Positions 1-64,000 of a stretch of 64,000 bases of DNA are shown here, piece by piece. The translations under genes were made by a program, and so were the position numbers. The notes beneath the pieces were generated by a model. It was not told the DNA's origin. It was given only the letters and a program-made list of their open reading frames with translations, and made no database searches. Where the stretch lies: the IMG/VR virus record IMGVR_UViG_3300044981_000214, one strand, 5' to 3'. Numbering within the stretch: the first letter of the stretch is position 1; each line of letters opens with the position of its first letter. Source of the stretch: a virus. Lineage: Duplodnaviria > Caudoviricetes.

Positions 1-102
1 CATCGAGAAGCCGTAGGACCTCACAGGCAAGCAACCTAGCATCAGGGCGTTCTTGTGACATAGCAGCGCACTTCTGTGCGTAGGCACGAAGCTCGTCGTT
101 AG

Positions 103-270
103 TCATGGCTTATTGGCTGTTTCTGCGCGTTCTGCCCTACGCTTACGCCTCTCAGCTGCCTTTTGCATAAGCTCAAGACCGTAGCTAGGCCGCTTGTGCT
201 TAGTCCGTCGCCGCGTAGGCATTGGCTGAGTTCCCCTAGGGGTATTAGTACCGCTGGATGAAGTAGTCAT
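103..270 (-). CDS. small basic hypothetical protein (55 aa)
   Basis: Manually translated MTTSSSG...MPTRRRTKHKR...; below ORF-track cutoff; abuts neighbouring genes. Confidence 0.5.
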   Translation of the reverse strand: MTTSSSGTNTPRGTQPMPTRRRTKHKRPSYGLELMQKAAERRKRRAERAETANKP

Positions 271-271
271 G

Positions 272-574
272 TTATGGCTTTTCTTGTATGGCTGGGGCCA
301 ACTTCGCGAAACATTGTTCAGCCATAGCTAGCCAGGCATGAATCTGAATCTCGTAGGTTATTAGCGCTTCCAAATCGTGTCTTGTTACGACGATTTGCTG
401 CCGTTCCATGTCGGGCCAGCCCGCTATTGTCACTTCAGCAGGCAAGCCTGGTAGCTGACACGACGGCTTTGGATTCGTAGGCCATGCGACAACAGCTACA
501 GGGAGAACTTCGGCTCCGTGATGGCAGCCAATAAGAGTGAATACTATCAGGCTTAGGATCGTTTTCATTTTCAT
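272..574 (-). CDS. lipoprotein, possibly o-spanin (Rz1-like)
   Basis: MKMKTILSLIVFTLIG-C lipobox, Pro-rich segment, two further Cys; start moved to 574. Confidence 0.5.
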   Translation of the reverse strand: MKMKTILSLIVFTLIGCHHGAEVLPVAVVAWPTNPKPSCQLPGLPAEVTIAGWPDMERQQIVVTRHDLEALITYEIQIHAWLAMAEQCFAKLAPAIQEKP

Positions 575-576
575 TA

Positions 577-810
577 TCAACTGCCTGGAATAGCCATAAG
601 CAGGACGCCGATCATAGCTAAGATCGTCGCAGTGTAAAACATCCATTGTACGGGTGTCATCCTAATATCTTCCTCGTGGCGAAACCTAACTACTCCACCC
701 CACGCTACCAAGAAAATTAGAACAGGCCAGGCACGCCAATGGGTGCCAATAACAGAAATACCTGCGCCGATTGTTAACAGGTAGGTCATCAGGAAAGCTT
801 GCTCGTTCAC
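577..810 (-). CDS. small multi-pass membrane protein (holin-like topology)
   Basis: 77 aa with three hydrophobic segments. Confidence 0.45.
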   Translation of the reverse strand: MNEQAFLMTYLLTIGAGISVIGTHWRAWPVLIFLVAWGGVVRFRHEEDIRMTPVQWMFYTATILAMIGVLLMAIPGS

Positions 811-811
811 T

Positions 812-1096
812 TTATGTCCTCAAGGTAAATACACGTTCAAATCGCTTGACCATCGTACCATTCTTGGTCACATAGCCACCGAAAACGTCCAAGGTTCGCG
901 TCCAAACTATAGCATTTACATCGTTAGCATCACGATAACTGACCAGCGGTACCAGATCCGGCTCGTTCAGACTTATTTCTTTGATTCTGTAGATCGTGCC
1001 TGTTTTGAAATGCTTGTAGTCTTGGCCAGGGAAAACGTTGTGCATGTAGAAAGCCTGCAAAGCAAGCTTAACACCGTCATCGTCGTCGTCATGCAT
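812..1096 (-). CDS. DUF1653-family protein
   Basis: YKHFKTGTIYRI...LVSYR...VWTRTLDVF...KRFERV pattern. Confidence 0.75.
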   Translation of the reverse strand: MHDDDDDGVKLALQAFYMHNVFPGQDYKHFKTGTIYRIKEISLNEPDLVPLVSYRDANDVNAIVWTRTLDVFGGYVTKNGTMVKRFERVFTLRT

Positions 1097-1793
1097 TTAG
1101 TCCTCCGTCAACATCCATCACGCTAGCATCTACTAGTACACCGACATCAGTGAGCAATGCAATAGCTTTAGCACTTGCATCAGGCTCGAAACCTTCAAGG
1201 GCAAACAACGCTTCAGCGGCTTCATGTAGCTCAAGTGCGGTCTTATGGGCCCATGTCCGTGCCCGTTGTTGTCTGGGATCACCGTCAGTCTCTATGCAGG
1301 GGTTCAATACGTTCCAGCTTAGATCAGCGTCCCTGACTCGCCAATATAAAGCCATTTCTAACAGTTTAACCGGGGCTATGTTGAAAATAGCTTCCTTCAG
1401 GACACGATATAGTACTCCTGGAGCTGTTCCACTGCCGATAACTGGGATCGGTGTACCTGCTGCGACCTTTTCTATAAAGGTTAAAATCGGTCTAAGCATA
1501 GACGCTTCTCCGTATCCCGCAGCGGTCACTTTAGCGTCCCAGAATAGTTTGGTACGTAGATCATCGGTAGCGATATTGAGGTTGTGGCTCAAGTAGCTAT
1601 CAATCATGTCGTATACAGCTTTACCCGTAGGAGGACGGACAAATACCACTGCTACATCTCGACATAGTGCACAGGCAAATCGAGGTTCCGTCCATGCCCA
1701 GCCAAAGCATATATCTTCGAGTAGGTCACGGGAGATCTCCCGGATACGCTCTCTGCCTCGCTCAAAGCCCTGTAGTACTTTGCCTGAACTCAT
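1089..1793 (-). CDS. hypothetical protein
   Basis: 234 aa ORF coupled to neighbours. Confidence 0.6.
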   Translation of the reverse strand: MSSGKVLQGFERGRERIREISRDLLEDICFGWAWTEPRFACALCRDVAVVFVRPPTGKAVYDMIDSYLSHNLNIATDDLRTKLFWDAKVTAAGYGEASMLRPILTFIEKVAAGTPIPVIGSGTAPGVLYRVLKEAIFNIAPVKLLEMALYWRVRDADLSWNVLNPCIETDGDPRQQRARTWAHKTALELHEAAEALFALEGFEPDASAKAIALLTDVGVLVDASVMDVDGGLNA

Positions 1794-2268
1794 TTGGGTC
1801 GATTCTCGTCATGGCACGATTGACTTGCTGAGCATACCTGACCGTGTTGGAGGTCCCGCCGATTGTACCGTCCCAACAAGCCAACAGATGCTCGATTCGA
1901 TCAACGACAAACTGATTCCTGATGTGCATTTTCTCGCGTGCGTAGCCGCCTTCGCTAACGATGATCACTTCAAAGGCACGGTTTAGTAGCTCACGATATC
2001 GTTTTTGTGAGTGCTCGGGCCAGTCTGCCTCTTGCCCCGCAAATGGAACTGCCGCAATGAACGGTATGTTCAGTTCGATGCAAACACGGGCGAAGTCTTG
2101 ATCATAGCCTAGAGCCATACCTGAGTAGGCTTGAGTAGTATTTAGGCTAATGAGCGTATTGGCTGTACGGTGTCGTATCCAACTTCGTAAAGGATTGTCT
2201 TCTAGATAGCCTGACCAGTTTGGGCAAGAAAGTTTATCTGGTCGATGCCCAGCGGCACCTACAATCAT
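1762..2268 (-). CDS. SLOG superfamily, YspA/DUF1273-like protein
   Basis: GHRPDKL, SGMALGYDQ, AAVPFAGQE, RNQFVVD, WDGTIGGTSNTV motifs. Confidence 0.85.
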   Translation of the reverse strand: MIVGAAGHRPDKLSCPNWSGYLEDNPLRSWIRHRTANTLISLNTTQAYSGMALGYDQDFARVCIELNIPFIAAVPFAGQEADWPEHSQKRYRELLNRAFEVIIVSEGGYAREKMHIRNQFVVDRIEHLLACWDGTIGGTSNTVRYAQQVNRAMTRIDPNEFRQSTTGL

Positions 2269-2468
2269 TTGCGATTTCTTTCGAGCGCCAGCGTCAAAAT
2301 TCTTTGTGCTCGTTCAATCATTGATTGCGCGCCTGATACACCGTGAATGGCGTCCATGTCAACCATCCCACGTGCACTATGAATCCATTCTGAAGCAATT
2401 TCTAATAAGCGATCCAGGGAATGCTTTTGGAAGTATTCACGATCTTCTTCAAGGGAAAAATTGTTCAT
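2265..2468 (-). CDS. hypothetical protein
   Basis: Overlapping start/stop coupling in minus-strand run. Confidence 0.55.
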   Translation of the reverse strand: MNNFSLEEDREYFQKHSLDRLLEIASEWIHSARGMVDMDAIHGVSGAQSMIERAQRILTLALERNRK

Positions 2469-2839
2469 TTACCGATAGCCTTTAACACAGCCGCGATAGC
2501 ATCGAGAACTTCATCAGCAGAAGGCATGGATGGAATAGCTGAATCGGTGTTGGCCAACGCAACGATTTTATCCATTATTCGTGGATCTACCGTTGGGCGG
2601 CTTGTTTCTCCTGGAATACCGTATTGAACTCCATTATGGAGGCTATACTTATCGCATTCACTGCTGCAGTACACTCGGGCTGGACCGCCTTTAGTTGTAT
2701 TTTTATGTACCCGCCACGGCTCAGGTAGCGTGTGCCAGTGGATCTTGGGTTCATCCCAATAAGACGTCAATTCACCTGTGCAAGAAATAGCTTTACTGCA
2801 GGTATCACAAATAAGTGTCCCGTGAATTAAGGCAGGCAT
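2465..2839 (-). CDS. hypothetical protein, possible Zn-binding
   Basis: CDTC and CSSEC motifs. Confidence 0.55.
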   Translation of the reverse strand: MPALIHGTLICDTCSKAISCTGELTSYWDEPKIHWHTLPEPWRVHKNTTKGGPARVYCSSECDKYSLHNGVQYGIPGETSRPTVDPRIMDKIVALANTDSAIPSMPSADEVLDAIAAVLKAIGK

Positions 2840-3283
2840 TTATTTTCTTGGATAGCTAATGTGGCGAAGCCTCGCTGTCTCATAGTCCATCGGGCCTTCA
2901 CAATCGATCATCCACGAACGCTTAGGTTCGTTTACTAGGAACTCAGCGGTGGACTCACTTATCCGTTCGATAGACTGAACGATGTCCTTGATAACGTGAA
3001 TCTTGAAGTCAACAGACAGAGGGCAGAGATTGCCTGTATCTGCTTGCACGAACGCAGGGCAACGTTCACAAACACACCCGATGCGAATATAGTCGGTTGT
3101 GGGGCTGGTCGATGGCGGTACATCTAGACATCCGTTCGCATAGCTGAGCTTACCGTCTTCTATGATCACAAAGCCGAGGACGCATTTGAAGTCCTTGGTC
3201 TGAAATTCCATATTGCTAAGGTCGTGGCCTTCCGAACAGACGAACCTTGGATCGCTCACTCTAACGTAATCGAACATGCCCAT
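2840..3283 (-). CDS. hypothetical phage protein
   Basis: MGMFDYV...C...FQTKDF.C pattern typical of small phage ORFs. Confidence 0.6.
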   Translation of the reverse strand: MGMFDYVRVSDPRFVCSEGHDLSNMEFQTKDFKCVLGFVIIEDGKLSYANGCLDVPPSTSPTTDYIRIGCVCERCPAFVQADTGNLCPLSVDFKIHVIKDIVQSIERISESTAEFLVNEPKRSWMIDCEGPMDYETARLRHISYPRK

Positions 3284-3297
3284 AAATTTGTGCCTTG

Positions 3298-3693
3298 TTA
3301 GCCTTGGCTAAGTCTACGCCACTCAAGCCAACGTTTGTGCAACGTTGAGCCGTCCTGTATAGGGCTGCCCAAGAACGCGCACACCTCGTCAATTGCTTCA
3401 CCTGCATCTCTTAACGCGGCACGAAGTTTTACTACCTCGGTGAGCATCCCTGGAGCGCTGTTCAATAGTTCAGCTATCGCTTCAGCTACAGGCTGGTCAA
3501 TGTCGCTTGAGATTGTGACACATTCATCATCGTGTAATTCAGAACCTGATGGGATATAGACTAGGCGGTCCTCGATGTCCACGAAGTCGGCAACGTTACC
3601 GACTCCACGATCTTCTGTATGCGCTGGATCGAACACGAAACGGCCATTAAAGCCATCACACAACTTACGCGCCTGTTTGATGTCGAAGCTCAT
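3298..3693 (-). CDS. hypothetical protein
   Basis: 131 aa ORF in operon. Confidence 0.55.
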   Translation of the reverse strand: MSFDIKQARKLCDGFNGRFVFDPAHTEDRGVGNVADFVDIEDRLVYIPSGSELHDDECVTISSDIDQPVAEAIAELLNSAPGMLTEVVKLRAALRDAGEAIDEVCAFLGSPIQDGSTLHKRWLEWRRLSQG

Positions 3694-3937
3694 TTATTTC
3701 TCAACTAAGAACTGTAGATAATCGCAGCAAGCCAACCTGACTGCCACGCTATAGACTTAGGGTATGTTCCGCGTTCACGATTGTCTCCGCAACGCATAAA
3801 GCCGACTAACTCCTCAATGATCATATCATGATGGCCTTCATGAAGCATTCGCGCCGCGATTGACGCTGCACGCTTCTCGATTCGGACAGCGTCTCGGAGT
3901 CTCATAAAAACCGTTTTTGAGAGGCTATTAGCATGTC

Positions 3938-4156
3938 CTAATATGTATTGTGCTCGCCTTCGAGAGCATCTAGACAAGCTTGAATAAGTGCACGTAGTCT
4001 ATTTCTAGACACAACCAGAACAGGTTCGGCACCTTGATCGGTATAGATTACAACTTCGCCGCATTGATCATACCCATGCCACTCTCCACTGTGTTTCTTG
4101 GTCGTGCCTCGGGCGGTGAAGGCCGTAGCGGTATGTTCCTTACTCTTGGGCAGCAT
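3938..4156 (-). CDS. hypothetical protein
   Basis: ORF in operon. Confidence 0.5.
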   Translation of the reverse strand: MLPKSKEHTATAFTARGTTKKHSGEWHGYDQCGEVVIYTDQGAEPVLVVSRNRLRALIQACLDALEGEHNTY

Positions 4157-4158
4157 CT

Positions 4159-4395
4159 TTACGGTACGACTTTGTAGATTGGAGAAGCATCCTCGGAGAC
4201 AGACAAAGTCAAGTCATCGACTAGGTTCCAATCTTGGATAACTTGGGTTGCACCCCCGCACTCTGCAATAACCTTTAACACGTCGTCAACGGTAGGGTTC
4301 TCGGGGGCGTCGTTATCCGGCCAGATCTCGTCGACAGTCAAATCGACATGAGTCTCAATCGAAAAACAGAATTTCTTGTTGCTGGTGTTAGTCAT
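4159..4395 (-). CDS. hypothetical acidic protein
   Basis: ORF in operon. Confidence 0.55.
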   Translation of the reverse strand: MTNTSNKKFCFSIETHVDLTVDEIWPDNDAPENPTVDDVLKVIAECGGATQVIQDWNLVDDLTLSVSEDASPIYKVVP

Positions 4396-4397
4396 AG

Positions 4398-4697
4398 CTA
4401 CTCGCGTTCCATATCACACATTTCTTTATAGCGCCGTTCTGCCTCATCACGCGTCAAACCCGGATACGGTCCCGTCCATAGACGGAACTCTTTCTCCATC
4501 ACCTGTGCGCATTCTAGAGCCTCGATGATTTGGACATCGGTTTCTACGTTCTTGCCGAGACGTAGTCGTTCGGCAACCCAAGCGCGAATGGCTACTGGTG
4601 CGGCTGCGTCTCTGCTAAGCAGCACGAACACCATCTCCTTGTCATGTGCATGTTGCATGCAAGTATGTTCTTTGGTCAATTCATCTTTCTTGCGCAT
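4398..4697 (-). CDS. hypothetical phage protein
   Basis: EMVFVLLSRDAAAP.AIRAW motif seen in small phage proteins. Confidence 0.6.
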   Translation of the reverse strand: MRKKDELTKEHTCMQHAHDKEMVFVLLSRDAAAPVAIRAWVAERLRLGKNVETDVQIIEALECAQVMEKEFRLWTGPYPGLTRDEAERRYKEMCDMERE

Positions 4698-4986
4698 TAA
4701 TAGTCTCCAATGTTGTCGATTGACAGCCTAGGCTAGATGCCTTGGCAAAAGCAAGCGAGCGAGGGCAGTCGCCGTAAATTTCACAGCTGCAGTCACTCAC
4801 CCAAGCGGCAGAATGGCCTGTCTTGTATACGCCTAGCCATGCCACGCGGGGCTTCAACTGTTTGCGCTCTTTGTTTGTTAACACGTGCCACCGGCCTGCA
4901 GGGTCCATTTGTAGCAGTAGAAAGCAGCGTGCAGCTTTCTTAGGGGGCAGGCAGCGAGGATGATTTATCATGATCTTCGTGTAAAT

Positions 4987-5343
4987 TCAAAAAGGTCCGA
5001 CTACTTCAATAGGTGCGCGGTCGCGAGGGATAAGTGATACCACTAGATCGTAGTCCTCTGGGAGTGGAAGAAGTCCCATTAATGACTGTAGCGCAGTCTT
5101 ATACAGGCCTAGATCTGGCGTTGTTCCTGCCCATTGTTCTAGCCGCTGTAACGTGTCACGTGCAATTACCTCTAAAGGGGTCAAGCGTAATCCCTTGATC
5201 TCTTCTTGCAACCTATCAATGTCTTCAAATGTATACTTTAATGCTTGCTTAAGCTCGTGCTTGTGCATCGTCTCGACTAGAGACGATCTGGCAGCTTCAA
5301 GTAGTGCACGGCGGTCATCTGGCGCTGCTGTCATAAAATTCAA
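4987..5343 (-). CDS. hypothetical protein
   Basis: Coupled to primase stop. Confidence 0.55.
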   Translation of the reverse strand: MNFMTAAPDDRRALLEAARSSLVETMHKHELKQALKYTFEDIDRLQEEIKGLRLTPLEVIARDTLQRLEQWAGTTPDLGLYKTALQSLMGLLPLPEDYDLVVSLIPRDRAPIEVVGPF

Positions 5344-6416
5344 TAGCCCTCTGGCGGTTTGGCATTGCTATCTGCCCAGATTTGTTTTCGTAACGCTTCA
5401 CGTTCTTCTTCAGTCGGTTCCCGTTTGGGGTCCAGGTATCGATCGGCAGCAGCGATGATGGCATCGACGATCGGTCCACCGATGTTTGACATCTTATAGC
5501 GCCAAGGGACGTTCTGTATATCATTTTCTGCGCTATGACATTTGTGCTGCAGCTCGACCTCAGACCATGGAGGGATGCAGGTCGGATTGTACTCTGACAA
5601 CAATAACTCCATGGCTTGATCCTCGTAGAGGCACCAGCCACGGATAAGCAGCAGCACAGCGTGAAGACAGTCGGCCGAGCCATTCATGCCTTGAATCGCG
5701 GGACGGCCTTCAGCCTTCAAATCTTTCTTAGCCAACTTGACCCGCTGATCAAGCGTGTAGGGTAGGTCTTCTTCATGAGGTCGATTAGCACTAGGGTCAG
5801 ATGAAGCGGCCTTACGCGCCTTTACTGACACAGCGATCTTGTATAGCCAATCCGGCATTGTGGCTATAGGGGCGTTGGGATCGTGCCAGCTATAGTTTTG
5901 TCCTGAGCTGTGCTTACTTGGCGCAAACACTGCCAAGCCTCCGTTGGCGCGAATGTCTATGCCAGGAGCAAGGCGTGCGCGGTTACGAATACGATCAACC
6001 TGAATATCATCGACAGTGAAGAAATAATGCTGGCCGCTATCGATACGGCCAGTCGATTGTGTAAGCGTGAGGGGCAAAGGACTGTATTTCTCTTCTAGAT
6101 TGGCTAGTGATTCGCGCCCGGTCGGACCGTCAACGTCGACACAGATCAAATTCCCTGACGGAGCCCCCATCAATACACCAACGTTGCTCATCGGCTTCAG
6201 GCGCCACCACATCTGAATCATCTCAGGGTCTGTTGAAGCTATTTCTCTCCACTTGAAGAAAAACGGGTGTTTTCCAATAGTTGTGCATTCAGTCTTTTTA
6301 TGACACGAGCAGCTAGGTATTTCGCTGAACGGCCGAAGGTTATGTAACGGTATTACCTTCCAGCCACGTTTCGCATAGCTGAGCGCTGCAAGAGCTAGAG
6401 GATTAAGAGCTGCCAT
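5340..6416 (-). CDS. bifunctional DNA primase/polymerase (Prim-Pol, AEP superfamily) with C-terminal PriCT-like helical domain
   Basis: ALSYAKRGWKVIPL, CSC..C..GKHP, NVGV, CVDVDG, TGR..GQHYFF, GIDIRANGG...APSKHSSG.Y.W; YNPTCIPPWSEVEL. Confidence 0.9.
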   Translation of the reverse strand: MAALNPLALAALSYAKRGWKVIPLHNLRPFSEIPSCSCHKKTECTTIGKHPFFFKWREIASTDPEMIQMWWRLKPMSNVGVLMGAPSGNLICVDVDGPTGRESLANLEEKYSPLPLTLTQSTGRIDSGQHYFFTVDDIQVDRIRNRARLAPGIDIRANGGLAVFAPSKHSSGQNYSWHDPNAPIATMPDWLYKIAVSVKARKAASSDPSANRPHEEDLPYTLDQRVKLAKKDLKAEGRPAIQGMNGSADCLHAVLLLIRGWCLYEDQAMELLLSEYNPTCIPPWSEVELQHKCHSAENDIQNVPWRYKMSNIGGPIVDAIIAAADRYLDPKREPTEEEREALRKQIWADSNAKPPEGY

Positions 6417-6765
6417 TTTCGATAAATGCTATTACGTGAGGCGCTTCTGCCCGAACATTAGCAAGGAACTTCTCACCGAATTTAGAGATTTGTATCGGGT
6501 ATAAGCGCCAATAGTCATCGGACTGCGGCTTAGGGCCTGAGTAGGTTATGAAGCCGATCATAGCAAACGTATTAAGTACACCAAAAATAGTCGTTCCGAC
6601 CCAGCCGACAAAATCTACTCCAGGGCGCTCTTTCTGTAGTTTCTTGATCTTATCATCTACACGGTGGATCAGTTGCTCTCCATTTAAAGTCAATTCTTCT
6701 TGAAGTGTTAGTAACACTAGCGATTTAATCGCTAGGCCCTTATCGTAGGTATCCATGATCGTCAT
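6403..6765 (-). CDS. hypothetical protein, possible winged-helix
   Basis: LNTFAMIGFITY...ISKFGEKFL wing-like C-terminus. Confidence 0.45.
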   Translation of the reverse strand: MTIMDTYDKGLAIKSLVLLTLQEELTLNGEQLIHRVDDKIKKLQKERPGVDFVGWVGTTIFGVLNTFAMIGFITYSGPKPQSDDYWRLYPIQISKFGEKFLANVRAEAPHVIAFIENGSS

Positions 6766-6775
6766 TTTGGTTCCT

Positions 6776-7021
6776 CTAATTAGCGTGCGACAAAATCAAC
6801 TTGTACCCAACCTCCATCACAGCGTGACCTAGCTCGACTTCTACGGATCGTACGTGATTGGTTGCCCGCGCTCTACAGTTATTCTGGTCGATGCAGTTGG
6901 CTACGAACGTCCAGTTGCTGACAGTGGTAGTGTAAACACCCGGTGCTTCCTGTCGCCATGCACGGGCTGTACGGAACGCGTCAGCAAGTTCTCGCAGCTC
7001 TTCTGGCGAAATGCGTCTCAT
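6776..7021 (-). CDS. hypothetical protein
   Basis: ORF in operon. Confidence 0.5.
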   Translation of the reverse strand: MRRISPEELRELADAFRTARAWRQEAPGVYTTTVSNWTFVANCIDQNNCRARATNHVRSVEVELGHAVMEVGYKLILSHAN

Positions 7022-7488
7022 TGCGGCCCATAGAGCTTTACAAGCAAACCGGGCAACGGTTGTAGTGCATCGACAATCATCGGCCTGACGTTAGCCCAGT
7101 TGAGACCGCCGTTCTTGCAACCGAGTGCAGGCACAGCGATAGACTCGATACGGACGAGCTTGATGCATCTTACTAAGTCAACCAGACCGTCCCTTATCCA
7201 GTGGATTTGGCTTGGGTTACGCCAATGGTTCTTGGTTGGGAAGTTAAGAATATATCGAGGTTTAGTTAACCAGCGGTCATGAACCTTAAGGTAGTGAAAG
7301 AAAATATGTCCAAGCTTAACCTCGCCGTCTAGGCACGCTCTGACATAGTCTTTATAGTTTTCCGGGTATCGGTACTTGAAAGCTAGTGCTAGGCCCTTGC
7401 CCATCACACCTACACAGTTTACCGTGTTGACCAATGCGTCGGTGTCTGCTTCTAATAAGTCGCCTGCGCAGTCCTCGATCGTGGCCAT
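7018..7488 (-). CDS. macrodomain ADP-ribose hydrolase (DarG N-terminal-like)
   Basis: GDLL..DALVNTVNCVGVMGKGLA..FK..YP, ILNFPTKNHWR, SIAVPALGCKNGGLNW. Confidence 0.9.
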   Translation of the reverse strand: MATIEDCAGDLLEADTDALVNTVNCVGVMGKGLALAFKYRYPENYKDYVRACLDGEVKLGHIFFHYLKVHDRWLTKPRYILNFPTKNHWRNPSQIHWIRDGLVDLVRCIKLVRIESIAVPALGCKNGGLNWANVRPMIVDALQPLPGLLVKLYGPQ

Positions 7489-7490
7489 AC

Positions 7491-7733
7491 TTACGTTGTC
7501 CGCGGGAGAATTTCTGCAGCGATCAATTGCTGTTCAGCGTGGTCGGCAAGTCTACGCAAGTTGCGCAAGGCCATTCTAGCGACGTCTTCACGTGATGTTT
7601 GGCCCCAAGCACTTACGATAAGCTTTGGGTTGCCCTCGTTGGTCTCGCCTTCGTAGATATTGACACGATGACCAATCTTACCGTCATCACTGATGCTTGT
7701 CTTACATTCAACCGCTACAGCCTTTGTGTTCAT
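7491..7733 (-). CDS. hypothetical protein
   Basis: Start moved to MNTKAV, after a GGAG RBS at the thyX stop. Confidence 0.55.
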   Translation of the reverse strand: MNTKAVAVECKTSISDDGKIGHRVNIYEGETNEGNPKLIVSAWGQTSREDVARMALRNLRRLADHAEQQLIAAEILPRTT

Positions 7734-7734
7734 C

Positions 7735-9120
7735 TTATTTCTCCGTAATTGTTTGAAGTCCGCGTCTAATATCCCAGTCGTCTGGGTCCATGTCAACGTG
7801 TAGCCTCACATGATCGCTAGAATAAAACAGTTTGAACTGTTTGATCATGGCATGAATTTTTTGTCGCAACGTTGGGTGAATCATTTTGCCTGATCGAAGC
7901 TCCAAGACGTATACCAAGGCGGGCAAGGAGTAAGTTACTTGAACCGGCAGTTGGAACCCCATGGCTACGTAGTATTGCTGAAGATCCGCCGATTCACTGT
8001 CCATGTGCCCGTTAGCCAGATTTCTGATTCGTGGCCACTGCGAATGAATCAGCTTTACAGCGGCATCCCGCAAGCCTCCAGTGTCATCGTTGGTGGGGTC
8101 ACCGAGCTGCTCTAGATACCATTTCTCAAACCCGTATGAGGTATCTAGACGGGCCATCCTACAGACGCCGTTCCGATGGCGTTGGATATCTCTAAACGAC
8201 CCGTAGTCTAGCAAGAAAGTATATGAGTACTGGCCCAAGTCACTCAAGAAATGAGGTAGGACACAGCCACGAGGACGTGTAAGCAGGATGTCTTTGTAGC
8301 GTTCGATCTGCTTTAGTTGAACGTTAGTGACCTCGATCAAGACTTCGTCAGACTTGATAGATACTGTTGGGATCGTATAACCGTATGCCTCGCCTACCTT
8401 AGCTTCCCAAGCTTTACGGTCAGCGCGGGCCTCCGCGTCTTTATTGCTGACGCCGCTAACGTTAGCTAGTCCCTTGTCGAAGCCACTAGCCGGGTAACGC
8501 TCGTGGAGTTTGGCTGTGATGTTGGACGCTATCTGTCTGACCTCGGTCAGTGGATGCGCAGCTAGCCAATTAAGCTGGTCACCTGCTTGCCTGAGGTTAG
8601 TATGCCAGCTTAGCTGTGTCGTCATACCAGCGGGAAGAAATCCACGTAGGACGTCGAACGTGCGTGCTGTTATCGCTTTCGCGTAGGTCTCTGGTTTCTC
8701 ATCAGGGCGCTTAGGGTAGCGCTTGCACAGAATCCCACTTACCCGGTCCTGGTTGGTATTGTAGAACTCCATCCAGTCAGATAGGATGCTTCGCGATTCA
8801 GGCGTGTTTAGAGGGTCGACTATCGGTTGCTTATGAAAATCAATGTAACGGGTAGATGACTCTTGTCCGCAATATAACGGATTGTTCTGAATCGCTTTAG
8901 CGGCCAACATGCTCACGCCTTCAATGAAGATCGTGGTACTGCTTGTGTCCGCTATGGACTTGTGACCGTAATTTACGATAAAATTTTCGGTAAATCGTGT
9001 CGATCCGGTCTTCTTAACCTTTTCCAAATGATCGTCAACACTGGCGCTGCTTCGAGAGTACAGCGCTTGGAGCATAGCCGTATTTTCAGGTGTCTCGTTA
9101 TCGAGAATTTTGATTTTCAT
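7735..9120 (-). CDS. thyX: FAD-dependent thymidylate synthase, long (tandem-domain) form
   Basis: YGHKSIAD, QESSTRYIDF, FDVLRGFLP, FRDIQRHR, ELRS...HPTLR; 461 aa. Confidence 0.88.
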   Translation of the reverse strand: MKIKILDNETPENTAMLQALYSRSSASVDDHLEKVKKTGSTRFTENFIVNYGHKSIADTSSTTIFIEGVSMLAAKAIQNNPLYCGQESSTRYIDFHKQPIVDPLNTPESRSILSDWMEFYNTNQDRVSGILCKRYPKRPDEKPETYAKAITARTFDVLRGFLPAGMTTQLSWHTNLRQAGDQLNWLAAHPLTEVRQIASNITAKLHERYPASGFDKGLANVSGVSNKDAEARADRKAWEAKVGEAYGYTIPTVSIKSDEVLIEVTNVQLKQIERYKDILLTRPRGCVLPHFLSDLGQYSYTFLLDYGSFRDIQRHRNGVCRMARLDTSYGFEKWYLEQLGDPTNDDTGGLRDAAVKLIHSQWPRIRNLANGHMDSESADLQQYYVAMGFQLPVQVTYSLPALVYVLELRSGKMIHPTLRQKIHAMIKQFKLFYSSDHVRLHVDMDPDDWDIRRGLQTITEK

Positions 9121-9548
9121 AGTGTTACTCGCGGTCTTTGGTATTGAGAGTAGATCTTGTCTAAGATCTTCTCCTTAGTTGATAAGTCCGTTGGTTTAAA
9201 GGTCTTTCTCCAGATTATTCTAGGTGAGAATTCGTCTTCTTCGTAGCGCTCATACTCATTGATCCAGACTTTATGAGAATCGTCGCCAAGATATAGGTAA
9301 TCTGTTAAAAGGCACGGGACAACCTTGTAGCCCTCTAATTCGGCTGCGGTTAATCTGTGATGCCCGTCTACTAGCCTGAATAGTGGGCCGTCAGGAATTA
9401 CTTGTAAGACAGGAAGTTCATCACCGTGTCGCAAGATCGCACGTAATTGTTTAACCTTAAGCGTTCTTACATATTCAGAACGATGACCCTCAGTTCTAGT
9501 TAGTTCTTCTACAGGAATGAAAACGATCTTTTTTTCGGACCGTTTCAT
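9117..9548 (-). CDS. ParB/sulfiredoxin-like domain protein
   Basis: LPVLQV...FRLVDGHHRLTAA..EG. Confidence 0.75.
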   Translation of the reverse strand: MKRSEKKIVFIPVEELTRTEGHRSEYVRTLKVKQLRAILRHGDELPVLQVIPDGPLFRLVDGHHRLTAAELEGYKVVPCLLTDYLYLGDDSHKVWINEYERYEEDEFSPRIIWRKTFKPTDLSTKEKILDKIYSQYQRPRVTL

Positions 9549-9554
9549 ATTGAA

Positions 9555-9842
9555 CTACGCTTTCCTGACTAATCCTGCATGGAACTCCGGCACCGCTTCA
9601 ACATCAACCTGAACGTAATACGTTTCACCGTTGATTTTTACACAGACTTCTATTTCATTGAATGGATCACCGCTATCGAATGACTCAGCCGCAAACATCT
9701 CTGCAGCATCCTCAATTTGCATAGCTACATTCAATCTATCTTCAACTGTTACCTGCGTGACTTTATCGTCCTCGTCGGACTGTCCCCAATCGGGGCACCA
9801 AACGGTTGCAACAGTCTTCTTAGCGTTTGTCTCGGTATTCAT
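9555..9842 (-). CDS. hypothetical acidic protein
   Basis: ORF in operon. Confidence 0.55.
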   Translation of the reverse strand: MNTETNAKKTVATVWCPDWGQSDEDDKVTQVTVEDRLNVAMQIEDAAEMFAAESFDSGDPFNEIEVCVKINGETYYVQVDVEAVPEFHAGLVRKA

Positions 9843-10255
9843 TGCTTGCTCCTTGCTAGGTCACAAATGTAAGCATAGGCCAGTTCATCACTGGGAAATT
9901 CCATTCCTTGTGCGCAAAACACTGATTGTTTGGTGTCTCCGCTATACACAACCTGATGTCTTAACGCAGTTTTGTAGCCTGATTCGTAGTAGCCTCCACG
10001 CCCAGGTGCATTGGTAACCGGTACGAGGAACCAGACTAGATCAGAAGCAGCAGCCTCCGCAAGATCTTGATTCCCCCATTTGAGGCGGTCCTCTTTACTA
10101 GCGTCACGTGGATTGGCTGATCCGACCTTGGCGATTTCTTCAGGCCAGGTCTGGATCGGTGTGATGAGTCCATCGCGTATGGCGATTTCAGACCACTTTT
10201 TGACGCGTGCTATTTCTTCGGTGGTTGATGCAGCTGCTATGTATACCTTAAACAT
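9839..10255 (-). CDS. nucleoside 2-deoxyribosyltransferase-like protein
   Basis: KVYIAA...DLAEAAASDLVWFL...GRGGYYESGY. Confidence 0.7.
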   Translation of the reverse strand: MFKVYIAAASTTEEIARVKKWSEIAIRDGLITPIQTWPEEIAKVGSANPRDASKEDRLKWGNQDLAEAAASDLVWFLVPVTNAPGRGGYYESGYKTALRHQVVYSGDTKQSVFCAQGMEFPSDELAYAYICDLARSKQ

Positions 10256-10266
10256 TTTTCTCCTAT

Positions 10267-10578
10267 TCAGATGTTTCCAATGGCTACCAGAATCGGGCGA
10301 TCAATGGGATCGAAATCGACACGCATCGTGTAAGGTTCTGGTTTAGTAGTCAACCACGTTACCTTGTAGTCCCAATTACCGCCCAAATTACGTTGTCGTT
10401 GTTCGATGTCGTTGCGCCACTTTTCATACTCAGTCGTGTGTGTCACCGGATTGAAGACGTACCACGTGAGATGGGCCAAAGGCGCTACCCAATCGACTGG
10501 TACAAACCGGTACTCTATTACACCGCGGACGTCCTTTATATTGGACACCCTTCCAGTCTTAGCTGTAGCTGTCGTCAT
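10267..10578 (-). CDS. hypothetical protein
   Basis: Start moved to MTTATAK, coupled to upstream stop. Confidence 0.5.
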   Translation of the reverse strand: MTTATAKTGRVSNIKDVRGVIEYRFVPVDWVAPLAHLTWYVFNPVTHTTEYEKWRNDIEQRQRNLGGNWDYKVTWLTTKPEPYTMRVDFDPIDRPILVAIGNI

Positions 10579-10940
10579 TCTATTGATTCGAGAGCGGGTG
10601 CTGGAAAACACAAACACGGCATAGTCCATCCACCAACACGAAGTGGTTTGTCGAGCTTTATGCGCCAAAAACCTTCAATACTCGATGCGAAACCATTGTT
10701 GACTGCTTCGAGTACCTCACCCGTGTACACGCCGCATTTTACACGTTGGCCGACTGCAACCGGATCCCACGGCGTCCAACGGCACGCTTCAGGATAGCGT
10801 CTCTTGTAGAAAGCCATGATCGCTTTTTGGCAAGCGACACACATGACGAAGGATTCTACACGCGTTGTCATAGCCTCGCCGTGCATGGACTGCCTGCAGA
10901 GTGTTACCCGCTCGTCGTCTCGATAGCCGTGTAAGAACAT
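10575..10940 (-). CDS. hypothetical protein
   Basis: H..C...CVAC motif; in operon. Confidence 0.5.
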   Translation of the reverse strand: MFLHGYRDDERVTLCRQSMHGEAMTTRVESFVMCVACQKAIMAFYKRRYPEACRWTPWDPVAVGQRVKCGVYTGEVLEAVNNGFASSIEGFWRIKLDKPLRVGGWTMPCLCFPAPALESIE

Positions 10941-11510
10941 CTATTTGCCAGTACTCCCGAAACCGTGTTCACCACGGTCGGAGGTTGGCAGACTATCAAC
11001 AAGATCAATAGGCAAGTTGGCAACTCGGGCGATTACGAGCTGCGCTATTTTCATGCCATAGGTAATTTTGAAGGGCACGTAGCTGAGATTCCTAACAATC
11101 AACAATATCTCACCGGTAAATCCAGCGTCTATTGTCCCGGGCGAGTTTGTCAGGGTTATTTCGTATTGTTTAGCTAACCCGGATCGCGGTCGTACTTGAC
11201 CCTCAAAACCTGTTGGGATAGCCAAAGCGATTCCGGTTCCAATGGTGCCTTGTGAGTGACTATGTATCCACCACGGTCTGATACATCCAGACGAGTCTCG
11301 CTTCCAGCACGCAAACAGATCTAGTCCTGCATCGTCACGGTGGGCACGTCGAGGTACTATGGCGTCTGTATGCAAACGTTTAACTAGAAGACGGTCGTGG
11401 AGCGGGTCTAATGGCTGGAACTCTTCTAGATTTTTGATTCTCTTTTCTTGTTCTAGCAGTTTTAGCTCAAGGTCCATCACACGGCATATAAGTCTGTCAT
11501 TCGGGTTCAT
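10941..11510 (-). CDS. dut: trimeric dUTPase
   Basis: AGLDL, GQVRPRSGLA, NSPGTIDAGFTGEI, KIAQLV, RGEHGFGSTG motifs. Confidence 0.95.
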   Translation of the reverse strand: MNPNDRLICRVMDLELKLLEQEKRIKNLEEFQPLDPLHDRLLVKRLHTDAIVPRRAHRDDAGLDLFACWKRDSSGCIRPWWIHSHSQGTIGTGIALAIPTGFEGQVRPRSGLAKQYEITLTNSPGTIDAGFTGEILLIVRNLSYVPFKITYGMKIAQLVIARVANLPIDLVDSLPTSDRGEHGFGSTGK

Positions 11511-11513
11511 GAC

Positions 11514-11882
11514 CTACGAAACCTTGTTATCTTCCTTGAGGCGGTCTGCACGTTGCTGGTGGAGTACAGCTGTTCTTGTCTTAGCTTGATCTATCAGGAT
11601 CTCGTCAGGCTCGCCTTCATCTAACGGTGAAACAGTTATTAGATTTTCGGCGTCTGCTGATTGAACGAAGCCGTCCTGCCAGACCAGAGGCTCGACTTTG
11701 TAGCCGTTCCGTTCTAGGCCCCAACCAATTAGGCGAATATGAGAAAGTGATCCGTCGTCTTCGAGGTACCAAGCTACCCAGCTACCTCCAGGTAGAAGCT
11801 GAGCGATTTTGTTATCACAGTTAGAACAGGTTGTATGAGGACAGGTTTTAATATCGTGGTCGTCGTATTTGGCATCAGACAT
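11514..11882 (-). CDS. hypothetical protein (probable paralog of 12356..12757)
   Basis: N-terminal Cys pair; IGWGL...VEPLV pattern. Confidence 0.55.
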   Translation of the reverse strand: MSDAKYDDHDIKTCPHTTCSNCDNKIAQLLPGGSWVAWYLEDDGSLSHIRLIGWGLERNGYKVEPLVWQDGFVQSADAENLITVSPLDEGEPDEILIDQAKTRTAVLHQQRADRLKEDNKVS

Positions 11883-11885
11883 GAA

Positions 11886-12173
11886 TCACTCCTGGTTGGC
11901 GTTTAGCCATTCAACAATAACCTCTCCATGACAGCGTTTTGGGCTGCACCAACAGGCAAGACGTTTATTTCTTAGTCCCAATACTTGCTGCCTGAAGTCA
12001 ATGTCACGGTCGATACGTTGAAGAAAATACGTCCTGTACTTGATCAAGATCGCGTCACGATCACCTTGCGTTCCGAGATAGAAAGGATTGCCGAAGATGC
12101 TTGACCGGTCAATCTTGACGTCAAATGCATCCGTATGGTGCATGTTGACAATCGTTGTCTCAAGAAAGAGCAT
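11886..12173 (-). CDS. DUF4326-family protein
   Basis: DVKIDRSSIFGNPF...LACWCSPKRCHGEVI. Confidence 0.85.
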   Translation of the reverse strand: MLFLETTIVNMHHTDAFDVKIDRSSIFGNPFYLGTQGDRDAILIKYRTYFLQRIDRDIDFRQQVLGLRNKRLACWCSPKRCHGEVIVEWLNANQE

Positions 12174-12176
12174 CGA

Positions 12177-12359
12177 TCAACGTAAGGTTTTAGGCACAGC
12201 ACCGCCTGCAGCGCGGTAAATCTTCACGCAGGCAGAAACCATCGGGTCAGCCATATCATCACTACCGTCATTGGCGAAGGCATACTCTGGATTTCCGCCG
12301 GATAGATGTCCGATCAGTTCGTACACAGCTTTACATTCTTCCTTGGTCAAGTTGATCAT
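12177..12359 (-). CDS. hypothetical protein
   Basis: Coupled ORF. Confidence 0.5.
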   Translation of the reverse strand: MINLTKEECKAVYELIGHLSGGNPEYAFANDGSDDMADPMVSACVKIYRAAGGAVPKTLR

Positions 12360-12757
12360 GCCAAATCACTTTCTTTCGTCATCGCTGCTCGATGTTCGGC
12401 TACAAGCTCATCCATCGCCTCACGATACTCTATAAGAAGCTGGTCGCCTACAGCCTCAACTTCGTCAACGCTTGCCACACCCATATAGTTACCAAACTCA
12501 GTCGCGTCGACAATCTCTCCGTTAGCACAAACCATAGGGTGAACCGCTGTCTGTCCGTTATACTCCACTAGAGCCCAGCAGACAATTTGCATTAGCTCGG
12601 GACTATTACTGGAGTCTTCATCAGCGTCATGATCAGGTGCCAGCATCACAACAACGTCATTACAGGCGTTGGAGGTAAGCCCAATCGTCTTGAAAATTGC
12701 TCCGCCACAACCAGGACATACGTCATGATGCGTCTCTTCGTCTTTCTTGTCTTTCAT
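12356..12757 (-). CDS. hypothetical protein
   Basis: CPGC; VCWALV...VHPMV pattern. Confidence 0.55.
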   Translation of the reverse strand: MKDKKDEETHHDVCPGCGGAIFKTIGLTSNACNDVVVMLAPDHDADEDSSNSPELMQIVCWALVEYNGQTAVHPMVCANGEIVDATEFGNYMGVASVDEVEAVGDQLLIEYREAMDELVAEHRAAMTKESDLA

Positions 12758-14526
12758 GTTAGTCTACGGAAAGTATAAAGCATAACGCCGCCAGGTCCCG
12801 GTTTCTGTTGGACGTTGAAGTGCGCTGATAGTGCTTCATTCATTTCACGTAGTCGTGCTGCGAGTGCCTTGGGCGACTTGTAAAATCCCGTTGCCTGTGT
12901 CTTGGCAAGGTTGGCTAGGTCACGGAACAAATCGTTGACCTTGATCTCACGTCCCTGATTAGCTGTCAGGTCCAGCCACTTGTCAAGCAAGTCTACGAGC
13001 GAATCGCCTTCAGTCTGCAGCGCCTCACGTTCGGTCTGCATCGCTTCAAGCATCTTGTCGACGTGCTCACGCGACCAATCGCCAGGGGGGCCTTCAGGAT
13101 GGCTGCTAAACACACGTCCGATCAAATAGGCCAGGCGAGCAAAGTCGGCCAACCTGTATTTGGTGATGAGCAGTTCTTGGGGCTTACGTAGCTCAGCGAC
13201 AATTTCATTTAGCCAATATAGCCACTCGCCGAAAATTTCCGAACGCCAAAACTTTACTTGTTCGATGAGCTGATGCGCCGATACAAAGCCCTCTTTAGCT
13301 GCACGACGTTCCAGGCGCACAATCAAACACCTGTCCGCGAGCTGAGGCTGGCGGAATGTCATCGGGTTGTTAGTCGTGATCGCGAAATAGCTATGAGGCC
13401 TGATCGGGACTTCAGTGTCGTCGGTATACAGCTTACGCCTTGAAAACTTGCCGCCGGTAGCATAGCTGGCCAACAGATCCTGTAGCCAGTCTATGGTTGT
13501 GTTGACGTCATCGAGAATAGCGATCGGTGACCGAAGAATCTTGATAGGGAAGTCAGGGTCTTCTTTCTTGGCGATTTGGATCGGACTGGACTTGCCATGT
13601 AACGCCATAGCGATGCGTTGCGCAGCGAACGTTTTTCCTGACCCCATCAATCCTTCAAGCAACAAAAAAGGCTTGGACGGTAGCAAATCAGGAAACGCCA
13701 AAGTAAATATCCAGATACCCATACACATTTTCTGGGTCTCTGGTGACATGCCGCCTGAGGTAGTTGGCACGTACTGCAGGTCGTTGATCAGGTGGCGAAA
13801 TAACAGGTGATGATTGCCGATATTGGACAAAGGGTCATCGTTAAACACTGGAGCGTCAACGCCCTTACCCTCATCGTCGTCGATGAACAATGCCGAGCCA
13901 GATCCATTGGGAACAATCTGGATATTTGCGTCCCCTGTAATTTCGTAACAGCTACCGTCATAGCGTGAAATGTAAAGTGTTTTGGTGTCCTCATCCCAGA
14001 ACGTGAACCTACGAATATCACGGAGTTTTCCCGAGGCAAGCGCGCCGCACTTTAACGAAGTGATAATGTGTTTGGTGTCGCTCTCGCTAGGATTCAGCCC
14101 ATACGCGTTCCACATATAGGCACCAAACACTTCATCGTTGGGTTCGATACGGTACAACTTATTGAAGCGGGCATCGAACAGGTACGCGCGATTGTCTAGT
14201 GTTCGGATGAACGAGCCGCGTGAACTTTTGCCGTTCTCATAGTTAGCGATGAAGTTGTAAATGATTCGGCGCTTGACGTCCGCGTTGTAAGCCTTGTTAT
14301 AACGGATCGTCCAGACATGTTGCTTGGTCCACGCATGAGGGTCCGTGCTAGGTTGACTGCCGCCACCGCTGCCAGACCCACCGCCACCACCGTTGGGACC
14401 TCCGCCTGTGCCACCTGCAGGGGCCATCGGTGTAGGATTTGAACCGCCTGGCGGTCCAGACGCGCCTCCATTATTTCCGCTATTTCCACCACTTGCAGCG
14501 CCGGGAAAGGAAACGATGTTCGACAT
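12754..14526 (-). CDS. P-loop ATPase, probable primase-associated replicative helicase, with Gly-rich N-terminus
   Basis: Walker A GLMGSGKT, Walker B IAILDDV, ATGG.FSRRKLYTD, ITTN, LADRC. Confidence 0.75.
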   Translation of the reverse strand: MSNIVSFPGAASGGNSGNNGGASGPPGGSNPTPMAPAGGTGGGPNGGGGGSGSGGGSQPSTDPHAWTKQHVWTIRYNKAYNADVKRRIIYNFIANYENGKSSRGSFIRTLDNRAYLFDARFNKLYRIEPNDEVFGAYMWNAYGLNPSESDTKHIITSLKCGALASGKLRDIRRFTFWDEDTKTLYISRYDGSCYEITGDANIQIVPNGSGSALFIDDDEGKGVDAPVFNDDPLSNIGNHHLLFRHLINDLQYVPTTSGGMSPETQKMCMGIWIFTLAFPDLLPSKPFLLLEGLMGSGKTFAAQRIAMALHGKSSPIQIAKKEDPDFPIKILRSPIAILDDVNTTIDWLQDLLASYATGGKFSRRKLYTDDTEVPIRPHSYFAITTNNPMTFRQPQLADRCLIVRLERRAAKEGFVSAHQLIEQVKFWRSEIFGEWLYWLNEIVAELRKPQELLITKYRLADFARLAYLIGRVFSSHPEGPPGDWSREHVDKMLEAMQTEREALQTEGDSLVDLLDKWLDLTANQGREIKVNDLFRDLANLAKTQATGFYKSPKALAARLREMNEALSAHFNVQQKPGPGGVMLYTFRRLT

Positions 14527-14529
14527 GGT

Positions 14530-14757
14530 GGAGAGCTAAGACACGCCACAGCCAATCCGCTGGCTGCGGTTAGATCGTGTAGCAGAAGATATTACGACCA
14601 GTCAAGGTATGGAAGCTAGGAGAAAATTTTTTCATCTGAAAAACTCTAGCAGCATCCATTGGATCGGCCGAAGTCAAGGGTAGAAATTGGGCGGTCGCTT
14701 GACATAGCGTGCTGTGTGCTGGTAATCACATCGATTCGTGTGGGGTCAGCCTTGACT
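14530..14757. promoter_or_regulatory. divergent promoter region between the two replication arms
   Basis: Non-coding gap; TTGACA at 14699 (+) and TTGACT on minus strand near 14601-14606. Confidence 0.5.
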
Positions 14758-16530
14758 ATGGCACTGGTTGATGCTCTTGGAAGTATCAAGCCACACCCAA
14801 CGCGACCGGACTGGTACGCGATCCCAGATTCATGGGGGCCGACACTAGCAGGCGTCCCATCGGTTCAGCTCGATAAGAAATATGGCATTGTCGCGCACCG
14901 CAGTCATTTACCGATATTGGCTGTCGCTCACTCTGAAGCGCAACAATTTCTAGAGCAGCTAAAGACCACGCCCAATTTATTAGCGCGGGCTGCGTTTGAC
15001 ACTGAGACGCTAAAAAACGGCTGGGCATTACGCGAGCACCAACACGCTGCTCGTGAGTTTATCTTAAATCGGCGAGGCACATTGCTGGCCGACCAGATGC
15101 GTGTTGGCAAAACACTCTCGGCTTTATCGACACATGATCCTGACTCTGGTCCACTAGTAGTAGTCGCTCCTCTTGCTACGCGTGAAGTCTGGATAACATG
15201 GTTTCGTAGACGCTGGCCTGATGTTCGACCTACGGTAGTGCAAGGCAAGACCGTCAAGTATTTCGACGAGGAAGACAAGAAAAAGCCTGTAAAACGTCGT
15301 CGAGACCCTGGCTATGACATCATTGATGCAGAGCGATTTGACCCTCAAGTATTTGCCAAAGCCAAGTTGATATTTATCAACTATGACATCTTGGCAGGCT
15401 GGAAAGACTTCGGTTTTCGTCGAATCGGGACATTGATATTCGATGAGTGTCACGTAATCACGTGGAAGGCTGGTTCGACCGCCAAACGTGCTACGGCCGC
15501 ACTGTATATATCGACATCAGCTGAACGTGTTATTGGCTTATCTGGCACGCCTATGTGGAACAAGCCGGTTGGCTTGTACACGATGCTTAGCTGCCTCAAT
15601 CCTGGTGCTTGGGGCAAGCCGTTTAATTTCAGGGAGCGCTACAGCCTCTTAACCGAAGGCGAGTATGGCTTGGTCAGCAACGGCACGCAGCACGAAAATG
15701 AATTCAAGCTGAGGCTGACCGAAGTCATGTTGCGGCGAACTTGGGAGGACGTCTCAGGGCATTTACCTGCGATCGAACGCACGGTTGAAGTTGTAGACAT
15801 CACCGAACGGCAGGCCTTTGAAATCGAGAAACAAGCTGAAGCAGTACGTGATTATAGCCAACGATCTACTGCTATAGGTAACGTTGCACGCTTTAGGCGT
15901 CTGTTAGCCAAACTGAAACTCCCTGCAGCGACGGACGCAGCACTTCGTGTATTGCAGTCTGAAGAAAAAGTCATTGTTTGGACGTGGCACAGGTCAGTAG
16001 CTATAGAAATAGAAGATCGATTATCCAAGCAAGGCTACCCCGGCTATGTTGTATCGGGTGAGACACATATGGACTTGCGCGAGGCGATTTTCGATCGCTG
16101 GCGCAACAATGGGCCTGCACCGTTAGTTATTACTTTGGCTGTTGGACAGGTCGGTATCGACCTAAGTGCTGCACGCCAAGAAGTGTTCGCCGAGTTGGAC
16201 TTTACGCCAGCTATAGTCGCTCAAGCGGAGATGCGGCCGTTCACACCGACGCAACCAATCTCGGCAACGTACGTGATTATCGATCATGAAATCGAACGCA
16301 AGTTGCTAGAAGCGTTGCAGACTAAGTGCGAGCTGTCCTATCGACTAGGTGTACCGGCTGCAGAGTCTGCTGTAGACGTTTTGGCTAGTACGTTCACGGG
16401 TACTACTTCCCGAGGGGAAGTTTTGTTTGATGCAAGCGCGCTTGCACTAGCAGTTATGTCAGACCACCCTGATATAGAAGACATCGAGAACAACTTCCAC
16501 GGCAATGCGTGGACCGACGAGGACGATTAA
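14758..16530 (+). CDS. SNF2-like (SF2) helicase
   Basis: LREHQ, LADQMRVGKT, IFDECH, GLSGTP, GQVGIDL, QAEMR; start moved to ATG 14758. Confidence 0.85.
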   Translation: MALVDALGSIKPHPTRPDWYAIPDSWGPTLAGVPSVQLDKKYGIVAHRSHLPILAVAHSEAQQFLEQLKTTPNLLARAAFDTETLKNGWALREHQHAAREFILNRRGTLLADQMRVGKTLSALSTHDPDSGPLVVVAPLATREVWITWFRRRWPDVRPTVVQGKTVKYFDEEDKKKPVKRRRDPGYDIIDAERFDPQVFAKAKLIFINYDILAGWKDFGFRRIGTLIFDECHVITWKAGSTAKRATAALYISTSAERVIGLSGTPMWNKPVGLYTMLSCLNPGAWGKPFNFRERYSLLTEGEYGLVSNGTQHENEFKLRLTEVMLRRTWEDVSGHLPAIERTVEVVDITERQAFEIEKQAEAVRDYSQRSTAIGNVARFRRLLAKLKLPAATDAALRVLQSEEKVIVWTWHRSVAIEIEDRLSKQGYPGYVVSGETHMDLREAIFDRWRNNGPAPLVITLAVGQVGIDLSAARQEVFAELDFTPAIVAQAEMRPFTPTQPISATYVIIDHEIERKLLEALQTKCELSYRLGVPAAESAVDVLASTFTGTTSRGEVLFDASALALAVMSDHPDIEDIENNFHGNAWTDEDD

Positions 16531-17028
16531 ATGGGAGCGCATATCAATAAAGAGGGTCTCTTTCAGTCCGACAAATACCCGACAACGCCGGCTGGCAAGG
16601 TTCCGTTGAGTGTTAAAGATCCAACGGCCCAAGATTTACTCTGGGAATATGCCCAGCGCCGTAGGTCTGTTGATGCTGAGTTCTCGGCTGATTTAGAAAC
16701 ATGTCTGCGTAATGCAGGCTACTCTAAAGAAGACCCTCGTGAGACAGATCTGAAACAGGGCCTTAGACAGCTAACCATAGGACAATTGCGAAGACTGCAG
16801 TCACATCTCAATAGAGGTCTACCAATACTATTGGATCGTGACCAAGAGGGCCGACCTTGTTACTCTTCTCCCAATCTGTGCTGTCCTCTTGTTATTGCTA
16901 TCGGTTTAGAGCCTGACTTATTGCCTAAGATGTGGAGTGCTAGCGAGATAAATAGCCGACAGGATTTGGCCAAGGCCGTAATCGACCTTATCCAAGAGAA
17001 AGCTATCGGCGAGAATCCGACGCAGTAA
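16531..17028 (+). CDS. hypothetical protein
   Basis: Abuts helicase stop. Confidence 0.55.
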   Translation: MGAHINKEGLFQSDKYPTTPAGKVPLSVKDPTAQDLLWEYAQRRRSVDAEFSADLETCLRNAGYSKEDPRETDLKQGLRQLTIGQLRRLQSHLNRGLPILLDRDQEGRPCYSSPNLCCPLVIAIGLEPDLLPKMWSASEINSRQDLAKAVIDLIQEKAIGENPTQ

Positions 17029-17030
17029 AA

Positions 17031-17516
17031 ATGAAGTCTGACGTTCATTTCCAACAGACTTGCGAGAAGGCTCACCAACGTGAGCACGAGTTCGCCGAGT
17101 ATGTGACCAATACCTTTGGTCTAACTGTAGAAGTGCTGTCTAAAGGTTTTCGTGCGACGCGGGAAGATATTGCTGACTATGCTCACGATGTTGATTTGAA
17201 GGTCAACGGATTTCTCTGCCAGTTCAAGTATCGTGATGTTGCTTTAGCGACTTTGAAAGCTAAGAAATGGCGTCCGATCATAGACGAACAGCTAAAAGCG
17301 CATCGTACGCCGGTCGATTTCTATATCTTGAGATTTAGTGATGCTACGCTAGTAACGCCGTATCAGCCTTTCGCTTGGCGCAATAACACAGCTTGGAAAG
17401 TAGAAGCTAAACACGATGAAAGTGATAAGTCACTAAAGGCTTATTACACAATTGATCCGTCTGACTGCATTGAATTAGAGACTTGGATAGCGGATATCCA
17501 AAAGGCGAGGTGCTGA
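17031..17516 (+). CDS. PD-(D/E)xK-like nuclease-fold protein
   Basis: E....DVDLKV....CQFKYR pattern. Confidence 0.5.
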   Translation: MKSDVHFQQTCEKAHQREHEFAEYVTNTFGLTVEVLSKGFRATREDIADYAHDVDLKVNGFLCQFKYRDVALATLKAKKWRPIIDEQLKAHRTPVDFYILRFSDATLVTPYQPFAWRNNTAWKVEAKHDESDKSLKAYYTIDPSDCIELETWIADIQKARC

Positions 17517-17518
17517 CA

Positions 17519-17716
17519 ATGCCGCATTGTGGTGAAACCGAACCCTGTGCTGACGATGTTTATTGCAATTGCGACTGTTCGCAGTGCCGTGACACCGACT
17601 GCTACCGTCCAGGATGCAGTAATAAGTCGGGGTGCAATAAGATTCACACCGGTGATGCGCAATGGATGCGTCGATTTGAAATCGAGCACGCAAGGAGATC
17701 ATTCGGATGGCGATGA
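17519..17716 (+). CDS. small Cys-rich protein
   Basis: 9 Cys in about 40 aa. Confidence 0.45.
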   Translation: MPHCGETEPCADDVYCNCDCSQCRDTDCYRPGCSNKSGCNKIHTGDAQWMRRFEIEHARRSFGWR

Positions 17717-17919
17717 AGAACGAAGATTGGGGTTCTCCATATCGCGATCCACCCGAATGCGATCATGGCGTGACGTTTGACGAAGTAGCTGCGCGTGGAT
17801 TGGACGCACATGAAGTCAGGAAACGTTGGCCGCGATTGGGCGGTAACTGTAAGTTGGGCTGCGGCTACAATGGCATCTACTATGCGTCCTTTATGCATTA
17901 CCTAATGGGAGATTGGTGA
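17707..17919 (+). CDS. hypothetical protein
   Basis: Coupled ORF. Confidence 0.5.
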   Translation: MAMKNEDWGSPYRDPPECDHGVTFDEVAARGLDAHEVRKRWPRLGGNCKLGCGYNGIYYASFMHYLMGDW

Positions 17920-18893
17920 ATAGAAATATGTATATAGATGAAAAGACCATCAGTCTGTTCCCCACAGTCGAGTACCCGTATATCGACGAGGTCACTAGTG
18001 ATATATTTGAAGAATACGGATTACCTCGTTTAGGCGGTGCTTCGGGTAGGGGATGGTCTTCCTTCGCGACCATCCAACGTTGTCCACACCTCTACAAAGT
18101 CACGTATCTAGACCGATTTCGGGGGACACCCGGTAAAGCGCTAGAGGTAGGTAGCATTATGCATACGTTGCTAGCGCTCTATTATAGTTGGATGGTCGAT
18201 GACAACTGGAAGCTAACCCCAGAGATCATGAAGAATGCGTTGATGCAGCGAGGTGCTAGACCTGAATCAGTAATTGAAGGTTGGCGACTATTTGATGCTT
18301 ATCAGAATCATTACACAAGCGATTATATCTATCCAATCGCTCAAGAAGTTTGGGCGCAAGATCCTGACGGCAATACCTGTCGTTACGATTTGATAGCCCG
18401 CGTTGTAGAAGATCAACCAGGAATACCTGCAGGCATTTTCAACATTGAACACAAAAGTGCTGCACGTTTTTCCCAGCCTTATTTAGACGGGTGGCGAAAT
18501 GATGGCGAAGTTATCGGCCAAATGATGATTTGGAAACGGTCGGGCCTTGATGAGAAATACGGTGAATTGAAGGGGACTATTGTTAACATCATTGGCAAGC
18601 AGAAGGTCCCGCTATTTCATCGAACGATCATTCCATTGGAAGCATGGCATGTATCGCAGCATGCACAGGACCTAAAGATGTGGACTGCAATTAGGAATAT
18701 GTATGAGGCATCTGGATTTTGGCCAAAGTCTCGTACGAACTGCACTAATAAGTACGGGACCTGTCAGATTTTTGATTCGTGCGCTTCCAACCAAGAGCCA
18801 AAGACGATCGATCAGTTGATCCAAATTTCACTCGACAAAACAGTCAAGGCTGCTGCAGAAATGTCTCCTAATGATACCGAAGCAGATGACTAA
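17913..18893 (+). CDS. PD-(D/E)xK exonuclease (Cas4/RecB-like)
   Basis: WSSF...RCP..Y, GSIMH, E...RYDLI, IEHKS, C-terminal C..KYGTC.....C. Confidence 0.8.
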   Translation: MVNRNMYIDEKTISLFPTVEYPYIDEVTSDIFEEYGLPRLGGASGRGWSSFATIQRCPHLYKVTYLDRFRGTPGKALEVGSIMHTLLALYYSWMVDDNWKLTPEIMKNALMQRGARPESVIEGWRLFDAYQNHYTSDYIYPIAQEVWAQDPDGNTCRYDLIARVVEDQPGIPAGIFNIEHKSAARFSQPYLDGWRNDGEVIGQMMIWKRSGLDEKYGELKGTIVNIIGKQKVPLFHRTIIPLEAWHVSQHAQDLKMWTAIRNMYEASGFWPKSRTNCTNKYGTCQIFDSCASNQEPKTIDQLIQISLDKTVKAAAEMSPNDTEADD

Positions 18894-19047
18894 ACGTGTC
18901 CAAGAAATCGGATGGCAGACAATACGTATAACGTTGATCGTTGTTGCTGCCGTCGTCGCATTGGCCGTTATACTCATGATGGCAATCATTGCGTTCACGT
19001 CTTCAGCAATCACAGAGACTTCGAAGTTTCTTTCCGAAAAGGCTTGA
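18886..19047 (+). CDS. small single-pass membrane protein (53 aa)
   Basis: Manually translated MTKRVQEIGWQTIRITLIVVAAVVALAVILMMAIIAF... Confidence 0.5.
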   Translation: MTKRVQEIGWQTIRITLIVVAAVVALAVILMMAIIAFTSSAITETSKFLSEKA

Positions 19048-19150
19048 ACTCTTTCTCAGGACGCGTTATCTAGATCCACCCTGCGAGATCGGCTGTTGAG
19101 TCACTAACCCCGCTCCAGCCAATCAATCCACCTCCCCAAGGAGCAAACAT

Positions 19151-20080
19151 TTGCGCGTAGTCGATATCACAAACAAGTCCGCAGCCAATCGAATCACTGC
19201 TCTTTCTTATGGACAGTCGCGAGCCGGCAAATCCAGATGGGCTGCAACTTGGCCTCGACCGTTATTTCTATCTGACGCTACTGAGTCAGGGTGGGAAACA
19301 GTCCGTAGCATGAACCGTAATGCGTGGTTCGAGCCAGATCGTGCGCCAATCGTTTGGGCTATTGAGACTGCTAGTGACATGCGTCAGGCGATTCGTGACG
19401 CTAAACCGCTTATTCAGCAAGGCGAGGTTCTTACTGTTGTAATTGACAGCCTAACTTTCTATGCCGACCTGTTTTTCAATTTCTTAGATAGCGCCGGTCG
19501 AGTCGACCAGCGTCAGCTCTACCAGAAGCTGGGCCAGCACCTTAAGACAATTCGCGAAGAAGTTCATTTACTTGGCTGTAACGTTGTGTGGTTGGCACTT
19601 GAAAAGCCCCCTGGCGAGGACACGCCAGTAGGTGGCCCGATGTTGAGTGGATCGAACGCACAGAAATTTGCTGCTGGCTGTGACTACGTTTTCTATCATC
19701 GTAGTTTTCAGGTAACGCCTACGGCACCTGCGCAATGGGAAATCCGTACAAAGCGCTATCAGAATTATCAAGCCGGTGGTCGCGATGAAGGTCGACTGAC
19801 TGACCCGCTTGGTTATTTCGCAGTTGGCGAAGATGGCAATGAAATTTTCATGACTGATTGTAACTATCGAACAGTTGCTGAATGCCTAGGCATCTTGGAG
19901 CCCGGCGACGGTCCCGAGAAACTGATCGCGGCAATGCAAACTGAGCAACAGCTAATCGCTGCGCGTCACGCTGTAGCAAGATCAGTAACAGCTGTAGAGC
20001 CCACCACGGATACAGCTCCAGCTACATCCGCACCAACGCCTACCAACGGCAAGCGTCCCACCCCACCACAAACTCGTTAA
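19151..20080 (+). CDS. AAA_24 / Sak4-like ATPase (phage recombinase family)
   Basis: YGQSRAGKSRWA, TVVIDSLT; lies between exonuclease and DUF669. Confidence 0.8.
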   Translation: MRVVDITNKSAANRITALSYGQSRAGKSRWAATWPRPLFLSDATESGWETVRSMNRNAWFEPDRAPIVWAIETASDMRQAIRDAKPLIQQGEVLTVVIDSLTFYADLFFNFLDSAGRVDQRQLYQKLGQHLKTIREEVHLLGCNVVWLALEKPPGEDTPVGGPMLSGSNAQKFAAGCDYVFYHRSFQVTPTAPAQWEIRTKRYQNYQAGGRDEGRLTDPLGYFAVGEDGNEIFMTDCNYRTVAECLGILEPGDGPEKLIAAMQTEQQLIAARHAVARSVTAVEPTTDTAPATSAPTPTNGKRPTPPQTR

Positions 20081-20100
20081 AATAAGTTACCAGTAACTCA

Positions 20101-20134
20101 AACAAGGAAACAAGGAAACAAGGAAACAAGGAAA
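20101..20134 (+). repeat. tandem 8-bp repeat (AACAAGGA x4) in SSB ribosome-binding region
   Basis: aacaaggaaacaaggaaacaaggaaacaaggaaa directly upstream of ATG 20141. Confidence 0.9.
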
Positions 20135-20140
20135 GCACAA

Positions 20141-20686
20141 ATGGCAGAATTCGTTGATGTCGTAAACATGAATCTGAACGACCCAAATCTGACTCCGTCG
20201 GATGGGCGGAAGTTCCCCAAGGTCGATCCGGGCACTTACGCGTTCGAGATCGAGAAGGCTACGTTTGACCAGAGCAAGAAAGGCAATAAGACCCTCAAGA
20301 TCACGGCTAAGGTTCTCGACGACGGGCCGATGAAGGATCGCAACATGATCGGGTCATACGTGATCGATAACGAGGATTTTTCTCGTCGTCGTATGAAGGC
20401 GATTGTTGAGGGCACTGGTGTTGTCCTCGACAAGAATGGATCCTTCAAGCTAGAGGACTTGCAGGGTCTCTGCTTCACTGCTGACGTCATACTCGACGAG
20501 TATGAGGCTCTCAATGAGAAGACGGGCATGAAGGAGATGCGGTCGTTCACCAAGTGGGTGTCCGAGCGTCCAGTTGAGGGTGCTGCTCCGACAGCGACTG
20601 CTACAGCTCCGGCCAACGCCGCGAACGCGCCTCGGCGTCCAGCTGCACCGAATGGTACGCGGACTGCGCCGCGTAACCCGGCGTAG
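20141..20686 (+). CDS. DUF669-like single-stranded DNA-binding protein
   Basis: VDPGTY.FEI..A....SKKGNK.LKI pattern; Ala/Pro tail; follows Sak4-like gene. Confidence 0.7.
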   Translation: MAEFVDVVNMNLNDPNLTPSDGRKFPKVDPGTYAFEIEKATFDQSKKGNKTLKITAKVLDDGPMKDRNMIGSYVIDNEDFSRRRMKAIVEGTGVVLDKNGSFKLEDLQGLCFTADVILDEYEALNEKTGMKEMRSFTKWVSERPVEGAAPTATATAPANAANAPRRPAAPNGTRTAPRNPA

Positions 20687-20699
20687 CCAGTAAGTAACT

Positions 20700-20827
20700 T
20701 AGACGATCTTACTGACTGTGTTGTTTGATACAGTCAAGAAGACCTGATCGATGTTATGTTGGATGACTTACTTTTGTCATCAATCTGACAGCGATCAGGT
20801 CTTCTAGCAAGAATTGATCGTTGTCTA
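20700..20827 (+). ncRNA. candidate structured RNA element upstream of nrdJ
   Basis: 14-bp perfect inverted repeat AGAAGACCTGATCG (20737-20750)/CGATCAGGTCTTCT (20792-20805), inner GATGAC/GTCATC stem, extra GACTGT/ACAGTC hairpin. Confidence 0.5.
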
Positions 20828-20852
20828 CTCCAACCCGAGGAGCTGGTAAAAC

Positions 20853-22922
20853 ATGTCGTCAGTTGAGTCTATCGTGACAGTAACTAACGAGCCGCGGGAG
20901 CGAAAGAACAAAAGTAAAGAAGTTCAGGTAACACTTTTTACTTTAGATGACGATTTCTTAAAGCAGTACATAGGCAAGCAGCCAAAATGGGGACCGGTTG
21001 GGTACGTTACGTATAAAAGAACATACGCCAGGTCACTGAATACAATCAACAAACGCCATCAGGAGTTAGCCACTGCGAACGGACTAAAGACATCCGAGGA
21101 ATGGTGGTTGACTGTTTGTAGAGTCGTTGAAGGCACGTATCAAATACAGCAACGCCATTGCAAGACGTTGAACTTGCGTTGGCAGCCTAGTAAGGCTCAG
21201 GCATCTGCACAGGAGATGTATGACTTGATATTCAACTTCAAGTTCACACCTCCTGGGCGTGGTCTGTGGATGATGGGCACGCCCTATGTTGAGAAAGTGG
21301 GCGGTGCATCATTAAATAATTGTGCCTTTGTATCCACTGAAGATATTGATGTTGCGTTCTCGGAACCATTTACTTTCTTGATGGATGTTTCCATGCTTGG
21401 CGTAGGTGTTGGTTTCGATACCAAAGGCGCTGGTAAGCTGATAATACAAAATCCCGTCCAAGGAAACGATGTTCACGTTGTTGAAGACAGTCGTGAAGGA
21501 TGGGTAGATTTATTAGGTCGAGTACTCGATGCTTTCGTAGGGAAAGCTACGCTACCAAAGACAGTCGACTATTCAAAACTGCGCCTTTATGGCGCGTTGA
21601 TTCAGGGCTTTGGTGGTACGTCTTCAGGCCCAGAGCCGCTAATTGAACTAGTCGATTTCTTGATCGCGTTTTTGACAAAGCGCGTTGGTTCTTTTCTTGA
21701 GTCAACTGACATCGTGGATATAGCCAACGTTATTGGTCGGTGTGTAGTCGCTGGCAACGTTAGGCGATCGGCTGAGCTATCGCTAGGCGAACCTTCAGAC
21801 CGCGATTTCTTGAATCTCAAGAATAAGAAGCTGCATCCCGATGCGTGCGCGAATTGGCGATGGGCGTCTAACAATTCAATTCTTGCAACTGTAGGCATGG
21901 ACTACACCGAAGTATCCAAGCTGACAGCTACGAACGGCGAGCCTGGGTATGTTTGGCTGGACAACGCACGCAAGTATGGACGTATGGGCCGTGATCCCGA
22001 CTTCAAGGACATGGCCGTTAAAGGCGTCAATCCTTGTTCAGAACAGTCGCTGGAGTCGTACGAGCTGTGCTGCTTAGCTGAAGTCTTCCCATCCAACCAT
22101 GACTCCTATGAGGAGCTAGAGCGTACACTCAAGTTCGTATATCTCTATGCCAAGACGGTAACGTTGGTACCGACGCACATCCCTCAAACGAACGCCGTGA
22201 TGCTAAGAAATAGGCGCATCGGTGTATCGATGACTGGCATCGTGCAAGCGATAGCAAAATTTGGTCGTCGTGAATTCTTTTCTATGTGTGATAGAGGATA
22301 TGAGCACATCAAGAGACGCGATGAGCAATACAGCCGTTGGTTGTGCGTGCCGATGTCAAACAAGCGGACGTCAGTGAAGCCAAGCGGATCAGTATCCAAA
22401 TTAGCAGGAGTGCCTTCAGGTATCCACCATCCTCATAGCGAGTATTACTATCAGGTGATTCGGTTTGCAGCCGACTCGCCTCTGATGTTCAAGTTCAAGG
22501 CTGCAGGGTATACATGTTACGATTTAGCACCGGCAGAACCTAACACTGTTGCCGTATACTTCCCAGTTCACGAGGAACACTTTGACCGTGCAAAAGACGA
22601 TGTTTCTATCTGGGAACAGGTAGAGCTAGCATGTCAGATGCAGCAGTACTGGGCGGACAATCAAGTGTCTATCACAGTGACTTTCTCTGAGGCTGAAGCC
22701 AAAGACCTAAAATACGTATTGGAGTACTGTGAGACGCGTGTCAAAGGCATTTCTTTCTTGCCTGCACGTGAACACGGCTACTCGCATCCACCGCTACAGA
22801 AGATCACGAAAGAAGTTTATGACGAGTATGTAGCCAAGCTGTTGCCGGTTGAAATTGGTGAGACGACAAATGAAGTACAGGACAAGTTTTGCGAAGGCGA
22901 TTCTTGTTTGTTACCTAGATAA
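20853..22922 (+). CDS. nrdJ: class II adenosylcobalamin-dependent ribonucleotide reductase (monomeric RTPR type)
   Basis: PPGRGLW, LNNCAF, VVAGNVRRSA, GVNPCSEQ, ELCCL, TSVKPSGS, C-terminal FCEGDSC. Confidence 0.93.
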   Translation: MSSVESIVTVTNEPRERKNKSKEVQVTLFTLDDDFLKQYIGKQPKWGPVGYVTYKRTYARSLNTINKRHQELATANGLKTSEEWWLTVCRVVEGTYQIQQRHCKTLNLRWQPSKAQASAQEMYDLIFNFKFTPPGRGLWMMGTPYVEKVGGASLNNCAFVSTEDIDVAFSEPFTFLMDVSMLGVGVGFDTKGAGKLIIQNPVQGNDVHVVEDSREGWVDLLGRVLDAFVGKATLPKTVDYSKLRLYGALIQGFGGTSSGPEPLIELVDFLIAFLTKRVGSFLESTDIVDIANVIGRCVVAGNVRRSAELSLGEPSDRDFLNLKNKKLHPDACANWRWASNNSILATVGMDYTEVSKLTATNGEPGYVWLDNARKYGRMGRDPDFKDMAVKGVNPCSEQSLESYELCCLAEVFPSNHDSYEELERTLKFVYLYAKTVTLVPTHIPQTNAVMLRNRRIGVSMTGIVQAIAKFGRREFFSMCDRGYEHIKRRDEQYSRWLCVPMSNKRTSVKPSGSVSKLAGVPSGIHHPHSEYYYQVIRFAADSPLMFKFKAAGYTCYDLAPAEPNTVAVYFPVHEEHFDRAKDDVSIWEQVELACQMQQYWADNQVSITVTFSEAEAKDLKYVLEYCETRVKGISFLPAREHGYSHPPLQKITKEVYDEYVAKLLPVEIGETTNEVQDKFCEGDSCLLPR

Positions 22923-22931
22923 CTTAGAAAG

Positions 22932-25900
22932 ATGCCTGTTCACTTGCCAGTCGTCGCTGACACCGACGATGATACGCCAACACAAATTCGTGGCAATGCT
23001 ACAGGCGCAGCCTGTGGTGAGTGCCCGTTTGGACGTAATGGCAAGCCTAGCCAATCTGTAATGGGTATTGGATCCAGTAAGCCAATCTGGATTATCGTTG
23101 GCGAAGGTCCAGGACAGCAAGAACGGCAAACTGGAATCCCATTTGTCGGAGTCTCGGGTCAGTTGGTAAATAGAGTTCTCAGTGAAATTGGTGTCAATCG
23201 TGATTCATTGTGGATTACGAATAGTATGCTGTGCACAGATCCCGGTGCAACTGACGACCAAAAGAAATTGGCACGTAAGTGTTGCCAGCCTCGGCTCAAA
23301 GAAGAGTTGAAGCAATTCCCCGGCAAGCCAATATTGGCTCTAGGTGCTGTTGCTGCACAGAACTTCTGCGGTGACCGCTTCAGCATCACACAAATGGCCG
23401 GAGCCCATTTTGAAGTCGACGCTGACGGTACCGGTGAGCTGCGTAGTTTGATTCCAACGATTCACCCAGCGGCCATTCTGCGAGGCGGGTCCGCTAAAGG
23501 CGGGGGCGGTGGGCACACGACCGATTTGGCTTACTGGAACTTGTTGTATGACGCGCAGAAGATCAACCTGCTAACGCGTGGGCGTGACATCAAATTTACT
23601 GAAGACGTTCTATTCGAAGGCACTGACGTAGCGAAAGCCCAGAAGCTACTCGAAGACTTTGTCGTAGAGGCAAGACAGACCAAGCTGTTTGCACTCGATA
23701 CTGAGACCTATGTTGATAACAAGAAACAGCACTCGGCGCTGTCTCCGTTTACGGCCAAGTTAAGCGCGATCGGATTAGCGACAGAGAAATATGCAATCAG
23801 CATCGCGTGGAACATTCTCACGACGTACGGGAAGAACCTGATCGGTGAGCTGCTGGCCGACCCAGAGATGACCGTAATTTTCCATAACTCAACCTATGAT
23901 TTAGCTGTGCTAACCAAACATGAATTCGTCATAAATGCAAAGACTCAGGACACGTTATTAGCTCACCATAACGCGTTCCCTGGATTAGCGCACGGCTTAC
24001 AACGGGTCATCACCCAGTTTCAATTAACGAAGCCATGGAAGAGTGAATTTCAAAAGTCTGAAGGCGTGGACGGTGTAGACGGTCTTTTACGCTATTGCGC
24101 TTTGGATACACTCAGTACAGCACGTGTTCTCAATCCACTACAGATTATAATCAAGCGGAGTCAAGCCGAGAAGACTTACGAGATTGACAAGTCAATGGCA
24201 CGCGTGGCGGCTCAAATGCACCTCGACGGTGTCCCTATTGATCGCGAGGTCAACGAGTCATTACGACAAGGGTTTAAAAAGCACATAGAGGAAGTAAAGA
24301 CTGAACTTTACGGACGCCTTAATGATCCTGGTGTTCGTGACATGTTCCATGAACGGTTAGCTACTGAGCAAGCCAAGCGGGTCCGCAAACACGACCCTCA
24401 GGATGACTATCTAGGGCGCGTGGACAAGCGTCTAGAGGAGATTAGAGCTAGGCCACCTGAGCTGATGCTCGATGCTGGTGAGCACGTTGTGGCCTTTCTC
24501 AAAGCGTGTGGCGTGCCGTTGTCCTTAACAACAGCAACTGGACGGATCTCAACGAAGAAAGAAATTCTTGAGAGCGTTATCAGGTTCAAGGAAGTTCAAG
24601 AACTGCTCACTTACCGTGAAAATTCTAAGCTCAACAACACGTTCGCCGAACGTATGTTCGATCGGATACTTCCGAACGGTAAGATACTTTATGGTCACGC
24701 TGACAGTAACAACAGAATACATCCTCGTTGGAATGTATTCGCCATCACAGGTCGTTGGAGGTCAGAAGGTCCGACCGTCCAAAATTGGCCAAAAGCAGAC
24801 AAGAAAAAAGGCCGTCCAAACCTAAGAAGCCAGGTTGTAGCACCTAAAAATAGGCAACTTGTTGCTTTCGATGCTAAGCAGTTAGAAGCTCGCATTATTG
24901 CCCTACTTTCTGGTGATCCGTTCCTTTGTAATATTTTCAAGAATGGCCGAGACATCCATACTGAGTTCGCCAAGCTGATCTGGCCAGACTTTGACCAGAA
25001 GCACGTAGACGAGCGTAAAGTTCTCCGGGATCTGGTTAAGAGACCTGAGTACTGTCTGGTACCAGGGACGCGGGTATTGACTGAAGATTTACGTTGGGTA
25101 CCAATTGAGACACTGAAAGTTAATGATCGATTGATAGGGTTCAGCGCGACGCAACCAGGTCAACGTTGGAAGGAGAATTACTTCAAGCCATCGGTTGTGC
25201 AAGCTACTAAGACAATCAAACAGCCCTGCTATCGAGTGGTCACAACTAAAGGCGAGTTTACAGCTAGCGATGAACATCTATGGGTTGGCGGATCGGCATC
25301 CGAATGGCTTCGTACAGATCAGTTACGGACAGGCGAAAGATTAATTTTCACAGATACAGCATTGTCTGCGCCACGAGGTGCTGAAGTACTCTCTGTTGAG
25401 TTTGTTGGTGAACGTGAAGTGATCGCGTTACAGACTTCTACGGAGACCTTTATTGCTGAAGGATTCCTAAGTCACAACTGTACATTTTACGCAGGTATGC
25501 CTGAGACAGCTTGGAAGGCTGTAGTTCGTGACTATCCAAGTGTGACCCTACAGATGATTACAGGCATGGTTCACGCTCTCCATCGTCAAATGCCGGGCAT
25601 AGATCGATGGCATCAGAACATGCGTCGTCAGGTCGACGCTACCGGTGAAGTTCGCAGTGCAATATTAGGCCGCCGTAGAGTTTTTCCGTTAAAGCAGTTT
25701 GATCCTAGCGAGGCAATTAATTTTCCTAGCCAAGCGACTGGAGCAGATATCATTGATATGGGTCTGCATGAAATCATGCCACAGTTGCCTGATGACTGCT
25801 TTCCGATTCTACACATCCATGACGCGATCGTTTTTGATTGCCGCGCGGAAGACGTTGATCTAGTCAAGCAACTTGTAATCAAGTGCTTTACCAGGCAAGT

Positions 25901-25973
25901 TACGTACAACGGTATCACGATGGATTTCCCTGTCGATGCCAAGAGCGGATCGTCGTGGGCAGAAGTGAACTAA
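22932..25973 (+). CDS. polA: family A DNA polymerase with N-terminal family-4 UDG domain, 3'-5' exonuclease and intein
   Basis: UDG: CGEC, VGEGPG..E..PFVG.SG, HPAAILR; exo: ALDTET, HNSTYD, YCALD; pol: TGRW, DAKQLEAR, KRPEY/CTFY, IHDAI. Confidence 0.93.
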   Translation: MPVHLPVVADTDDDTPTQIRGNATGAACGECPFGRNGKPSQSVMGIGSSKPIWIIVGEGPGQQERQTGIPFVGVSGQLVNRVLSEIGVNRDSLWITNSMLCTDPGATDDQKKLARKCCQPRLKEELKQFPGKPILALGAVAAQNFCGDRFSITQMAGAHFEVDADGTGELRSLIPTIHPAAILRGGSAKGGGGGHTTDLAYWNLLYDAQKINLLTRGRDIKFTEDVLFEGTDVAKAQKLLEDFVVEARQTKLFALDTETYVDNKKQHSALSPFTAKLSAIGLATEKYAISIAWNILTTYGKNLIGELLADPEMTVIFHNSTYDLAVLTKHEFVINAKTQDTLLAHHNAFPGLAHGLQRVITQFQLTKPWKSEFQKSEGVDGVDGLLRYCALDTLSTARVLNPLQIIIKRSQAEKTYEIDKSMARVAAQMHLDGVPIDREVNESLRQGFKKHIEEVKTELYGRLNDPGVRDMFHERLATEQAKRVRKHDPQDDYLGRVDKRLEEIRARPPELMLDAGEHVVAFLKACGVPLSLTTATGRISTKKEILESVIRFKEVQELLTYRENSKLNNTFAERMFDRILPNGKILYGHADSNNRIHPRWNVFAITGRWRSEGPTVQNWPKADKKKGRPNLRSQVVAPKNRQLVAFDAKQLEARIIALLSGDPFLCNIFKNGRDIHTEFAKLIWPDFDQKHVDERKVLRDLVKRPEYCLVPGTRVLTEDLRWVPIETLKVNDRLIGFSATQPGQRWKENYFKPSVVQATKTIKQPCYRVVTTKGEFTASDEHLWVGGSASEWLRTDQLRTGERLIFTDTALSAPRGAEVLSVEFVGEREVIALQTSTETFIAEGFLSHNCTFYAGMPETAWKAVVRDYPSVTLQMITGMVHALHRQMPGIDRWHQNMRRQVDATGEVRSAILGRRRVFPLKQFDPSEAINFPSQATGADIIDMGLHEIMPQLPDDCFPILHIHDAIVFDCRAEDVDLVKQLVIKCFTRQVTYNGITMDFPVDAKSGSSWAEVN
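25053..25478 (+). mobile_element. mini-intein (142 aa, no homing endonuclease) in polymerase motif B
   Basis: Starts CLVPGTRVLT, block B TASDEHLW, ends FIAEGFLSHN followed by Cys; removal restores KRPEYCTFYAG. Confidence 0.92.
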
Positions 25974-25976
25974 TCT

Positions 25977-27500
25977 ATGGCCAACATAAAAGACAACCGT
26001 ATCTATATCGACATGACGCCTGCCAAGGTGTTCGTACCGACGCCCACACATGAAGCTATTTTTGAGGACGTAAAATTTGGGCGTTCCGCGACGATAACGG
26101 CCAGAGCCGGCGGAGGTAAATCGTCGTCGCTGGCTGAGTCAACTAAATATCTCGACCAACGTAATCAACGCATCCTGATGACAACGTTTGCGACTGAAGC
26201 TTCCGGTGATCTAAAGGGCAAAGTATCGGAACACGTCAAAGTCAAAACGCTCCACGCCATCGGCTGGCGAATACTTAAGAGCCACGACCCTCAAATCGAA
26301 ACTGACCGTAGTCGTGGAGTCAAAAACATTGCGAAGTTTACGCCCAACGGTGAACCTGGAGATCGTTACGCTGTTGCCAGTATTGTTTCTTACGCCAAGA
26401 ACACCTTGGCGTCGTCACGGCAGAATCTCGACGATATTTATGGCATCTTAGCTCCGTCACCGCCGACTTACTCACGGTCGACGGTGATTGATATTGCAGA
26501 ACAGGTGTTGGAGTTTGCGAAAAAGCCTAACGGTTTCATGGATTTTGACGACATGATTTGGCTGCCGAATGTATGGGGGCTCCAGGGAGCCCCGTGGGAT
26601 GTCGTCTTCATAGACGAAGCGCAAGATATAAACTTGGCTCAGGTGGGCATCCTCAATAAATCTGTCCAGCCAAATGTTACGGCTATATATGCTGTGGCCG
26701 ATCCGGCTCAGGCGATTTATTCGTGGCGCGGCGCTCTCCCACAAGCAATGGAAGCGCTCAAGTTAAATTTCTCGATCAACAGATCGCACCTGCTGCCTAT
26801 CAGCTACCGCTGCGATACAGCAATTATCCAGTACGCTCAGCAGATCGTACCTGATATTCAAGCTCGACCCAACGCGCTTCCAGGCATCGTACGACAGGTC
26901 TACACCCTCCAGGCAACGCGGCCACGAGATTTTGTCATCTCACGGGCTAACCGTGACCTGTTTCAGGCTCAGCGTGTGTTGAGGCGTGCAGGCAAGCTGT
27001 GCACGATCTTAGGGGATCGATTTCAAAAAGTTCTTGAAGACTTGCTTAGGAAGTCAAAAGCGGATAGTGTGCCAAAATTGATTCAGTGGCTTGACACATA
27101 CTGGTCGGTCGAACGTGGGGCGATACAGAAAAAGTATCCCGAACCGTGTAACACCCGTGCGCGATTAGTAGAAGACCTAGATGACCGCGTCGGTTCACTG
27201 CGTGAGCTAGCAACAGGGTGCCTGTCGATCAGCGCCGTGCAGGGGGCTATCTATCAGGCTTTTTCTGCGCCTGGACCAGACCACGTTCTATTGATGACCG
27301 TACACAAAGCCAAAGGCCTAGAGGCCGACTGCGTATGGCTCATTGGGGACTCGTTTGCGTGGTTCCGTAGGCAATATCAACGGCAGTACGCGCATGAAGT
27401 TGCAGACGGGATGGACGTAGAGGATGATAACCTGGCCTACGTTGCTATCACACGTGCTCGTCACGAACTGAATATCGTGACGGGGACAAGAAAAATATGA
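25977..27500 (+). CDS. UvrD/Rep-like SF1 helicase
   Basis: ARAGGGKS, TLHAIG, FIDEAQD, DPAQAIYSWRGA, SYRC, TVHKAKGLE, YVAITRAR. Confidence 0.9.
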   Translation: MANIKDNRIYIDMTPAKVFVPTPTHEAIFEDVKFGRSATITARAGGGKSSSLAESTKYLDQRNQRILMTTFATEASGDLKGKVSEHVKVKTLHAIGWRILKSHDPQIETDRSRGVKNIAKFTPNGEPGDRYAVASIVSYAKNTLASSRQNLDDIYGILAPSPPTYSRSTVIDIAEQVLEFAKKPNGFMDFDDMIWLPNVWGLQGAPWDVVFIDEAQDINLAQVGILNKSVQPNVTAIYAVADPAQAIYSWRGALPQAMEALKLNFSINRSHLLPISYRCDTAIIQYAQQIVPDIQARPNALPGIVRQVYTLQATRPRDFVISRANRDLFQAQRVLRRAGKLCTILGDRFQKVLEDLLRKSKADSVPKLIQWLDTYWSVERGAIQKKYPEPCNTRARLVEDLDDRVGSLRELATGCLSISAVQGAIYQAFSAPGPDHVLLMTVHKAKGLEADCVWLIGDSFAWFRRQYQRQYAHEVADGMDVEDDNLAYVAITRARHELNIVTGTRKI

Positions 27501-27655
27501 GCGCTGAAACGTTTCCTTCTAAGTATGTTCGCAAATTAACATGGCGAGAGGCACGAGACATTGCCATCTCACTAGTACATGCGATTCTAGCGTTGCATGG
27601 ATTGCCCTGTCCTGATTGTAAATCAGCGCCATGGTGCAAGCAAATTAGTCTTTGA
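27497..27655 (+). CDS. small hypothetical protein (52 aa)
   Basis: Manually translated; ATGA overlap with helicase stop; CPDC. Confidence 0.45.
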   Translation: MSAETFPSKYVRKLTWREARDIAISLVHAILALHGLPCPDCKSAPWCKQISL

Positions 27656-27687
27656 CTCCGTGGATCAGATAACCGGGAGCGTTATCC

Positions 27688-29727
27688 GTGAATGATGAAT
27701 CTGTAGAGTATGTTGTAGAGCAAGCATTCGGGTCGGGCGGGCTAATCGCCAAACACAAGCCTGATTACGTTAAGCGTGAAGGTCAAATCGCACTAGCAAC
27801 TGAGATTGGTAATACGCTTGAAGACGGCGCAATCCTATTAGCCGAGGGCGCGACCGGCGTAGGTAAGTCGGTCGCATATCTAATCCCTTCAATTCATTAC
27901 GCAATTAAGAGCAAGTCCAATGTCTTGGTCGTTACAGCTAATAAAGCCCTGCAGGACCAGCTAATCGAAAAAGACTTACCGCTCCTCCAAACGGCTCTAG
28001 CCGATACACTACCGTTTACATTTTCTTCGCTCAAGGGCCGGAGCAACTATCTGTGCCAACGCGAGATGACGATGTACGAGGACAAAACTCGTACGAGCGT
28101 TGGCACTACCATGATGCCGTCGATGATCGGGCAGACTTCTGGTCCAATGCTTTGGCCGGATGAAAATTTAGCTACTGAAGGTGAAGCGCTGATCGCTTGG
28201 GGAAGTGCCCTACCTGCACCAAGTGGCGAACGCTCTGATGCACCCAGTGGCATTTCTGATAAGGCTTGGAGGTTACTCTCGGTCTCGGCTGAAAACTGTG
28301 ACCGAGGGAACTGCCCGCACTACGAAACATGCTTTGCAGAGAAAGCGGGCGATAAAGCACGCACCTGCAATATCGTAGTGGTCAACTACGACTTGCTATT
28401 TAGCAAGCTGATGCACAGCAAAGACCCGCTGTGGAAGCAATTCAAGGTAGCGGTCCTCGACGAATGCCATGAGGCTGCAGGTATAGCTCGTCGTTGCTTC
28501 ACTGTCGAAATCAGCGATGCAAGCTTCCGAGCTTTGGCTAGAACTTTGACCGACAGAATTGGCAAGCATGATCTAGCCAAAGCCATTCGCGATGCCATTG
28601 GACCTTTCTTTGAGCGCATGTCTGACTACGCCCAAGGTGTTCGTGGAGCCCGCATTGAAGACCCGAACTTCATCGACATATCTAACATCACTGAAGTGCT
28701 GCAGGATGTTCTCGATAACGTAAAGGCTCGCTGCGGGGGCTGCATAGAAGGCGAGTTATGTGGCAACTGTAACGACCGTATGAGGGTCCGGTCACGAGCT
28801 GAAGAGCTGTCGAAGCACCTGACCGAGTTCGTGGCGCAGTCCAACGATCAGGTTGCGTATTGGCTCGATAAAGGCGCAGATCACGGGAAAGTCAGCGGTC
28901 TTACAGTCAAGCTATGTGCTGCCCCGTATGACGTTCGTGAGCACCTGCGTGAGATGGTTTTCAATAAGTTTGAATCTGTCATCTGTACGTCAGCTACCAT
29001 GACGAGCGGCGGAACATTTGATTTTATTCGTAGCGAGCTGGGATTGGATACCGTTGCCTTGAATGCTCGTGTCGAGACTATTCGTGTTGCCAGTCCGTTC
29101 GATTATGCTCGTCAAGCCAAGTTTGTAATACCGTTGGGTATTCCGTTCCCAACGAAAGAAAATGAGGCAGCCTTCGACGACGCGACCGTTAAGGCACTGA
29201 AGCAGTTGATTCATGAGTGCAAGGGACGATTACTGGCACTATTTACGTCGCGGAAGCGGCTTAATTACGTAGCTGATAGGCTTACAGACCAGATCAACTA
29301 TCCGTTGTTGGTCCAAGGCAAAGACGGCCAGAACAAACTGCTGGCGCAGATGTTTCGTGATCAGACCGATAGCGTGTTGCTAGCCACAAAGTCGTTCTGG
29401 ACCGGGTTGGACGTCAGTGGTGAGGCGTTGTCGTGCTTGGTAATCGACAAATTGCCATTCGAGTCCTTCGATGATCCGTTCGTCGATATGTGGAAGAAGA
29501 AGAATCCAGATCGTTTTTTCGATAGCTACTACGTACCGCGAGCAGCTATCACGTTGGCGCAAGGTGCCGGTCGCCTGATTAGGAGTGTCGACGACGTTGG
29601 CGTGTTTGTCTTGCTCGACCAACGCATCAAGGCGTATAAGTATGGTCGAGCATTCTTGGCTAGCTTGCCATTCAAAGGGTTTAGTGAGACCTTGTCCGAT
29701 GCTGGAAAGTTTCTAAACGGCAAATAA
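27688..29727 (+). CDS. dinG: DinG/YoaA-family Fe-S helicase
   Basis: REGQ, EGATGVGKSVAYL, LKGRSNYLC, C..C..C, LDECH, TSATM, FWTGLDV, IDKLPF, QGAGRLIR. Confidence 0.9.
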   Translation: MNDESVEYVVEQAFGSGGLIAKHKPDYVKREGQIALATEIGNTLEDGAILLAEGATGVGKSVAYLIPSIHYAIKSKSNVLVVTANKALQDQLIEKDLPLLQTALADTLPFTFSSLKGRSNYLCQREMTMYEDKTRTSVGTTMMPSMIGQTSGPMLWPDENLATEGEALIAWGSALPAPSGERSDAPSGISDKAWRLLSVSAENCDRGNCPHYETCFAEKAGDKARTCNIVVVNYDLLFSKLMHSKDPLWKQFKVAVLDECHEAAGIARRCFTVEISDASFRALARTLTDRIGKHDLAKAIRDAIGPFFERMSDYAQGVRGARIEDPNFIDISNITEVLQDVLDNVKARCGGCIEGELCGNCNDRMRVRSRAEELSKHLTEFVAQSNDQVAYWLDKGADHGKVSGLTVKLCAAPYDVREHLREMVFNKFESVICTSATMTSGGTFDFIRSELGLDTVALNARVETIRVASPFDYARQAKFVIPLGIPFPTKENEAAFDDATVKALKQLIHECKGRLLALFTSRKRLNYVADRLTDQINYPLLVQGKDGQNKLLAQMFRDQTDSVLLATKSFWTGLDVSGEALSCLVIDKLPFESFDDPFVDMWKKKNPDRFFDSYYVPRAAITLAQGAGRLIRSVDDVGVFVLLDQRIKAYKYGRAFLASLPFKGFSETLSDAGKFLNGK

Positions 29728-29745
29728 AACACAGGAGGGGCGTTA

Positions 29746-30300
29746 ATGCGCTACAAGACACTCGACGGATTTACCCATCAAGACGACCCTAATGATAGCC
29801 GCTATACAGCCTGTGGACTATACAAGGTAAGCCATCCAGGGAGTCCTGTAGCTAATATTGTGAATTGCCCTAATTGTAGGGTTGATGTCTTGCAGCATCA
29901 GCTAGAACAAAAAGAAAACCAGGATCAACTCCAACGACTTACGGCCTTAGAACAAGAACGCGCCCAAGCACGTGCAGCTGAGCTACGTAAACAATATGAT
30001 CTGGAGCAGGTAAAGGTCGCGACAATAGCCGCTGAGAGTCGGACATGGTGGAAGAAGTACGACGACTATTTGAATAGCGAAAGTTGGCTATTGAAGCGAG
30101 CCAAAGTTCTTGAACGCGCTGGTCGCAGGTGTGAGGCTTGCGGTGAAGCTTGGGCTACGCAAGTTCACCACGTGACGTATGAACATGTTTTCGATGAGCC
30201 TTTATTTGATCTACGCGCTGTATGCGTTCCATGTCATGAACGCTTGACGGCCGCCGATAGGTCAAGGAGGAAGGGAGTTTTTGGGCGTGAAGAAGATTAA
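29746..30300 (+). CDS. HNH endonuclease
   Basis: YLNSESW..KR..VLERA..RCEAC...QVHH..Y...LRAVCVPCH. Confidence 0.85.
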   Translation: MRYKTLDGFTHQDDPNDSRYTACGLYKVSHPGSPVANIVNCPNCRVDVLQHQLEQKENQDQLQRLTALEQERAQARAAELRKQYDLEQVKVATIAAESRTWWKKYDDYLNSESWLLKRAKVLERAGRRCEACGEAWATQVHHVTYEHVFDEPLFDLRAVCVPCHERLTAADRSRRKGVFGREED

Positions 30301-30529
30301 GCTGAATCTGACCAACGACCACGACCGTGCTGTCTATGAGTCCGCTAAGAAAACAGCTGAAGCTGTTTCTCGCTGGCCTGCGTGGAAACGTGGTGAGGGC
30401 GTGCCGTCGTGTGGCTGGTATCTGATAGACTTCATGCACTGCGATATCTGCGATGCGCTAGCTGTATGGAAGCATCCTGATGGCGGTTATCGTTGTGAGC
30501 GCTGTCCGAGGCCCGAAAAAGATGAATAA
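30281..30529 (+). CDS. hypothetical protein
   Basis: CDIC and CERC motifs. Confidence 0.45.
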   Translation: MGVKKIKLNLTNDHDRAVYESAKKTAEAVSRWPAWKRGEGVPSCGWYLIDFMHCDICDALAVWKHPDGGYRCERCPRPEKDE

Positions 30530-31232
30530 TTTTAAACAGTTTCGTTATCTCTTGATCGAGGGTATCGATGCCTCAGGCAAGACAACGCTAACTAAAGCGC
30601 TTGTGGGACGACTTCAGGATTACTTTGGCGCAGGCAAAGTCTTGTCGCTCGCATTCCCAAACCGCGCGACAGCCATTGGCTATTTGATTCGTGATAGCTT
30701 TGACGGCAAGGTAACGTTCAATAGCAACACAATGTGGTGGCTATTGTTGGCCGAGGCTGTAGAGATGGATCCGATGATAGCAGACCAGTTAGCCCATGGG
30801 TATTGGGTAGTGTCTGATCGCCATGTTCAGATCAGCTCGAAAATCTATCAAGAGGCGATATACGGAACCGCGACAATCAATACCGTGATCAAGGCAGCAA
30901 ATCTGAGAAAGCCTGACAGAATCTACATACTAGATGTGCCAGCTGAAGTTGCGCTGGAACGGCGAGCAAAACGGGGTGAGGCCAGAAATGAACGCTATGA
31001 ACCTGATGAAGTCGATGGCGTCATCGCACAGCGTAGAGCCTACAATTTCGTTGCCGATCAAGACGAAACCGCCATTAGACTTGATGGTACCAAATCCATT
31101 GAACATAATGTGAATGTGATTTGGGCCGATTTGGGCTTACCCGAAGGGGCCGCTACGATTAAGTATCGTAGAGGCGAGGTTGACGGTCGCAACGGACATC
31201 CCCCTTCAGATGGAATTGAGAAATCCAAATGA
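30522..31232 (+). CDS. tmk: thymidylate kinase
   Basis: IEGIDASGKTT, AFP, VVSDRH..SS..YQ, PDRIYILDVP. Confidence 0.88.
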   Translation: MNNFKQFRYLLIEGIDASGKTTLTKALVGRLQDYFGAGKVLSLAFPNRATAIGYLIRDSFDGKVTFNSNTMWWLLLAEAVEMDPMIADQLAHGYWVVSDRHVQISSKIYQEAIYGTATINTVIKAANLRKPDRIYILDVPAEVALERRAKRGEARNERYEPDEVDGVIAQRRAYNFVADQDETAIRLDGTKSIEHNVNVIWADLGLPEGAATIKYRRGEVDGRNGHPPSDGIEKSK

Positions 31233-31645
31233 CCAATGATCCAAGTAAGTTCTGTGAAGCCTTCGATAAGTGGGCTGAACTGCTGATGGGTTCGCGGGAT
31301 AATCCTACAGGTGAAGGTCTTAAGGAGGCGTCTCAGTTCGAGGAGGCATGGCAATACCTTCGCTTAAAGATCAGCAAGTCCTGTCTACTTGACCGTATGA
31401 TTTATGGCGGGGAACAACCGAGTCAGACACCTTGTCCAGTGCACAAAGGCCAATGGACTGGAATTCATTTACCTGAACAGTTCACTCGGCCAATGGATGC
31501 ATTATCCGCGCAGATGTGCGGTTGCTATCCCGAAGGTGAAGGTAAAAGCTGGCGAGACCTTGGCTGTCGGTGCGATCAACACAAGTGCGGGTGTACAACC
31601 GGATGGAATCCTGATGATCACTGTGGGTGTGGCGTTAAAGCGTGA
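31229..31645 (+). CDS. hypothetical Cys-rich protein
   Basis: Coupled ORF. Confidence 0.55.
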   Translation: MTNDPSKFCEAFDKWAELLMGSRDNPTGEGLKEASQFEEAWQYLRLKISKSCLLDRMIYGGEQPSQTPCPVHKGQWTGIHLPEQFTRPMDALSAQMCGCYPEGEGKSWRDLGCRCDQHKCGCTTGWNPDDHCGCGVKA

Positions 31646-31879
31646 TTGTCCACCCGAGGAGCCTCTATGGGCAGTCTGAACTTCATCGCGTATAAGAATT
31701 CGGTCATCGTGGAGATTCACGCCGAAGGTGATCCATACGGTCACGATGGATGCAATAGCGTAGACTGTCACTGGGTCTCGGACAGTTACGAAACGATGTA
31801 CCTAGACATCGACACTGCTAAGGAGCTTCGACGAAAACTCGATGATGCCATCAAGCAAGCGCAGAAGATGCTAACGTGA
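31646..31879 (+). CDS. hypothetical protein
   Basis: GAGGAG RBS before MGSLNF. Confidence 0.5.
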   Translation: MSTRGASMGSLNFIAYKNSVIVEIHAEGDPYGHDGCNSVDCHWVSDSYETMYLDIDTAKELRRKLDDAIKQAQKMLT

Positions 31880-32091
31880 TCTATGCTCAGTTTCTGACTT
31901 GGATAAGTGAAAGCATGAATAGAAAAGTTGAATTACACGCGGAGTTGATGGCAAATCTGTTGAAGGCAAATGGAGCCGGACGACAAGTCGAACATCCACA
32001 AGCTATATCTAACGTAGTAGCCATATCGCTATGGCTGTTCGCGCTAGTAATCGGACTGGCCGTTTTGACGATAGTCACGCAATTTTCATGA
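31876..32091 (+). CDS. small membrane protein
   Basis: C-terminal hydrophobic helix. Confidence 0.5.
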   Translation: MIYAQFLTWISESMNRKVELHAELMANLLKANGAGRQVEHPQAISNVVAISLWLFALVIGLAVLTIVTQFS

Positions 32092-32984
32092 ACCAGATTA
32101 CGCTACCACATACAGAAAGCACGATACCGCCGCGAGCTGGTTGCCTACCATTGATTAAATGGGTAGGAGGTAAGAGAGCTTTAGTTCCCTTCCTGTCGCC
32201 CATTATTCATGAGCTATTAACGGCGTCACATGGTCGCTACATCGAGCCTTTTCTTGGTGGTGGTGCTCTTGCACTCGACCTAGGCCAGCCAAATATGATG
32301 CTGGCTGACTGCTGCAAGCCTCTTGTCACTATGTATCAAGGCGTGAAGAAAAATCCTGCAGCCGTTCATCGATTACTGACCGAACTGGTTTCTGAAGGCG
32401 TTGACAAGGAATCGTATTTGCGGGTCCGTGCCATTCACAACGAGACCAAGGTTTCAGGAGTACTGCTAGGTGCAGCACGATTTCTCTATCTCAGCGCGCT
32501 GTCGTTCAATGGACTCTATCGAGAAAACAGCAAGGGAGAATTCAACGTTCCGTGGGGGCAGAACGCCAAAGGCCAAAACCAGAAGCGTCGGATACCTAGT
32601 TTGGAAGAAATCCAAGCAGTAGCGCGTGCACTGGCGACTAGTGAAGTTATAGTTAGCGACTTTAGCGGTTTAGTAAATCGAGCAGAACGAGGTGATGCGA
32701 TTTATGGAGACCCACCCTACTATGAAACCTTTACGAACTATACTTCCAACGGCTTTATGGAACAAGACCAAGCTGATTTGGCTGTCACGCTCAAGTTAGC
32801 GCACGAACGCGGTGTCTACGTTTTCGCCTCTAACATAGACCATCCTAGAATTCGCGAGCTGTATGCCTGGGCCTATATAACGCCTGTTACTGAGAAGCAC
32901 ACGGTTGGTGCTACTGGAGCCAGACGAGGTGCCAAGAAAGCAGTACTGATAGCGGGGCACTCAGATTACCTGAGGCAACGATGA
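32088..32984 (+). CDS. dam: Dam-like (D12 class) DNA adenine methyltransferase
   Basis: IKWVGGK, YIEPFLGGG, FNGLYREN.KGEFNVPWG, YGDPPY. Confidence 0.9.
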   Translation: MNQITLPHTESTIPPRAGCLPLIKWVGGKRALVPFLSPIIHELLTASHGRYIEPFLGGGALALDLGQPNMMLADCCKPLVTMYQGVKKNPAAVHRLLTELVSEGVDKESYLRVRAIHNETKVSGVLLGAARFLYLSALSFNGLYRENSKGEFNVPWGQNAKGQNQKRRIPSLEEIQAVARALATSEVIVSDFSGLVNRAERGDAIYGDPPYYETFTNYTSNGFMEQDQADLAVTLKLAHERGVYVFASNIDHPRIRELYAWAYITPVTEKHTVGATGARRGAKKAVLIAGHSDYLRQR

Positions 32985-33265
32985 TCTCTCAAGATGATGT
33001 TCTGTGGGCTATACGTGCGTTGAGTGCTGCACGAGAATTCGTTAAGGCAGAAGAGATGGCACGCGAGTTTGATCTTAGACCCTACTGTCGAATCTGTAGT
33101 GCGCCTATGACATTCGACACGCGAACCTGGTTGCTGATCGGAGGGCGTTGTGTATTCGCTTGTCTCGATTGTGTAAATAATGATTCTTACCTGTTCAATA
33201 TTCAGCGCACTCAATTCGTAGACTCTTTTCGCTACTATAAAGTTAGCGAACAGGACATCGAATAG
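32981..33265 (+). CDS. hypothetical protein
   Basis: CRIC and CLDC motifs; coupled. Confidence 0.5.
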   Translation: MISQDDVLWAIRALSAAREFVKAEEMAREFDLRPYCRICSAPMTFDTRTWLLIGGRCVFACLDCVNNDSYLFNIQRTQFVDSFRYYKVSEQDIE

Positions 33266-33268
33266 CCT

Positions 33269-33463
33269 TTAGTAATCGCTTCCCGGTTGGCCACTAGCGT
33301 TAGAGTTTGTGCATTCCAGTTCGTGATTAGTAGCTTTAGGACAACGCTTGTTGCCACAAGATTCACAGGTGACAAAGGTACGGGCTACCGCACGAGCGAG
33401 TCCTGAGAGATGTGCAAGCGCCGCGTCTTCACATTTACGACAGCAGTAGATGCTTGTCTTCAT
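33269..33463 (-). CDS. small Cys-rich phage protein
   Basis: C..CGNKRCP.A..H..CTNSN..GQPGS motif. Confidence 0.6.
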   Translation of the reverse strand: MKTSIYCCRKCEDAALAHLSGLARAVARTFVTCESCGNKRCPKATNHELECTNSNASGQPGSDY

Positions 33464-33747
33464 TTTATCGCCCGCCTCTTCCTTTTGGGCGTTTGCTCGG
33501 TTTCGAACGGAACGCCGTTGACCCAGTACATGCAGATGCTGTGCAGGTCGCCGGGGTCGATACGACCTTCCTGGACGGCGAGCCTGACTCCACGCTCTGT
33601 GATGCCAAACAAATCTGCGAGGTCACTGTAGCTGTATCCCCACAGTTTTGCCCAGGCCTTGGTGGAAGTTCGCTCACTAAGTCTAACTTGCCTGCGCCGA
33701 GTGAAGTGCCGTTTTCTAGTTGAAGCTCGGGGGTATTGGTCGGGCAT
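33460..33747 (-). CDS. helix-turn-helix DNA-binding protein
   Basis: YSYSDLADLFGITERGVR; AAGGAG RBS upstream. Confidence 0.65.
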   Translation of the reverse strand: MPDQYPRASTRKRHFTRRRQVRLSERTSTKAWAKLWGYSYSDLADLFGITERGVRLAVQEGRIDPGDLHSICMYWVNGVPFETEQTPKRKRRAIK

Positions 33748-34097
33748 GGCAAGGGCTCCTTGAATGTAATTGCTATTGAGTCTCCTAGTGGTACAGAGGG
33801 CAAATTATCCAATACAGTAGCGATTGCCTCAGGCCTAATCCATGAGGCATGCAGGTGGTGTGATTGACAAGCAATCAATAGATTGTCAGCTAGCGCTTGG
33901 GCAAGCATGAGACCGCTATAACGTTTAGCTGCGATCAACAGTAATGGAAATGGATTAGCTATCTGAATTTCTCGATAACGTCCTGGTAGATCGTTAGTAG
34001 CGCCGAGCTGAATCGGTCCACAAGGTGCCAGTTGAATGGCATAGACTACGGGGACATTGATCAAGCCGTTTAGGTTATATCTGAGGCACAAATCCAT
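33465..34097 (-). CDS. GIY-YIG/T5orf172-like domain protein, possibly degenerate
   Basis: VVYAIQ...PIQLGAT.....RYREIQIANPFPL; C-terminal half overlaps the HTH gene out of frame. Confidence 0.55.
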   Translation of the reverse strand: MDLCLRYNLNGLINVPVVYAIQLAPCGPIQLGATNDLPGRYREIQIANPFPLLLIAAKRYSGLMLAQALADNLLIACQSHHLHASWIRPEAIATVLDNLPSVPLGDSIAITFKEPLPCPTNTPELQLENGTSLGAGKLDLVSELPPRPGQNCGDTATVTSQICLASQSVESGSPSRKVVSTPATCTASACTGSTAFRSKPSKRPKGRGGR

Positions 34098-34229
34098 GGT
34101 TATTACACGTCAGTCTAGCACATCTTGTTGCGCGTAAGTTCCGTTTCTAAGCCGTCGCCTGTATAGTTGTGATCGCTACTGCGATCAATGCTTGACGTAT
34201 AGGAATAGTAGTGGGATATTAGTTATACT

Positions 34230-34316
34230 ATGGCACGTAGAAAGAAGCACTGCGCACACGGTCGTAAGAAGAGCGGAGCCTGCAAGCGTAAGCCAGGCCG
34301 TAAGCGCGGTCGTTAA
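34230..34316 (+). CDS. protamine-like basic peptide 1 (28 aa)
   Basis: MARRKKHCAHGRKKSGACKRKPGRKRGR; TTGACG-N17-GATATT upstream; paralog follows. Confidence 0.7.
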   Translation: MARRKKHCAHGRKKSGACKRKPGRKRGR

Positions 34317-34369
34317 TTTACTCTTTAGTAACCTGTAACCTGTAACCAACTCAAACCAAGGAAAAAACA

Positions 34370-34465
34370 ATGGCACGTCGTAAGAAGAAGCACTGCAAGT
34401 TTGGCGTTGACAAGCGCAAGGGCAAGAACAGGTGCATTAAGCACCGCCGCGCTAAGCGCCGTTAA
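34370..34465 (+). CDS. protamine-like basic peptide 2 (31 aa)
   Basis: MARRKKKHCKFGVDKRKGKNRCIKHRRAKRR; AAGGA RBS. Confidence 0.75.
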   Translation: MARRKKKHCKFGVDKRKGKNRCIKHRRAKRR

Positions 34466-34472
34466 TCTGGAT

Positions 34473-34601
34473 ATGCGTCGCGCGGTATTTATACACACGC
34501 GACCTATTCGTCTTGAAAGTCCGCGAAGGCGCAATAGGATAAAATCTATTGTGCGTCGGCCTGCATATCATGAGTCGCCTCGGCGACGCGCTTATGCTTG
34601 A
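34473..34601 (+). CDS. Arg-rich peptide (42 aa) with ESPRRR repeat
   Basis: MRRAVFIH...ESPRRRN...ESPRRRAYA; stop codon supplied by the IS right end. Confidence 0.55.
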   Translation: MRRAVFIHTRPIRLESPRRRNRIKSIVRRPAYHESPRRRAYA

Positions 34602-35769
34602 TCGGCTTTGCCCTGAAATTCTTTAGGGCTTCTCCTTCAACGACCTTAAATTTCAAGGCCTCCAGAACCCGCAAGCCGCGGGCTAAAATATTTAGGGCTG
34701 CGTTATGGTCGCGGTCTAATGTTAGGCCGCACTGAGGGCAATCGTGTACTCGGACACTCAAGTCCTTAGGTACCGGTTTGCCGCAGCCGTAACAGTCAAT
34801 CGATGTGCCGCTAGGGTTTACTGCCTGTACCCACTTACCAGCTTCTTCCGCTTTGTTAGTAGTACAAATGATGAAGGCACTCCAAGCAACATCATTGATT
34901 GCTTTACTCAAGCAGTGATTACGAACCATTCCTTTGATGTTCAACGCTTCAAAGGCGATGAGGTCGTACTTTGTTACTAACTCCTTTGCGAGGTGTCGGG
35001 CGTGATTGAGTTTCAAGTTCTTGATACGCTCGTAGGCCTTGGCAAGCTGGACCTTAGCTCTGAAACGGTTGTTGGAGTCCTTCTGCTTACGTGCTAGCTC
35101 TTGGTTGAGACGTTTCAACTTAGCTTCAGACTCACGATAGAACCGTGGGTTGGGGATGTGCTCACCGTTAGAGAGCGTCGCGAAGTGAGTCAAGCCGACA
35201 TCGATGCCAATCGCGGTTCCTGTGTTGTTCTTGTTCGGTGAAGGGCCAAGCTCAAGAACTAAACTGATAGCCCAATTCCCTGTACTCTTGTACTTTACGC
35301 TTACCTGCTTTATCTTCGCGTGCGCAGGTATCTTACGGTATAGATTGAATTTTACATAGCCGAGAGTTGGAATCTTGATCCGATTCTTAACTATTCTGGT
35401 CTTAGGGAACGTAAATGAGGCGTACCGGCGCGCACCTTTGTATCGTGGATAGCCTGGTACATCACCTTGCTTCACGCGTCTAAAGAAGGCAAGGAAAGCG
35501 CGATCGAGCCGAGTAATAGCTGACCTAAGAACGTCAACTGAGATTGCGCCCCATTCAAGGTCTTTCCTAAGTTCAGTCAGTTCTATCGTCTGATCAAATC
35601 GACTTATCGCCTTCTTCTGTGTCGTATACGCATGAGTACGCTGTTCCAAACAAGCGTTATAGAGCCAGCGGCAATGCTTGATCCAATCAAATAGTGTCTC
35701 TGCTTGTTTGGGCGTAGGCAATAGCGGATATGTGTAACTACGAAGCAAGCGGACGACATTTAAGCACAT
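34546..35769 (-). CDS. tnpB: TnpB RNA-guided endonuclease
   Basis: HTH LLPT..Q, RuvC-I GIDVG, RuvC-II IAFEAL, Zn ribbon CYGC/CPQC, RuvC-III DRDHNAALNI; catalytic D-E-D intact. Confidence 0.95.
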   Translation of the reverse strand: MCLNVVRLLRSYTYPLLPTPKQAETLFDWIKHCRWLYNACLEQRTHAYTTQKKAISRFDQTIELTELRKDLEWGAISVDVLRSAITRLDRAFLAFFRRVKQGDVPGYPRYKGARRYASFTFPKTRIVKNRIKIPTLGYVKFNLYRKIPAHAKIKQVSVKYKSTGNWAISLVLELGPSPNKNNTGTAIGIDVGLTHFATLSNGEHIPNPRFYRESEAKLKRLNQELARKQKDSNNRFRAKVQLAKAYERIKNLKLNHARHLAKELVTKYDLIAFEALNIKGMVRNHCLSKAINDVAWSAFIICTTNKAEEAGKWVQAVNPSGTSIDCYGCGKPVPKDLSVRVHDCPQCGLTLDRDHNAALNILARGLRVLEALKFKVVEGEALKNFRAKPIKHKRVAEATHDMQADAQ

Positions 35770-35792
35770 GAACCATTACATGACAAGTGGTT
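34598..35792 (-). mobile_element. IS200/IS605-family element carrying tnpB only (IS1341-like)
   Basis: Minus strand: TTAC target, AACCA..TGGTT left hairpin, tnpB, GCCCT..AGGGC right hairpin, TCAA end; no tnpA. Confidence 0.75.
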
Positions 35793-35825
35793 GTAAGACC
35801 TAATTGAATATTGTAAGCTTATCTT

Positions 35826-35954
35826 ATGGCAATCAAACCGATGGTCCTAGGTCTAGTAGGCCGTCGGACAAATAAACGCATTTGTGTAAAGGTCGGTCGT
35901 CGTGTCTACTGCGGTAGACGTGTCAAACGTCAAGCAAGGCTTAAACTTAGGTAG
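35826..35954 (+). CDS. cationic Cys-pair peptide (42 aa)
   Basis: MAIKPMVLGLVGRRTNKRICVKVGRRVYCGRRVKRQARLKLR; TTGTAA-N17-TAAGCT-N6-ATG. Confidence 0.65.
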   Translation: MAIKPMVLGLVGRRTNKRICVKVGRRVYCGRRVKRQARLKLR

Positions 35955-35963
35955 GATCCTGAT

Positions 35964-36251
35964 ATGCCCATTAAGCCAGTAACTGTCATCGCGAAAGGTC
36001 CCCTAAAGAACGTTCAGCGTGCAGCAGCACGTTATGACGTTCCCGTTTCTGACTGTCGAGCTATTGGCGGTGACGTACAGTGTCACACGTTATGCAGCGC
36101 TGAAGCTAATATGGCTGAATGGTTCTCAGCACGTGGGCGTGTCAAGCAGGGAAGAGGATTCCCGCCTGGCACGCTTCTCTATTATTCCGGCAAGTGCGGG
36201 ACACGCGAGCTAGGGACAAGACGTTCGCGTAAACGTACGCGGAGGCGCTAA
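35964..36251 (+). CDS. basic protein with ELG motif and Arg tail
   Basis: Ends GTRELGTRRSRKRTRRR; TAGGAT-N6-ATG. Confidence 0.65.
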   Translation: MPIKPVTVIAKGPLKNVQRAAARYDVPVSDCRAIGGDVQCHTLCSAEANMAEWFSARGRVKQGRGFPPGTLLYYSGKCGTRELGTRRSRKRTRRR

Positions 36252-36256
36252 AAGCC

Positions 36257-36817
36257 GTGCGACGGCATCGTTCAACAGGCTTCGGTGACACGCCTGAAGA
36301 GGCGTGGATGATTGCGCGTGATGCTATTGAGGAGGAAAAGCCAGGCTACCAGGAGCGCGTATCTCAGATAGTTAAGCAGGGTAAAGATTTGCTTAACGCT
36401 GAAGACATTAAGACAGGTAGAAAATCTGTCCCCCGTGACTTGTTGCCATACGACCTCGAACGTAATCCGCGGATCAAGACTACGTACTCGATAATAACAC
36501 CTGAATCAGCAGAAATTGGTGACACAGCAGAACGTGGTTGGATCGACGAGGAAGGCGAATCGATGTTACCCGCTGATGAAGACGAGACAGTCATCGATCG
36601 GGCAGTAGCATTTCTGCTGAGTGAAGGTATTACTGAGTCGTCATCATCGGGCAGTTACGGCAGATGGCCAGGTCCTGGAATTTGGTATTCAACACAATTT
36701 GAAATGGACTATTCTACAGGCAATGAGGAAGAGCGTTCATTTCATCTATATGAGTTTACTGATGACGAGGAGAAAGCTATATACTTTGCCTTGAAGTCAA
36801 AGATTAGATCCCTATGA
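36257..36817 (+). CDS. acidic hypothetical protein with basic leader
   Basis: MRRHRSTGFGDTP leader; TYSIITPESAEIGD..ERGW motif. Confidence 0.65.
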   Translation: MRRHRSTGFGDTPEEAWMIARDAIEEEKPGYQERVSQIVKQGKDLLNAEDIKTGRKSVPRDLLPYDLERNPRIKTTYSIITPESAEIGDTAERGWIDEEGESMLPADEDETVIDRAVAFLLSEGITESSSSGSYGRWPGPGIWYSTQFEMDYSTGNEEERSFHLYEFTDDEEKAIYFALKSKIRSL

Positions 36818-37146
36818 GACGCAAACCTTGTCCAGCTGGCAAGACGCCAGACATCAACCGTGGCGGCTGTCGTCTAATCGGTAAGATCGGCAATCGCCAA
36901 CTGGGCAGCACACGACCGCTAGTTACGAATCCTACTGAGAACGCTGCACGGATCGTTGAACGTGCATTTGAGAACTGCCAGGATCGTCGCGGACGCGCTT
37001 TTTGGCAAAATAATCGCTGGTTCGTTGAAGATGATAAGCGCCGCGTTTATGCTGCTCTAGATGCGTCTCCAGGCTGTGCAGGGTCGAATATTGACTTCAC
37101 CCAAGTGAAGAGTTTTGGGCAGGTCGATAGGAAGAAAAAACGCTGA
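36814..37146 (+). CDS. basic hypothetical protein
   Basis: NRQLGST and SFGQVDRKKKR. Confidence 0.6.
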   Translation: MRRKPCPAGKTPDINRGGCRLIGKIGNRQLGSTRPLVTNPTENAARIVERAFENCQDRRGRAFWQNNRWFVEDDKRRVYAALDASPGCAGSNIDFTQVKSFGQVDRKKKR

Positions 37147-37184
37147 ATTGTGTGATAAGCTAGGTTAAAGAAAGGCTTAATCAA

Positions 37185-37883
37185 ATGGTTTCAGTTTTTA
37201 CTCTAGAGGGCCTTTCTCCACAGCAACTCAGTCTGTTGGGTACACCTACGGACACCAGTTTCTGGAATACCGGTGAGAATTACCAGACACTAAATACAGT
37301 CGCCAAGCCGCCCGCTAACGTTCGTCGCATGGAAAATTATCAGCCTTCTGGATTGCCTCAAGCGATGGCCAATCAGCCAAGCCTAGGCAATCCGCCTATC
37401 CAGTATTTCAACATGAACGACACGGGGCCATTACAGCGGGCTCTGGACAATAGACTGCATTTGGGCGACACACCGATTATTGAATATGGTGTGTTCGCTC
37501 ACAACAATCCACGTATGCTTGGCGACATTGCTACGCAGCCTAGCAACGTTCCAACGAATCCTAATACAGTCTACTACCCTATCAACTACGGTGGACCGTA
37601 TGCGCCACACGGTAAAGTTATCGGACCACAGAGGCCATTCACTTACGTTTACGGTGCAGGTGGTACGCCGACATCGTACGGTTGGACACCTCCGCCACGC
37701 GGCGCGATTACTGATTATGCTAACCCGACGCCCAATTTCGTGTCGTTCAGCGGGCCACAACAGTTAGGCCATTATGGTCACGGCTATCGGTATGAAGACA
37801 GCGACTGTAGCCCGAATTGGGTCGTTGCAGGCGTTGGGATGGCGCTAGGCGCAGCTGTAGTTTGGCTATTGGGCAAACGCTAG
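37185..37883 (+). CDS. LG-repeat Pro/Asn/Gly-rich protein with C-terminal membrane anchor
   Basis: Five LG sites; ends CSPNWVVAGVGMALGAAVVWLLGKR. Confidence 0.7.
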   Translation: MVSVFTLEGLSPQQLSLLGTPTDTSFWNTGENYQTLNTVAKPPANVRRMENYQPSGLPQAMANQPSLGNPPIQYFNMNDTGPLQRALDNRLHLGDTPIIEYGVFAHNNPRMLGDIATQPSNVPTNPNTVYYPINYGGPYAPHGKVIGPQRPFTYVYGAGGTPTSYGWTPPPRGAITDYANPTPNFVSFSGPQQLGHYGHGYRYEDSDCSPNWVVAGVGMALGAAVVWLLGKR

Positions 37884-37916
37884 CGCTGATGGGAGCTTTC
37901 GCGTAGACTGTTAGAC

Positions 37917-38198
37917 ATGAGACAGCTCGTGTTCGCAATTATTGGCTTGGGACGAGAGAATATGGCTCGTGTGACGAGCGCTGATCCACGATGTGCGTTG
38001 GATGTCGCCATCGCACAAGCGCAGGTGCCTCACCCGATTGATAAAGACATTCGTAAGTGTCTTAACGAGATTGTAGAAATGCGGCCCAGCAACGCGGCGA
38101 CTAGCGTTCGGATATCCGAACTACTGATCCGTGGTGATATTGATTACAAGTTTGGCGAAGATTGGACCGTTAGCATCGGAACGGTCGAAGTCATTTAG
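37917..38198 (+). CDS. hypothetical protein
   Basis: TAGACT-N7-ATG. Confidence 0.55.
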   Translation: MRQLVFAIIGLGRENMARVTSADPRCALDVAIAQAQVPHPIDKDIRKCLNEIVEMRPSNAATSVRISELLIRGDIDYKFGEDWTVSIGTVEVI

Positions 38199-38407
38199 AG
38201 CTTAGCAGCTTGGTCCTGTGCGATGTCCTTGCATTCACGCTGTGTCTGCCCTGAGCCGACTATCTTCCAACCGCTAGGGCTCAGAGCAATATGTCTTGCA
38301 GCACAACCCAACGCTGGCCGTGTGCATCCGCCATAGATAGGCGTGATCCACCATTTGCCGCAGTATGATTCGACGTAGTCATTGAACGAACGCTTCCAGC
38401 GAATCAT
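38195..38407 (-). CDS. hypothetical protein
   Basis: Start moved to MIRWKRS. Confidence 0.45.
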   Translation of the reverse strand: MIRWKRSFNDYVESYCGKWWITPIYGGCTRPALGCAARHIALSPSGWKIVGSGQTQRECKDIAQDQAAKL

Positions 38408-38580
38408 TTCTTCAGCTCGCCGTCTGGTGTCGTCTGCGGGTGCTGCGCCCACCACGCATTGAACTTCGCGCTCAGGTCGTCTGGCGACCAGTAGACGCTG
38501 CTCACCTCGTTGGCCGCAGCTTGGTAAGCCTGCCAGGCGACGTCCATCGGACGCAAGAGAGTTCGTTTTTTCTTGGTCAT
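38404..38580 (-). CDS. small hypothetical protein (58 aa)
   Basis: Manually translated MTKKKRTLLRPMDVAWQAY... Confidence 0.45.
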   Translation of the reverse strand: MTKKKRTLLRPMDVAWQAYQAAANEVSSVYWSPDDLSAKFNAWWAQHPQTTPDGELKK

Positions 38581-38584
38581 ATTG

Positions 38585-38683
38585 TTAGCACCAGATCAGT
38601 TGGGCGATAACGGCAATCCAGCCAATTATAATCGACACGCCAATGACAATGTCAAACTTGGTATCTTGTTGTTTGTAAATCAT
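38585..38683 (-). CDS. 32-aa single-TM peptide downstream of SLT gene
   Basis: MIYKQQDTKFDIVIGVSIIIGWIAVIAQLIWC. Confidence 0.4.
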   Translation of the reverse strand: MIYKQQDTKFDIVIGVSIIIGWIAVIAQLIWC

Positions 38684-38698
38684 TGCTATTTGCTTCTC

Positions 38699-39289
38699 TT
38701 ATGACTTGTTCTGTTTATCTGCATGCTCAGCAAGCTGCTTGATTCGACTCATGGCCCACAGGACGTTCTTGGGGTACTGCAGCGTGGTGTAGATGCTCAC
38801 GCCGCTATAGCCTGCGCCATAACCAGCCAGAGCACACTGCAAACGGTCATCGTCAGCTAGACTAGCACAATGCGGATCGTGCATCCAGATTGTTAGCTCC
38901 TTGGCTCCGGTCTCGTAGGCGTAAACGAGATCGGTCCGCATCTTGTCACATTCCTCCCAAGAAATATTGCCGCCGGTCTGGCTGACACCGCAGTAATAAG
39001 TGGGAAACGCGTGGGGCGGCTTCTCGTGAGACGTCCAGGGCGTGGTAACGCGCTTGCAGTTCTTGCCGTCGTCATCACACTCACGACGTGAAAGCGCCAT
39101 GGTATCGTAACGCGATTCAATGAGTGCTTGGCCCAACAGTAATTCGACAGGAAGGCTGTATTTCTCGGCTGCCTTAGTAGCAGCTTCCACGTTGAGTTTG
39201 GCATTATCTTCAGAGAGGCTAAATGACGCACTCTGAGGAAGGTTAGCCGCCATACCGATGATCGCTGTAACGAGAGCTGGAATAGTCAT
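38699..39289 (-). CDS. lytic transglycosylase (SLT-like) with N-terminal export signal
   Basis: LLLGQALIESRYD (catalytic Glu), GVSQT, ALAGYGAG. Confidence 0.7.
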   Translation of the reverse strand: MTIPALVTAIIGMAANLPQSASFSLSEDNAKLNVEAATKAAEKYSLPVELLLGQALIESRYDTMALSRRECDDDGKNCKRVTTPWTSHEKPPHAFPTYYCGVSQTGGNISWEECDKMRTDLVYAYETGAKELTIWMHDPHCASLADDDRLQCALAGYGAGYSGVSIYTTLQYPKNVLWAMSRIKQLAEHADKQNKS

Positions 39290-39398
39290 TGTTGTTGAGG
39301 ACCCTATCTTGTCTGTTTGTCCAGATCAAGGCAGGAGCAGCAGGGATTATTTCGTAGGGTGTAAATCGTTCATTTCTGGTAAGATAGGAAATATCGCC

Positions 39399-39899
39399 AT
39401 GCCTGCTAAGAAACCTGCAGATGTATTGACTATTTCGGAGTTAGCTAAGATGTTCGGCTTGCCGGAATGGGACGAAGTCGATGAAATGAATCTAGATTAT
39501 TATTGGGAGCTTGCGAGGGGCTCTGAGGACGAAACTGAGGCCGAGTCAGCGGCTCAACAAGAGGTTTATGGGCAATGGTACGATGCTGTAGAACAAGTAG
39601 CTGCCAAACTGTTTGGCGAGTACGAGCTTGAACTAGGTCCGCGGAATACCAAAGATTCAGATCGACCGTACGAACTTCGTATTACGCCCAAGACGACATG
39701 GAATGATGCGGCTCAAAAGATCATCAATACCATCAATGGCGTAGGGCACTTTCATTTTTCTTCGCTTAAGGAATTCCTTGACTCTGGACCGTACACAGCA
39801 CGTCAGGCTGTTCTTGAACATCTTAGTTACGTGAGACGTGCGCCTGAGGTCTACGGTGACACTTCACCCCGTCAGCTGTACGAGAGGTATTTCCGGTAA
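39399..39899 (+). CDS. hypothetical protein
   Basis: Start moved to MPAKKP; TGgTAAGAT upstream. Confidence 0.6.
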   Translation: MPAKKPADVLTISELAKMFGLPEWDEVDEMNLDYYWELARGSEDETEAESAAQQEVYGQWYDAVEQVAAKLFGEYELELGPRNTKDSDRPYELRITPKTTWNDAAQKIINTINGVGHFHFSSLKEFLDSGPYTARQAVLEHLSYVRRAPEVYGDTSPRQLYERYFR

Positions 39900-39941
39900 T
39901 TTCTTGCTCTAATCCGGTTTAGACGGTATCGTTCGTTTGTC

Positions 39942-40298
39942 GTGCTAACCGTTACGCGTGAAGGCGCTACGCCCAACATGCTAAAGTACTATATCGTTGC
40001 CGACGAGGACGGCGGAGAAATAGCTATTGCGCGAGAACAGCTATTGAAAGATTGCACCTTCGGGCCTTTGAGAAAATACATTGATTCAGCCGTCAGTCTC
40101 CCAAGCGCTGATGCTGCCTGGCAGTATCTATTCTGCAATACTTCTATACGCGCGCTGCTGACACCAAGAACGTTAGCCAGGACCTGCGTTGATGCCGCAG
40201 TATTGATACCTAGCGGTAAGTTGCAGATCTGTTTTAGAGCAGAACCGAACGCTAAAGCTGTTTTCGCACTTGAATTTCGTCACACTCTATCTGCATAA
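39942..40298 (+). CDS. hypothetical protein
   Basis: ORF. Confidence 0.5.
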   Translation: MLTVTREGATPNMLKYYIVADEDGGEIAIAREQLLKDCTFGPLRKYIDSAVSLPSADAAWQYLFCNTSIRALLTPRTLARTCVDAAVLIPSGKLQICFRAEPNAKAVFALEFRHTLSA

Positions 40299-40306
40299 TT
40301 TAGTGA

Positions 40307-40648
40307 GTGGGATTCAAGATATTGATCTTTGCGTTTATTGGCGCTTCACTAGTATCAGTGCCTAAGGCATCTGCCGTACAAGACCCTGATGAACCTACAG
40401 CACCAATGCCTGACGCTAGGCCTGAACCACATGAACCGCCCCCGCTACCTGACCCGATTCCGGTTCCTCCAGAATCCCCGACTGATCCTGTAGAACTTCC
40501 TCCAGACCAAAATCCATTGCCCGATCCAGAAGACCCGCCTGACAGACCTGGGCCCGATGATTTTAGATATAGCCAAGACCTTCGCAGTTTAGACACGGCT
40601 GCCAGCCTACGCCGAAGCCTACAAAGATCATCCCGACGGGATGATTAA
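40307..40648 (+). CDS. exported Pro/Asp-rich low-complexity protein
   Basis: Signal peptide (..KASA) followed by P/D/E-rich tract. Confidence 0.55.
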   Translation: MGFKILIFAFIGASLVSVPKASAVQDPDEPTAPMPDARPEPHEPPPLPDPIPVPPESPTDPVELPPDQNPLPDPEDPPDRPGPDDFRYSQDLRSLDTAASLRRSLQRSSRRDD

Positions 40649-41042
40649 TCTCGTCCGGTTGCTGCCTGCAAGCCGGACATTGTCGAAGGGCGATCACGCG
40701 ATCGATACACTGCTTAGCCGTCTCATTTTCTTTGGGATCGAGGCTGAGACAAATATAGTCGGTGTCAGTTACTATTGCGTTCGGATCGCCGGTATTTAGC
40801 CGCTCAGCAGCAGCACGAAAGGCATCTGCCTGAAGAGGCACGAAGATCTTGTCTGAATATATGTGATATCGATATCGTGTAAGGTCACCGTAACTGATTC
40901 GATAACTACGATTTCCTGCGACGTGGAATCCCCAATCCGGGCCTTCTTCAATAACTAAGCGTTCCGCCTTAAAATCAGCTTCGATGTTATTAAGCACCAA
41001 TAAAGCCTGCAGGGCTTCCAATTTCTCACGGGGAAGTATCAT
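40563..41042 (-). CDS. hypothetical protein
   Basis: CPAC and CLNC motifs. Confidence 0.5.
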   Translation of the reverse strand: MILPREKLEALQALLVLNNIEADFKAERLVIEEGPDWGFHVAGNRSYRISYGDLTRYRYHIYSDKIFVPLQADAFRAAAERLNTGDPNAIVTDTDYICLSLDPKENETAKQCIDRVIALRQCPACRQQPDEINHPVGMIFVGFGVGWQPCLNCEGLGYI

Positions 41043-41217
41043 GAATCGTACCTGTGCCCGCGGCATTTAAAATATCAGCGCAGCGTGCTCGATGTCCTGG
41101 CCAGTTATGGCCAATCACACGTTCGAAATAACGGGCCATGGTTCGGTCGCCTTTGGCAGCGAACTTTTGGCTAGTGGTGTGCAATAGCTCGTCTGTGACG
41201 TCAGCAACGGTCAGCAT
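41026..41217 (-). CDS. hypothetical protein
   Basis: ORF in operon. Confidence 0.45.
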   Translation of the reverse strand: MLTVADVTDELLHTTSQKFAAKGDRTMARYFERVIGHNWPGHRARCADILNAAGTGTIHDTSP

Positions 41218-41511
41218 TTATGGAATCCTATTTTGGAACATCGTGTCAAGCGAAGCTTCATCTGTGCCGTACATATCCTTGAACTCTTTCCGCGTCATCG
41301 GCCATCTGCCCTTTAATGCACTGCGCAGGTCTCGCGCCCATCGTTGCATCTGTGATACAGCACTAGGCGGCATATTAGCGAAGTCTCCAGTATATGGGAC
41401 ATGTTGACCGCCTTTGCCACGACTCTCGAAATTGGCAATGGCACCTTCAAAAAGGTCGATAACTGCCCATATCGCAGCTCGTAGGCGTTCGGTTTCGTTA
41501 TCACCGGGCAT
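41218..41511 (-). CDS. hypothetical protein
   Basis: GAGGAG RBS. Confidence 0.55.
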   Translation of the reverse strand: MPGDNETERLRAAIWAVIDLFEGAIANFESRGKGGQHVPYTGDFANMPPSAVSQMQRWARDLRSALKGRWPMTRKEFKDMYGTDEASLDTMFQNRIP

Positions 41512-41514
41512 GAA

Positions 41515-41790
41515 TTAAATCTCCTCGAAATCAAACGTATTGAAATCGCCACCTTGATGCTCACATAACGTCCCATAAGTCATAGGAACACAAACACCAT
41601 CAGGGGATTGGATAGCCCAACGACAAACACGCGCGAGTGGACAGTGTATTTTCTTGGTCAGGTTACCTACAGGAATCGTTTCAGGTGCTGTACATCGTTT
41701 GGCTAGCTTACCCCACCAAGCATGGCATTGAGTACAGGGCTCGTGGGTTAACTGTGTCACGCCTCCGACGGACGGACATTGAATCTTCAT
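41515..41790 (-). CDS. Cys-rich hypothetical protein
   Basis: 8 Cys. Confidence 0.5.
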   Translation of the reverse strand: MKIQCPSVGGVTQLTHEPCTQCHAWWGKLAKRCTAPETIPVGNLTKKIHCPLARVCRWAIQSPDGVCVPMTYGTLCEHQGGDFNTFDFEEI

Positions 41791-42149
41791 GATGATAATG
41801 GCTTAGGGCACTGCCTAAGCGCTTCCTTGATCACATGGTCAACAGGTGCGTCGTTGCCGAGTTTGGCTTGAGCTGCATCGACAGCAGGAAACGCGACTCC
41901 AGGTTTGAATCCTAGTGTAGTTAGCGCCTTCCTGGCGTCATCACGAGTAGCCTTAGAATTGTATCCCGTATCGCCGGGATCACGCGAACGTGCTTGAACC
42001 ACACGTCTTGGAGCGCAACCCTGTGCGCTCGAATCTATTTGCTGGCGACGGTTCCCTCTAATTCGATCGGCTACAGCATCGATGACAATGCCGAACGCGA
42101 CTAGAAGCGCACCTGTACCAAGCAAGAAAATGTCGTTCCATGACAACAT
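41787..42149 (-). CDS. membrane-anchored protein with RuvA C-terminal-like domain
   Basis: N-terminal TM; DARKALTTLGFK...AV.......VIKEALR. Confidence 0.6.
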   Translation of the reverse strand: MLSWNDIFLLGTGALLVAFGIVIDAVADRIRGNRRQQIDSSAQGCAPRRVVQARSRDPGDTGYNSKATRDDARKALTTLGFKPGVAFPAVDAAQAKLGNDAPVDHVIKEALRQCPKPLSS

Positions 42150-42271
42150 CTAAAAAGCTCGCCACATCCAGTAGGCAATGCAGATCAGGACAATCTGAAC
42201 AAAGAGAAAGTGTAGCGCAAAGGCAACTAGAGCGCCTAAGTCGCCGTTGTGAAGCCATTTAAGGAGATTCT

Positions 42272-42487
42272 TCATTTGCACTTTCTCAGCAGCTCCGAGT
42301 CGAAATAGTGCGAGCCTGCCCCTCCTGCCCAAACTTCACGGCCACCGCAACGCTTGCAGGTACGAACAGACCCGAACCTGTCATTGCTGGCGCAAGCGAC
42401 TATCGTTGACTCTTTGCGGCCGAATTGATGCGAAGCATCCGGCTTCGCATCCATCATGACCATTTCCATGTTAAGGGCGTAGATCAT
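42272..42487 (-). CDS. hypothetical protein
   Basis: CKRC motif. Confidence 0.45.
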   Translation of the reverse strand: MIYALNMEMVMMDAKPDASHQFGRKESTIVACASNDRFGSVRTCKRCGGREVWAGGAGSHYFDSELLRKCK

Positions 42488-42774
42488 AGAGCGAGCGCTC
42501 CAACGCCAACCCAGCCAAAATCGCCGGTATCAGTCTCTACCAGAGCGTCCAGGTATTCAACCTGTCCAATGTCCTTGTAGGAATAGCCTTCACCGTCGGC
42601 CCACTTAGAATAGTCGATGACTATGGTCTTGATGCGCACCACTGTCCCTGCCTTGAAGACGTCAATGACAGGAGAATTTTGGGTCTGTTCGCCGTTGATA
42701 GGCTCACGGCGCATCTGAACCCCGGCTGACGTCTTAGCCTTGACGGTAGCCCCTACAACAATTTCATTCGACAT
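42484..42774 (-). CDS. hypothetical protein (SH3-like beta composition)
   Basis: Start moved to MSNEIV. Confidence 0.5.
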   Translation of the reverse strand: MSNEIVVGATVKAKTSAGVQMRREPINGEQTQNSPVIDVFKAGTVVRIKTIVIDYSKWADGEGYSYKDIGQVEYLDALVETDTGDFGWVGVGALAL

Positions 42775-42982
42775 TAGGAGACCTCGCGACCCATTGCCAT
42801 CCAAGCTCATCTCGAACGATATTGAGCCAATCCGCACAATCGCAATCGGCCATCAACGGGTATTTATAGAATTGAGATTTGTAGAATTGAGCGTAGTCCT
42901 TATGAAAAAGAACGATTCCAAGCAACGCTGCAGTGATGTTGTCCATGCCGGACATGGGATGAGGTGGAATAACGTAGTCCAT
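42764..42982 (-). CDS. hypothetical protein
   Basis: ORF in operon. Confidence 0.45.
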   Translation of the reverse strand: MDYVIPPHPMSGMDNITAALLGIVLFHKDYAQFYKSQFYKYPLMADCDCADWLNIVRDELGWQWVARSPNVE

Positions 42983-42983
42983 G

Positions 42984-43241
42984 TTAATCCGCCGACTTCT
43001 TCATGCGCGTAGTCTTGGCGTAGAAAGCATCCGCTCCGTTATTAACAGCTTCTTCGTAGGCCTCGTTTGCCTCAGCCTCATCACGGTAGAAGGACACCGT
43101 GGTCTCGACGCCCCAGAAAGCAACCACAACCCAAGCACGGCCCTTGGAGGTGTCCCACGACTTCGGAGTAGCACTTGAGCCCTTGGGGTGCACAGCGGCA
43201 ACGCGGTCATCATAAGACGATTTATTCGGCTTATTGCGCAT
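42984..43241 (-). CDS. hypothetical protein
   Basis: GGAGG RBS. Confidence 0.55.
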   Translation of the reverse strand: MRNKPNKSSYDDRVAAVHPKGSSATPKSWDTSKGRAWVVVAFWGVETTVSFYRDEAEANEAYEEAVNNGADAFYAKTTRMKKSAD

Positions 43242-43242
43242 T

Positions 43243-43413
43243 TTACGCAGCCTCCCTCTTCAGGAACGTGCAGAAAATCTGCCCATTGCCCCTCAAATCG
43301 GTGCAGTAAACGACGCCACGATCCTCAAGCTCGTGAGCGATCTTGGTGTCAATCCACATCTCGCCATAAAGCTCGATGTCGCGGGCGATACGATTGAGTC
43401 GGTTGTTCTTCAT
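43243..43413 (-). CDS. hypothetical protein
   Basis: Start moved to MKNNRL, 11 nt after ECF-like motif. Confidence 0.5.
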   Translation of the reverse strand: MKNNRLNRIARDIELYGEMWIDTKIAHELEDRGVVYCTDLRGNGQIFCTFLKREAA

Positions 43414-43423
43414 TTGCGTCAAT

Positions 43424-43449
43424 AACGATCGTGGATAGACGGTTATTTC
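43424..43449 (-). promoter_or_regulatory. ECF-sigma-like promoter
   Basis: GAAAT-N17-CGTT. Confidence 0.6.
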
Positions 43450-43657
43450 TGGTTCTTTGTCCCACCGCACAAATATCCAGCAGGCGACAGTGGGCAGTCT
43501 TCTTCATGCATTTCTAGACCGTCACAAATAGCGCATGTCTCTAGTTCCTCAAAATCAATGACTTTAGCAATTGTCCCGAGGGCTGATTGAAGCTGGTTGA
43601 TAGAAGGCAAGTCCGGGCCTGGAACCTCGACTTCAATATAAATAATGCGTTTGGACA

Positions 43658-43978
43658 TTAGTCGGTCCAATCTGCTGTAGCAATCTTGTGACAGGATTCA
43701 CAAAGGCCATCAACGTACTTAATTCGCCGCTTGTCGCAAGAATGACACATCACACGATGCGCAGGCGGCACATCGGGTGACTTCTTCAATGCGGTGATGA
43801 GGCGCTGAATCAACCTGACAGCATCCCGGTTAACGTCATGGGACTCCCAGTCTACATCAATCCAGTGCTGAATCTGTTCAAGCTGTTTAGCTGTGACAGG
43901 TCCTGAACGATTAGCAAGCCAGTGCAGGCTGACAGCGTCTAGTTTGGATCTAGTCATCGTCTCGCTCTTCAACATCAT
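43658..43978 (-). CDS. hypothetical protein
   Basis: CHSC and CESC motifs. Confidence 0.5.
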   Translation of the reverse strand: MMLKSETMTRSKLDAVSLHWLANRSGPVTAKQLEQIQHWIDVDWESHDVNRDAVRLIQRLITALKKSPDVPPAHRVMCHSCDKRRIKYVDGLCESCHKIATADWTD

Positions 43979-44177
43979 TTAAGCGATCTCTAAGGTCCGT
44001 TACACTGCTTGCGAGAATTCTTTCTGAACCGTCATAGGTAAAGCCGTCGTGGAGGATAACCATGACAAAACTAAAATCGCCTTCGCTCTCCTCGACTGTA
44101 GCTTGACGTATAAGAGCGATTCTAAAGTCCTTAGCGACGTGGTTCCACTTGGCTTTGCCTGTTATATTCTTGTTCAT
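43950..44177 (-). CDS. hypothetical protein
   Basis: ORF in operon. Confidence 0.5.
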   Translation of the reverse strand: MNKNITGKAKWNHVAKDFRIALIRQATVEESEGDFSFVMVILHDGFTYDGSERILASSVTDLRDRLNDVEERDDD

Positions 44178-44206
44178 TACGTTGCCTTTGTTTGCCTTTG
44201 TAAATA

Positions 44207-44425
44207 CTACTTACACCCGGGTCCGCAGCCGCCCGCAGCGATGCAACGCTTACACGTAACCTTACTGGGATCGTCAGTCGTGTTGGCGTTGGGCGGAATT
44301 TCTGTACGCTCACGACACCACAGGGTGTCGCCTCGCGAGCCGATCGTGCCTCCCTCGATTAGAAGGTGCGTAACTGTGCGCCAGTGCGGTCTACGAATTC
44401 GCGCTGCAAGGCTTCTTGCAGTCAT
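44207..44425 (-). CDS. hypothetical Zn-binding protein
   Basis: H...C...VTCKRC. Confidence 0.5.
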   Translation of the reverse strand: MTARSLAARIRRPHWRTVTHLLIEGGTIGSRGDTLWCRERTEIPPNANTTDDPSKVTCKRCIAAGGCGPGCK

Positions 44426-44429
44426 GATG

Positions 44430-44912
44430 TTACTCGGTCTCGATTCCGAGGACCTTGACCTTTGGGAAGTCGTCCGTCTCGATTCCGAGGACCTTGATCA
44501 GCAGGTCACGAGCAGCGTCCAGTGCTCCCTCAGCCGACCCCAGGTCACCGTACTTACGGGCCGTACGAGACACGTCCAGATGGCTGATAGCGCGTGCGAT
44601 CATGTCAACGGCCTCGCCAGCACCAAGCTTCTCGACAAGATAAGCAGCGCGCTCGCGGTTAGTTTCCGAGATATGCCCCACCATTTGATCCATCTCTGTA
44701 GTCTGCACTGCGCCTCCGGCTACGGCCGTCACAAAGAACGGATAGCTTCGCGTGATCTCGGTCTCCAGCTTAGGCTTAGCCTTGTCATTCTCCTGGGAGT
44801 AGATCTTAATAGTCCACACCCCAGGCCGTGCCTTGGAAGCGTTAAGCGGGTTCAAATAAGAAGTAGTAGGATAAGAAGTAGTAGGAGCAATCTTGGTGTT
44901 TGTGTCCTTCAT
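44430..44912 (-). CDS. hypothetical protein with short internal duplications
   Basis: PTTSY x2 and KVLGIET x2. Confidence 0.6.
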   Translation of the reverse strand: MKDTNTKIAPTTSYPTTSYLNPLNASKARPGVWTIKIYSQENDKAKPKLETEITRSYPFFVTAVAGGAVQTTEMDQMVGHISETNRERAAYLVEKLGAGEAVDMIARAISHLDVSRTARKYGDLGSAEGALDAARDLLIKVLGIETDDFPKVKVLGIETE

Positions 44913-44920
44913 ATCAACCC

Positions 44921-44946
44921 AACGCCACTCTACTAGCGCCTATTCC
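44921..44946 (-). promoter_or_regulatory. ECF-sigma-like promoter
   Basis: GGAAT-N17-CGTT, ATG 9 nt after CGT. Confidence 0.65.
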
Positions 44947-44963
44947 AAAAATCAAGTCAAGAG

Positions 44964-45551
44964 CTAGTCGTCATCCGAAACTCCCCCAAGTCCTTGTACC
45001 AGCGTACCTAACGCCGGAGGTCTTAACCCGGCCTTAAGGTAAGGGTAAGCCAAAGCTGTTGGCTGTGACTTAGCCATCTCGATAGCCACCATGCAGGTTT
45101 GCCTGATGGACGAACATACAGGAATATTCGGGTACGAGAGCTGTAGTCGCCTACGTAGGTAGGCCCCTCCAGTAAAACCCCGTTCAAACCCCACGACTAC
45201 ACGGGCAAGGCCTGCCTGCGACTTGATAGCCCACTCTCCAAGCTCGAATCGTGCCGCTTGGGCATAACTGCGATTGCAGCGGTGCGAAGTCTCCTTTGGA
45301 AAAAGAAAAAGCTGCACCCCGTTGACAGCTGCTTGCTCTTGCAACACCCGCGACCATTGAAGCTGATCTTCGAGCTTGCCGTTAAACGATTTGGCGCGTG
45401 GGTTAGCAAAGTGCATATTTCTTGACGCGTGCTGCGTCAAAATCGCTAGTGCTTCGCGTTGCCACTCCGCACAGCCCTGAATGGGACCATTCAAGTATAT
45501 CAACGGCTCGGATAAAGGCTGTTGAGGGAGATCAGGTGCAGTGAAAATCAT
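44964..45551 (-). CDS. nucleoside 2-deoxyribosyltransferase-like protein (second type)
   Basis: IYLNGPIQG..EWQ, ANPR, QLQW, RFELGEW. Confidence 0.75.
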   Translation of the reverse strand: MIFTAPDLPQQPLSEPLIYLNGPIQGCAEWQREALAILTQHASRNMHFANPRAKSFNGKLEDQLQWSRVLQEQAAVNGVQLFLFPKETSHRCNRSYAQAARFELGEWAIKSQAGLARVVVGFERGFTGGAYLRRRLQLSYPNIPVCSSIRQTCMVAIEMAKSQPTALAYPYLKAGLRPPALGTLVQGLGGVSDDD

Positions 45552-45566
45552 GGTAAACTATTTAAT

Positions 45567-46178
45567 ATGCAACCGCTTGGGGATGTACAACCGACCCAAC
45601 AAATTTTCGAGTTTTCTTGTGGCAGTGCGGCATTAAAGGCCGTTCTAAAGCATTGGGGTATGGATGTTGACGAACCGACACTAATTGATCTTATCGGTGT
45701 AGACCCAAAGACAGGTAGCACTGCGTACCAAGTCGAGCGTGCCGCAAAGAAGCTCGGGTATCAAGCCATAACTTTTGAGTTCGACAACGTGGAGGAACTT
45801 AAACCTTTCGTCGACAATCACGTGCCCGTCATCATGGCTATCCAGAGCTTCAAACGGCCAGATCAAGGGCACTTCGTCGTCGGAACGAAAGTCCAAGACA
45901 ACACAATCGATATTATGGACCCAAACGTCAAAGGCAACTGGCGGACGATCTCGAAAGCTGAAGCTACTCGACGCTGGAAGTTTCGTGACAACGTGGGCAT
46001 TGTGGTAACGCCTAAGTCAGGTTTGGGGGAATTGGATTGGGTACGGTCAAGAAATCGGCAAATGTACGATTATGGTCGTGGGGTTGGAATTGCCGAAGAT
46101 GCCACCTGTAATCCACTTCTTTGGGCCGTCGGAGGGATAGCTGCTACGTTAGCTGCGGTGTGGCTGATTACGCGCTAG
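45567..46178 (+). CDS. stand-alone C39-family cysteine peptidase with C-terminal membrane anchor
   Basis: Q....SCGSAAL..VL..WG, GHFVV, IMDPN; TM tail; start moved to MQPLGD. Confidence 0.85.
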   Translation: MQPLGDVQPTQQIFEFSCGSAALKAVLKHWGMDVDEPTLIDLIGVDPKTGSTAYQVERAAKKLGYQAITFEFDNVEELKPFVDNHVPVIMAIQSFKRPDQGHFVVGTKVQDNTIDIMDPNVKGNWRTISKAEATRRWKFRDNVGIVVTPKSGLGELDWVRSRNRQMYDYGRGVGIAEDATCNPLLWAVGGIAATLAAVWLITR

Positions 46179-46444
46179 CACTTTTCTTTGAAAACGGCGT
46201 CTCCGCCACCCCACGATGTTCCTATTAGGCCAAACAACAGTGAAAATAGAAACGAGTTGTTAGGACAGCCCGACGGTGAAGCTGAGGGCGATACTTTATC
46301 GAACATAATATCTGCTAAAACGCCTAAAGCTAACCCGACGCTACTTCCAATTGCTACTCCTTTAATGTATTGGCCTTGCGTAATAGGGCACGCCGTTTTA
46401 GTTGTATCTCCTAATTGGTGCACATTTCGCCTATTTCGTCTCAT
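46175..46444 (-). CDS. two-TM protein with basic leader and QLG|D motif
   Basis: MRRNRRNVHQLGDTT; TGTGATAAT-N6-ATG. Confidence 0.6.
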   Translation of the reverse strand: MRRNRRNVHQLGDTTKTACPITQGQYIKGVAIGSSVGLALGVLADIMFDKVSPSASPSGCPNNSFLFSLLFGLIGTSWGGGDAVFKEKC

Positions 46445-46461
46445 CTTCTGATTATCACACG

Positions 46462-46489
46462 AAAAAAAAAAACACTAGCGCGAAGTAGT
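46462..46489 (-). terminator. possible intrinsic terminator after tnpB remnant
   Basis: Weak ACTA..TAGT stem followed by an 11-nt T run on minus strand. Confidence 0.4.
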
Positions 46490-46521
46490 AAGACCTAATT
46501 ACGTGCCTATCCGGTTAACGC

Positions 46522-46852
46522 TCATTGAGCAACCCGGCTTCCCTCAACAGGAGGCTGATGACAGATCTTAGCTAGATCTACCAGCTGTCTTTTCGACAAC
46601 GCACTCAGCCCGAGATTAAGTATGTTCTGTGCCGAGTTCACGTCTCGGTCGTGGCTAGCGCCACATTCAGAACATACCCATTCCCTTATTCCAAGACCTG
46701 CGATACCTTTCGGCCTCGACTCGGGGATAATTCCACAAGCCGAACAGGTTTGGGTCGTGAAACGCTCTGACACTTCTTCGAATATCCCTTGGCGCCTTCT
46801 GGCCTTGTAATCAAGGGCTTGTTTGGAAGCGTACCAGCCTGCATCATAGATT
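46522..46852 (-). pseudogene. tnpB: 3' remnant of a second tnpB (Zn ribbon, RuvC-III, omega-RNA region)
   Basis: In-frame IYDAGW....LDYKA...EVSERFTTQTCSACG..PKGIAGLGIREWVCSECGASHDRDVNSAQNI; N-terminal two thirds absent. Confidence 0.88.
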
Positions 46853-47124
46853 GTTGGGTTCTCGCAGTACCGACAGACCTAACAAATGCTCTACAGGCAG
46901 TATTGAATATAGGCAATCATGACTTGGCGAAAGAGTTAGCGAATGATGCAGGCTGGTCTCTAACATTGGTTCATACCTTCCAATCCTGGGGACCGAATTA
47001 TTACCAGTTGAGCATCAGAAGTGAGACGCCCCCTTTATTTGAAAGACATATGTATTTAATCTACATAGACCGTGTATTAGAATACGTTCCCTGCCCCAAG
47101 GAACGTGTTCATACCTATGTGTAA
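46789..47124 (+). CDS. hypothetical protein (paralog of next gene)
   Basis: ALQAVLNIG...AKELANDAGW; true start uncertain. Confidence 0.5.
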   Translation: MAPSGLVIKGLFGSVPACIIDCWVLAVPTDLTNALQAVLNIGNHDLAKELANDAGWSLTLVHTFQSWGPNYYQLSIRSETPPLFERHMYLIYIDRVLEYVPCPKERVHTYV

Positions 47125-47389
47125 CGACGGCGAGACTAGCCACGATTTCCTTGAGGCTCTTCAGGCCTTACTAAGGGTAGGTACAGACGAGGCTAAAGGC
47201 ATCGCGAAACAGCTTTGTCTCGATGCAGGATGGATACTAACCACCTATTCCAGCTTTGATAACGAGCCCTTTTGGGAACTGCAAAATTTTACAAGATACC
47301 CTGGTAAAGTCTTATATAGATATGTCCTCACTGATCGGATATCCGATTTGAAGACTTGGTACCCTGACACACTTGATATACTGGAGTAA
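47105..47389 (+). CDS. hypothetical protein
   Basis: ALQALLRVG...AKQLCLDAGW. Confidence 0.55.
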   Translation: MFIPMCNDGETSHDFLEALQALLRVGTDEAKGIAKQLCLDAGWILTTYSSFDNEPFWELQNFTRYPGKVLYRYVLTDRISDLKTWYPDTLDILE

Positions 47390-47395
47390 CAACCC

Positions 47396-48667
47396 ATGGC
47401 TGCAATCCTGCCCAATCTCGAAGTTCCCGAAGACATATCGATTCTAGAACGCGAATATTCAAAATGCGCCTCGTCGATGCATGGCGCAACGCTAGGCGAA
47501 AACAGTCCTAGCTGTCCATCGCCCGACACAGTCATCGCAGAGGCGCACGCAGGCCTACTCAACATGGTATTCGTTCGTGAGGCTGTAGAACAGAGTCTCA
47601 TAGACGTAACGTTCATTGCTCAGGCCGGAAATCTGGCTGGTAAAGATACTAAGGGCGTATACCTAGTACTCGACAAGCCGATCGGTAGGGGGCCGGCGTG
47701 GAACCCTACTACAAATCCTGACGTCCAACAGTATTCGTTGCTGAGCTGGACTAGCAAGATGGCTTGCCCCTCGTTCAGCTTGCCTGCAGGTGATATAACC
47801 ATTGGCGGTAGCTGTCCCGGGGCTGCAGCAGGACAGAGTGTCGTCCCCGAAGGACGGTTAGTTGCAGCCCAAAGACTAGTTGCCAAGATTATCAAGAAAG
47901 AAGTCAATTTGGCGCAGTGTATCTGTGAGCACTGCTATAGTATGGGAGGTCAGTACAGCACTGGCCAGGTCCAGTACGCACAGATCCTACGCTATCTATG
48001 GGCACGGCAAGCCATCAATGTTGTAGCACCAGCACCAGATGGCTCGCCGTCTACTGCGTTTATCGAGACGATGGTTTATGCAATCGACAACGCCAATTTC
48101 TACCTCCAAGGCAGCAAAGGCGAAGACGCTGAACTAGTTCCCGAGCAATCCGGCAAGAAATTTTTTCGTATTCACGATTCAGGCGATTTCTTTGAGGAAG
48201 AATATCTTAGCCAATGGAAACAAATCGCTAGGCGTCTACCGCATATTCACTTCTGGGCACCTTCGAGGATTTGGGCCACAAGTTGGGGCATTGACGCAGT
48301 CAATAAGATCAACTCGCCGATTGATAACTTAGTTATTAGACCGTCGAGCTATGAAATCAACGAGCATCCACCACGAGATTTGGGTCCGGGATGGAGTGCT
48401 GGATCAACAGTGATTGCAGCTGACCAATTTCTTGGAATGACATCAGAGCTTGAGAAATATGTCTACGAGCACGCGCAACGAGTAGCGGTTCGCCCGAATG
48501 GACCTGATCCAAGAGCAGATTGGAACTGCCAAGCCTACTCCACCGAAGACGCTAAGCACACTTGCAGGAAAGCCGTAGCGCCTCCTGGGAAAGGTGGCGT
48601 TGCTGGCAAAGGCTGCCGAGCTTGTTGGCTAAGTACCGATTTAGTAGTTAACTATACGTTACATTAA
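47396..48667 (+). CDS. Gp88-like Cys-rich (radical-SAM-related) phage protein
   Basis: SKMACPSFSLPA..SCPG, CEHCY, FRIHDSGDF, FWAPSR, NLVIR.S, CRACW...Y..H. Confidence 0.75.
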   Translation: MAAILPNLEVPEDISILEREYSKCASSMHGATLGENSPSCPSPDTVIAEAHAGLLNMVFVREAVEQSLIDVTFIAQAGNLAGKDTKGVYLVLDKPIGRGPAWNPTTNPDVQQYSLLSWTSKMACPSFSLPAGDITIGGSCPGAAAGQSVVPEGRLVAAQRLVAKIIKKEVNLAQCICEHCYSMGGQYSTGQVQYAQILRYLWARQAINVVAPAPDGSPSTAFIETMVYAIDNANFYLQGSKGEDAELVPEQSGKKFFRIHDSGDFFEEEYLSQWKQIARRLPHIHFWAPSRIWATSWGIDAVNKINSPIDNLVIRPSSYEINEHPPRDLGPGWSAGSTVIAADQFLGMTSELEKYVYEHAQRVAVRPNGPDPRADWNCQAYSTEDAKHTCRKAVAPPGKGGVAGKGCRACWLSTDLVVNYTLH

Positions 48668-48694
48668 AGTTATTTGTAGAGGAATAAACGGTAA

Positions 48695-49315
48695 TTATTG
48701 AATGTCCTCTGGCTGAACGCTTGTAAATACACCGTCGCCCTTTGAGCCTATCGCTGTAATAATGCCTACTAGTTTACCTTGGGCGTTAAATACTCCTGCA
48801 CCTGAATTACCGTGCTGCACTGCACCTGTGAAATTTACATCGCGACCGCCAGGACCGCCTACAGAGGTTACTACTCCGCATAATGTGTCAACCTTCGGGT
48901 CGGCCACGTGAGCACATACTGTTTCACCGATCTTCACGGCAGCAACTTCTGGGGATGCCAATGTATCGCCCAATGAACCGTTTGGAATTGACAATAATGC
49001 AAGATCCCTTGCACGAGATAGCCAAATGACCGAAGCGAAGGCATGACTCCCATTAGGAAGTTCAACGTATAGGCCTTGAACATTACAATCAGCCATATGC
49101 CCTGCAGTCAACACGCGCCTCGGCCCTAAGGCGATACCTGTACCTCTATAGCCTGTGTAGGCTTGATTTGTTGTGGTTAGGTCAACCTTTACACAAATCT
49201 CGTCAAGACGAACTGTCACTGCTGCTTGATAAGCTGGGGTAAATATCGAAGAACGGGATGACGAAAAACATCCAGTCATTATGCTAGCAACAAGCCACAA
49301 CCGAAAACCGCGCAT
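48695..49315 (-). CDS. trypsin-like serine protease lipoprotein
   Basis: Lipobox MTG-C; LTAGH, DLALL, GNSGAG triad. Confidence 0.85.
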   Translation of the reverse strand: MRGFRLWLVASIMTGCFSSSRSSIFTPAYQAAVTVRLDEICVKVDLTTTNQAYTGYRGTGIALGPRRVLTAGHMADCNVQGLYVELPNGSHAFASVIWLSRARDLALLSIPNGSLGDTLASPEVAAVKIGETVCAHVADPKVDTLCGVVTSVGGPGGRDVNFTGAVQHGNSGAGVFNAQGKLVGIITAIGSKGDGVFTSVQPEDIQ

Positions 49316-49341
49316 GCATAGATCGTAACACGAATGGCACT

Positions 49342-49989
49342 TTACTCAGCTGCTATAGTATTTGCGGCGTTTAGCAAAAACCAAGTAGGGTCGAGCAGTG
49401 TATTAGGCCGTTCACCGCGACGGGGCCATTCGGGCGCATCACGTGTACCATGCTTGTGCAATTCCAAGTGAAGCATCGCCATAGGTCGACCTTTGTCGTG
49501 TATTAACACAGTCTTGACGCAACCGATCAAATTCTTTGCCTTTATCATCTGTCCGACAGTAAGCGTTGTAGAAATTTCGCCGTATACGACAACGCCGGTC
49601 CTACCTTCAACCAATACAGCGTCTGTATCAGACCAATATGAAGAGCTGGCTTTAGCTCCTGTGAACGGTAGGACAGCTACTACCGTCCCGTCTTCAACCG
49701 CTGTTACTGGTGTTCCTTCTGGACAATACAAGTCGACGCCCTCGTGTATATGGTGTTTTCTTACGAAGGCAAAGCTACCGGGATGCGGTGCTAGCGGGAT
49801 TGCAATCTCGAATTTCTTGAGGCTCTTGAACGATTCGCTATCACGTGATGGAATTAGCTTGAAGTCTAACAACGGAGAGTACCAAGGGATATCTCCAACG
49901 GTTGCAGGCACTGCTGGGCGCGCTGCAAGAGGCCAACAGTGCAAGCCTTCAACCCAAACAAAGAGGCCAACCAACACATACTCAATCAT
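49342..49989 (-). CDS. M23-family peptidase-like protein
   Basis: HEGVDLY..EGTPV.AVEDG.V; MLHLEL. Confidence 0.75.
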   Translation of the reverse strand: MIEYVLVGLFVWVEGLHCWPLAARPAVPATVGDIPWYSPLLDFKLIPSRDSESFKSLKKFEIAIPLAPHPGSFAFVRKHHIHEGVDLYCPEGTPVTAVEDGTVVAVLPFTGAKASSSYWSDTDAVLVEGRTGVVVYGEISTTLTVGQMIKAKNLIGCVKTVLIHDKGRPMAMLHLELHKHGTRDAPEWPRRGERPNTLLDPTWFLLNAANTIAAE

Positions 49990-49997
49990 GGCTTAAA

Positions 49998-50357
49998 TCA
50001 CGGCCCGATCGTATAGATGCTAGCGCCGTTGTTATCCTCATCACCAGGATCACCGAAATAGTTGAAGCTGTAGAGATGGATCTTGATGAACAAGGCTACA
50101 TATGGATCGTATGGATTCATGTCAGGATTGGTCCTGACTGTCTTCCACCAATCGCTTGGAGGTTCATTTTCCTTATCCCATTCTGGCCACATACCATACG
50201 CGGGCAGGTACCAAATATTCATGCCACAAGCGGTACAGCCCATCGTTTGATCCCACACCTCGATAATGCCATCACTGCACTGTTGCGGTAGTTCACGCCA
50301 ATCACCTTCCCAACAAATTTGGTTGTAAGGCTTATCTTTAATCTGACAGTTGCTCAT
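49998..50357 (-). CDS. hypothetical protein
   Basis: ORF in operon. Confidence 0.5.
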   Translation of the reverse strand: MSNCQIKDKPYNQICWEGDWRELPQQCSDGIIEVWDQTMGCTACGMNIWYLPAYGMWPEWDKENEPPSDWWKTVRTNPDMNPYDPYVALFIKIHLYSFNYFGDPGDEDNNGASIYTIGP

Positions 50358-50755
50358 AGCATTTTCTTGGTCTTATTGTGCGGGTCCAGTCCTAGCTGTT
50401 CACGAACCTCATGATTTAGCATCACCTTTACTGTATTAGCAACCTCAGTCATAGTTGGCTCAGTACCCCACGGTTGGGTAGTCTTGAATTCCGCTATTTC
50501 GCCCGTTTCTACATCGAGCGAGCATATTCTACACTCGATAACCCATGCGGTAGGGTCTTCAATATTCCTTGTCACAGATACTTTACAAGACTCAGGAAGC
50601 TTAATCGTGAAGGTCTCTGGCTCCGTAATCGTTCGTACGGCCGGGTCCCATTCAGCAATCAGCGCATCGATTGCATCTTTGGCTTGACGTAGCTCTTGTT
50701 CCTTTGTTAGCTCTCGAACTTTAGCTAGTTTCTTATCCCACTCCTCATTGGTCAC
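50354..50755 (-). CDS. hypothetical protein
   Basis: HEVRE...DPH C-terminus. Confidence 0.55.
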   Translation of the reverse strand: MTNEEWDKKLAKVRELTKEQELRQAKDAIDALIAEWDPAVRTITEPETFTIKLPESCKVSVTRNIEDPTAWVIECRICSLDVETGEIAEFKTTQPWGTEPTMTEVANTVKVMLNHEVREQLGLDPHNKTKKML

Positions 50756-50966
50756 GGCGAGGACCTCTTTCTCCTTTAGCTAGCCAAAATGCTAGAATCG
50801 TGTTCGCTGATGCGAACAAGAAATAAAGGGGCCATGCAAGGAACAGCGCGGTCTTCTCTAACCAGCGCCATCGTAGGGACCAACTCCAGGCACTAAACAC
50901 GCCGTCAACGTAGACCGTAAGGCCGATTAGTAGATATGCTGCAATACCGTAGATGAACATTGGCAC
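50745..50966 (-). CDS. small membrane protein
   Basis: YLLIG...LAWPL hydrophobic pattern. Confidence 0.5.
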   Translation of the reverse strand: MPMFIYGIAAYLLIGLTVYVDGVFSAWSWSLRWRWLEKTALFLAWPLYFLFASANTILAFWLAKGERGPRRDQ

Positions 50967-50990
50967 TAGAAAGCAGTGTACAATTATTTC

Positions 50991-51464
50991 GTGCCCACTA
51001 AGAAAAAATCAGCTTCAAGCGCCCCACCTTGCTTGAAGGTCAAGATCGGGGCTAGCAAGGGAACGCATCAGCGTACCGAAGGCGGTTGTGCGACTGTTGG
51101 CACGGGCAGTTTTGATCGTAAGTCTTTCAACCTCGGCAAGAAATTCGGTGCGACGTCCAAGACTGTTGACGCTATCGATGGCAAATATTGCGGTACCGAC
51201 AAGCATGGTAAGAAGAAAAAGTGCCCTGAACCTTGTCAGGCGGTCTCGAAGCGTAAGACCTGTCCTGTTCAGTTAGTGTTTGACCGCGGACAACCGTTTC
51301 TACGTTTTTGTCGAGCAGCTAAAGAAGCGGGATATCGAGTAAACGTCGAGTCGAGCCGAGAGGCTGTAAGTGTAGCAGAGAGGGCCTGTGCGCACTGGAA
51401 GCGTGTTGGCTCGTTTGAGGGCTACTTCCCGAGTGGGACGCCGCTAAGGGGACGCACCAAGTGA
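50991..51464 (+). CDS. basic Cys/Lys-rich protein
   Basis: TACAAT-N6-GTG; 8 Cys; ends PLRGRTK. Confidence 0.6.
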   Translation: MPTKKKSASSAPPCLKVKIGASKGTHQRTEGGCATVGTGSFDRKSFNLGKKFGATSKTVDAIDGKYCGTDKHGKKKKCPEPCQAVSKRKTCPVQLVFDRGQPFLRFCRAAKEAGYRVNVESSREAVSVAERACAHWKRVGSFEGYFPSGTPLRGRTK

Positions 51465-51622
51465 CTACCTTTCTGGTTGCAGCGACTATGATCCAATAGC
51501 CATTGTGTGGCTTGACTGTCACGTGCCGGCCAACCAGCATCAGACCCGATACAACAGTATGTCGCACCGCAACCGCACGTCAGAGTCGTGCCTGCCCAAT
51601 TTTTTGACGTGTTGATCACTGG

Positions 51623-51964
51623 CTATCTAGCCTTCTTTGGCAATCCGGCGCCAATTGTCTTGATCCAACGATTCCAGTAAGCCCTTGCAACCCTACGTGC
51701 CTCTTCCTGTTGGGCTTTGGTAGTATTCCACGGTATCTGTACGCCAAGATTATCTATCACCCAGTCCTCGATTTCGAATGTCGAGAACTTGAACTTGGGT
51801 CCGCGGTATTTGGGATTGAGCATACAAATAAAGAAATCGGTAGATATCTTCTCTGCAAGGGCTCTAACTGTATCGGTTCTACTTAGCATTTGATCGACCT
51901 GCTTCAAACTCTTCAAGGTATCTAGAGAAAGTAACTTCCGGATCATCTTCCTCCAGTAATTCAT
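51623..51964 (-). CDS. hypothetical protein
   Basis: ORF in operon. Confidence 0.45.
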   Translation of the reverse strand: MNYWRKMIRKLLSLDTLKSLKQVDQMLSRTDTVRALAEKISTDFFICMLNPKYRGPKFKFSTFEIEDWVIDNLGVQIPWNTTKAQQEEARRVARAYWNRWIKTIGAGLPKKAR

Positions 51965-52142
51965 TAACGATACTTAGGGCCATATTCCATTCGTCCGGCC
52001 TTTGCTGATTAACGGTACAGGCTAGTTTGATTGCCTTGTCTAGGTAATACCTAATGACCTTAGCTGCCGCAGTACGCTGAGCCTTAGTAGGCTTTCGTTT
52101 CTTTTTCTTCACCAGCACAGTCCTGACCCGTCTTCTGCCCAA
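51879..52142 (-). CDS. basic hypothetical protein
   Basis: KKKKRKP N-terminus. Confidence 0.45.
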   Translation of the reverse strand: MGRRRVRTVLVKKKKRKPTKAQRTAAAKVIRYYLDKAIKLACTVNQQRPDEWNMALSIVNELLEEDDPEVTFSRYLEEFEAGRSNAK

Positions 52143-52948
52143 GCTTCTAATGCTCCTAGTAGTTTGAGCATATCGCCCTTGTAGAAGCCTGCTGAATTGA
52201 GATTATTGACCTCAACAATTTTTAGGCCTTCAGACGTATCAGCAACGTCTAGAACATAAGCGTCATTGGGATGCCAGACCTTGTGACACTCGTGCGCAAA
52301 CTCCAGCACCCGAGGTTCGGTCAGCTCTGGCGCTTGGTACCGCTTGATCGTTCCGATCTTGTAGCCTGAAGACGTGACAGGTCCCCACGGTAGCATCCAC
52401 ACCCGAGTCTCGGACCAAATTTCTTTCTTGGTGCAGACCATCACGGGAGTATCCAGGTCAAGGAGGTTGATCCCAAGTGGATCGTTAACAGGGTCTGCGG
52501 TCTCGGGCATACGTTTGAGCCCTGCTACCCAATCTTGATAGTAGGGATAATCGCAGACCATCCCTGTGAAAGCCTTGGTGTCATGAACAGGTCGCAAGAA
52601 AAAGGGCTTCTCTTGTTCTGGAACAGCGCCCATTTTGTAGATCTTAGCATCGAAATTGAGCATTCGATCGCCCCAGTGCTGGCGCTGAATCTCAAAGTCT
52701 AAATTGGCTAAGAAAGCCCCTGGATGCCAGTTTCGTTCCTTGCGGGCAACGCGTGCCAGCGTATAGCTGCCGAGTACGATTGCATCTGCGCCGTTTTCGG
52801 GCAGAGCTGCGCCTTCAACTACTTCGAGCCCTCCTACAAATGGGATTACCTTAACCAACGTGTAGGTAAGATTCAAACGCTTGATTGCCGCAAGAAGACC
52901 TTCAAAGCCCTCTTCAGCGTAGATATTGGACTGAATCACCCAGTGCAT
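52109..52948 (-). CDS. ATP-grasp domain protein (R2K/DUF4343-like)
   Basis: FFLRP...KAFTG, ETRVW, YVLDVA....KIVEVN..NSAGFY. Confidence 0.75.
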   Translation of the reverse strand: MHWVIQSNIYAEEGFEGLLAAIKRLNLTYTLVKVIPFVGGLEVVEGAALPENGADAIVLGSYTLARVARKERNWHPGAFLANLDFEIQRQHWGDRMLNFDAKIYKMGAVPEQEKPFFLRPVHDTKAFTGMVCDYPYYQDWVAGLKRMPETADPVNDPLGINLLDLDTPVMVCTKKEIWSETRVWMLPWGPVTSSGYKIGTIKRYQAPELTEPRVLEFAHECHKVWHPNDAYVLDVADTSEGLKIVEVNNLNSAGFYKGDMLKLLGALEAWAEDGSGLCW

Positions 52949-52951
52949 GAG

Positions 52952-53146
52952 TTACCTACTATCTAACCACTGAGACAGAAAGAAGGCTGTAACACCTAGA
53001 TCCACAACAGTAAATATTGCGAAAATAATCGCGTTGCGCAACCAGCGCTTAGATGGCTGGTCTCGGTATCGACCGTACCAAGAAAGGCAAATGATACCGG
53101 CCTCGATAGTGCAAATCAGCCAAATCACCGTCGGAAGAAGCATCAT
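52952..53146 (-). CDS. two-TM small membrane protein
   Basis: Two hydrophobic helices. Confidence 0.5.
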   Translation of the reverse strand: MMLLPTVIWLICTIEAGIICLSWYGRYRDQPSKRWLRNAIIFAIFTVVDLGVTAFFLSQWLDSR

Positions 53147-53148
53147 AG

Positions 53149-53351
53149 CTAGGCGCTTCCGTATCGGAATGAGGTAAACATCCCAGTATCTTCGTCAGTA
53201 AAAAACCCAATTTATGTAATGCCGCTTTGTCCTCGTCCGATACTGACTCTGATTTGATACAGACGTACATAATGTCATGCTCGCAATGTGTAGGACGGCG
53301 AGGGTTACCGTACTTCGAAAAAATTGTCAGTGCAGCGATTAGATCTTGCAT
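53149..53351 (-). CDS. small phage protein with -1 frameshift at GGGTTTTTT
   Basis: DLI.AL.IF.KY..PTHCEHD; -1 frame gives FTDEDTGMFTSFRYGSA-stop just before the next ATG. Confidence 0.5.
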
Positions 53352-53357
53352 AGGATT

Positions 53358-54143
53358 TCACTCCCAAGGTTCGTATTCCAGATCGACCAGCACCTGCGGT
53401 GTTTCCTCTTTGGCCTTGCTAGCCGCGATCTTTAACCGTAGCTCATGACTCCAAGCCTCACTAGCTTTCTGTTTGGCCAGTAACGTCGTCGAGCGATCTG
53501 TTTGGCCAGCAACGTCGTCGAGCGAGGGCTCAGGACTCTTAACGGTCCAATTAGAGATTTGGCATTGAGCATTGAAGGTGATGCTGTAGGTTGCTCCAGC
53601 AACTGCTGGCACTGCCACATAATGTGAAGCTGTAACTGTAGTCGAGGTAACCGCAGCCGCTTTAGCTCCTGCTTCTGCCTGCTTAGCCCACTCCCGTTGA
53701 TAAGCTTGTCGCATGTTCTCATATGGAACAGCACACGGTTGATCACGAAACCATGGATCATCAAGGTCTCGTTGAGATTGAGGCTTCAAATCTTTTCTGT
53801 CTATCTGTGCAAGACCACCAGAGTACTTGCGTATAGCATCACTAGGTGTATTACGAACAAATCGAACAGTATCAACCGGGATCTGCTTTATCAACCAGAC
53901 TCCAATAGTCCCGTCAGCGCTAACTTCCAGTGGCCGAGGAATCGCATCGTCCTCCGCTACAATAGCCCATAAACACTGATTGTTACTATAGTCTGTAATT
54001 GTGCTCCAGTACCATTCATCTAATGACTTAGCCCGGTTGCAGAAATTCTGCATCTCAGTTTCTGTACACTGAGACAGAAAAAGTGCAGCCCTCGCACCTA
54101 CCCGACAGTCAGCGACACGTGCATATGTAAATTTCGTTGTCAC
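53358..54143 (-). CDS. hypothetical protein
   Basis: 261 aa; contains a 29-bp tandem duplication. Confidence 0.55.
   Translation of the reverse strand: MTTKFTYARVADCRVGARAALFLSQCTETEMQNFCNRAKSLDEWYWSTITDYSNNQCLWAIVAEDDAIPRPLEVSADGTIGVWLIKQIPVDTVRFVRNTPSDAIRKYSGGLAQIDRKDLKPQSQRDLDDPWFRDQPCAVPYENMRQAYQREWAKQAEAGAKAAAVTSTTVTASHYVAVPAVAGATYSITFNAQCQISNWTVKSPEPSLDDVAGQTDRSTTLLAKQKASEAWSHELRLKIAASKAKEETPQVLVDLEYEPWE
53468..53525. repeat. 29-bp tandem duplication
   Basis: tctgtttggccag(t/c)aacgtcgtcgagcga x2. Confidence 0.9.
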
Positions 54144-54406
54144 TTAGTCTCCCTTTTCTTCCTTCTGATACCAAAGTCACCTGTTTCGTACTTATCAGGC
54201 TGTAGAAGATGATCATGTCCTACATGTGACGGCCAAGCATAAACCACGCATTGCGTATGCAGCGCCTCTGCAATAGCGGCAGCATTTGGATGATCACAGT
54301 TATCAATGAACATTTGAATCTTACGTACTTTTTCGAGTAGTTGATCCATTCGTAGCAGCGCACGAACGATATCAGCGTCCGTCTTGAAGTCTTTAATGAC
54401 ACTCAC
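54140..54406 (-). CDS. hypothetical protein
   Basis: Coupled ORF. Confidence 0.5.
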   Translation of the reverse strand: MSVIKDFKTDADIVRALLRMDQLLEKVRKIQMFIDNCDHPNAAAIAEALHTQCVVYAWPSHVGHDHLLQPDKYETGDFGIRRKKRETK

Positions 54407-54409
54407 CGT

Positions 54410-54931
54410 TTAGGCTTCGCCTTTCCACGTGTATTTGAAATTACGGTACCAATCATCAACTATTTGACAATCATAGGTCGACCAGAATTCGATCTGATCC
54501 ATTGGATCTGCACCTTGCATTCTCAGAATGGCACCACAATCAGCATCCGGTGTAATTTCTCGCACAAGTCGAATCGAACGTCCAGACTTAAGCATCGTCT
54601 CGTTGGGAACTAGTCTAGGTAGCAACGTACGAGACTTATCCCGCAGCTGTCCAAGCGACTTCCCAGCCTCATCCATCGTCAACCGATAGTCAAGCTCTTC
54701 CCAAGACCAATCGAAATTATCATGATCGTCGAACGGTTCAGAAGGCGGGAAAGGCTTGAAGGGGTCACACCGAAACACGCCCCATTCAGCGATAGTCATG
54801 CCCTTGAACAACGATACGACCGCAAAAATACGGTCTAGACTAACCCAGTGGCCGCCGCTGAAGCTCTCGAACGTAGTACCGCCGAGCTGCTTACGCAACC
54901 GACGACGAGGCTTGACTGCTGATTTAGCCAT
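54410..54931 (-). CDS. hypothetical protein
   Basis: Basic N-terminus MAKSAVKPRRRLRKQLGG. Confidence 0.55.
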   Translation of the reverse strand: MAKSAVKPRRRLRKQLGGTTFESFSGGHWVSLDRIFAVVSLFKGMTIAEWGVFRCDPFKPFPPSEPFDDHDNFDWSWEELDYRLTMDEAGKSLGQLRDKSRTLLPRLVPNETMLKSGRSIRLVREITPDADCGAILRMQGADPMDQIEFWSTYDCQIVDDWYRNFKYTWKGEA

Positions 54932-55388
54932 TGTGTTGTGGCCAGTAGACGTGTTGTGGCCAGTAGACGACTTCTTCAGCGAAGCGAGCCGTGATCCGGT
55001 CGGCTTGGTCCTGGCCTAGCTTCCAACGTGCCTTGAACCTCTCAGCGTCTTCAGGCGTGTTAGCATAGCTGCCACCGCCATCGATTTGACTATCGCAACG
55101 CGCCCAACCGTAGTTGGCATACTCCAAGGCCTCACCAACTGTCATGGTGCCCTTAACAATTCGCTGCAGCAGGTCCAACGCCATATAGACATTGCCGCCT
55201 GCGCCAGGGATCGCATTACTCGTAAGCGCAGTCACAAAGTCGCTTCCGACTTTGTGCTCTGTAGCGGCATCGAAAGAAGGAAACACGTGAATAATCAAGA
55301 GCGCAATCGTAATCGGGTGTCCTGGGTAAACAGCCGATTCGCCGAGTAGCTCACGTTCAAGTTTGTGACCGTCGATGGTAGGGTTCAT
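54924..55388 (-). CDS. hypothetical protein
   Basis: ECF-like motif upstream; VYWPQH x2 at C-terminus. Confidence 0.6.
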   Translation of the reverse strand: MNPTIDGHKLERELLGESAVYPGHPITIALLIIHVFPSFDAATEHKVGSDFVTALTSNAIPGAGGNVYMALDLLQRIVKGTMTVGEALEYANYGWARCDSQIDGGGSYANTPEDAERFKARWKLGQDQADRITARFAEEVVYWPQHVYWPQHNG

Positions 55389-55399
55389 AATAGATTTAT

Positions 55400-55425
55400 T
55401 ACGTTTCAGGTATAGGCCTTATTTC
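55400..55425 (-). promoter_or_regulatory. ECF-sigma-like promoter
   Basis: GAAAT-N17-CGTA. Confidence 0.65.
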
Positions 55426-55488
55426 CTTTGAACCAACGATCACGTAACACGGCGATTTCAGGGGGTAAGCACCACCGATCATAGACCT

Positions 55489-56085
55489 TTAAGGGGTGTT
55501 TTTAACACACCTAAGCCAGGTCTCGGCATCTTCCTTTTTCTTGAATATAGCAAACGTCTTCTCGATGGCCCACCAGGCATCATACCAATCGTAATCGTCG
55601 CGAGTTTTAGCAAACCTAGACGACACCGAAATACCTTTAACGTCTGATGGCCCGCGTTCGTCAACAAAATTGTCACGAATACACGTACGCTCCTTCAGCC
55701 GCGTGAAATCACCAGACAGGCCAAGCTGGTCGATAAACAGCATCTTGGCCAGAGTATATTCATCCTCGGGGCCAACGTACCAACAAAGGTACTTGCCTGC
55801 GACTTTGATACGCTTTGGCTCAGACACCATAGTAGCTGCCCGCATGCGCTTGAGTGCAGCTGGCAGCGCGCCATACTCGAACTCCGCCGATCCCATATAA
55901 TCCATGGTGAAGAAGTAGTCGATGGACGTAGGGATAGGGTCAGGTAGCAAGTGCTTAGACGCACGTTGAATGAATTTAGATTTCACTCGTTGAACGAGAT
56001 AAATATTGTGCTTGAGCGTTGGCCGCTTGGCAACTTCACGAGAGTTTGCCGTTGCCTGAAACGCACGCTTGAGTCCGTCGCCCAT
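55489..56085 (-). CDS. hypothetical phage protein
   Basis: DYMGSAEFEYGALP motif; AGGAG RBS. Confidence 0.65.
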   Translation of the reverse strand: MGDGLKRAFQATANSREVAKRPTLKHNIYLVQRVKSKFIQRASKHLLPDPIPTSIDYFFTMDYMGSAEFEYGALPAALKRMRAATMVSEPKRIKVAGKYLCWYVGPEDEYTLAKMLFIDQLGLSGDFTRLKERTCIRDNFVDERGPSDVKGISVSSRFAKTRDDYDWYDAWWAIEKTFAIFKKKEDAETWLRCVKNTP

Positions 56086-56108
56086 AACATTTCTCCTATG
56101 CTAGATCA

Positions 56109-56133
56109 AACGTCCGACTCGCTAACCTATTCC
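56109..56133 (-). promoter_or_regulatory. ECF-sigma-like promoter
   Basis: GGAAT-N16-CGTT. Confidence 0.55.
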
Positions 56134-56134
56134 C

Positions 56135-56776
56135 TCAATAAATCCTTGTGACACGCGGCACATCTTCAGCAAACGGCGACCGGCCTGCCAGCAACTCGAT
56201 AGCCGCGCTCCCATTACCGCAGCTCATAAGCGCTGCACAGGCTTCTAAAAGGTCGTCATCTGCTTCTACCAGCCTTTTAGCGTCGAGGTCCCACAGTTCG
56301 ATATAGAGCTGATCACGACGGGCGGGCTGATAGTCCCACACCTGAGCATGAATCACACGACATGCAGCCTGGGCTAATAGCTTTCGATTTGATCGACTAG
56401 CAGTAGGGTGACCCCAAACACTAGCTGCGAAGCGCGCAAGCCGTGGGCTAATCGCATGATGCTGGCCAAAGGTCAAGGCCGAATTGACCGCGTTCAGTAT
56501 TGAGGCTGAACTAGCCGACGTCATACGCGAAATATTGTACGAACCCGCTAGCCGCCCTTCGGGACTCGCGATGCCAACGCATACCTCGGACCAGGGTTTG
56601 GTACGCGATTGACCTCCCCAGACGGCTTTGTATTGCCACGTGTGGCTTGTAACAGCTTTATCGATTAGTTCCTCGAAAGAAAATCGAGCACATGCGACAT
56701 CGTTGCTGCCCTCATCATCGAGAGGATCTTGCCAGTCTCGCCAGTCACTACAGATCAATCGAATATTGGCTGACAT
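56135..56776 (-). CDS. hypothetical protein
   Basis: Start moved to MSANIR. Confidence 0.55.
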   Translation of the reverse strand: MSANIRLICSDWRDWQDPLDDEGSNDVACARFSFEELIDKAVTSHTWQYKAVWGGQSRTKPWSEVCVGIASPEGRLAGSYNISRMTSASSASILNAVNSALTFGQHHAISPRLARFAASVWGHPTASRSNRKLLAQAACRVIHAQVWDYQPARRDQLYIELWDLDAKRLVEADDDLLEACAALMSCGNGSAAIELLAGRSPFAEDVPRVTRIY

Positions 56777-56795
56777 GAAGGTGAAGGCGAATAGA

Positions 56796-57026
56796 TTATC
56801 GAGAATTATTAAGAAGCCTTGGTAGCGCCGACATCCACGGCACAAGGCCTGACGGATACTCTGCAGTATACCCACGCCAGCCGTCGTTCTCGCACGCAAT
56901 GAGCGCATCGTTGCGCGTGTTGAAAATCGCGTCGTGACCATTGACCTGAAGCCAGCCACGAATCTTGGCATTTGGCTCAGTCGGGTGCTTGTTGTCGTGC
57001 ATATACACGACGCCGTAAGTAATCAT
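56796..57026 (-). CDS. hypothetical protein
   Basis: GAGG RBS before MITYG. Confidence 0.5.
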   Translation of the reverse strand: MITYGVVYMHDNKHPTEPNAKIRGWLQVNGHDAIFNTRNDALIACENDGWRGYTAEYPSGLVPWMSALPRLLNNSR

Positions 57027-57027
57027 A

Positions 57028-57309
57028 TTAATCCTCGATCTTGAGGGCAATTTTGAAATTACGCTTACCTGCAGGGACGACGCCTTCAGCCAACCGTGCG
57101 ACCATCGCGTCACGAAATTCAATAATCTCTGCGGGCGTCAACGCGCGCTCCGAATCAGCAGAATACATCCAACGAATTTCTTGCATCAGGTACGCATCAA
57201 TCAATGCGTTGCGAATCACAGGCCCAAAAAGGTGCCACGAGTGCCTGCTATCACTAGCGGCAAATTCACGGGCTGACCGCTCGATGTCTTCTTTGCAAAA
57301 TCGCTTCAT
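57028..57309 (-). CDS. hypothetical protein
   Basis: Start moved to MKRFCK, after ECF-like motif. Confidence 0.55.
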   Translation of the reverse strand: MKRFCKEDIERSAREFAASDSRHSWHLFGPVIRNALIDAYLMQEIRWMYSADSERALTPAEIIEFRDAMVARLAEGVVPAGKRNFKIALKIED

Positions 57310-57319
57310 TTGAAGATGC

Positions 57320-57345
57320 AACGTAGGTAGTCTATCGATTATTCC
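57320..57345 (-). promoter_or_regulatory. ECF-sigma-like promoter
   Basis: GGAAT-N17-CGTT. Confidence 0.65.
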
Positions 57346-57354
57346 ACTAAGGAA

Positions 57355-58251
57355 TTACTTCTGAACTCTCGGCCACTTAGCCGGTGCCCAGTCAGCAATC
57401 TTCTTGCTGTAAATCGCGATATCCTGCGTCAAAGCCTTGATATCACGTTCTAATTCGTACTTCAGGTTCGCGATGGCCTTATCGAACTCGGGCTCGCCAC
57501 GCTTCAGTTCTTTCTTCTCAGAAACAAATCGGCCCGAACCAATGTACTTGCGGTTAACTTCGACCAGCATCGTCTGGAGGGTATCAGCACCCACTAGACG
57601 CTCTTGGCGAGCCTTCAGGGTAGCTTTCAGCACCTCCAGCCACGACTTGGTGCCCTCACAAGAAACCTCGAAGGGCGCAAAGCCAACGCCATGGCAGTCG
57701 CCGATGATATAGCCAATGCCCGGCCGCTGGAACCCGTGGTGGACCATATTCTGCGGTTTGACAACGTAATCGCCAAAACAAACCGGGCAGGTACCGCAGC
57801 GCTCGCCACGCTTCTCGAAGTCCTGCTTGGCCCGAATAGCCCTCTTCTCGCTTTTCTCAACTTCACGAGTCAGGTACTGCAGCACGGCAATCATCTTGCC
57901 AACGATTTTCTTGAACCGGAAGCCCTCAACCGTACGGTCGAAATCGACCTCGTGCCAAGTGCCAGCGGCGTAGCAAGTGTTCGTCTCGTTCGACCAAGCC
58001 GGCTGCGAATAGTTATTAACCATCTGTACGATCAAGCCGTGACGGTTTACACCGCGAACGATGAGCGGCTGAGGCTTAGGGAAGAGAAAAAGTTTGCTGT
58101 GGACGATGAAGGGCGGGCAAACAACATAGCTATTCTTCGGTAGTCGACTAGCGACAGGCAAGTCTGTGACCACTTCGCCTGAAACTGCTTCCCACTGATG
58201 CGGCCAAACGTTGCGGACCGGGACCAAAAACTGGGTAGTGGCGGTGCTCAT
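57355..58251 (-). CDS. hypothetical phage protein with Zn-binding motif and coiled coil
   Basis: GTCPVCF...HHGFQRPG.G...GDC.G..F.PFEVS. Confidence 0.65.
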   Translation of the reverse strand: MSTATTQFLVPVRNVWPHQWEAVSGEVVTDLPVASRLPKNSYVVCPPFIVHSKLFLFPKPQPLIVRGVNRHGLIVQMVNNYSQPAWSNETNTCYAAGTWHEVDFDRTVEGFRFKKIVGKMIAVLQYLTREVEKSEKRAIRAKQDFEKRGERCGTCPVCFGDYVVKPQNMVHHGFQRPGIGYIIGDCHGVGFAPFEVSCEGTKSWLEVLKATLKARQERLVGADTLQTMLVEVNRKYIGSGRFVSEKKELKRGEPEFDKAIANLKYELERDIKALTQDIAIYSKKIADWAPAKWPRVQK

Positions 58252-58261
58252 TTGATAGATA

Positions 58262-58287
58262 TACGTTTGAGCTGTGCAGACTATTTC
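58262..58287 (-). promoter_or_regulatory. ECF-sigma-like promoter
   Basis: GAAAT-N17-CGTA, ATG 11 nt after CGT. Confidence 0.75.
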
Positions 58288-58302
58288 TTGAAAAAGGCGC
58301 CG

Positions 58303-58533
58303 TTACGGGCAAACGCCGACAAGCGTCACACCGCGGCGACTAGCCTCAGCGATCGCAAGCCGCTTGGCCTCAGTATAAGTCCTTGCAGGACCAGGAACGA
58401 ACCAAGCCTCATCAACGGTGACGTAATCCGTCTTACCAAACACGAACGCCCAGCTTCCAAGGCCTCGTGGGGTATGCCCATGCTCGAACTTGAAGGCTGA
58501 GGTATCGAACTGGATCTTCATGGTGGTGCTCAT
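58303..58533 (-). CDS. hypothetical phage protein
   Basis: F.FEHGHTPRG.GSWAF; start moved to 58533. Confidence 0.6.
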   Translation of the reverse strand: MSTTMKIQFDTSAFKFEHGHTPRGLGSWAFVFGKTDYVTVDEAWFVPGPARTYTEAKRLAIAEASRRGVTLVGVCP

Positions 58534-58543
58534 TTGATAGATA

Positions 58544-58569
58544 TACGTTTTTAGCAGGCGATCTATTTC
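58544..58569 (-). promoter_or_regulatory. ECF-sigma-like promoter
   Basis: TTGAAAT-N17-CGTA; 26 bp identical to 58243-58268. Confidence 0.75.
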
Positions 58570-58582
58570 AAGTAGTCGAGAG

Positions 58583-58885
58583 CTATTTAGCTCTCCGTGC
58601 ATAACCTTTCACGTAAGGATCATTCAAGTTAGTCAACGACTGCCGCAACACATCGAGCTGTTTCTTCGTGTCCACATTCACGTAAGCTTCTTCTGACACG
58701 TTAACCCAATTATCGTTATCAGCAACTTCACAGATGCTGATTGAAGCTGTCTGATCATACCGATCGGCAGGCAGATATACTAGACCACGCCCGTCCTCAA
58801 ACTTAGCTAATAGAAACCCGTCAAGCACTTCACCCTTGACGTGAAGTGCAACCATACCAGTACATAAATACTTAATCTTCTTCAT
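58583..58885 (-). CDS. hypothetical protein
   Basis: AGGAG RBS. Confidence 0.55.
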   Translation of the reverse strand: MKKIKYLCTGMVALHVKGEVLDGFLLAKFEDGRGLVYLPADRYDQTASISICEVADNDNWVNVSEEAYVNVDTKKQLDVLRQSLTNLNDPYVKGYARRAK

Positions 58886-58894
58886 GAGGAACTC

Positions 58895-59050
58895 CTAGAT
58901 CTTCGTGTTGCCAGTCGTGCCCGAGATCACGTCGAGGGCTGCCATGATCGAACCAGCAGACACGCCAAGCACTGTAATGCCTGGAGTCCTGGGCAGATAC
59001 CAAGCGCGGTACTCAATACCCTTGAAGAGGCGTTGTCTCATGTTCATCAT
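58895..59050 (-). CDS. small hypothetical protein (51 aa)
   Basis: Manually translated MMNMRQRLFKGIEYRAWYLP...; follows ECF-like motif. Confidence 0.5.
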   Translation of the reverse strand: MMNMRQRLFKGIEYRAWYLPRTPGITVLGVSAGSIMAALDVISGTTGNTKI

Positions 59051-59060
59051 ATGGCTAGTA

Positions 59061-59086
59061 TACGTTTAAAGCTAACGCTCTATTTC
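59061..59086 (-). promoter_or_regulatory. ECF-sigma-like promoter
   Basis: TTGAAAT-N17-CGTA. Confidence 0.75.
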
Positions 59087-59096
59087 AAGTCGAGCG

Positions 59097-59324
59097 CTAT
59101 TTGGCCTTATTAAGATTGTCATGTTCAAAGTTGTAAAGATCCGAAAACTCTGAAGGCGTGAGGTTGTTAACCGTGAGCACGGAGCCTAGGCTAATGCCGT
59201 ATTCTTCGGCCTCTGGAAACTTGTCCTCTCGGGTGCCTGCCAGCAGGTACCTCCGATAACGCGTCTCGGTCATGCGAAATATTTCGCCGTGATCATTGAC
59301 ATAGCGATATGTAATCTTCCCCAT
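59097..59324 (-). CDS. hypothetical protein
   Basis: GGAGG RBS before MGKIT. Confidence 0.55.
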   Translation of the reverse strand: MGKITYRYVNDHGEIFRMTETRYRRYLLAGTREDKFPEAEEYGISLGSVLTVNNLTPSEFSDLYNFEHDNLNKAK

Positions 59325-59379
59325 AATTACCTCCAATAGGCATCCAGTCGATTAAACAACGGTCAAATCCTAGTAAAGC

Positions 59380-59592
59380 CTAGGTCCTCGTGATGATGGT
59401 GTCGACGCCAGCTTCGCCGATCTCGGTAGTGGGCGTGTTGGCATAGTAAAACGAGCGCCCCTCCACGTCGTCCTCGGCCTCACGCTGGGACTCGTACTCC
59501 TCATCGTCGAATTCCCCGCCAGTGTCAGACACCTGCCAGGATTCCGCATTATCATCGATGCGGTGGTGGATATTAATTTCGATCGTCGCCAT
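59380..59592 (-). CDS. highly acidic small protein
   Basis: D/E-rich 70 aa. Confidence 0.6.
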   Translation of the reverse strand: MATIEINIHHRIDDNAESWQVSDTGGEFDDEEYESQREAEDDVEGRSFYYANTPTTEIGEAGVDTIITRT

Positions 59593-59603
59593 GTTGACTA
59601 GTA

Positions 59604-59629
59604 TACGTTTATCGACTTCTGGCTATTTC
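59604..59629 (-). promoter_or_regulatory. ECF-sigma-like promoter
   Basis: TGAAAT-N17-CGTA. Confidence 0.75.
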
Positions 59630-59660
59630 AGTCGAGCAAAGACCATTTTTAGTGTGCCTA

Positions 59661-59858
59661 CTAATACCCTCCCCGTCGAACCGCCACGGTGTAGTAGCCA
59701 TTACGGTCTTGCTGGAGACTTGGCCAGCCGGCGTCCCAGCCCGGGATCTCGTCAACAACACGCATGAATTCCCACGCGAGGTCACGCGCGGTGAAATAGA
59801 ACGTACGCGTTTCACCGAAGTCTTGTGTGTCATCCGGGCGCTTAGCATCAATTCGCAT
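59661..59858 (-). CDS. hypothetical protein
   Basis: First gene of leftward arm. Confidence 0.5.
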   Translation of the reverse strand: MRIDAKRPDDTQDFGETRTFYFTARDLAWEFMRVVDEIPGWDAGWPSLQQDRNGYYTVAVRRGGY

Positions 59859-60052
59859 ACCGTAATAAAGCTGTACCCAGGTTAACTATTCCAAGTCAAG
59901 CTCTAAATCGTATAAGTACTTGATGTCCTGCAAGTATTTGATTACACGAAGCGTCAATTTCGCGTGCCAAAAATCTTTAATCTCACTTCAGGTACTTGCG
60001 CAACAGGCTCTCGACAAGAAAATAATGCCGCGTTATAAACGTTATTACTGCC

Positions 60053-60229
60053 ATGACGCCAGCCAAATACTTTTATTGGAAAGTCTGGGTGACGACTACG
60101 CTTCTACGTAGGCGTGTGGCTCTGGTCGTGTCTGGTCCTACAAAGGACGCTGCCAAAGAAGCTGTCGGCGGTAAAGTAAAGCGTACGCTCGGCCCGTTTA
60201 ATTCGGTGGCGGAAGCGATTAACGCGTGA
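60053..60229 (+). CDS. small hypothetical protein (58 aa)
   Basis: Manually translated MTPAKYFYWKVWV...; ECF-like motif at 60018-60043. Confidence 0.5.
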   Translation: MTPAKYFYWKVWVTTTLLRRRVALVVSGPTKDAAKEAVGGKVKRTLGPFNSVAEAINA

Positions 60230-60238
60230 TACAGAAGT

Positions 60239-60454
60239 TTGATGAGCACAAGAATCGGCGTTGTTCCTGATGTTCACAACAGTGAAGCCATCCATGTGTT
60301 AGCGAGTCGTGGTGGCGTCGAGCTGTACCAGACTTACCACACCCATACGTTGACGCCTATTGAGGCACGAAATTACGCAGCACTGTTGGTTCGAGCTTCA
60401 GAAGAAGCTGAGCGGATGCAGAGCAAGATAGAACAAGACGATACCTTGAAATAG
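60239..60454 (+). CDS. hypothetical protein
   Basis: LTPIEAR.YA..L..A motif. Confidence 0.55.
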   Translation: MMSTRIGVVPDVHNSEAIHVLASRGGVELYQTYHTHTLTPIEARNYAALLVRASEEAERMQSKIEQDDTLK

Positions 60455-60473
60455 TTTGCAGCGTAGAGACGTA
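60448..60473 (+). promoter_or_regulatory. ECF-sigma-like promoter
   Basis: TTGAAAT-N17-CGTA, ATG at 60483. Confidence 0.7.
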
Positions 60474-60482
60474 TTTAGCGAC

Positions 60483-60743
60483 ATGATCCCGACATCAAGA
60501 AGTTTTTATGAATGGCACGCATCCCTTCGTGCTCGTCGAAACGCTGAAGCTGCTGTGCAACAGGCTGAAGCTGGAGTAGAAGCCGCACGCAATATTTTGG
60601 CTAGTGCTGAATCTGCCATCGATCAAGCCCGCGAGCTATTGGCTGACGCAGAAGACCGACTGAATAGCGCACAAATCGAATTAGCTGATACCCAAAAGGT
60701 CGTCAGGACCGCACGCAAGGCGGTTGAAGAAATGAGAATCTGA
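60483..60743 (+). CDS. coiled-coil protein
   Basis: Ala/Glu heptad repeats; start moved to 60483. Confidence 0.6.
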   Translation: MIPTSRSFYEWHASLRARRNAEAAVQQAEAGVEAARNILASAESAIDQARELLADAEDRLNSAQIELADTQKVVRTARKAVEEMRI

Positions 60744-60884
60744 TGCGAGATCTTACCGACGAAGCGTTCATGAAGTGGGCCGAAGCGCTTAAACCGTGTC
60801 GTTACTGTCAAAGAAAATTCTACGGTCCTGTTTGTCCGTGCGAACTGTCCAAACGACAGTCTAAGTAAAGAAAAAGAGAAAGAA

Positions 60885-61325
60885 ATGGGTGTAGATTACA
60901 CTGCAATCGCTGTTCTGGGCGTCAACGTCACAGGAAAATTGCACACGCACGAGCTTGTTACTAGGCCCGTGTGCAACCATACAGTCGTGCCTAATGCTAA
61001 GTTCTGTTCTGAATGCGGCGCCAAGGCAACGTACCACGCCTGGGTGCCCGTCAAAGGATATGATGAGGATCTTCCTAAGATGGGCTCGTTTCAGGTTATT
61101 AACGGTACGTACGATGATAGATATCCTAACCTAACGCCTCGATTTGTAGGGGTAGCAGTAGAAGTTGGAAACTACGATAATCCTCGCAGACTGCCGATTG
61201 AGATCGGACAATTCTGCGATGATATTGAATCTCTACAGAAAAATCTACAAGCTACGCTAGAACCATTAGGTCTTTGGGATCCAAAAATGTTTGGTATCTG
61301 GGCCGTCTTGCAGTGCCGTTATTGA
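60885..61325 (+). CDS. hypothetical protein with Zn ribbon
   Basis: C.H.....KFCSECG. Confidence 0.6.
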   Translation: MGVDYTAIAVLGVNVTGKLHTHELVTRPVCNHTVVPNAKFCSECGAKATYHAWVPVKGYDEDLPKMGSFQVINGTYDDRYPNLTPRFVGVAVEVGNYDNPRRLPIEIGQFCDDIESLQKNLQATLEPLGLWDPKMFGIWAVLQCRY

Positions 61326-61547
61326 CATGCGAATCACCAACGAACAAATCGCGTTCGCGACCAAACTAACCGCTGACGCTACTCTAGGTCCATGGAGCGT
61401 ATCAGCAGCAGGCCACATGAGCGGTTGGACAAGTTACAGCGTCAACGGCCCGGTTCCAGGACCGTACGGAGATGATTTTGACCGCGAGCAAAGAATTCGC
61501 GCAATGGCTACGCGATATCTCTGAAGCCAACTACCTTCATAGAAGGT

Positions 61548-61967
61548 GTGGCTGTTGTTGAGAACTATTCATCAGGCATTATTTACACTATTGCTGTTTG
61601 TGTGGATCGGAAAGATCGTCACGCTGAAGCATATCTAAATGCACACACACGAGTCGATTGGGGCGTGAAATTCTTTCAAAGGCGAAATCCTGACCGTTAC
61701 CAGAGCGAAGAAAAATGGCAAGGAACTGGATATCGTTTCATTGATGCCATTAAAATCTGTCAGGCCTGGGCTATTCACGGTGAAGCGCTTGAGGATAAAC
61801 AGAGAAAGATGATGATGATGCTGGGTGCCGTAGACCCTAACGGATACGTCACTGACGGCGAACGCCTACACGCTATCGAAGCGGCCTGGACAGCAGGTGC
61901 ATACGACTTGGCTAAGCAACTGGCAGCAGATTGTGCACCTGGGAAAGCGCGCAAGAAGAGCGCATAG
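61548..61967 (+). CDS. hypothetical protein
   Basis: ORF. Confidence 0.55.
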   Translation: MAVVENYSSGIIYTIAVCVDRKDRHAEAYLNAHTRVDWGVKFFQRRNPDRYQSEEKWQGTGYRFIDAIKICQAWAIHGEALEDKQRKMMMMLGAVDPNGYVTDGERLHAIEAAWTAGAYDLAKQLAADCAPGKARKKSA

Positions 61968-62111
61968 CTCTTGACAAGTCGACGGCAAGTAAGCTCTCAT
62001 TCGTAAGTTATGTTTTCTATCGTTTTGTTGATCGGCTGGGCTTGCGCCGTCGGTCTTACTTTTCTAACTATCGATGAACCAAGACCCTAACGGTAGTCAA
62101 GAAGAAATAAT

Positions 62112-62624
62112 ATGGTAATGAAACAAGGGACGATCGTCCCGCCTGAACTTGACTTTCGTGCTCTCTGTCGAGGTGCAGTGAATACTGAAATTGCTATTTG
62201 GAATGACTACGAGAAATCCAAGTGGCTCCTACTCGGCGAAGTCATGCTTATGCCCCGAGACGGGCATCACCATAAAGGCATTTGGAGTCTCGGAGCATAC
62301 CTGCTAAACGCGACCGACTTCGAACATGACGCTGCATGGCTCCTGAAGATGGAACTGGTTGGTGTAGAACTGGACTCTATGACATACGGTCAGACCTGCA
62401 TACAGGGCTGGATTCGTGCAGATCACTCCGAGGCGTTCAGAGTTCCATCCGCAGGCTACAATCCGGTCAAACACAAAGACGCAACGCCCTGTCGCGAAAA
62501 GGACTGCCGTCGAGGCGAGAAGCACATTATCGTACCAGAAGGATTCTACGTGCCACCTGAGAACCCCGAGTTATTCAACATCGTTCGTGGGCGGCGTATC
62601 GAAATAACAATGACAAGCAAATGA
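62112..62624 (+). CDS. hypothetical protein
   Basis: ORF. Confidence 0.55.
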   Translation: MVMKQGTIVPPELDFRALCRGAVNTEIAIWNDYEKSKWLLLGEVMLMPRDGHHHKGIWSLGAYLLNATDFEHDAAWLLKMELVGVELDSMTYGQTCIQGWIRADHSEAFRVPSAGYNPVKHKDATPCREKDCRRGEKHIIVPEGFYVPPENPELFNIVRGRRIEITMTSK

Positions 62625-63067
62625 TTACGAACCGTAAGCTATTCAATACGGCTTGGCGAATTTCTGAGGCATTCGATCTCTATGTAGACACCAACGCTGT
62701 TAGATCCGTTAGTCATGAACTTGCGCATGCGGCTCTATTGCGCCTTCCTTTAATAGACGATTTTGGATCTATCAAACGGTTGAGCGATCGAATTTCTTCT
62801 TCTATAGACAAACTAACTGAGGACGGTGCTCTCTGGCATGAGCTACGAGCCTGTGCCGTTGCCCAACGTGCAATGCGCGCTTTGGGTTATCATATGTCAA
62901 CTAGGACATTAACAATTGAAGCTCTGGATGGCATCGGTTATACCTTCTCCTATCGTGCTAGACTGAACTATAAACGTTCAGCGCGTTTCATCGAGACTGT
63001 TAAGATCGGTCAGCAAACCGTCCAAGGTGTGGTCGACCGCTTCCTCTATTTCTCCAGGACACCGTGA
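62621..63067 (+). CDS. HExxH-containing protein, possible metallopeptidase
   Basis: SHELAH and downstream HELRA. Confidence 0.45.
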   Translation: MITNRKLFNTAWRISEAFDLYVDTNAVRSVSHELAHAALLRLPLIDDFGSIKRLSDRISSSIDKLTEDGALWHELRACAVAQRAMRALGYHMSTRTLTIEALDGIGYTFSYRARLNYKRSARFIETVKIGQQTVQGVVDRFLYFSRTP

Positions 63068-63288
63068 GATTTAGTAGAGATTCAGACGAAGAAGCTTGCT
63101 GCGAAGTAATAAAGTTCGTAGGTAAACACGATACCTATGATGTATGTTGTATGCGTACTAAAAGGTCACGCAGGGGAGCATATTGCTGTGGCTTGTCATG
63201 CAGGTTTGGCAGACGGTGTTTGTTGGTGTTGTCGTAATAAATTAGGCCTGCCACATAAGGCAGATTGCCTAACACTACGAGAGGAAAT

Positions 63289-64000
63289 ATGTTGAGATTA
63301 TCTATAGCATTGCCTGCTTATGGGCTACACCTAGATATTGGCCATGCAGCGATGTGGTTTGGTTTAGGTGCATCGATGCAGCAAGCCAGCGACAAAATCG
63401 AGCTTGCCTCGTTTGTCGAGTATCATATCAATGGAATCGATTTGTGTAGAAACACGGCCGTATGGGATGCACTACAGACCCCAGCTAGCCACCTCCTAAT
63501 GGTCGATGCTGACACTTATCATCGTTCTAGCGGCGAAGCTATTGCGGATGCGGGCACTGATATCGTACAAATGATTAGGGACGCAGATCGGATGGCTACG
63601 CCAGAGCTACAAGTTGACGGTAGCCACAAACTTGTACCAATCGAGCCTCCTAAATTAGCCGACGCTTATCTCCCTTTGCAACACACAGGTGTTGCAATGA
63701 TTGCTGCACCGGTCCGAGGGAGGGGCGGAAAGAGCGGCGTTTGTGTACAGAAACTTGTGCTAGAACGAACATCGGCAGGCGATATTATCAAACGACCAGG
63801 CGAGGCACTAACATTGGGGGAACTAACGGGCAAGGTTCAGCCCGTAGGCCGAATCGGCGGAGCCTTCATTGTTATTTCTCTTGATTGGCTTAGAACCCAT
63901 TGGCCAGACCCCCCCTGGTTCGTTATGGAGAATGCATACCCTCAAGGATCTAGACCTTCCAATGCGCGTGGTGAGGACTATACCTTTTGTGATGGTATAT
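63289..64000 (+). CDS. GT-A fold glycosyltransferase (partial, runs off window)
   Basis: Manually translated: LSIALPAY, IDLCRN, HLLMVDAD, RIGGAFIVI, PWF, GEDYTFC; GAGG RBS. Confidence 0.75.
   Translation, partial: MLRLSIALPAYGLHLDIGHAAMWFGLGASMQQASDKIELASFVEYHINGIDLCRNTAVWDALQTPASHLLMVDADTYHRSSGEAIADAGTDIVQMIRDADRMATPELQVDGSHKLVPIEPPKLADAYLPLQHTGVAMIAAPVRGRGGKSGVCVQKLVLERTSAGDIIKRPGEALTLGELTGKVQPVGRIGGAFIVISLDWLRTHWPDPPWFVMENAYPQGSRPSNARGEDYTFCDGI

Follow-up and report, generated by a model that had tools for sequence, protein, structure and literature searches.

A stand-alone omegaRNA module in a phage genome whose guide is matched over 13 nt beside an unrelated tnpB element, most likely as a by-product of two insertion sites

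The genome of a virus of the Caudoviricetes (Duplodnaviria; IMG/VR record IMGVR_UViG_3300044981_000214) contains a tnpB fragment followed by a putative guide sequence, part of which recurs at the border of an intact tnpB element in the same genome. This arrangement raises the question of whether the fragment serves as a guide RNA gene that directs a TnpB protein to the second locus, as proposed in an initial annotation, or whether the match arose without any function. The analysed window is a stretch of 64,000 nt of this genome; the intact gene at 35.8 kb is referred to as tnpB-1 and the truncated gene at 46.5 kb as tnpB-2. The match itself is confirmed, but nothing found demonstrates its use, and we infer that it is most likely, with roughly even confidence, a non-functional by-product of two insertion sites and not a regulatory circuit.

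In an exact search, exactly two copies of AATTAGGTCTTAC were identified in the window, one at 46500-46488 and the other at 35805-35793; they share minus-strand orientation and are spaced by 10.7 kb, in agreement with the initial annotation, which had seen no third copy by eye; a single copy with two mismatches corresponds to the chance level. The similarity begins one base past the right end of tnpB-2 and ends at the left junction of tnpB-1. Its previously described extension to 15/16 positions, via a t/a mismatch followed by AC, was reproduced, and beyond the 13-mer the similarity amounts to 15/17 positions at most, without longer extension. A similarity running on across the tnpB-1 insertion was rejected, as only 5/15 positions match in a position-by-position comparison of both flanks. 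With two copies of the 13-mer, and AATTAGG present in the window at chance frequency (7 copies versus 7.8 expected), the sequence is neither a widespread motif nor a phage-RNA-polymerase promoter. Att-like repeats around a 10.7-kb island were ruled out because a related virus keeps the gene order across both ends. Furthermore, the 13-mer does not represent a tnpB-1 left end with a second tnpB-1 relic at 46.5 kb, as there is no preceding TTAC at either place and no further similarity.

At 46.5 kb, a TnpB gene is represented by its 3' third. The 113 in-frame codons (46863-46525) match Pfam Cas12f1-like_TNB (E 1.3e-14), with the TNB part as the sole Pfam domain, which bears out the earlier recognition of an orphan tnpB 3' end. 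The related virus L029 encodes a full-length orthologue (P0001) at the same locus with the same right flank, to which the remnant DNA is 97.7% identical (8 substitutions over 350 nt, half of them synonymous). Homology starts at 46851, similarity to L029 was not detected any further upstream, and a pair of paralogous plus-strand ORFs is located upstream of the breakpoint. The remnant is conserved no better than its non-coding flank; remnant and flank together are 98-99% identical between the viruses, compared with 80-90% for the neighbouring genes. The left inverted repeat of the tnpB-2 family is absent from the window, where the right repeat of the remnant is present as a single copy, and no sigma-70-like promoter was called for the remnant in a promoter scan.

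What is left at this locus is a complete stand-alone omegaRNA module comprising scaffold, 15-bp right end, flank as guide and T-run, as the initial annotation had suspected. This is supported by a full-length match to a covariance model of the tnpB-2 scaffold (19 pairs, compensatory changes in 8/19, from 25 family members), in which the previously noted hairpin (GCCGG..CCGG) forms the last conserved helix; a search of Rfam gave no match. The T11 run is present as reported, preceded by a stem that folds no better than shuffled sequence (z -0.44). The right repeat AACCGGATAGGCACG is conserved in >20 independent elements whose flanks diverge straight after; family conservation ends at GCACG, the following base varies between members, and occupied and empty sites agree that the guide flank adjoins the right end directly. 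The guide thus starts at 46501 (T), one base earlier than first proposed, and the 13-mer occupies guide positions 2-14, in the TAM-proximal part of the guide. As the complete gene of the related virus occupies this locus and is followed by the same flank, the remnant guide is the ancestral flank of the element, and since this flank adjoins the intact P0001, the guide sequence predates the truncation. Compared with the related virus, 8 nt (ATTAACGT) are missing exactly at the right-end junction of the window, so that the genome with the 13-mer target is the only one to have TAATTAGG... at guide position 1; the guide of the related virus is 8 nt out of register.

Table 1. Coordinates of tnpB-related features in the window (a slash after or between sequence letters marks a junction).
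Feature	Position	Strand	Description
tnpB-1 ORF	34546..35769	minus	407 aa; HTH_OrfB_IS605, OrfB_IS605 and TNB domains (Pfam)
IS605-type tnpB-only element (tnpB-1)	34598..35792	minus	left junction TTAC/ (35793/35792); probable right end TCAA/ (34598)
Second copy of the 13-mer	35790..35810	minus	TATT, C, AATTAGGTCTTAC, aAC; left flank directly abutting the tnpB-1 element
Empty site of third tnpB-2 copy (P0003 of related virus)	40274..40298	minus	TTATG/CAGATAGA/GTGTGACG...; versus occupied junctions in L029 and L113
Empty site of 255-bp miniature element	40643..40650	minus	GATTAATC; same inverted-repeat family; element present in related virus
T11 run	46472-46462	minus	after weak stem; likely transcript end; T12 in L029
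Guide position	46473..46501	minus	native right flank, from boundary analysis; contains the 13-mer
Right terminal inverted repeat	46502..46516	minus	AACCGGATAGGCACG, 15 bp; right end of element
omegaRNA scaffold, tnpB-2 family	46502..46689	minus	complete; covariance model R1, 153.9 bits, E 9e-37, full length
tnpB-2 3' remnant	46525..46851	minus	TNB zinc-finger and RuvC-III part, in frame; stop codon 46522-46524
Recombination breakpoint	46852..46855		5' two-thirds of tnpB-2 and left end gone

Outside the window, the same genome encodes a full-length tnpB-2 paralogue, P0281. P0281, P0001, P0002 and P0003 are all full-length and align with D, alternative E and D residues; P0281 keeps its catalytic residues (GIDLG, SERFTTQTC, DRDVN), shares the ExxxxxxCxxC signature (SERFTTQTCSAC) with the remnant, and has a scaffold that, judged from the P0002 locus of a relative, is ~87% identical to that of the remnant. 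The tnpB-2 family is characterized by 15-bp terminal inverted repeats and 8-bp target duplications, which are perfect in L047, L050 and the L029 miniature element. The latter duplication has a matching empty site in the window, as does P0003 (6/8 duplication). The tnpB-2 content differs between the two related viruses, with P0003 and the miniature element absent here, and clean empty sites with TTATG beside the protospacer show that empty tnpB-2 targets circulate. An A-T-R motif was identified 5' of the duplicated 8 bases, with T in 15/17 independent left flanks (p 7e-8) and G, A, C and T at the third position in 9, 6, 2 and 0 flanks, respectively; a real empty site in the window also carries this motif. 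The flank TAATGAGG of the paralogue P0002 resembles TAATTAGG at 7/8 positions; within this virus lineage, the 8-mer thus recurs at tnpB-2 family junctions. Searches for a genome in which the P0001 site is empty found none, deposited phages contain no near match, and neither of the two TnpBs nor the neighbouring C39 peptidase has a close relative in IMG/VR.

At 35.8 kb, tnpB-1 has a canonical D-E-D triad as read from its translation (GIDVG, AFEAL, DRDHN) and matches ISDra2 TnpB in a Protein Data Bank search (E 1e-47, residues 11-366). Its closest homologues in a large protein set are 371 aa long and 57% identical, and relatives in reference genomes reach at most 41% identity. The ORF runs ~36 aa beyond the usual C-terminus into the flank, and homologues suggest a true start ~7 codons downstream (TTG 35748); the earlier 23-nt spacing is the distance from the 13-mer to the first ATG. 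The two TnpBs share 32% identity and differ in their RuvC-II glutamate (canonical versus alternative in tnpB-2), and the tnpB-2 covariance model scores 153.9 bits at the remnant and 21.8 bits at tnpB-1, which substantiates the earlier caveat that two subfamilies are involved. IS200/IS605 elements insert 3' of a tetranucleotide, have subterminal hairpins and generate no target duplication. In keeping with this layout, tnpB-1 follows TTAC in the gap that separates two genes for small basic peptides, at a site that is empty in the related viruses L112 and L113, and probably ends at TCAA as judged from a scaffold layout common with L137; no relative exceeds 57% identity to fix the ends, and no left-end hairpin was found (fold dG -3.5, z +1.2). 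A silent insertion at a stop codon was set aside as a reading, since the ORF in question overlaps, in a different frame, the conserved gene for a 31-aa peptide. In a related virus, the site homologous to 35.8 kb has the first 8/13 bases in common and contains no tnpB-1; the corresponding inter-peptide spacer forms a strong hairpin with TAATTAGG on the plus and AATTAGG on the minus strand. A divergent promoter with TTGTAA as its -35 box had been proposed at this site, where 8/12 consensus positions match; the promoter scan called no sigma-70-like promoter there.

Could the 35.8-kb site be a target of the remnant guide? A trans-acting guide of this kind would require the remnant omegaRNA to be loaded on P0281, which, given the short match, might then bind without cutting and damp tnpB-1 and/or the divergent peptide gene. 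The scaffold is intact, the genome also encodes a paralogue that keeps its catalytic residues, and the 8-nt junction difference places the match in register in this genome alone. Natural TnpB-derived repressors use guides of 9-16 nt at promoters, some of only 9-11 nt (10.1101/2023.11.30.569447), and a 10-nt guide lets a wild-type TnpB bind without cutting (PMC13507860); the 13 contiguous TAM-proximal matches observed here are longer than these 9-11-nt and 10-nt guides. However, the site reads TATT, and thus ATT at the motif position, a variant found in 0/17 left flanks and not in the empty site; the first base of the guide does not match the site (C versus guide U), no promoter was called for remnant or target, and P0281 lacks the nuclease-dead RuvC site of a repressor. 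Moreover, guide/target covariation, suggested earlier as a check, is not seen: in the one related virus compared, neither register nor target matches, and a matching pair is absent. The claim of RNA-guided repression is thus not borne out, and we regard damping of tnpB-1 or the peptide gene by the remnant as improbable, as is RNA-guided binding in trans by the remnant more generally. Still less probable is the full version in which a still active paralogue uses the guide of a decayed locus to bind, without cutting, the tnpB-1 left junction and promoter region after the 8-nt deletion tuned the register, which would amount to RNA-guided repression of, or interference with, one transposon by another. 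The plain alternative offered in the initial annotation, a relic of a former insertion, also gained no direct support, as no inverted repeat or other end of the tnpB-2 family was found at 35.8 kb.

The 46.5-kb feature is the right-hand third of a TnpB transposon with inverted repeats and 8-bp duplication, belonging to the alternative RuvC-II glutamate clade, which lost its left two-thirds by recent recombination and retained the whole guide-RNA module with its original flank as guide. The unrelated IS605-type tnpB-1 inserted after TTAC beside a second copy of the 13 bases. On the preferred by-product reading, an AT-rich TAATTAGG-type sequence would be common to the two insertion sites, and short-patch recombination or chance may have lengthened it. 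In favour of this reading, P0001 is followed by the same flank and the guide hence predates the truncation, comparison of occupied with empty sites settles the family boundary and the 8-bp duplication, and the A-T-R motif contrasts with TATT followed by C at 35.8 kb. Furthermore, the relative's spacer already carries TAATTAGG without any tnpB-1, the 8-mer recurs at a family junction beside P0002, and the remnant has neither a called promoter nor conservation above that of its non-coding flank. Against it stand the length of the match, the intact paralogue and the register-setting deletion discussed above, the two limits of similarity, which it does not jointly predict, and the lack of over-representation of AATTAGG. 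Those limits also bear on pure coincidence: 1.9% of random 20-nt probes from the window match at least 13 nt elsewhere, very many windows were surveyed, and the similarity is confined to two copies and 15/17 positions, but the match runs from guide position 2 up to the junction of another transposon, and the relative's homologous site shares its first 8 bases. Because the similarity is bounded by two transposon junctions, on top of the low probe rate, an unrelated match by chance is unlikely, albeit not negligible for a large scan. If remnant RNA is made, the by-product reading would expect it to do its ordinary job and, on P0281, to cut sister genomes without the element at the 46.5-kb locus, with the 35.8-kb site as a weak off-target at most. 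The remnant might even have been kept for this purpose, as an extra guide for homing or marker exclusion that cuts the uninterrupted 46.5-kb site of co-infecting relatives, making the 35.8-kb match irrelevant. Such retention would be consistent with a guide equal to the native flank, as in canonical TnpB systems, with circulating empty targets and with the near-identity of remnant and flank. However, no empty P0001 site was found, the remnant has no predicted promoter, its loading on P0281 is putative, and recent exchange of the segment between viruses explains the near-identity equally; we regard retention for this purpose as unlikely.

The system resembles TnpB/omegaRNA (OMEGA) systems of IS200/IS605 elements such as ISDra2 in its RuvC and zinc-finger TnpB, a scaffold overlapping the 3' end of the gene, a guide taken from the flank directly past the right end and a motif 5' of the target in empty sites. 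The family of the remnant differs in its 15-bp terminal inverted repeats and 8-bp duplications, neither of which is known from IS200/IS605 elements, and in the truncation of the adjoining gene. Stand-alone omegaRNAs, or gene-less right-end remnants, were reportedly described by Altae-Tran and colleagues in 2021; they likewise consist of a scaffold that no functional nuclease gene adjoins, while a full-length paralogue is encoded at another place in the genome. The present case differs in that the guide is partially matched, over 13 nt, within its own genome where another TnpB element has its junction; use in trans is putative. PATEs are miniature derivatives of IS200/IS605 elements that keep both ends and are still mobile. 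The remnant is similar to these as a decayed, protein-less derivative retaining the right-end RNA scaffold, but has no left end and only the right repeat; a true 255-bp miniature of the family is present in the related virus. TldRs also use a transposon right-end guide RNA with 9-16-nt complementarity at or near promoters, and some are phage-encoded (10.1101/2023.11.30.569447). They are full-length, catalytically dead and encoded beside the guide RNA, and conservation extends to their pairs of guide and target, including a TAM. In the present genome, by contrast, only a gene fragment adjoins the guide, D-E-D is retained in the paralogue, the TAM-like position misfits and no conservation is seen. 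The ExxxxxxCxxC signature of P0281 and the remnant is shared with the alternative-glutamate TnpB clade and Fanzors, some of whose carriers likewise have terminal inverted repeats and target duplications (PMC10711439). Here, however, the carrier is a prokaryote-type virus, there is neither a GG crossover dinucleotide nor a GGG TAM of the kind found in IS607/ISXfa1, and RuvC-I reads GIDLG instead of DPG.

If trans use at 35.8 kb were true, it would represent a natural example in which an orphan guide turns an active TnpB against another transposon, or has it regulate that transposon, and a step between selfish homing and domesticated RNA-guided repressors. The firm results are descriptive: a stand-alone omegaRNA with clean boundaries in a phage of 229 kb, and a family of TnpB elements marked by inverted repeats, 8-bp duplications and a putative A-T-R target motif. 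Because two related viruses offer occupied sites and their empty counterparts, the system lends itself readily to experiments.

The window carries two TnpB genes, tnpB-1 in an intact IS605-type element near 35.8 kb and a truncated tnpB-2 at 46.5 kb, which looked like different subfamilies in the initial annotation, belong to different families and share just 32% identity. tnpB-1 aligns with ISDra2 TnpB over residues 11-366 (E 1e-47). Full-length tnpB-2 members contain the alternative RuvC-II glutamate signature SERFTTQTCSAC, as defined in PMC10711439. Elements carrying tnpB-2 of this alternative-glutamate clade are about 1.15 kb (L030-L109, L001-L027; window 46502-46516).

Coordinates of TnpB genes and associated features in the window
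Feature	Position	Size	Domains or motif
tnpB-1 ORF	34546-35769	407 aa	HTH_OrfB_IS605, OrfB_IS605, TNB
tnpB-2 remnant	46863-46525	113 in-frame residues	TNB
Micropeptide gene, first	34372-34467	31 aa	
Micropeptide gene, second	35826/35841-35954	about 37-42 aa	
Tandem ORF, first (+)	46789-47124		...ALQAVLNIG...DAGWSLT
Tandem ORF, second (+)	47105-47389		...ALQALLRVG...DAGWILT
Empty site of 255-bp element	40650 (40643-40650)		
Empty site of P0003 element	40298-40274		

At the same locus, a related virus (L029) encodes P0001 (374 aa, 95% identity to the remnant), and the flank, T-run and genes that come after it are those of the window. DNA homology with L029 starts at window 46851 and extends 2.4 kb, and the window upstream of 46855 consists of unrelated DNA with two paralogous small plus-strand ORFs in tandem. 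No more than 8 substitutions, half of which (4) are synonymous, separate the remnant from L029, and the following 400 nt are almost identical, with neighbouring genes 80-90% identical. The remnant is therefore a recently truncated orthologue of P0001, and its "guide" is the ancestral flank of the element. The first tandem ORF now starts within antisense tnpB-2 sequence, and its 5' end may also have been replaced by the truncating recombination. Two identical or near-identical blocks are shared with the related virus, one at 46100-46851 and one at 34090-34445 (100% identical to L113, adjoining genes only ~75% identical in protein), and point to mosaic exchange between the viruses. In L029, but not in the window, 8 bases (ATTAACGT) separate GGCAC from GTAATTAGG, and the L029 guide consequently begins TTAACGTG. 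This difference (L029:3876-3883 vs window 46502/46501) falls precisely where the right end meets the flank, in two segments otherwise 98-99% identical, and equals the tnpB-2 target duplication in size.

Among more than 20 independent members from metagenomes and viral contigs, tnpB-2 conservation stops at AACCGGATARGCACG and the next base is variable; the guide start is therefore placed at 46501, and the repeated 13-mer at guide positions 2-14. When 25 scaffolds were aligned, 19 base pairs emerged, of which 8 show compensatory changes; the covariance model made from this alignment found one full-length match in the window, the remnant (153.9 bits), with the tnpB-1 3' end reaching 21.8 bits only. 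A cognate paralogue, P0281 (373 aa), is encoded on a 228,894-nt contig also carrying the window's proteins, shares 99% identity with P0002 of the relative and 88% with the remnant, and retains D, the alternative E and D. Between the remnant and the relative's P0002 locus (L038), scaffold identity is about 87%. By our arithmetic, two Logan contigs from the same sample both terminate within the remnant, which a repeat common to another locus would produce.

The tnpB-2 elements end in terminal inverted repeats of 15 bp (C[A/G]TGCYTATCCGGTT ... AACCGGATARGCACG), and direct repeats of 8 bp, without a mismatch, occur at loci L047 and L050. In 17 independent left flanks, the duplicated 8-mer is preceded by A-T-R (position 2: T in 15/17, p 7e-8; position 3: G 9, A 6, C 2, T 0), which is likely the TAM of the family, because it sits 5' of the protospacer in an empty site. 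These ends, duplications and A-T-R differ from the end structure of both IS200/IS605 and IS607. Most tnpB-2 copies lack a matching right-hand duplicate. A protein-less 255-bp miniature element derived from this inverted-repeat family (L029:7167-7421) is bounded by the perfect duplication GATTAATC, preceded by CGA rather than A-T-R, and has a clean empty site in the window (ACCGGACGA/GATTAATC/ATCCC). The relative's third copy, P0003, has the junctions TTATG/CAGACAGC/element/CAGATAAC/GTATGACG, and the corresponding empty site in the window reads TTATG/CAGATAGA/GTGTGACG, TTATG being followed by a near-match to the P0003 guide; this would be a natural homing target if both viruses co-infect.

The minus strand reads ...AACCGGATAGGCACG TAATTAGGTCTTACTACTTCGCGCTAGTG then T11 at 46516-46462 and ...ACAATATT C AATTAGGTCTTAC AACCACTTG... 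at 35813-35784. As the initial annotation had noted, AATTAGGTCTTAC is exact at both sites and has no third exact copy within the window (count covering the window and about 8.6 kb beyond). Right flanks of the paralogous copies P0002 (TAATGAGG, L038:778-785) and P0001/remnant (TAATTAGG, window 46501-46494) agree at 7/8 bases and are unrelated past this 8-mer.

The proposal that the remnant guide binds the 35.8-kb site in trans appears very unlikely to us. In its favour are how long the match is and where it lies, the intact remnant scaffold, P0281 in the same genome, the 8-nt register difference from L029, and published work in which 9-16-nt guides suffice for binding (10.1101/2023.11.30.569447; PMC13507860). 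However, the site reads TATT, C (guide U), 13 matches, 1 mismatch and 2 matches, so that guide base 1 is mismatched and the third TAM-like base is one absent from tnpB-2 family flanks. Furthermore, P0281 is apparently an active nuclease, the remnant has no special conservation, the sole relative gives no support, and a consensus scan called neither the promoter previously proposed at the 35.8-kb site nor one for the remnant. Use of the remnant for ordinary homing is unlikely, and a chance match quite unlikely. AATTAGG and GGTCTTAC, sub-words of the 13-mer, occur at chance frequency, and 1.9% of trials with random 20-nt probes from the window match at least 13 nt elsewhere. To a passive origin of the match we give an even chance. 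TAAT[T/G]AGG turns up at two tnpB-2 junctions and again at the ancestral hairpin, which suggests related insertion-site sequences; the further TCTTAC is not fully explained by this.

This hairpin (dG -27.8, z -4.0) is formed by the 55 nt between two basic-peptide genes in the related viruses L112-L114, which lack tnpB-1; its arms contain TAATTAGG (plus strand) and AATTAGG (minus strand), and the whole 13-mer is absent. In the window, tnpB-1 is inserted after TTAC (35793). No hairpin folds at its left end, and no close relatives able to fix the element ends were found. By analogy with the scaffold layout of L137, the element probably terminates on its right side at TCAA/ (34598), which would explain the read-through tail of tnpB-1, about 36 aa (34546-34654) beyond the C-terminus of homologues, over the probable right end into the flank, i.e. 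the guide region. Both peptide genes encode very basic two-cysteine micropeptides and are conserved in the related virus (L113:2190-2330), adjacent with the strong hairpin between them; in the window they are split apart by tnpB-1, and homology suggests that the second begins at ATG 35841.

What the first reader, a model, noticed from the sequence alone, without database searches (positions are those of the whole stretch)
35826..51464. Putative LG-motif proteolytic maturation system: basic leaders/tails, (L/F)G|(D/T/S/N) sites and a membrane-anchored C39 peptidase
Seen: otherwise unrelated proteins carry the same short motif at the junction between a basic tag and the body. Examples: RELG|TRRSRKR (35964), MRRHRSTGFG|DTP (36257), RQLG|ST and SFG|QVDRKKKR (36814), MRRNRRNVHQLG|DTT (46444), MVLG|L (35826), and five copies in 37185 (LLG|TP, SLG|NP, HLG|DTP, MLG|DI, QLG|HY). 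The C39 peptidase domain itself is bracketed by PLG|D and GLG|E. Known: C39 peptidases cut after Gly in leader peptides and are usually fused to ABC exporters; adenovirus core proteins are basic precursors matured after Gly. Inference: a phage-encoded targeting and processing code, with 37185 as a polyprotein, possibly for internal or membrane-associated virion proteins.
Basis: partly seen in the sequence, partly recalled or inferred. Interest (0 to 1): 0.75.

Follow-up and report, generated by a model that had tools for sequence, protein, structure and literature searches.

The report
Leu/Phe-Gly end-tags and viral C39 protease
A large uncultured bacterial virus encodes a membrane-anchored bacteriocin-type (C39) cysteine protease flanked by the same Leu/Phe-Gly junction that joins short leaders and poly-arginine tails to several unrelated viral proteins, so the virus may trim its own proteins much as adenovirus does, although no cleavage has been shown.

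Summary
Every quoted motif is in the sequence, and the C39 peptidase (45567-46178) is real. It has an intact Gln/Cys/His/Asp set, a ComA/PCAT1/LahT-like fold and a C-terminal membrane helix.

A subset of the Leu/Phe-Gly sites is more than chance:
- [LFM]G sits directly before terminal poly-Arg tails in 13 of 83 tailed proteins (background 1%).
- The junctions of 36257, 36814, 35964 and one site of 37185 persist in diverged orthologs.
- The protease carries the motif at both of its own borders: 41 of 43 homologs at the N-terminus and 38 of 43 in the linker.

Other parts of the finding do not hold:
- Basic N-leaders alone are barely enriched.
- Four of the five sites in 37185 lie in a lineage-specific insert, so it is not a polyprotein.
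- ORF 46444 is doubtful as a gene.

One complete close relative lacks the C39 yet keeps some tags, so the link between protease and tags is unproven.

Best reading (about 0.45): the C39 cuts after the Gly, removing tags and freeing itself from its anchor.

Other agents of this scan raised the same idea on other windows of this genome.

The parts
45567..46178 (+). Standalone C39 (double-glycine-type) cysteine peptidase, 203 aa. Leader MQPLG| at 45567-45581. Oxyanion Gln11/12 at 45597-45602. Cys18 at 45618-45620, His102 at 45870-45872, Asp118 at 45918-45920. Linker 46014-46112 holding SGLG|E (LG at 46023-46028). C-terminal membrane helix 46113-46172.
   Evidence: Pfam PF03412 E 2.5e-16. Catalytic columns invariant in 16 and 40 homologs. 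phmmer hits ComA and PCAT1. AF2 domain pLDDT above 93; Foldseek gives 3k8u at TM 0.90, also PCAT1 and LahT 6mpz. Junction motifs present in 41 of 43 and 38 of 43 homologs.
44964..45551 (-). Conserved divergent neighbour of the C39 gene. The L001 ortholog is listed with PF15891, a nucleoside deoxyribosyltransferase-like family.
   Evidence: In every C39-bearing relative held, its ortholog lies next to the C39 or within about 1.3 kb of it (coordinates; gene table). No Pfam hit for the window copy itself.
35826..35954 (+). Tiny (42 aa) arginine-rich two-cysteine protein, protamine-like or adenovirus-mu-like. Junction LVG|RR.
   Evidence: Relatives G002 179599, G006 22853 and G007 86303 share RKIC..(T)KVCG..RRRR and carry GLG|KRRRR and LVG|RRRR.
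35964..36251 (+). Small basic protein with C-terminal tag RELG|TRRSRKRTRRR. LG at 36210-36215, tail at 36216-36248.
   Evidence: Translation. Orthologs and paralogs end in NLG|RSRKRK.., GLG|RRKRR.., GLG|RRRRR.
36257..36817 (+). Acidic protein with basic leader MRRHRSTGFG|DTP (36257-36286).
   Evidence: Orthologs at 41-77% identity keep MRRRSVGFG|DT..MRRRLG|DT and MAKRYHLG|AD. The internal Met used by one gene caller is not conserved, so the leader is translated.
36814..37146 (+). Small protein with a basic leader ending RQLG|ST (36814-36906) and a tail SFG|QVDRKKKR (tail at 37120-37143).
   Evidence: The L001 ortholog reads MKRRRKTAFG|NY ... NGLG|KRKRRVR. The two leaders differ by a 21-residue indel, but the Gly column is kept.
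37185..37883 (+). Tail-anchored Pro/Gly-rich protein. It has one conserved site, QQLG|H (LG at 37764-37769), about 15 residues before the C-terminal membrane helix. It is not a polyprotein.
   Evidence: All 9 orthologs keep Q-x-[FL]-G before the anchor. The other four LG sites lie in an insert present only in the window and L001.
46175..46444 (-). ORF with MRRNRRNVHQLG|DTT. Its status as a gene is doubtful.
   Evidence: No homolog among 1.84 billion representatives. Low codon score in my own gene calling. Not called in relative L135, although the frame there is 100% identical in protein. It lies in a near-identical block, 46000-46499, next to a TnpB remnant.
50976..51464 (+). Basic protein ending GTPLRG|RTK. 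It belongs to a family whose tails follow PLRG or PLG.
   Evidence: Orthologs end PLRG|RRRK, PLG|RARTKRQRNR, PLRG|SKRKR and PLRG|TPKRKRK.
54410..54931 (-). Protein with leader MAKSAVKPRRRLRKQLG|GTT (54881-54931). It lies outside the finding's range but carries the same kind of tag.
   Evidence: Translation. The only homolog is a 99% copy, so conservation could not be tested.
54140..54406 (-). Small protein with tail DFG|IRRKKRETK (tail at 54143-54169).

Best explanation
The window belongs to a family of large uncultured bacterial viruses. In this family many unrelated, mostly small or membrane-anchored proteins carry short modular end-tags joined to the protein body by Leu/Phe-Gly. There are three kinds of tag: basic N-terminal leaders, 'MLA...'-type N-terminal leaders, and C-terminal poly-arginine tails.

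The virus also encodes a C39 cysteine peptidase of the kind that cuts bacteriocin leaders after Gly. Here it is not fused to an ABC exporter but tethered by a C-terminal membrane helix. The same junction lies at its N-terminus and in the linker before its anchor.

Most likely the peptidase cuts after the Gly. This would remove leaders and poly-Arg tails from a set of viral proteins and release its own catalytic domain from the membrane. The basic tags themselves would serve beforehand to hold the proteins on DNA or on the membrane during assembly.

Shown here: the enzyme, its intact active site and fold, the tags, and their conservation and positional enrichment.

Inferred: that the junctions are cleavage sites, that the C39 is the cutter, and what the tags do.
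For: 1. The C39 identity is solid.
- Pfam gives 60 bits.
- The oxyanion Gln, Cys, His and Asp are invariant in 40 homologs.
- The fold matches the ComA peptidase domain (TM 0.90), PCAT1 and LahT.

2. The enzyme carries the motif at its own borders.
- Of 43 homologs, 41 have [LFM]G four residues before the PYQQ that opens the domain, after leaders of 3 to 75 residues. The other two have Leu-Ala.
- 38 of 43 have [LFM]G in the otherwise variable linker of about 19 residues, usually as basic-x-Q-[LF]-G. About 17% would be expected by chance. The exceptions read LA, FS and LS.
- Position P1 therefore varies only among Gly, Ala and Ser, which is the known P1 range of double-glycine peptidases (established knowledge of the family).
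- In P0014 and P0015 a DUF5661 domain is fused upstream, and the junction is still RAFG|D.

3. The tags are positionally enriched.
- [LFM]G directly precedes terminal poly-basic tails in 13 of 83 proteins (p 4e-12), against 4 of 103 internal basic clusters.
- By family the count is 12 of 112 (p 4e-6).
- Proteins starting M[LI][ATSF] have [LF]G at residues 5-20 in 26 of 52 cases, against 140 of 1147 for other proteins (p 1.6e-10). This set includes the C39 itself.

4. The tags are modular and conserved in orthologs.
- This holds for the 36257 leader, both ends of 36814, the 35964 tail family, and Q-x-[FL]-G before the anchor in all 9 orthologs of 37185.
- In a peptidoglycan-binding paralog family, some members start at the body and others have ML...[LF]G| in front of it.

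5. There is partial co-variation with the C39.
- The transglutaminase-core protein has a basic leader plus [LF]G in C39-bearing genomes and in G007 (an incomplete contig in which no C39 was found). It has a plain membrane N-terminus in the two complete genomes without the C39.
- [LFM]G-tails occur in all 6 C39-bearing loci around the GP88-like gene, in 1 of 7 tails in G009, and in 0 of 13 tails in distant loci where no C39 was found.
Against: - No cleavage is observed, and none can be with these tools.
- The candidate sites have Leu/Phe at P2, whereas classical C39 substrates have Gly there and a helical leader of 15-30 residues. Poly-Arg tails lie on the P' side, which C39 enzymes are not known to read.
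- G009 is a complete (terminal repeats) close relative with no C39 by profile, Pfam and tblastn. It still has MAKRHKRRSGLG|G, MARRRKKQLADFG|P and tails after L-x-G-[ASP]. The counts of tags in C39-bearing and C39-free genomes do not differ significantly.
- Basic N-leaders are only marginally enriched, and the loose N-terminal pattern is not enriched across whole genomes.
- Gly is also mildly enriched before internal basic clusters (17 of 103), so part of the signal may be a hinge preference.
- There is no general excess of [LF]G upstream of C-terminal anchors.
Confidence: 0.45

Rival explanations
1. The tags are real but are not cut. Poly-Arg tails and basic leaders are permanent DNA-binding or membrane-binding modules, and the Gly is only a flexible hinge or helix cap. 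The C39 has a narrower job: it processes itself, a few proteins, or a classical double-glycine peptide.
For: - G009 keeps tags without a C39.
- Gly is enriched before internal basic clusters too.
- Tag counts do not separate C39-bearing from C39-free genomes.
- Relative G002 encodes a textbook double-glycine precursor...LNDVQLGQVAGG| followed by a Cys-rich core, at 117006-117248. This would be a classical substrate.
Against: - A hinge does not explain why the residue before the Gly is Leu/Phe.
- It does not explain why the same junction ends non-basic 'MLA' leaders.
- It does not explain why the protease carries the junction at both borders in about 90% of homologs.
- It does not explain why leaders come and go exactly at that boundary.
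- The double-glycine peptide occurs only in G002, not in the other C39-bearing genomes.
Confidence: 0.28
2. The C39-like domain is a cell-wall or other non-protein-maturation hydrolase. On this reading it is a membrane-anchored lysis or entry enzyme like the other anchored wall-degrading enzymes of this virus, and the LG tags are cut by another enzyme, such as the universally present transglutaminase-core protein, or by a host protease.
For: - Foldseek also finds the pseudomurein endoisopeptidase PeiR (rank 13).
- Peptidase_C39_2 domains occur in multi-domain phage endolysins (bioRxiv 10.64898/2026.04.25.720813).
- The neighbourhood holds glucosaminidase-like and M23 genes.
- A transglutaminase-core protein is present in all five genomes searched, including the two complete C39-free genomes.
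Against: - The best sequence and fold matches are leader peptidases, not lysins.
- There is no wall-binding domain.
- The self-flanking motif is unexplained on this reading.
- The transglutaminase-core protein itself carries a leader plus [LF]G in C39-bearing genomes and in G007, an incomplete contig in which no C39 was found. This makes it look more like a substrate.
Confidence: 0.12
3. The motif list is mostly coincidence: common Leu-Gly dipeptides noticed next to arginine-rich ends of small ORFs.
For: - Proteome-wide Q[LF]G is only 1.24 times expectation.
- The loose N-terminal pattern is not enriched.
- Window N-leaders give p 0.06.
- Four of the five sites in 37185 are not conserved.
- ORF 46444 is doubtful as a gene.
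Against: - Positional enrichment holds at both protein and family level.
- Junctions are conserved in orthologs through indels.
- About 90% of C39 homologs carry both junctions.
Confidence: 0.1

Closest known systems
C39 double-glycine leader peptidases (peptidase domains of ComA, PCAT1, LahT; Pfam PF03412)
   Same: Same family by sequence, catalytic Gln/Cys/His/Asp and fold. Cleavage after Gly is the family's hallmark. P1 in the viral junctions varies only among Gly, Ala and Ser.
   Different: It is not fused to an ABC exporter but tethered by a C-terminal membrane helix followed by arginines. The candidate sites have Leu/Phe, not Gly, at P2. The leaders are 4-17 residues and basic or 'MLA'-type rather than amphipathic helices of 15-30 residues. 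Some tags lie C-terminal to the site. The proposed substrates are the virus's own proteins, not secreted peptides.
Adenovirus maturation: adenain cutting basic core precursors (pVII, pX/mu, pVI) at (M/I/L)XGX-G or (M/I/L)XGG-X, with the basic pVIc tail as cofactor (own knowledge)
   Same: Analogous logic. Both have a hydrophobic residue plus Gly at the site, arginine-rich peptides and a tiny Arg-rich protein, and a virus-encoded cysteine protease. The viruses here are said by other notes of this scan to be tailless and to contain a membrane.
   Different: The protease family is unrelated (C39, not C5), so there is no homology. The enzyme here is membrane-anchored. Cleavage, DNA dependence and virion location are all untested.
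C-terminal sorting signals of bacteria (LPXTG, PEP-CTERM, GlyGly-CTERM: motif + membrane helix + arginine cluster)
   Same: The C39 and about 7% of the proteins in these genomes end in a membrane helix followed by RRRR. A short motif, Q-x-[LF]-G, precedes the helix in the C39 and the 37185 families.
   Different: No sortase, exosortase or rhombosortase was looked for or seen. There is no N-terminal Sec signal. There is no general excess of [LF]G before anchors.
Standalone C39 genes in other huge phages (e.g. uncultured phage LR756511.1, 595 kb)
   Same: A free-standing C39 domain encoded by a phage, 37% identical.
   Different: That copy has no membrane anchor and no Leu/Phe-Gly borders.

Membership tests
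Peptidase C39 (PF03412, double-glycine leader peptidase) | Profile match above the curated cut-off | tested here: met
   60.2 bits against a cut-off of 22, E 2.5e-16. PF13529 also scores 34.5 bits.
Peptidase C39 (PF03412, double-glycine leader peptidase) | Oxyanion Gln, catalytic Cys and His (plus Asp) in the family's order | tested here: met
   Q11/Q12, C18, H102 and D118 are invariant in 16 and 40 homologs and align to the ComA Q/C/H/D region.
Peptidase C39 (PF03412, double-glycine leader peptidase) | Papain-like C39 fold | tested here: met
   AF2 model with domain pLDDT above 93. Foldseek top hits are 3k8u (TM 0.90), PCAT1 and LahT 6mpz.
Peptidase C39 (PF03412, double-glycine leader peptidase) | N-terminal domain of an ABC exporter (PCAT/AMS architecture) | tested here: not met
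   The ORF ends at 46178 after a single membrane helix. All 49 homologs found are 113-272 aa. That search was limited to 111-356 aa, so fused relatives were not looked for.
Peptidase C39 (PF03412, double-glycine leader peptidase) | Substrates with a Gly-Gly (or GA/GS) site after an amphipathic leader of 15-30 residues | tested here: not met
   Candidate junctions have Leu/Phe at P2 and short basic or MLA leaders. A canonical GG precursor exists only in relative G002.
Peptidase C39 (PF03412, double-glycine leader peptidase) | Demonstrated peptide-bond cleavage after the Gly | not testable with these tools
   Needs biochemistry or proteomics.
Adenovirus-type maturation system | Adenain (C5) protease | not tested
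   No C5 profile was run. The only Cys protease examined is a C39. Ulp1-like C48 is absent from 5 relatives.
Adenovirus-type maturation system | Basic precursor proteins cut at hydrophobic-x-Gly sites | tested here: inconclusive
   Arg-rich small proteins with [LF]G, LxG and LVG junctions exist and are conserved. Cleavage is unknown.
Sortase/exosortase-type C-terminal sorting signal | Motif + membrane helix + basic cluster at the C-terminus | tested here: inconclusive
   A helix plus RRRR is common: 83 tail-anchored proteins in C39-bearing contigs. However, [LF]G is not generally enriched upstream of the helix (30% against 30% background).
Phage endolysin / PeiR-type C39-like hydrolase | Wall-binding module or closest similarity to lysin catalytic domains | tested here: not met
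   No further Pfam domain. PeiR ranks below ComA, PCAT1 and LahT.

The most novel reading that the evidence does not exclude
A family of very large, apparently tailless bacterial viruses has recruited a bacteriocin-leader peptidase as a membrane-tethered maturation protease. Poly-arginine tails and short leaders act as removable address tags that hold dozens of unrelated proteins on the genome or the viral membrane. The enzyme then clips them, and itself, at Leu/Phe-Gly. This would be a prokaryotic counterpart of adenovirus core maturation, and it would imply a changed P2 specificity for the C39 family.
Probability: 0.3. Interest if true: 0.85.

Novelty: new variant of a known kind. Interest (0 to 1): 0.6.

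Why it matters
Known tailless, membrane-containing bacterial viruses are not known to mature by proteolysis. In eukaryotic relatives of that architecture, protease-driven maturation is a hallmark.

A virus-encoded C39 that trims the virus's own proteins would be a new role for a well-studied enzyme family, with a new site rule (Leu/Phe-Gly instead of Gly-Gly). It would also give a simple sequence code for predicting which of the many orphan proteins of these uncultured viruses are processed or packaged.

The idea can be tested directly with cloned genes: co-expression, a Cys mutant, and peptide assays.

Tried and rejected
- Complex prediction of the C39 domain (residues 1-155, with alignment) and residues 1-32 of ORF 46444 gave no verdict: score 0.03 against a mark of 0.32. 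It counts neither for nor against binding.
- The AF2 model gave low confidence in the linker (pLDDT 46-65), so it says nothing about whether the linker docks in the active site.
- Single-protein scans of viral contigs with the C39 and with 36257 found nothing. Alignments were needed.
- megablast of the region against known phages found no match.
- No whole genome is held for the window, and metagenome records could not be searched whole. The presence/absence test therefore rests on IMG/VR records only.
- Proteome-wide tripeptide counts and a test for [LF]G upstream of all C-terminal anchors showed no useful signal.
- Motif avoidance in replication proteins is strong in the window ([LF]G at 0.57 of expectation) but inconsistent among relatives: G002 is 1.03 and G009 is 1.04. 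I did not use it as evidence.
- Trypsin_2 (window 48695-49315) was considered as a trimmer of Arg tails. It is absent from five relatives, so it was rejected as a conserved component.
- The Rfam scan of 33.5-52 kb found nothing.
- The Atlas look-up of 36257 gave only unnamed viral clusters.
- 54410 has no informative homolog.

Full report
**What the window is.** The window carries a phage-type replication block at 14.6-33 kb, with helicases, ribonucleotide reductase, DNA polymerase and a Sak4-like protein. The region of the finding follows after an IS605-type TnpB gene. No known phage matches at the DNA level. Relatives at 50-65% protein identity are uncultured viral contigs of 48-232 kb. Earlier notes of this scan describe the same genome as a large, apparently tailless, membrane-containing virus and raise the same tag idea on other windows. 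I treated those notes as leads only.

**The protease.** ORF 45567-46178 is a C39 peptidase.
- Pfam PF03412 gives E 2.5e-16.
- phmmer finds the ComA and PCAT1 peptidase domains.
- The oxyanion Gln, Cys18, His102 and Asp118 are invariant in 40 homologs.
- An AlphaFold model (domain pLDDT above 93) superposes on ComA (TM 0.90), PCAT1 and LahT.
- It is not fused to an exporter. It ends in a linker, one membrane helix and basic residues.
- The 49 homologs found are all of this short form (longer lengths were not searched).
- In every C39-bearing relative held, the gene lies beside, or within about 1.3 kb of, the ortholog of 44964-45551.

**The protease carries the motif itself.** This is the strongest single result.
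- Of 43 homologs, 41 have [LFM]G four residues before the PYQQ that opens the domain. The leaders in front of it range from 3 to 75 residues. The two exceptions read Leu-Ala.
- 38 of 43 have [LFM]G in the otherwise variable linker of about 19 residues, typically as KRKxxQ[LF]G. The exceptions read LA, FS or LS. About 17% would be expected by chance.
- In P0014 and P0015 a DUF5661 domain is fused upstream, and the border is still RAFG|D.

**The tags in the window.** All quoted strings exist.

| ORF | What was found |
|---|---|
| 36257 | Leader kept in orthologs of 41-77% identity (MRRRSVGFG\|DT, MRRRLG\|DT, MAKRYHLG\|AD). An internal Met used by one gene caller is not conserved, so the leader is translated. 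|
| 36814 | Matches an ortholog whose leader is 21 residues shorter but keeps the Gly column. The ortholog's tail is NGLG\|KRKRRVR. |
| 35964 | Belongs to a family of small basic proteins whose tails start after LG, FG or similar. |
| 35826 | A tiny Arg-rich, two-Cys protein. Relatives read GLG\|KRRRR... and LVG\|RRRR. |
| 37185 | A tail-anchored protein. All nine orthologs keep Q-x-[FL]-G about 15-25 residues before the anchor. The other four LG sites lie in an insert shared only with L001, so the polyprotein idea fails. |
| 46444 | Doubtful as a gene. No homolog among 1.84 billion representatives, low codon score, and not called in the ~95%-identical relative (DNA level; its C39 protein is 97% identical). 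It lies in a near-identical block beside a TnpB remnant. |

**Statistics.**
- Tails: [LFM]G sits at -2,-1 of terminal poly-basic tails in 13 of 83 proteins, against a 1.04% background (p 4e-12). For internal basic clusters it is 4 of 103. By family it is 12 of 112 (p 4e-6), and within the window 3 of 6 (p 0.0025).
It is twice what shuffling predicts (p 0.0045). The motif was defined from these proteins, so this is post hoc.
Many of these are orthologs of one another, so they represent roughly 16 independent families. The C39 itself is among them. In one paralog family, some members begin at the body and others carry ML...[LF]G| in front of it.
- Basic N-leaders alone are weak (p 0.03-0.06).
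- Loose patterns are not enriched.

**Is the C39 the cutter?** The evidence is mixed.

Two complete genomes lack the C39 by profile, Pfam and tblastn. G009 is a close relative. G010 is distant.

In favour of a link:
- The transglutaminase-core protein is present in all five genomes searched. It has a basic leader plus [LF]G in C39-bearing genomes and in G007, an incomplete contig in which no C39 was found. It lacks the leader in G009 and G010.
- Around the GP88-like gene, all six C39-bearing loci have [LFM]G-tails. Distant loci where no C39 was found have none in 13 tails.

Against a link:
- G009 keeps two LG leaders and one GLG tail. Its other tails follow L-x-G-[ASP].
- Overall counts do not differ significantly between the two groups.

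Other points:
- Classical C39 substrates have Gly at P2. Here it is Leu/Phe, so a changed specificity must be assumed.
- G002 alone also encodes a textbook double-glycine, Cys-rich precursor.

**Verdict.**
- The most likely mechanism (about 0.45) is cleavage after the Gly by the C39. This would remove address-like basic tags and release the enzyme from its anchor.
- The main rival (about 0.28) is that the tags are permanent basic modules with a Gly hinge.
- The resemblance to adenovirus maturation is an analogy, not homology.
- I found no paper describing this.

Noticed in passing
window 34546-35769 (-) and 46522-46773 (-): An intact IS605-type TnpB gene sits just upstream of the tagged gene cluster. 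An 83-aa TnpB C-terminal remnant sits just downstream of the C39. In the ~95%-identical relative (DNA level, L135) the second copy is intact at 374 aa.
   Followed up: partly
window 47302; L088 1-9900: A contig 97% identical to the window from 47302 onward has a completely different 9.9 kb upstream, with no C39 there. This is a mosaic breakpoint beside the TnpB remnant.
   Followed up: partly
window 46000-46499: This block has 2 mismatches against relative L135, whereas the flanking genes differ by 5-9%. It spans the C39 linker and anchor and the doubtful ORF 46444. The cause is unexplained; recent exchange is one possibility.
   Followed up: partly
window 48695-49315 (-) and 49342-49989 (-): A Trypsin_2 protease with a lipoprotein-like N-terminus (..IMTGC) lies next to an M23 peptidase. 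The trypsin-like gene is absent from five relatives.
   Followed up: partly
window 52109-52948 (-): An R2K-clade ATP-grasp protein (PF14243, E 2e-14).
   Followed up: no
G002 117006-117248 (inside L015): An 80-aa precursor with a canonical double-glycine leader (..LNDVQLGQVAGG|) and a Cys-rich core, resembling a bacteriocin or RiPP. It is present only in this relative.
   Followed up: partly
relatives G002, G003, G006, G007 (e.g. G002 60-66 kb): About 7% of proteins in C39-bearing contigs (83 in all) are tail-anchored, and many of them end in a membrane helix followed by RRRR(AA). This is a recurring C-terminal anchor resembling bacterial sorting signals.
   Followed up: partly
window 14659-33265 (replication genes): [LF]G is depleted to 0.57 of shuffle expectation in core replication proteins of the window. 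The control [IV]G is at 1.04. The depletion is weaker or absent in relatives.
   Followed up: yes
G009 4.1-9.0 kb (inside L059): The C39-free relative has a run of about 15 small basic proteins starting MAK/MAR. Several of them end L-x-G-[ASP]-RRRRR, a junction different from the [LF]G|RRRR seen in C39-bearing genomes.
   Followed up: partly
P0014, P0015: A DUF5661 domain is fused in front of the C39. The same domain is a separate tail-anchored gene in G002 (96.6 kb), G006 and G010.
   Followed up: partly
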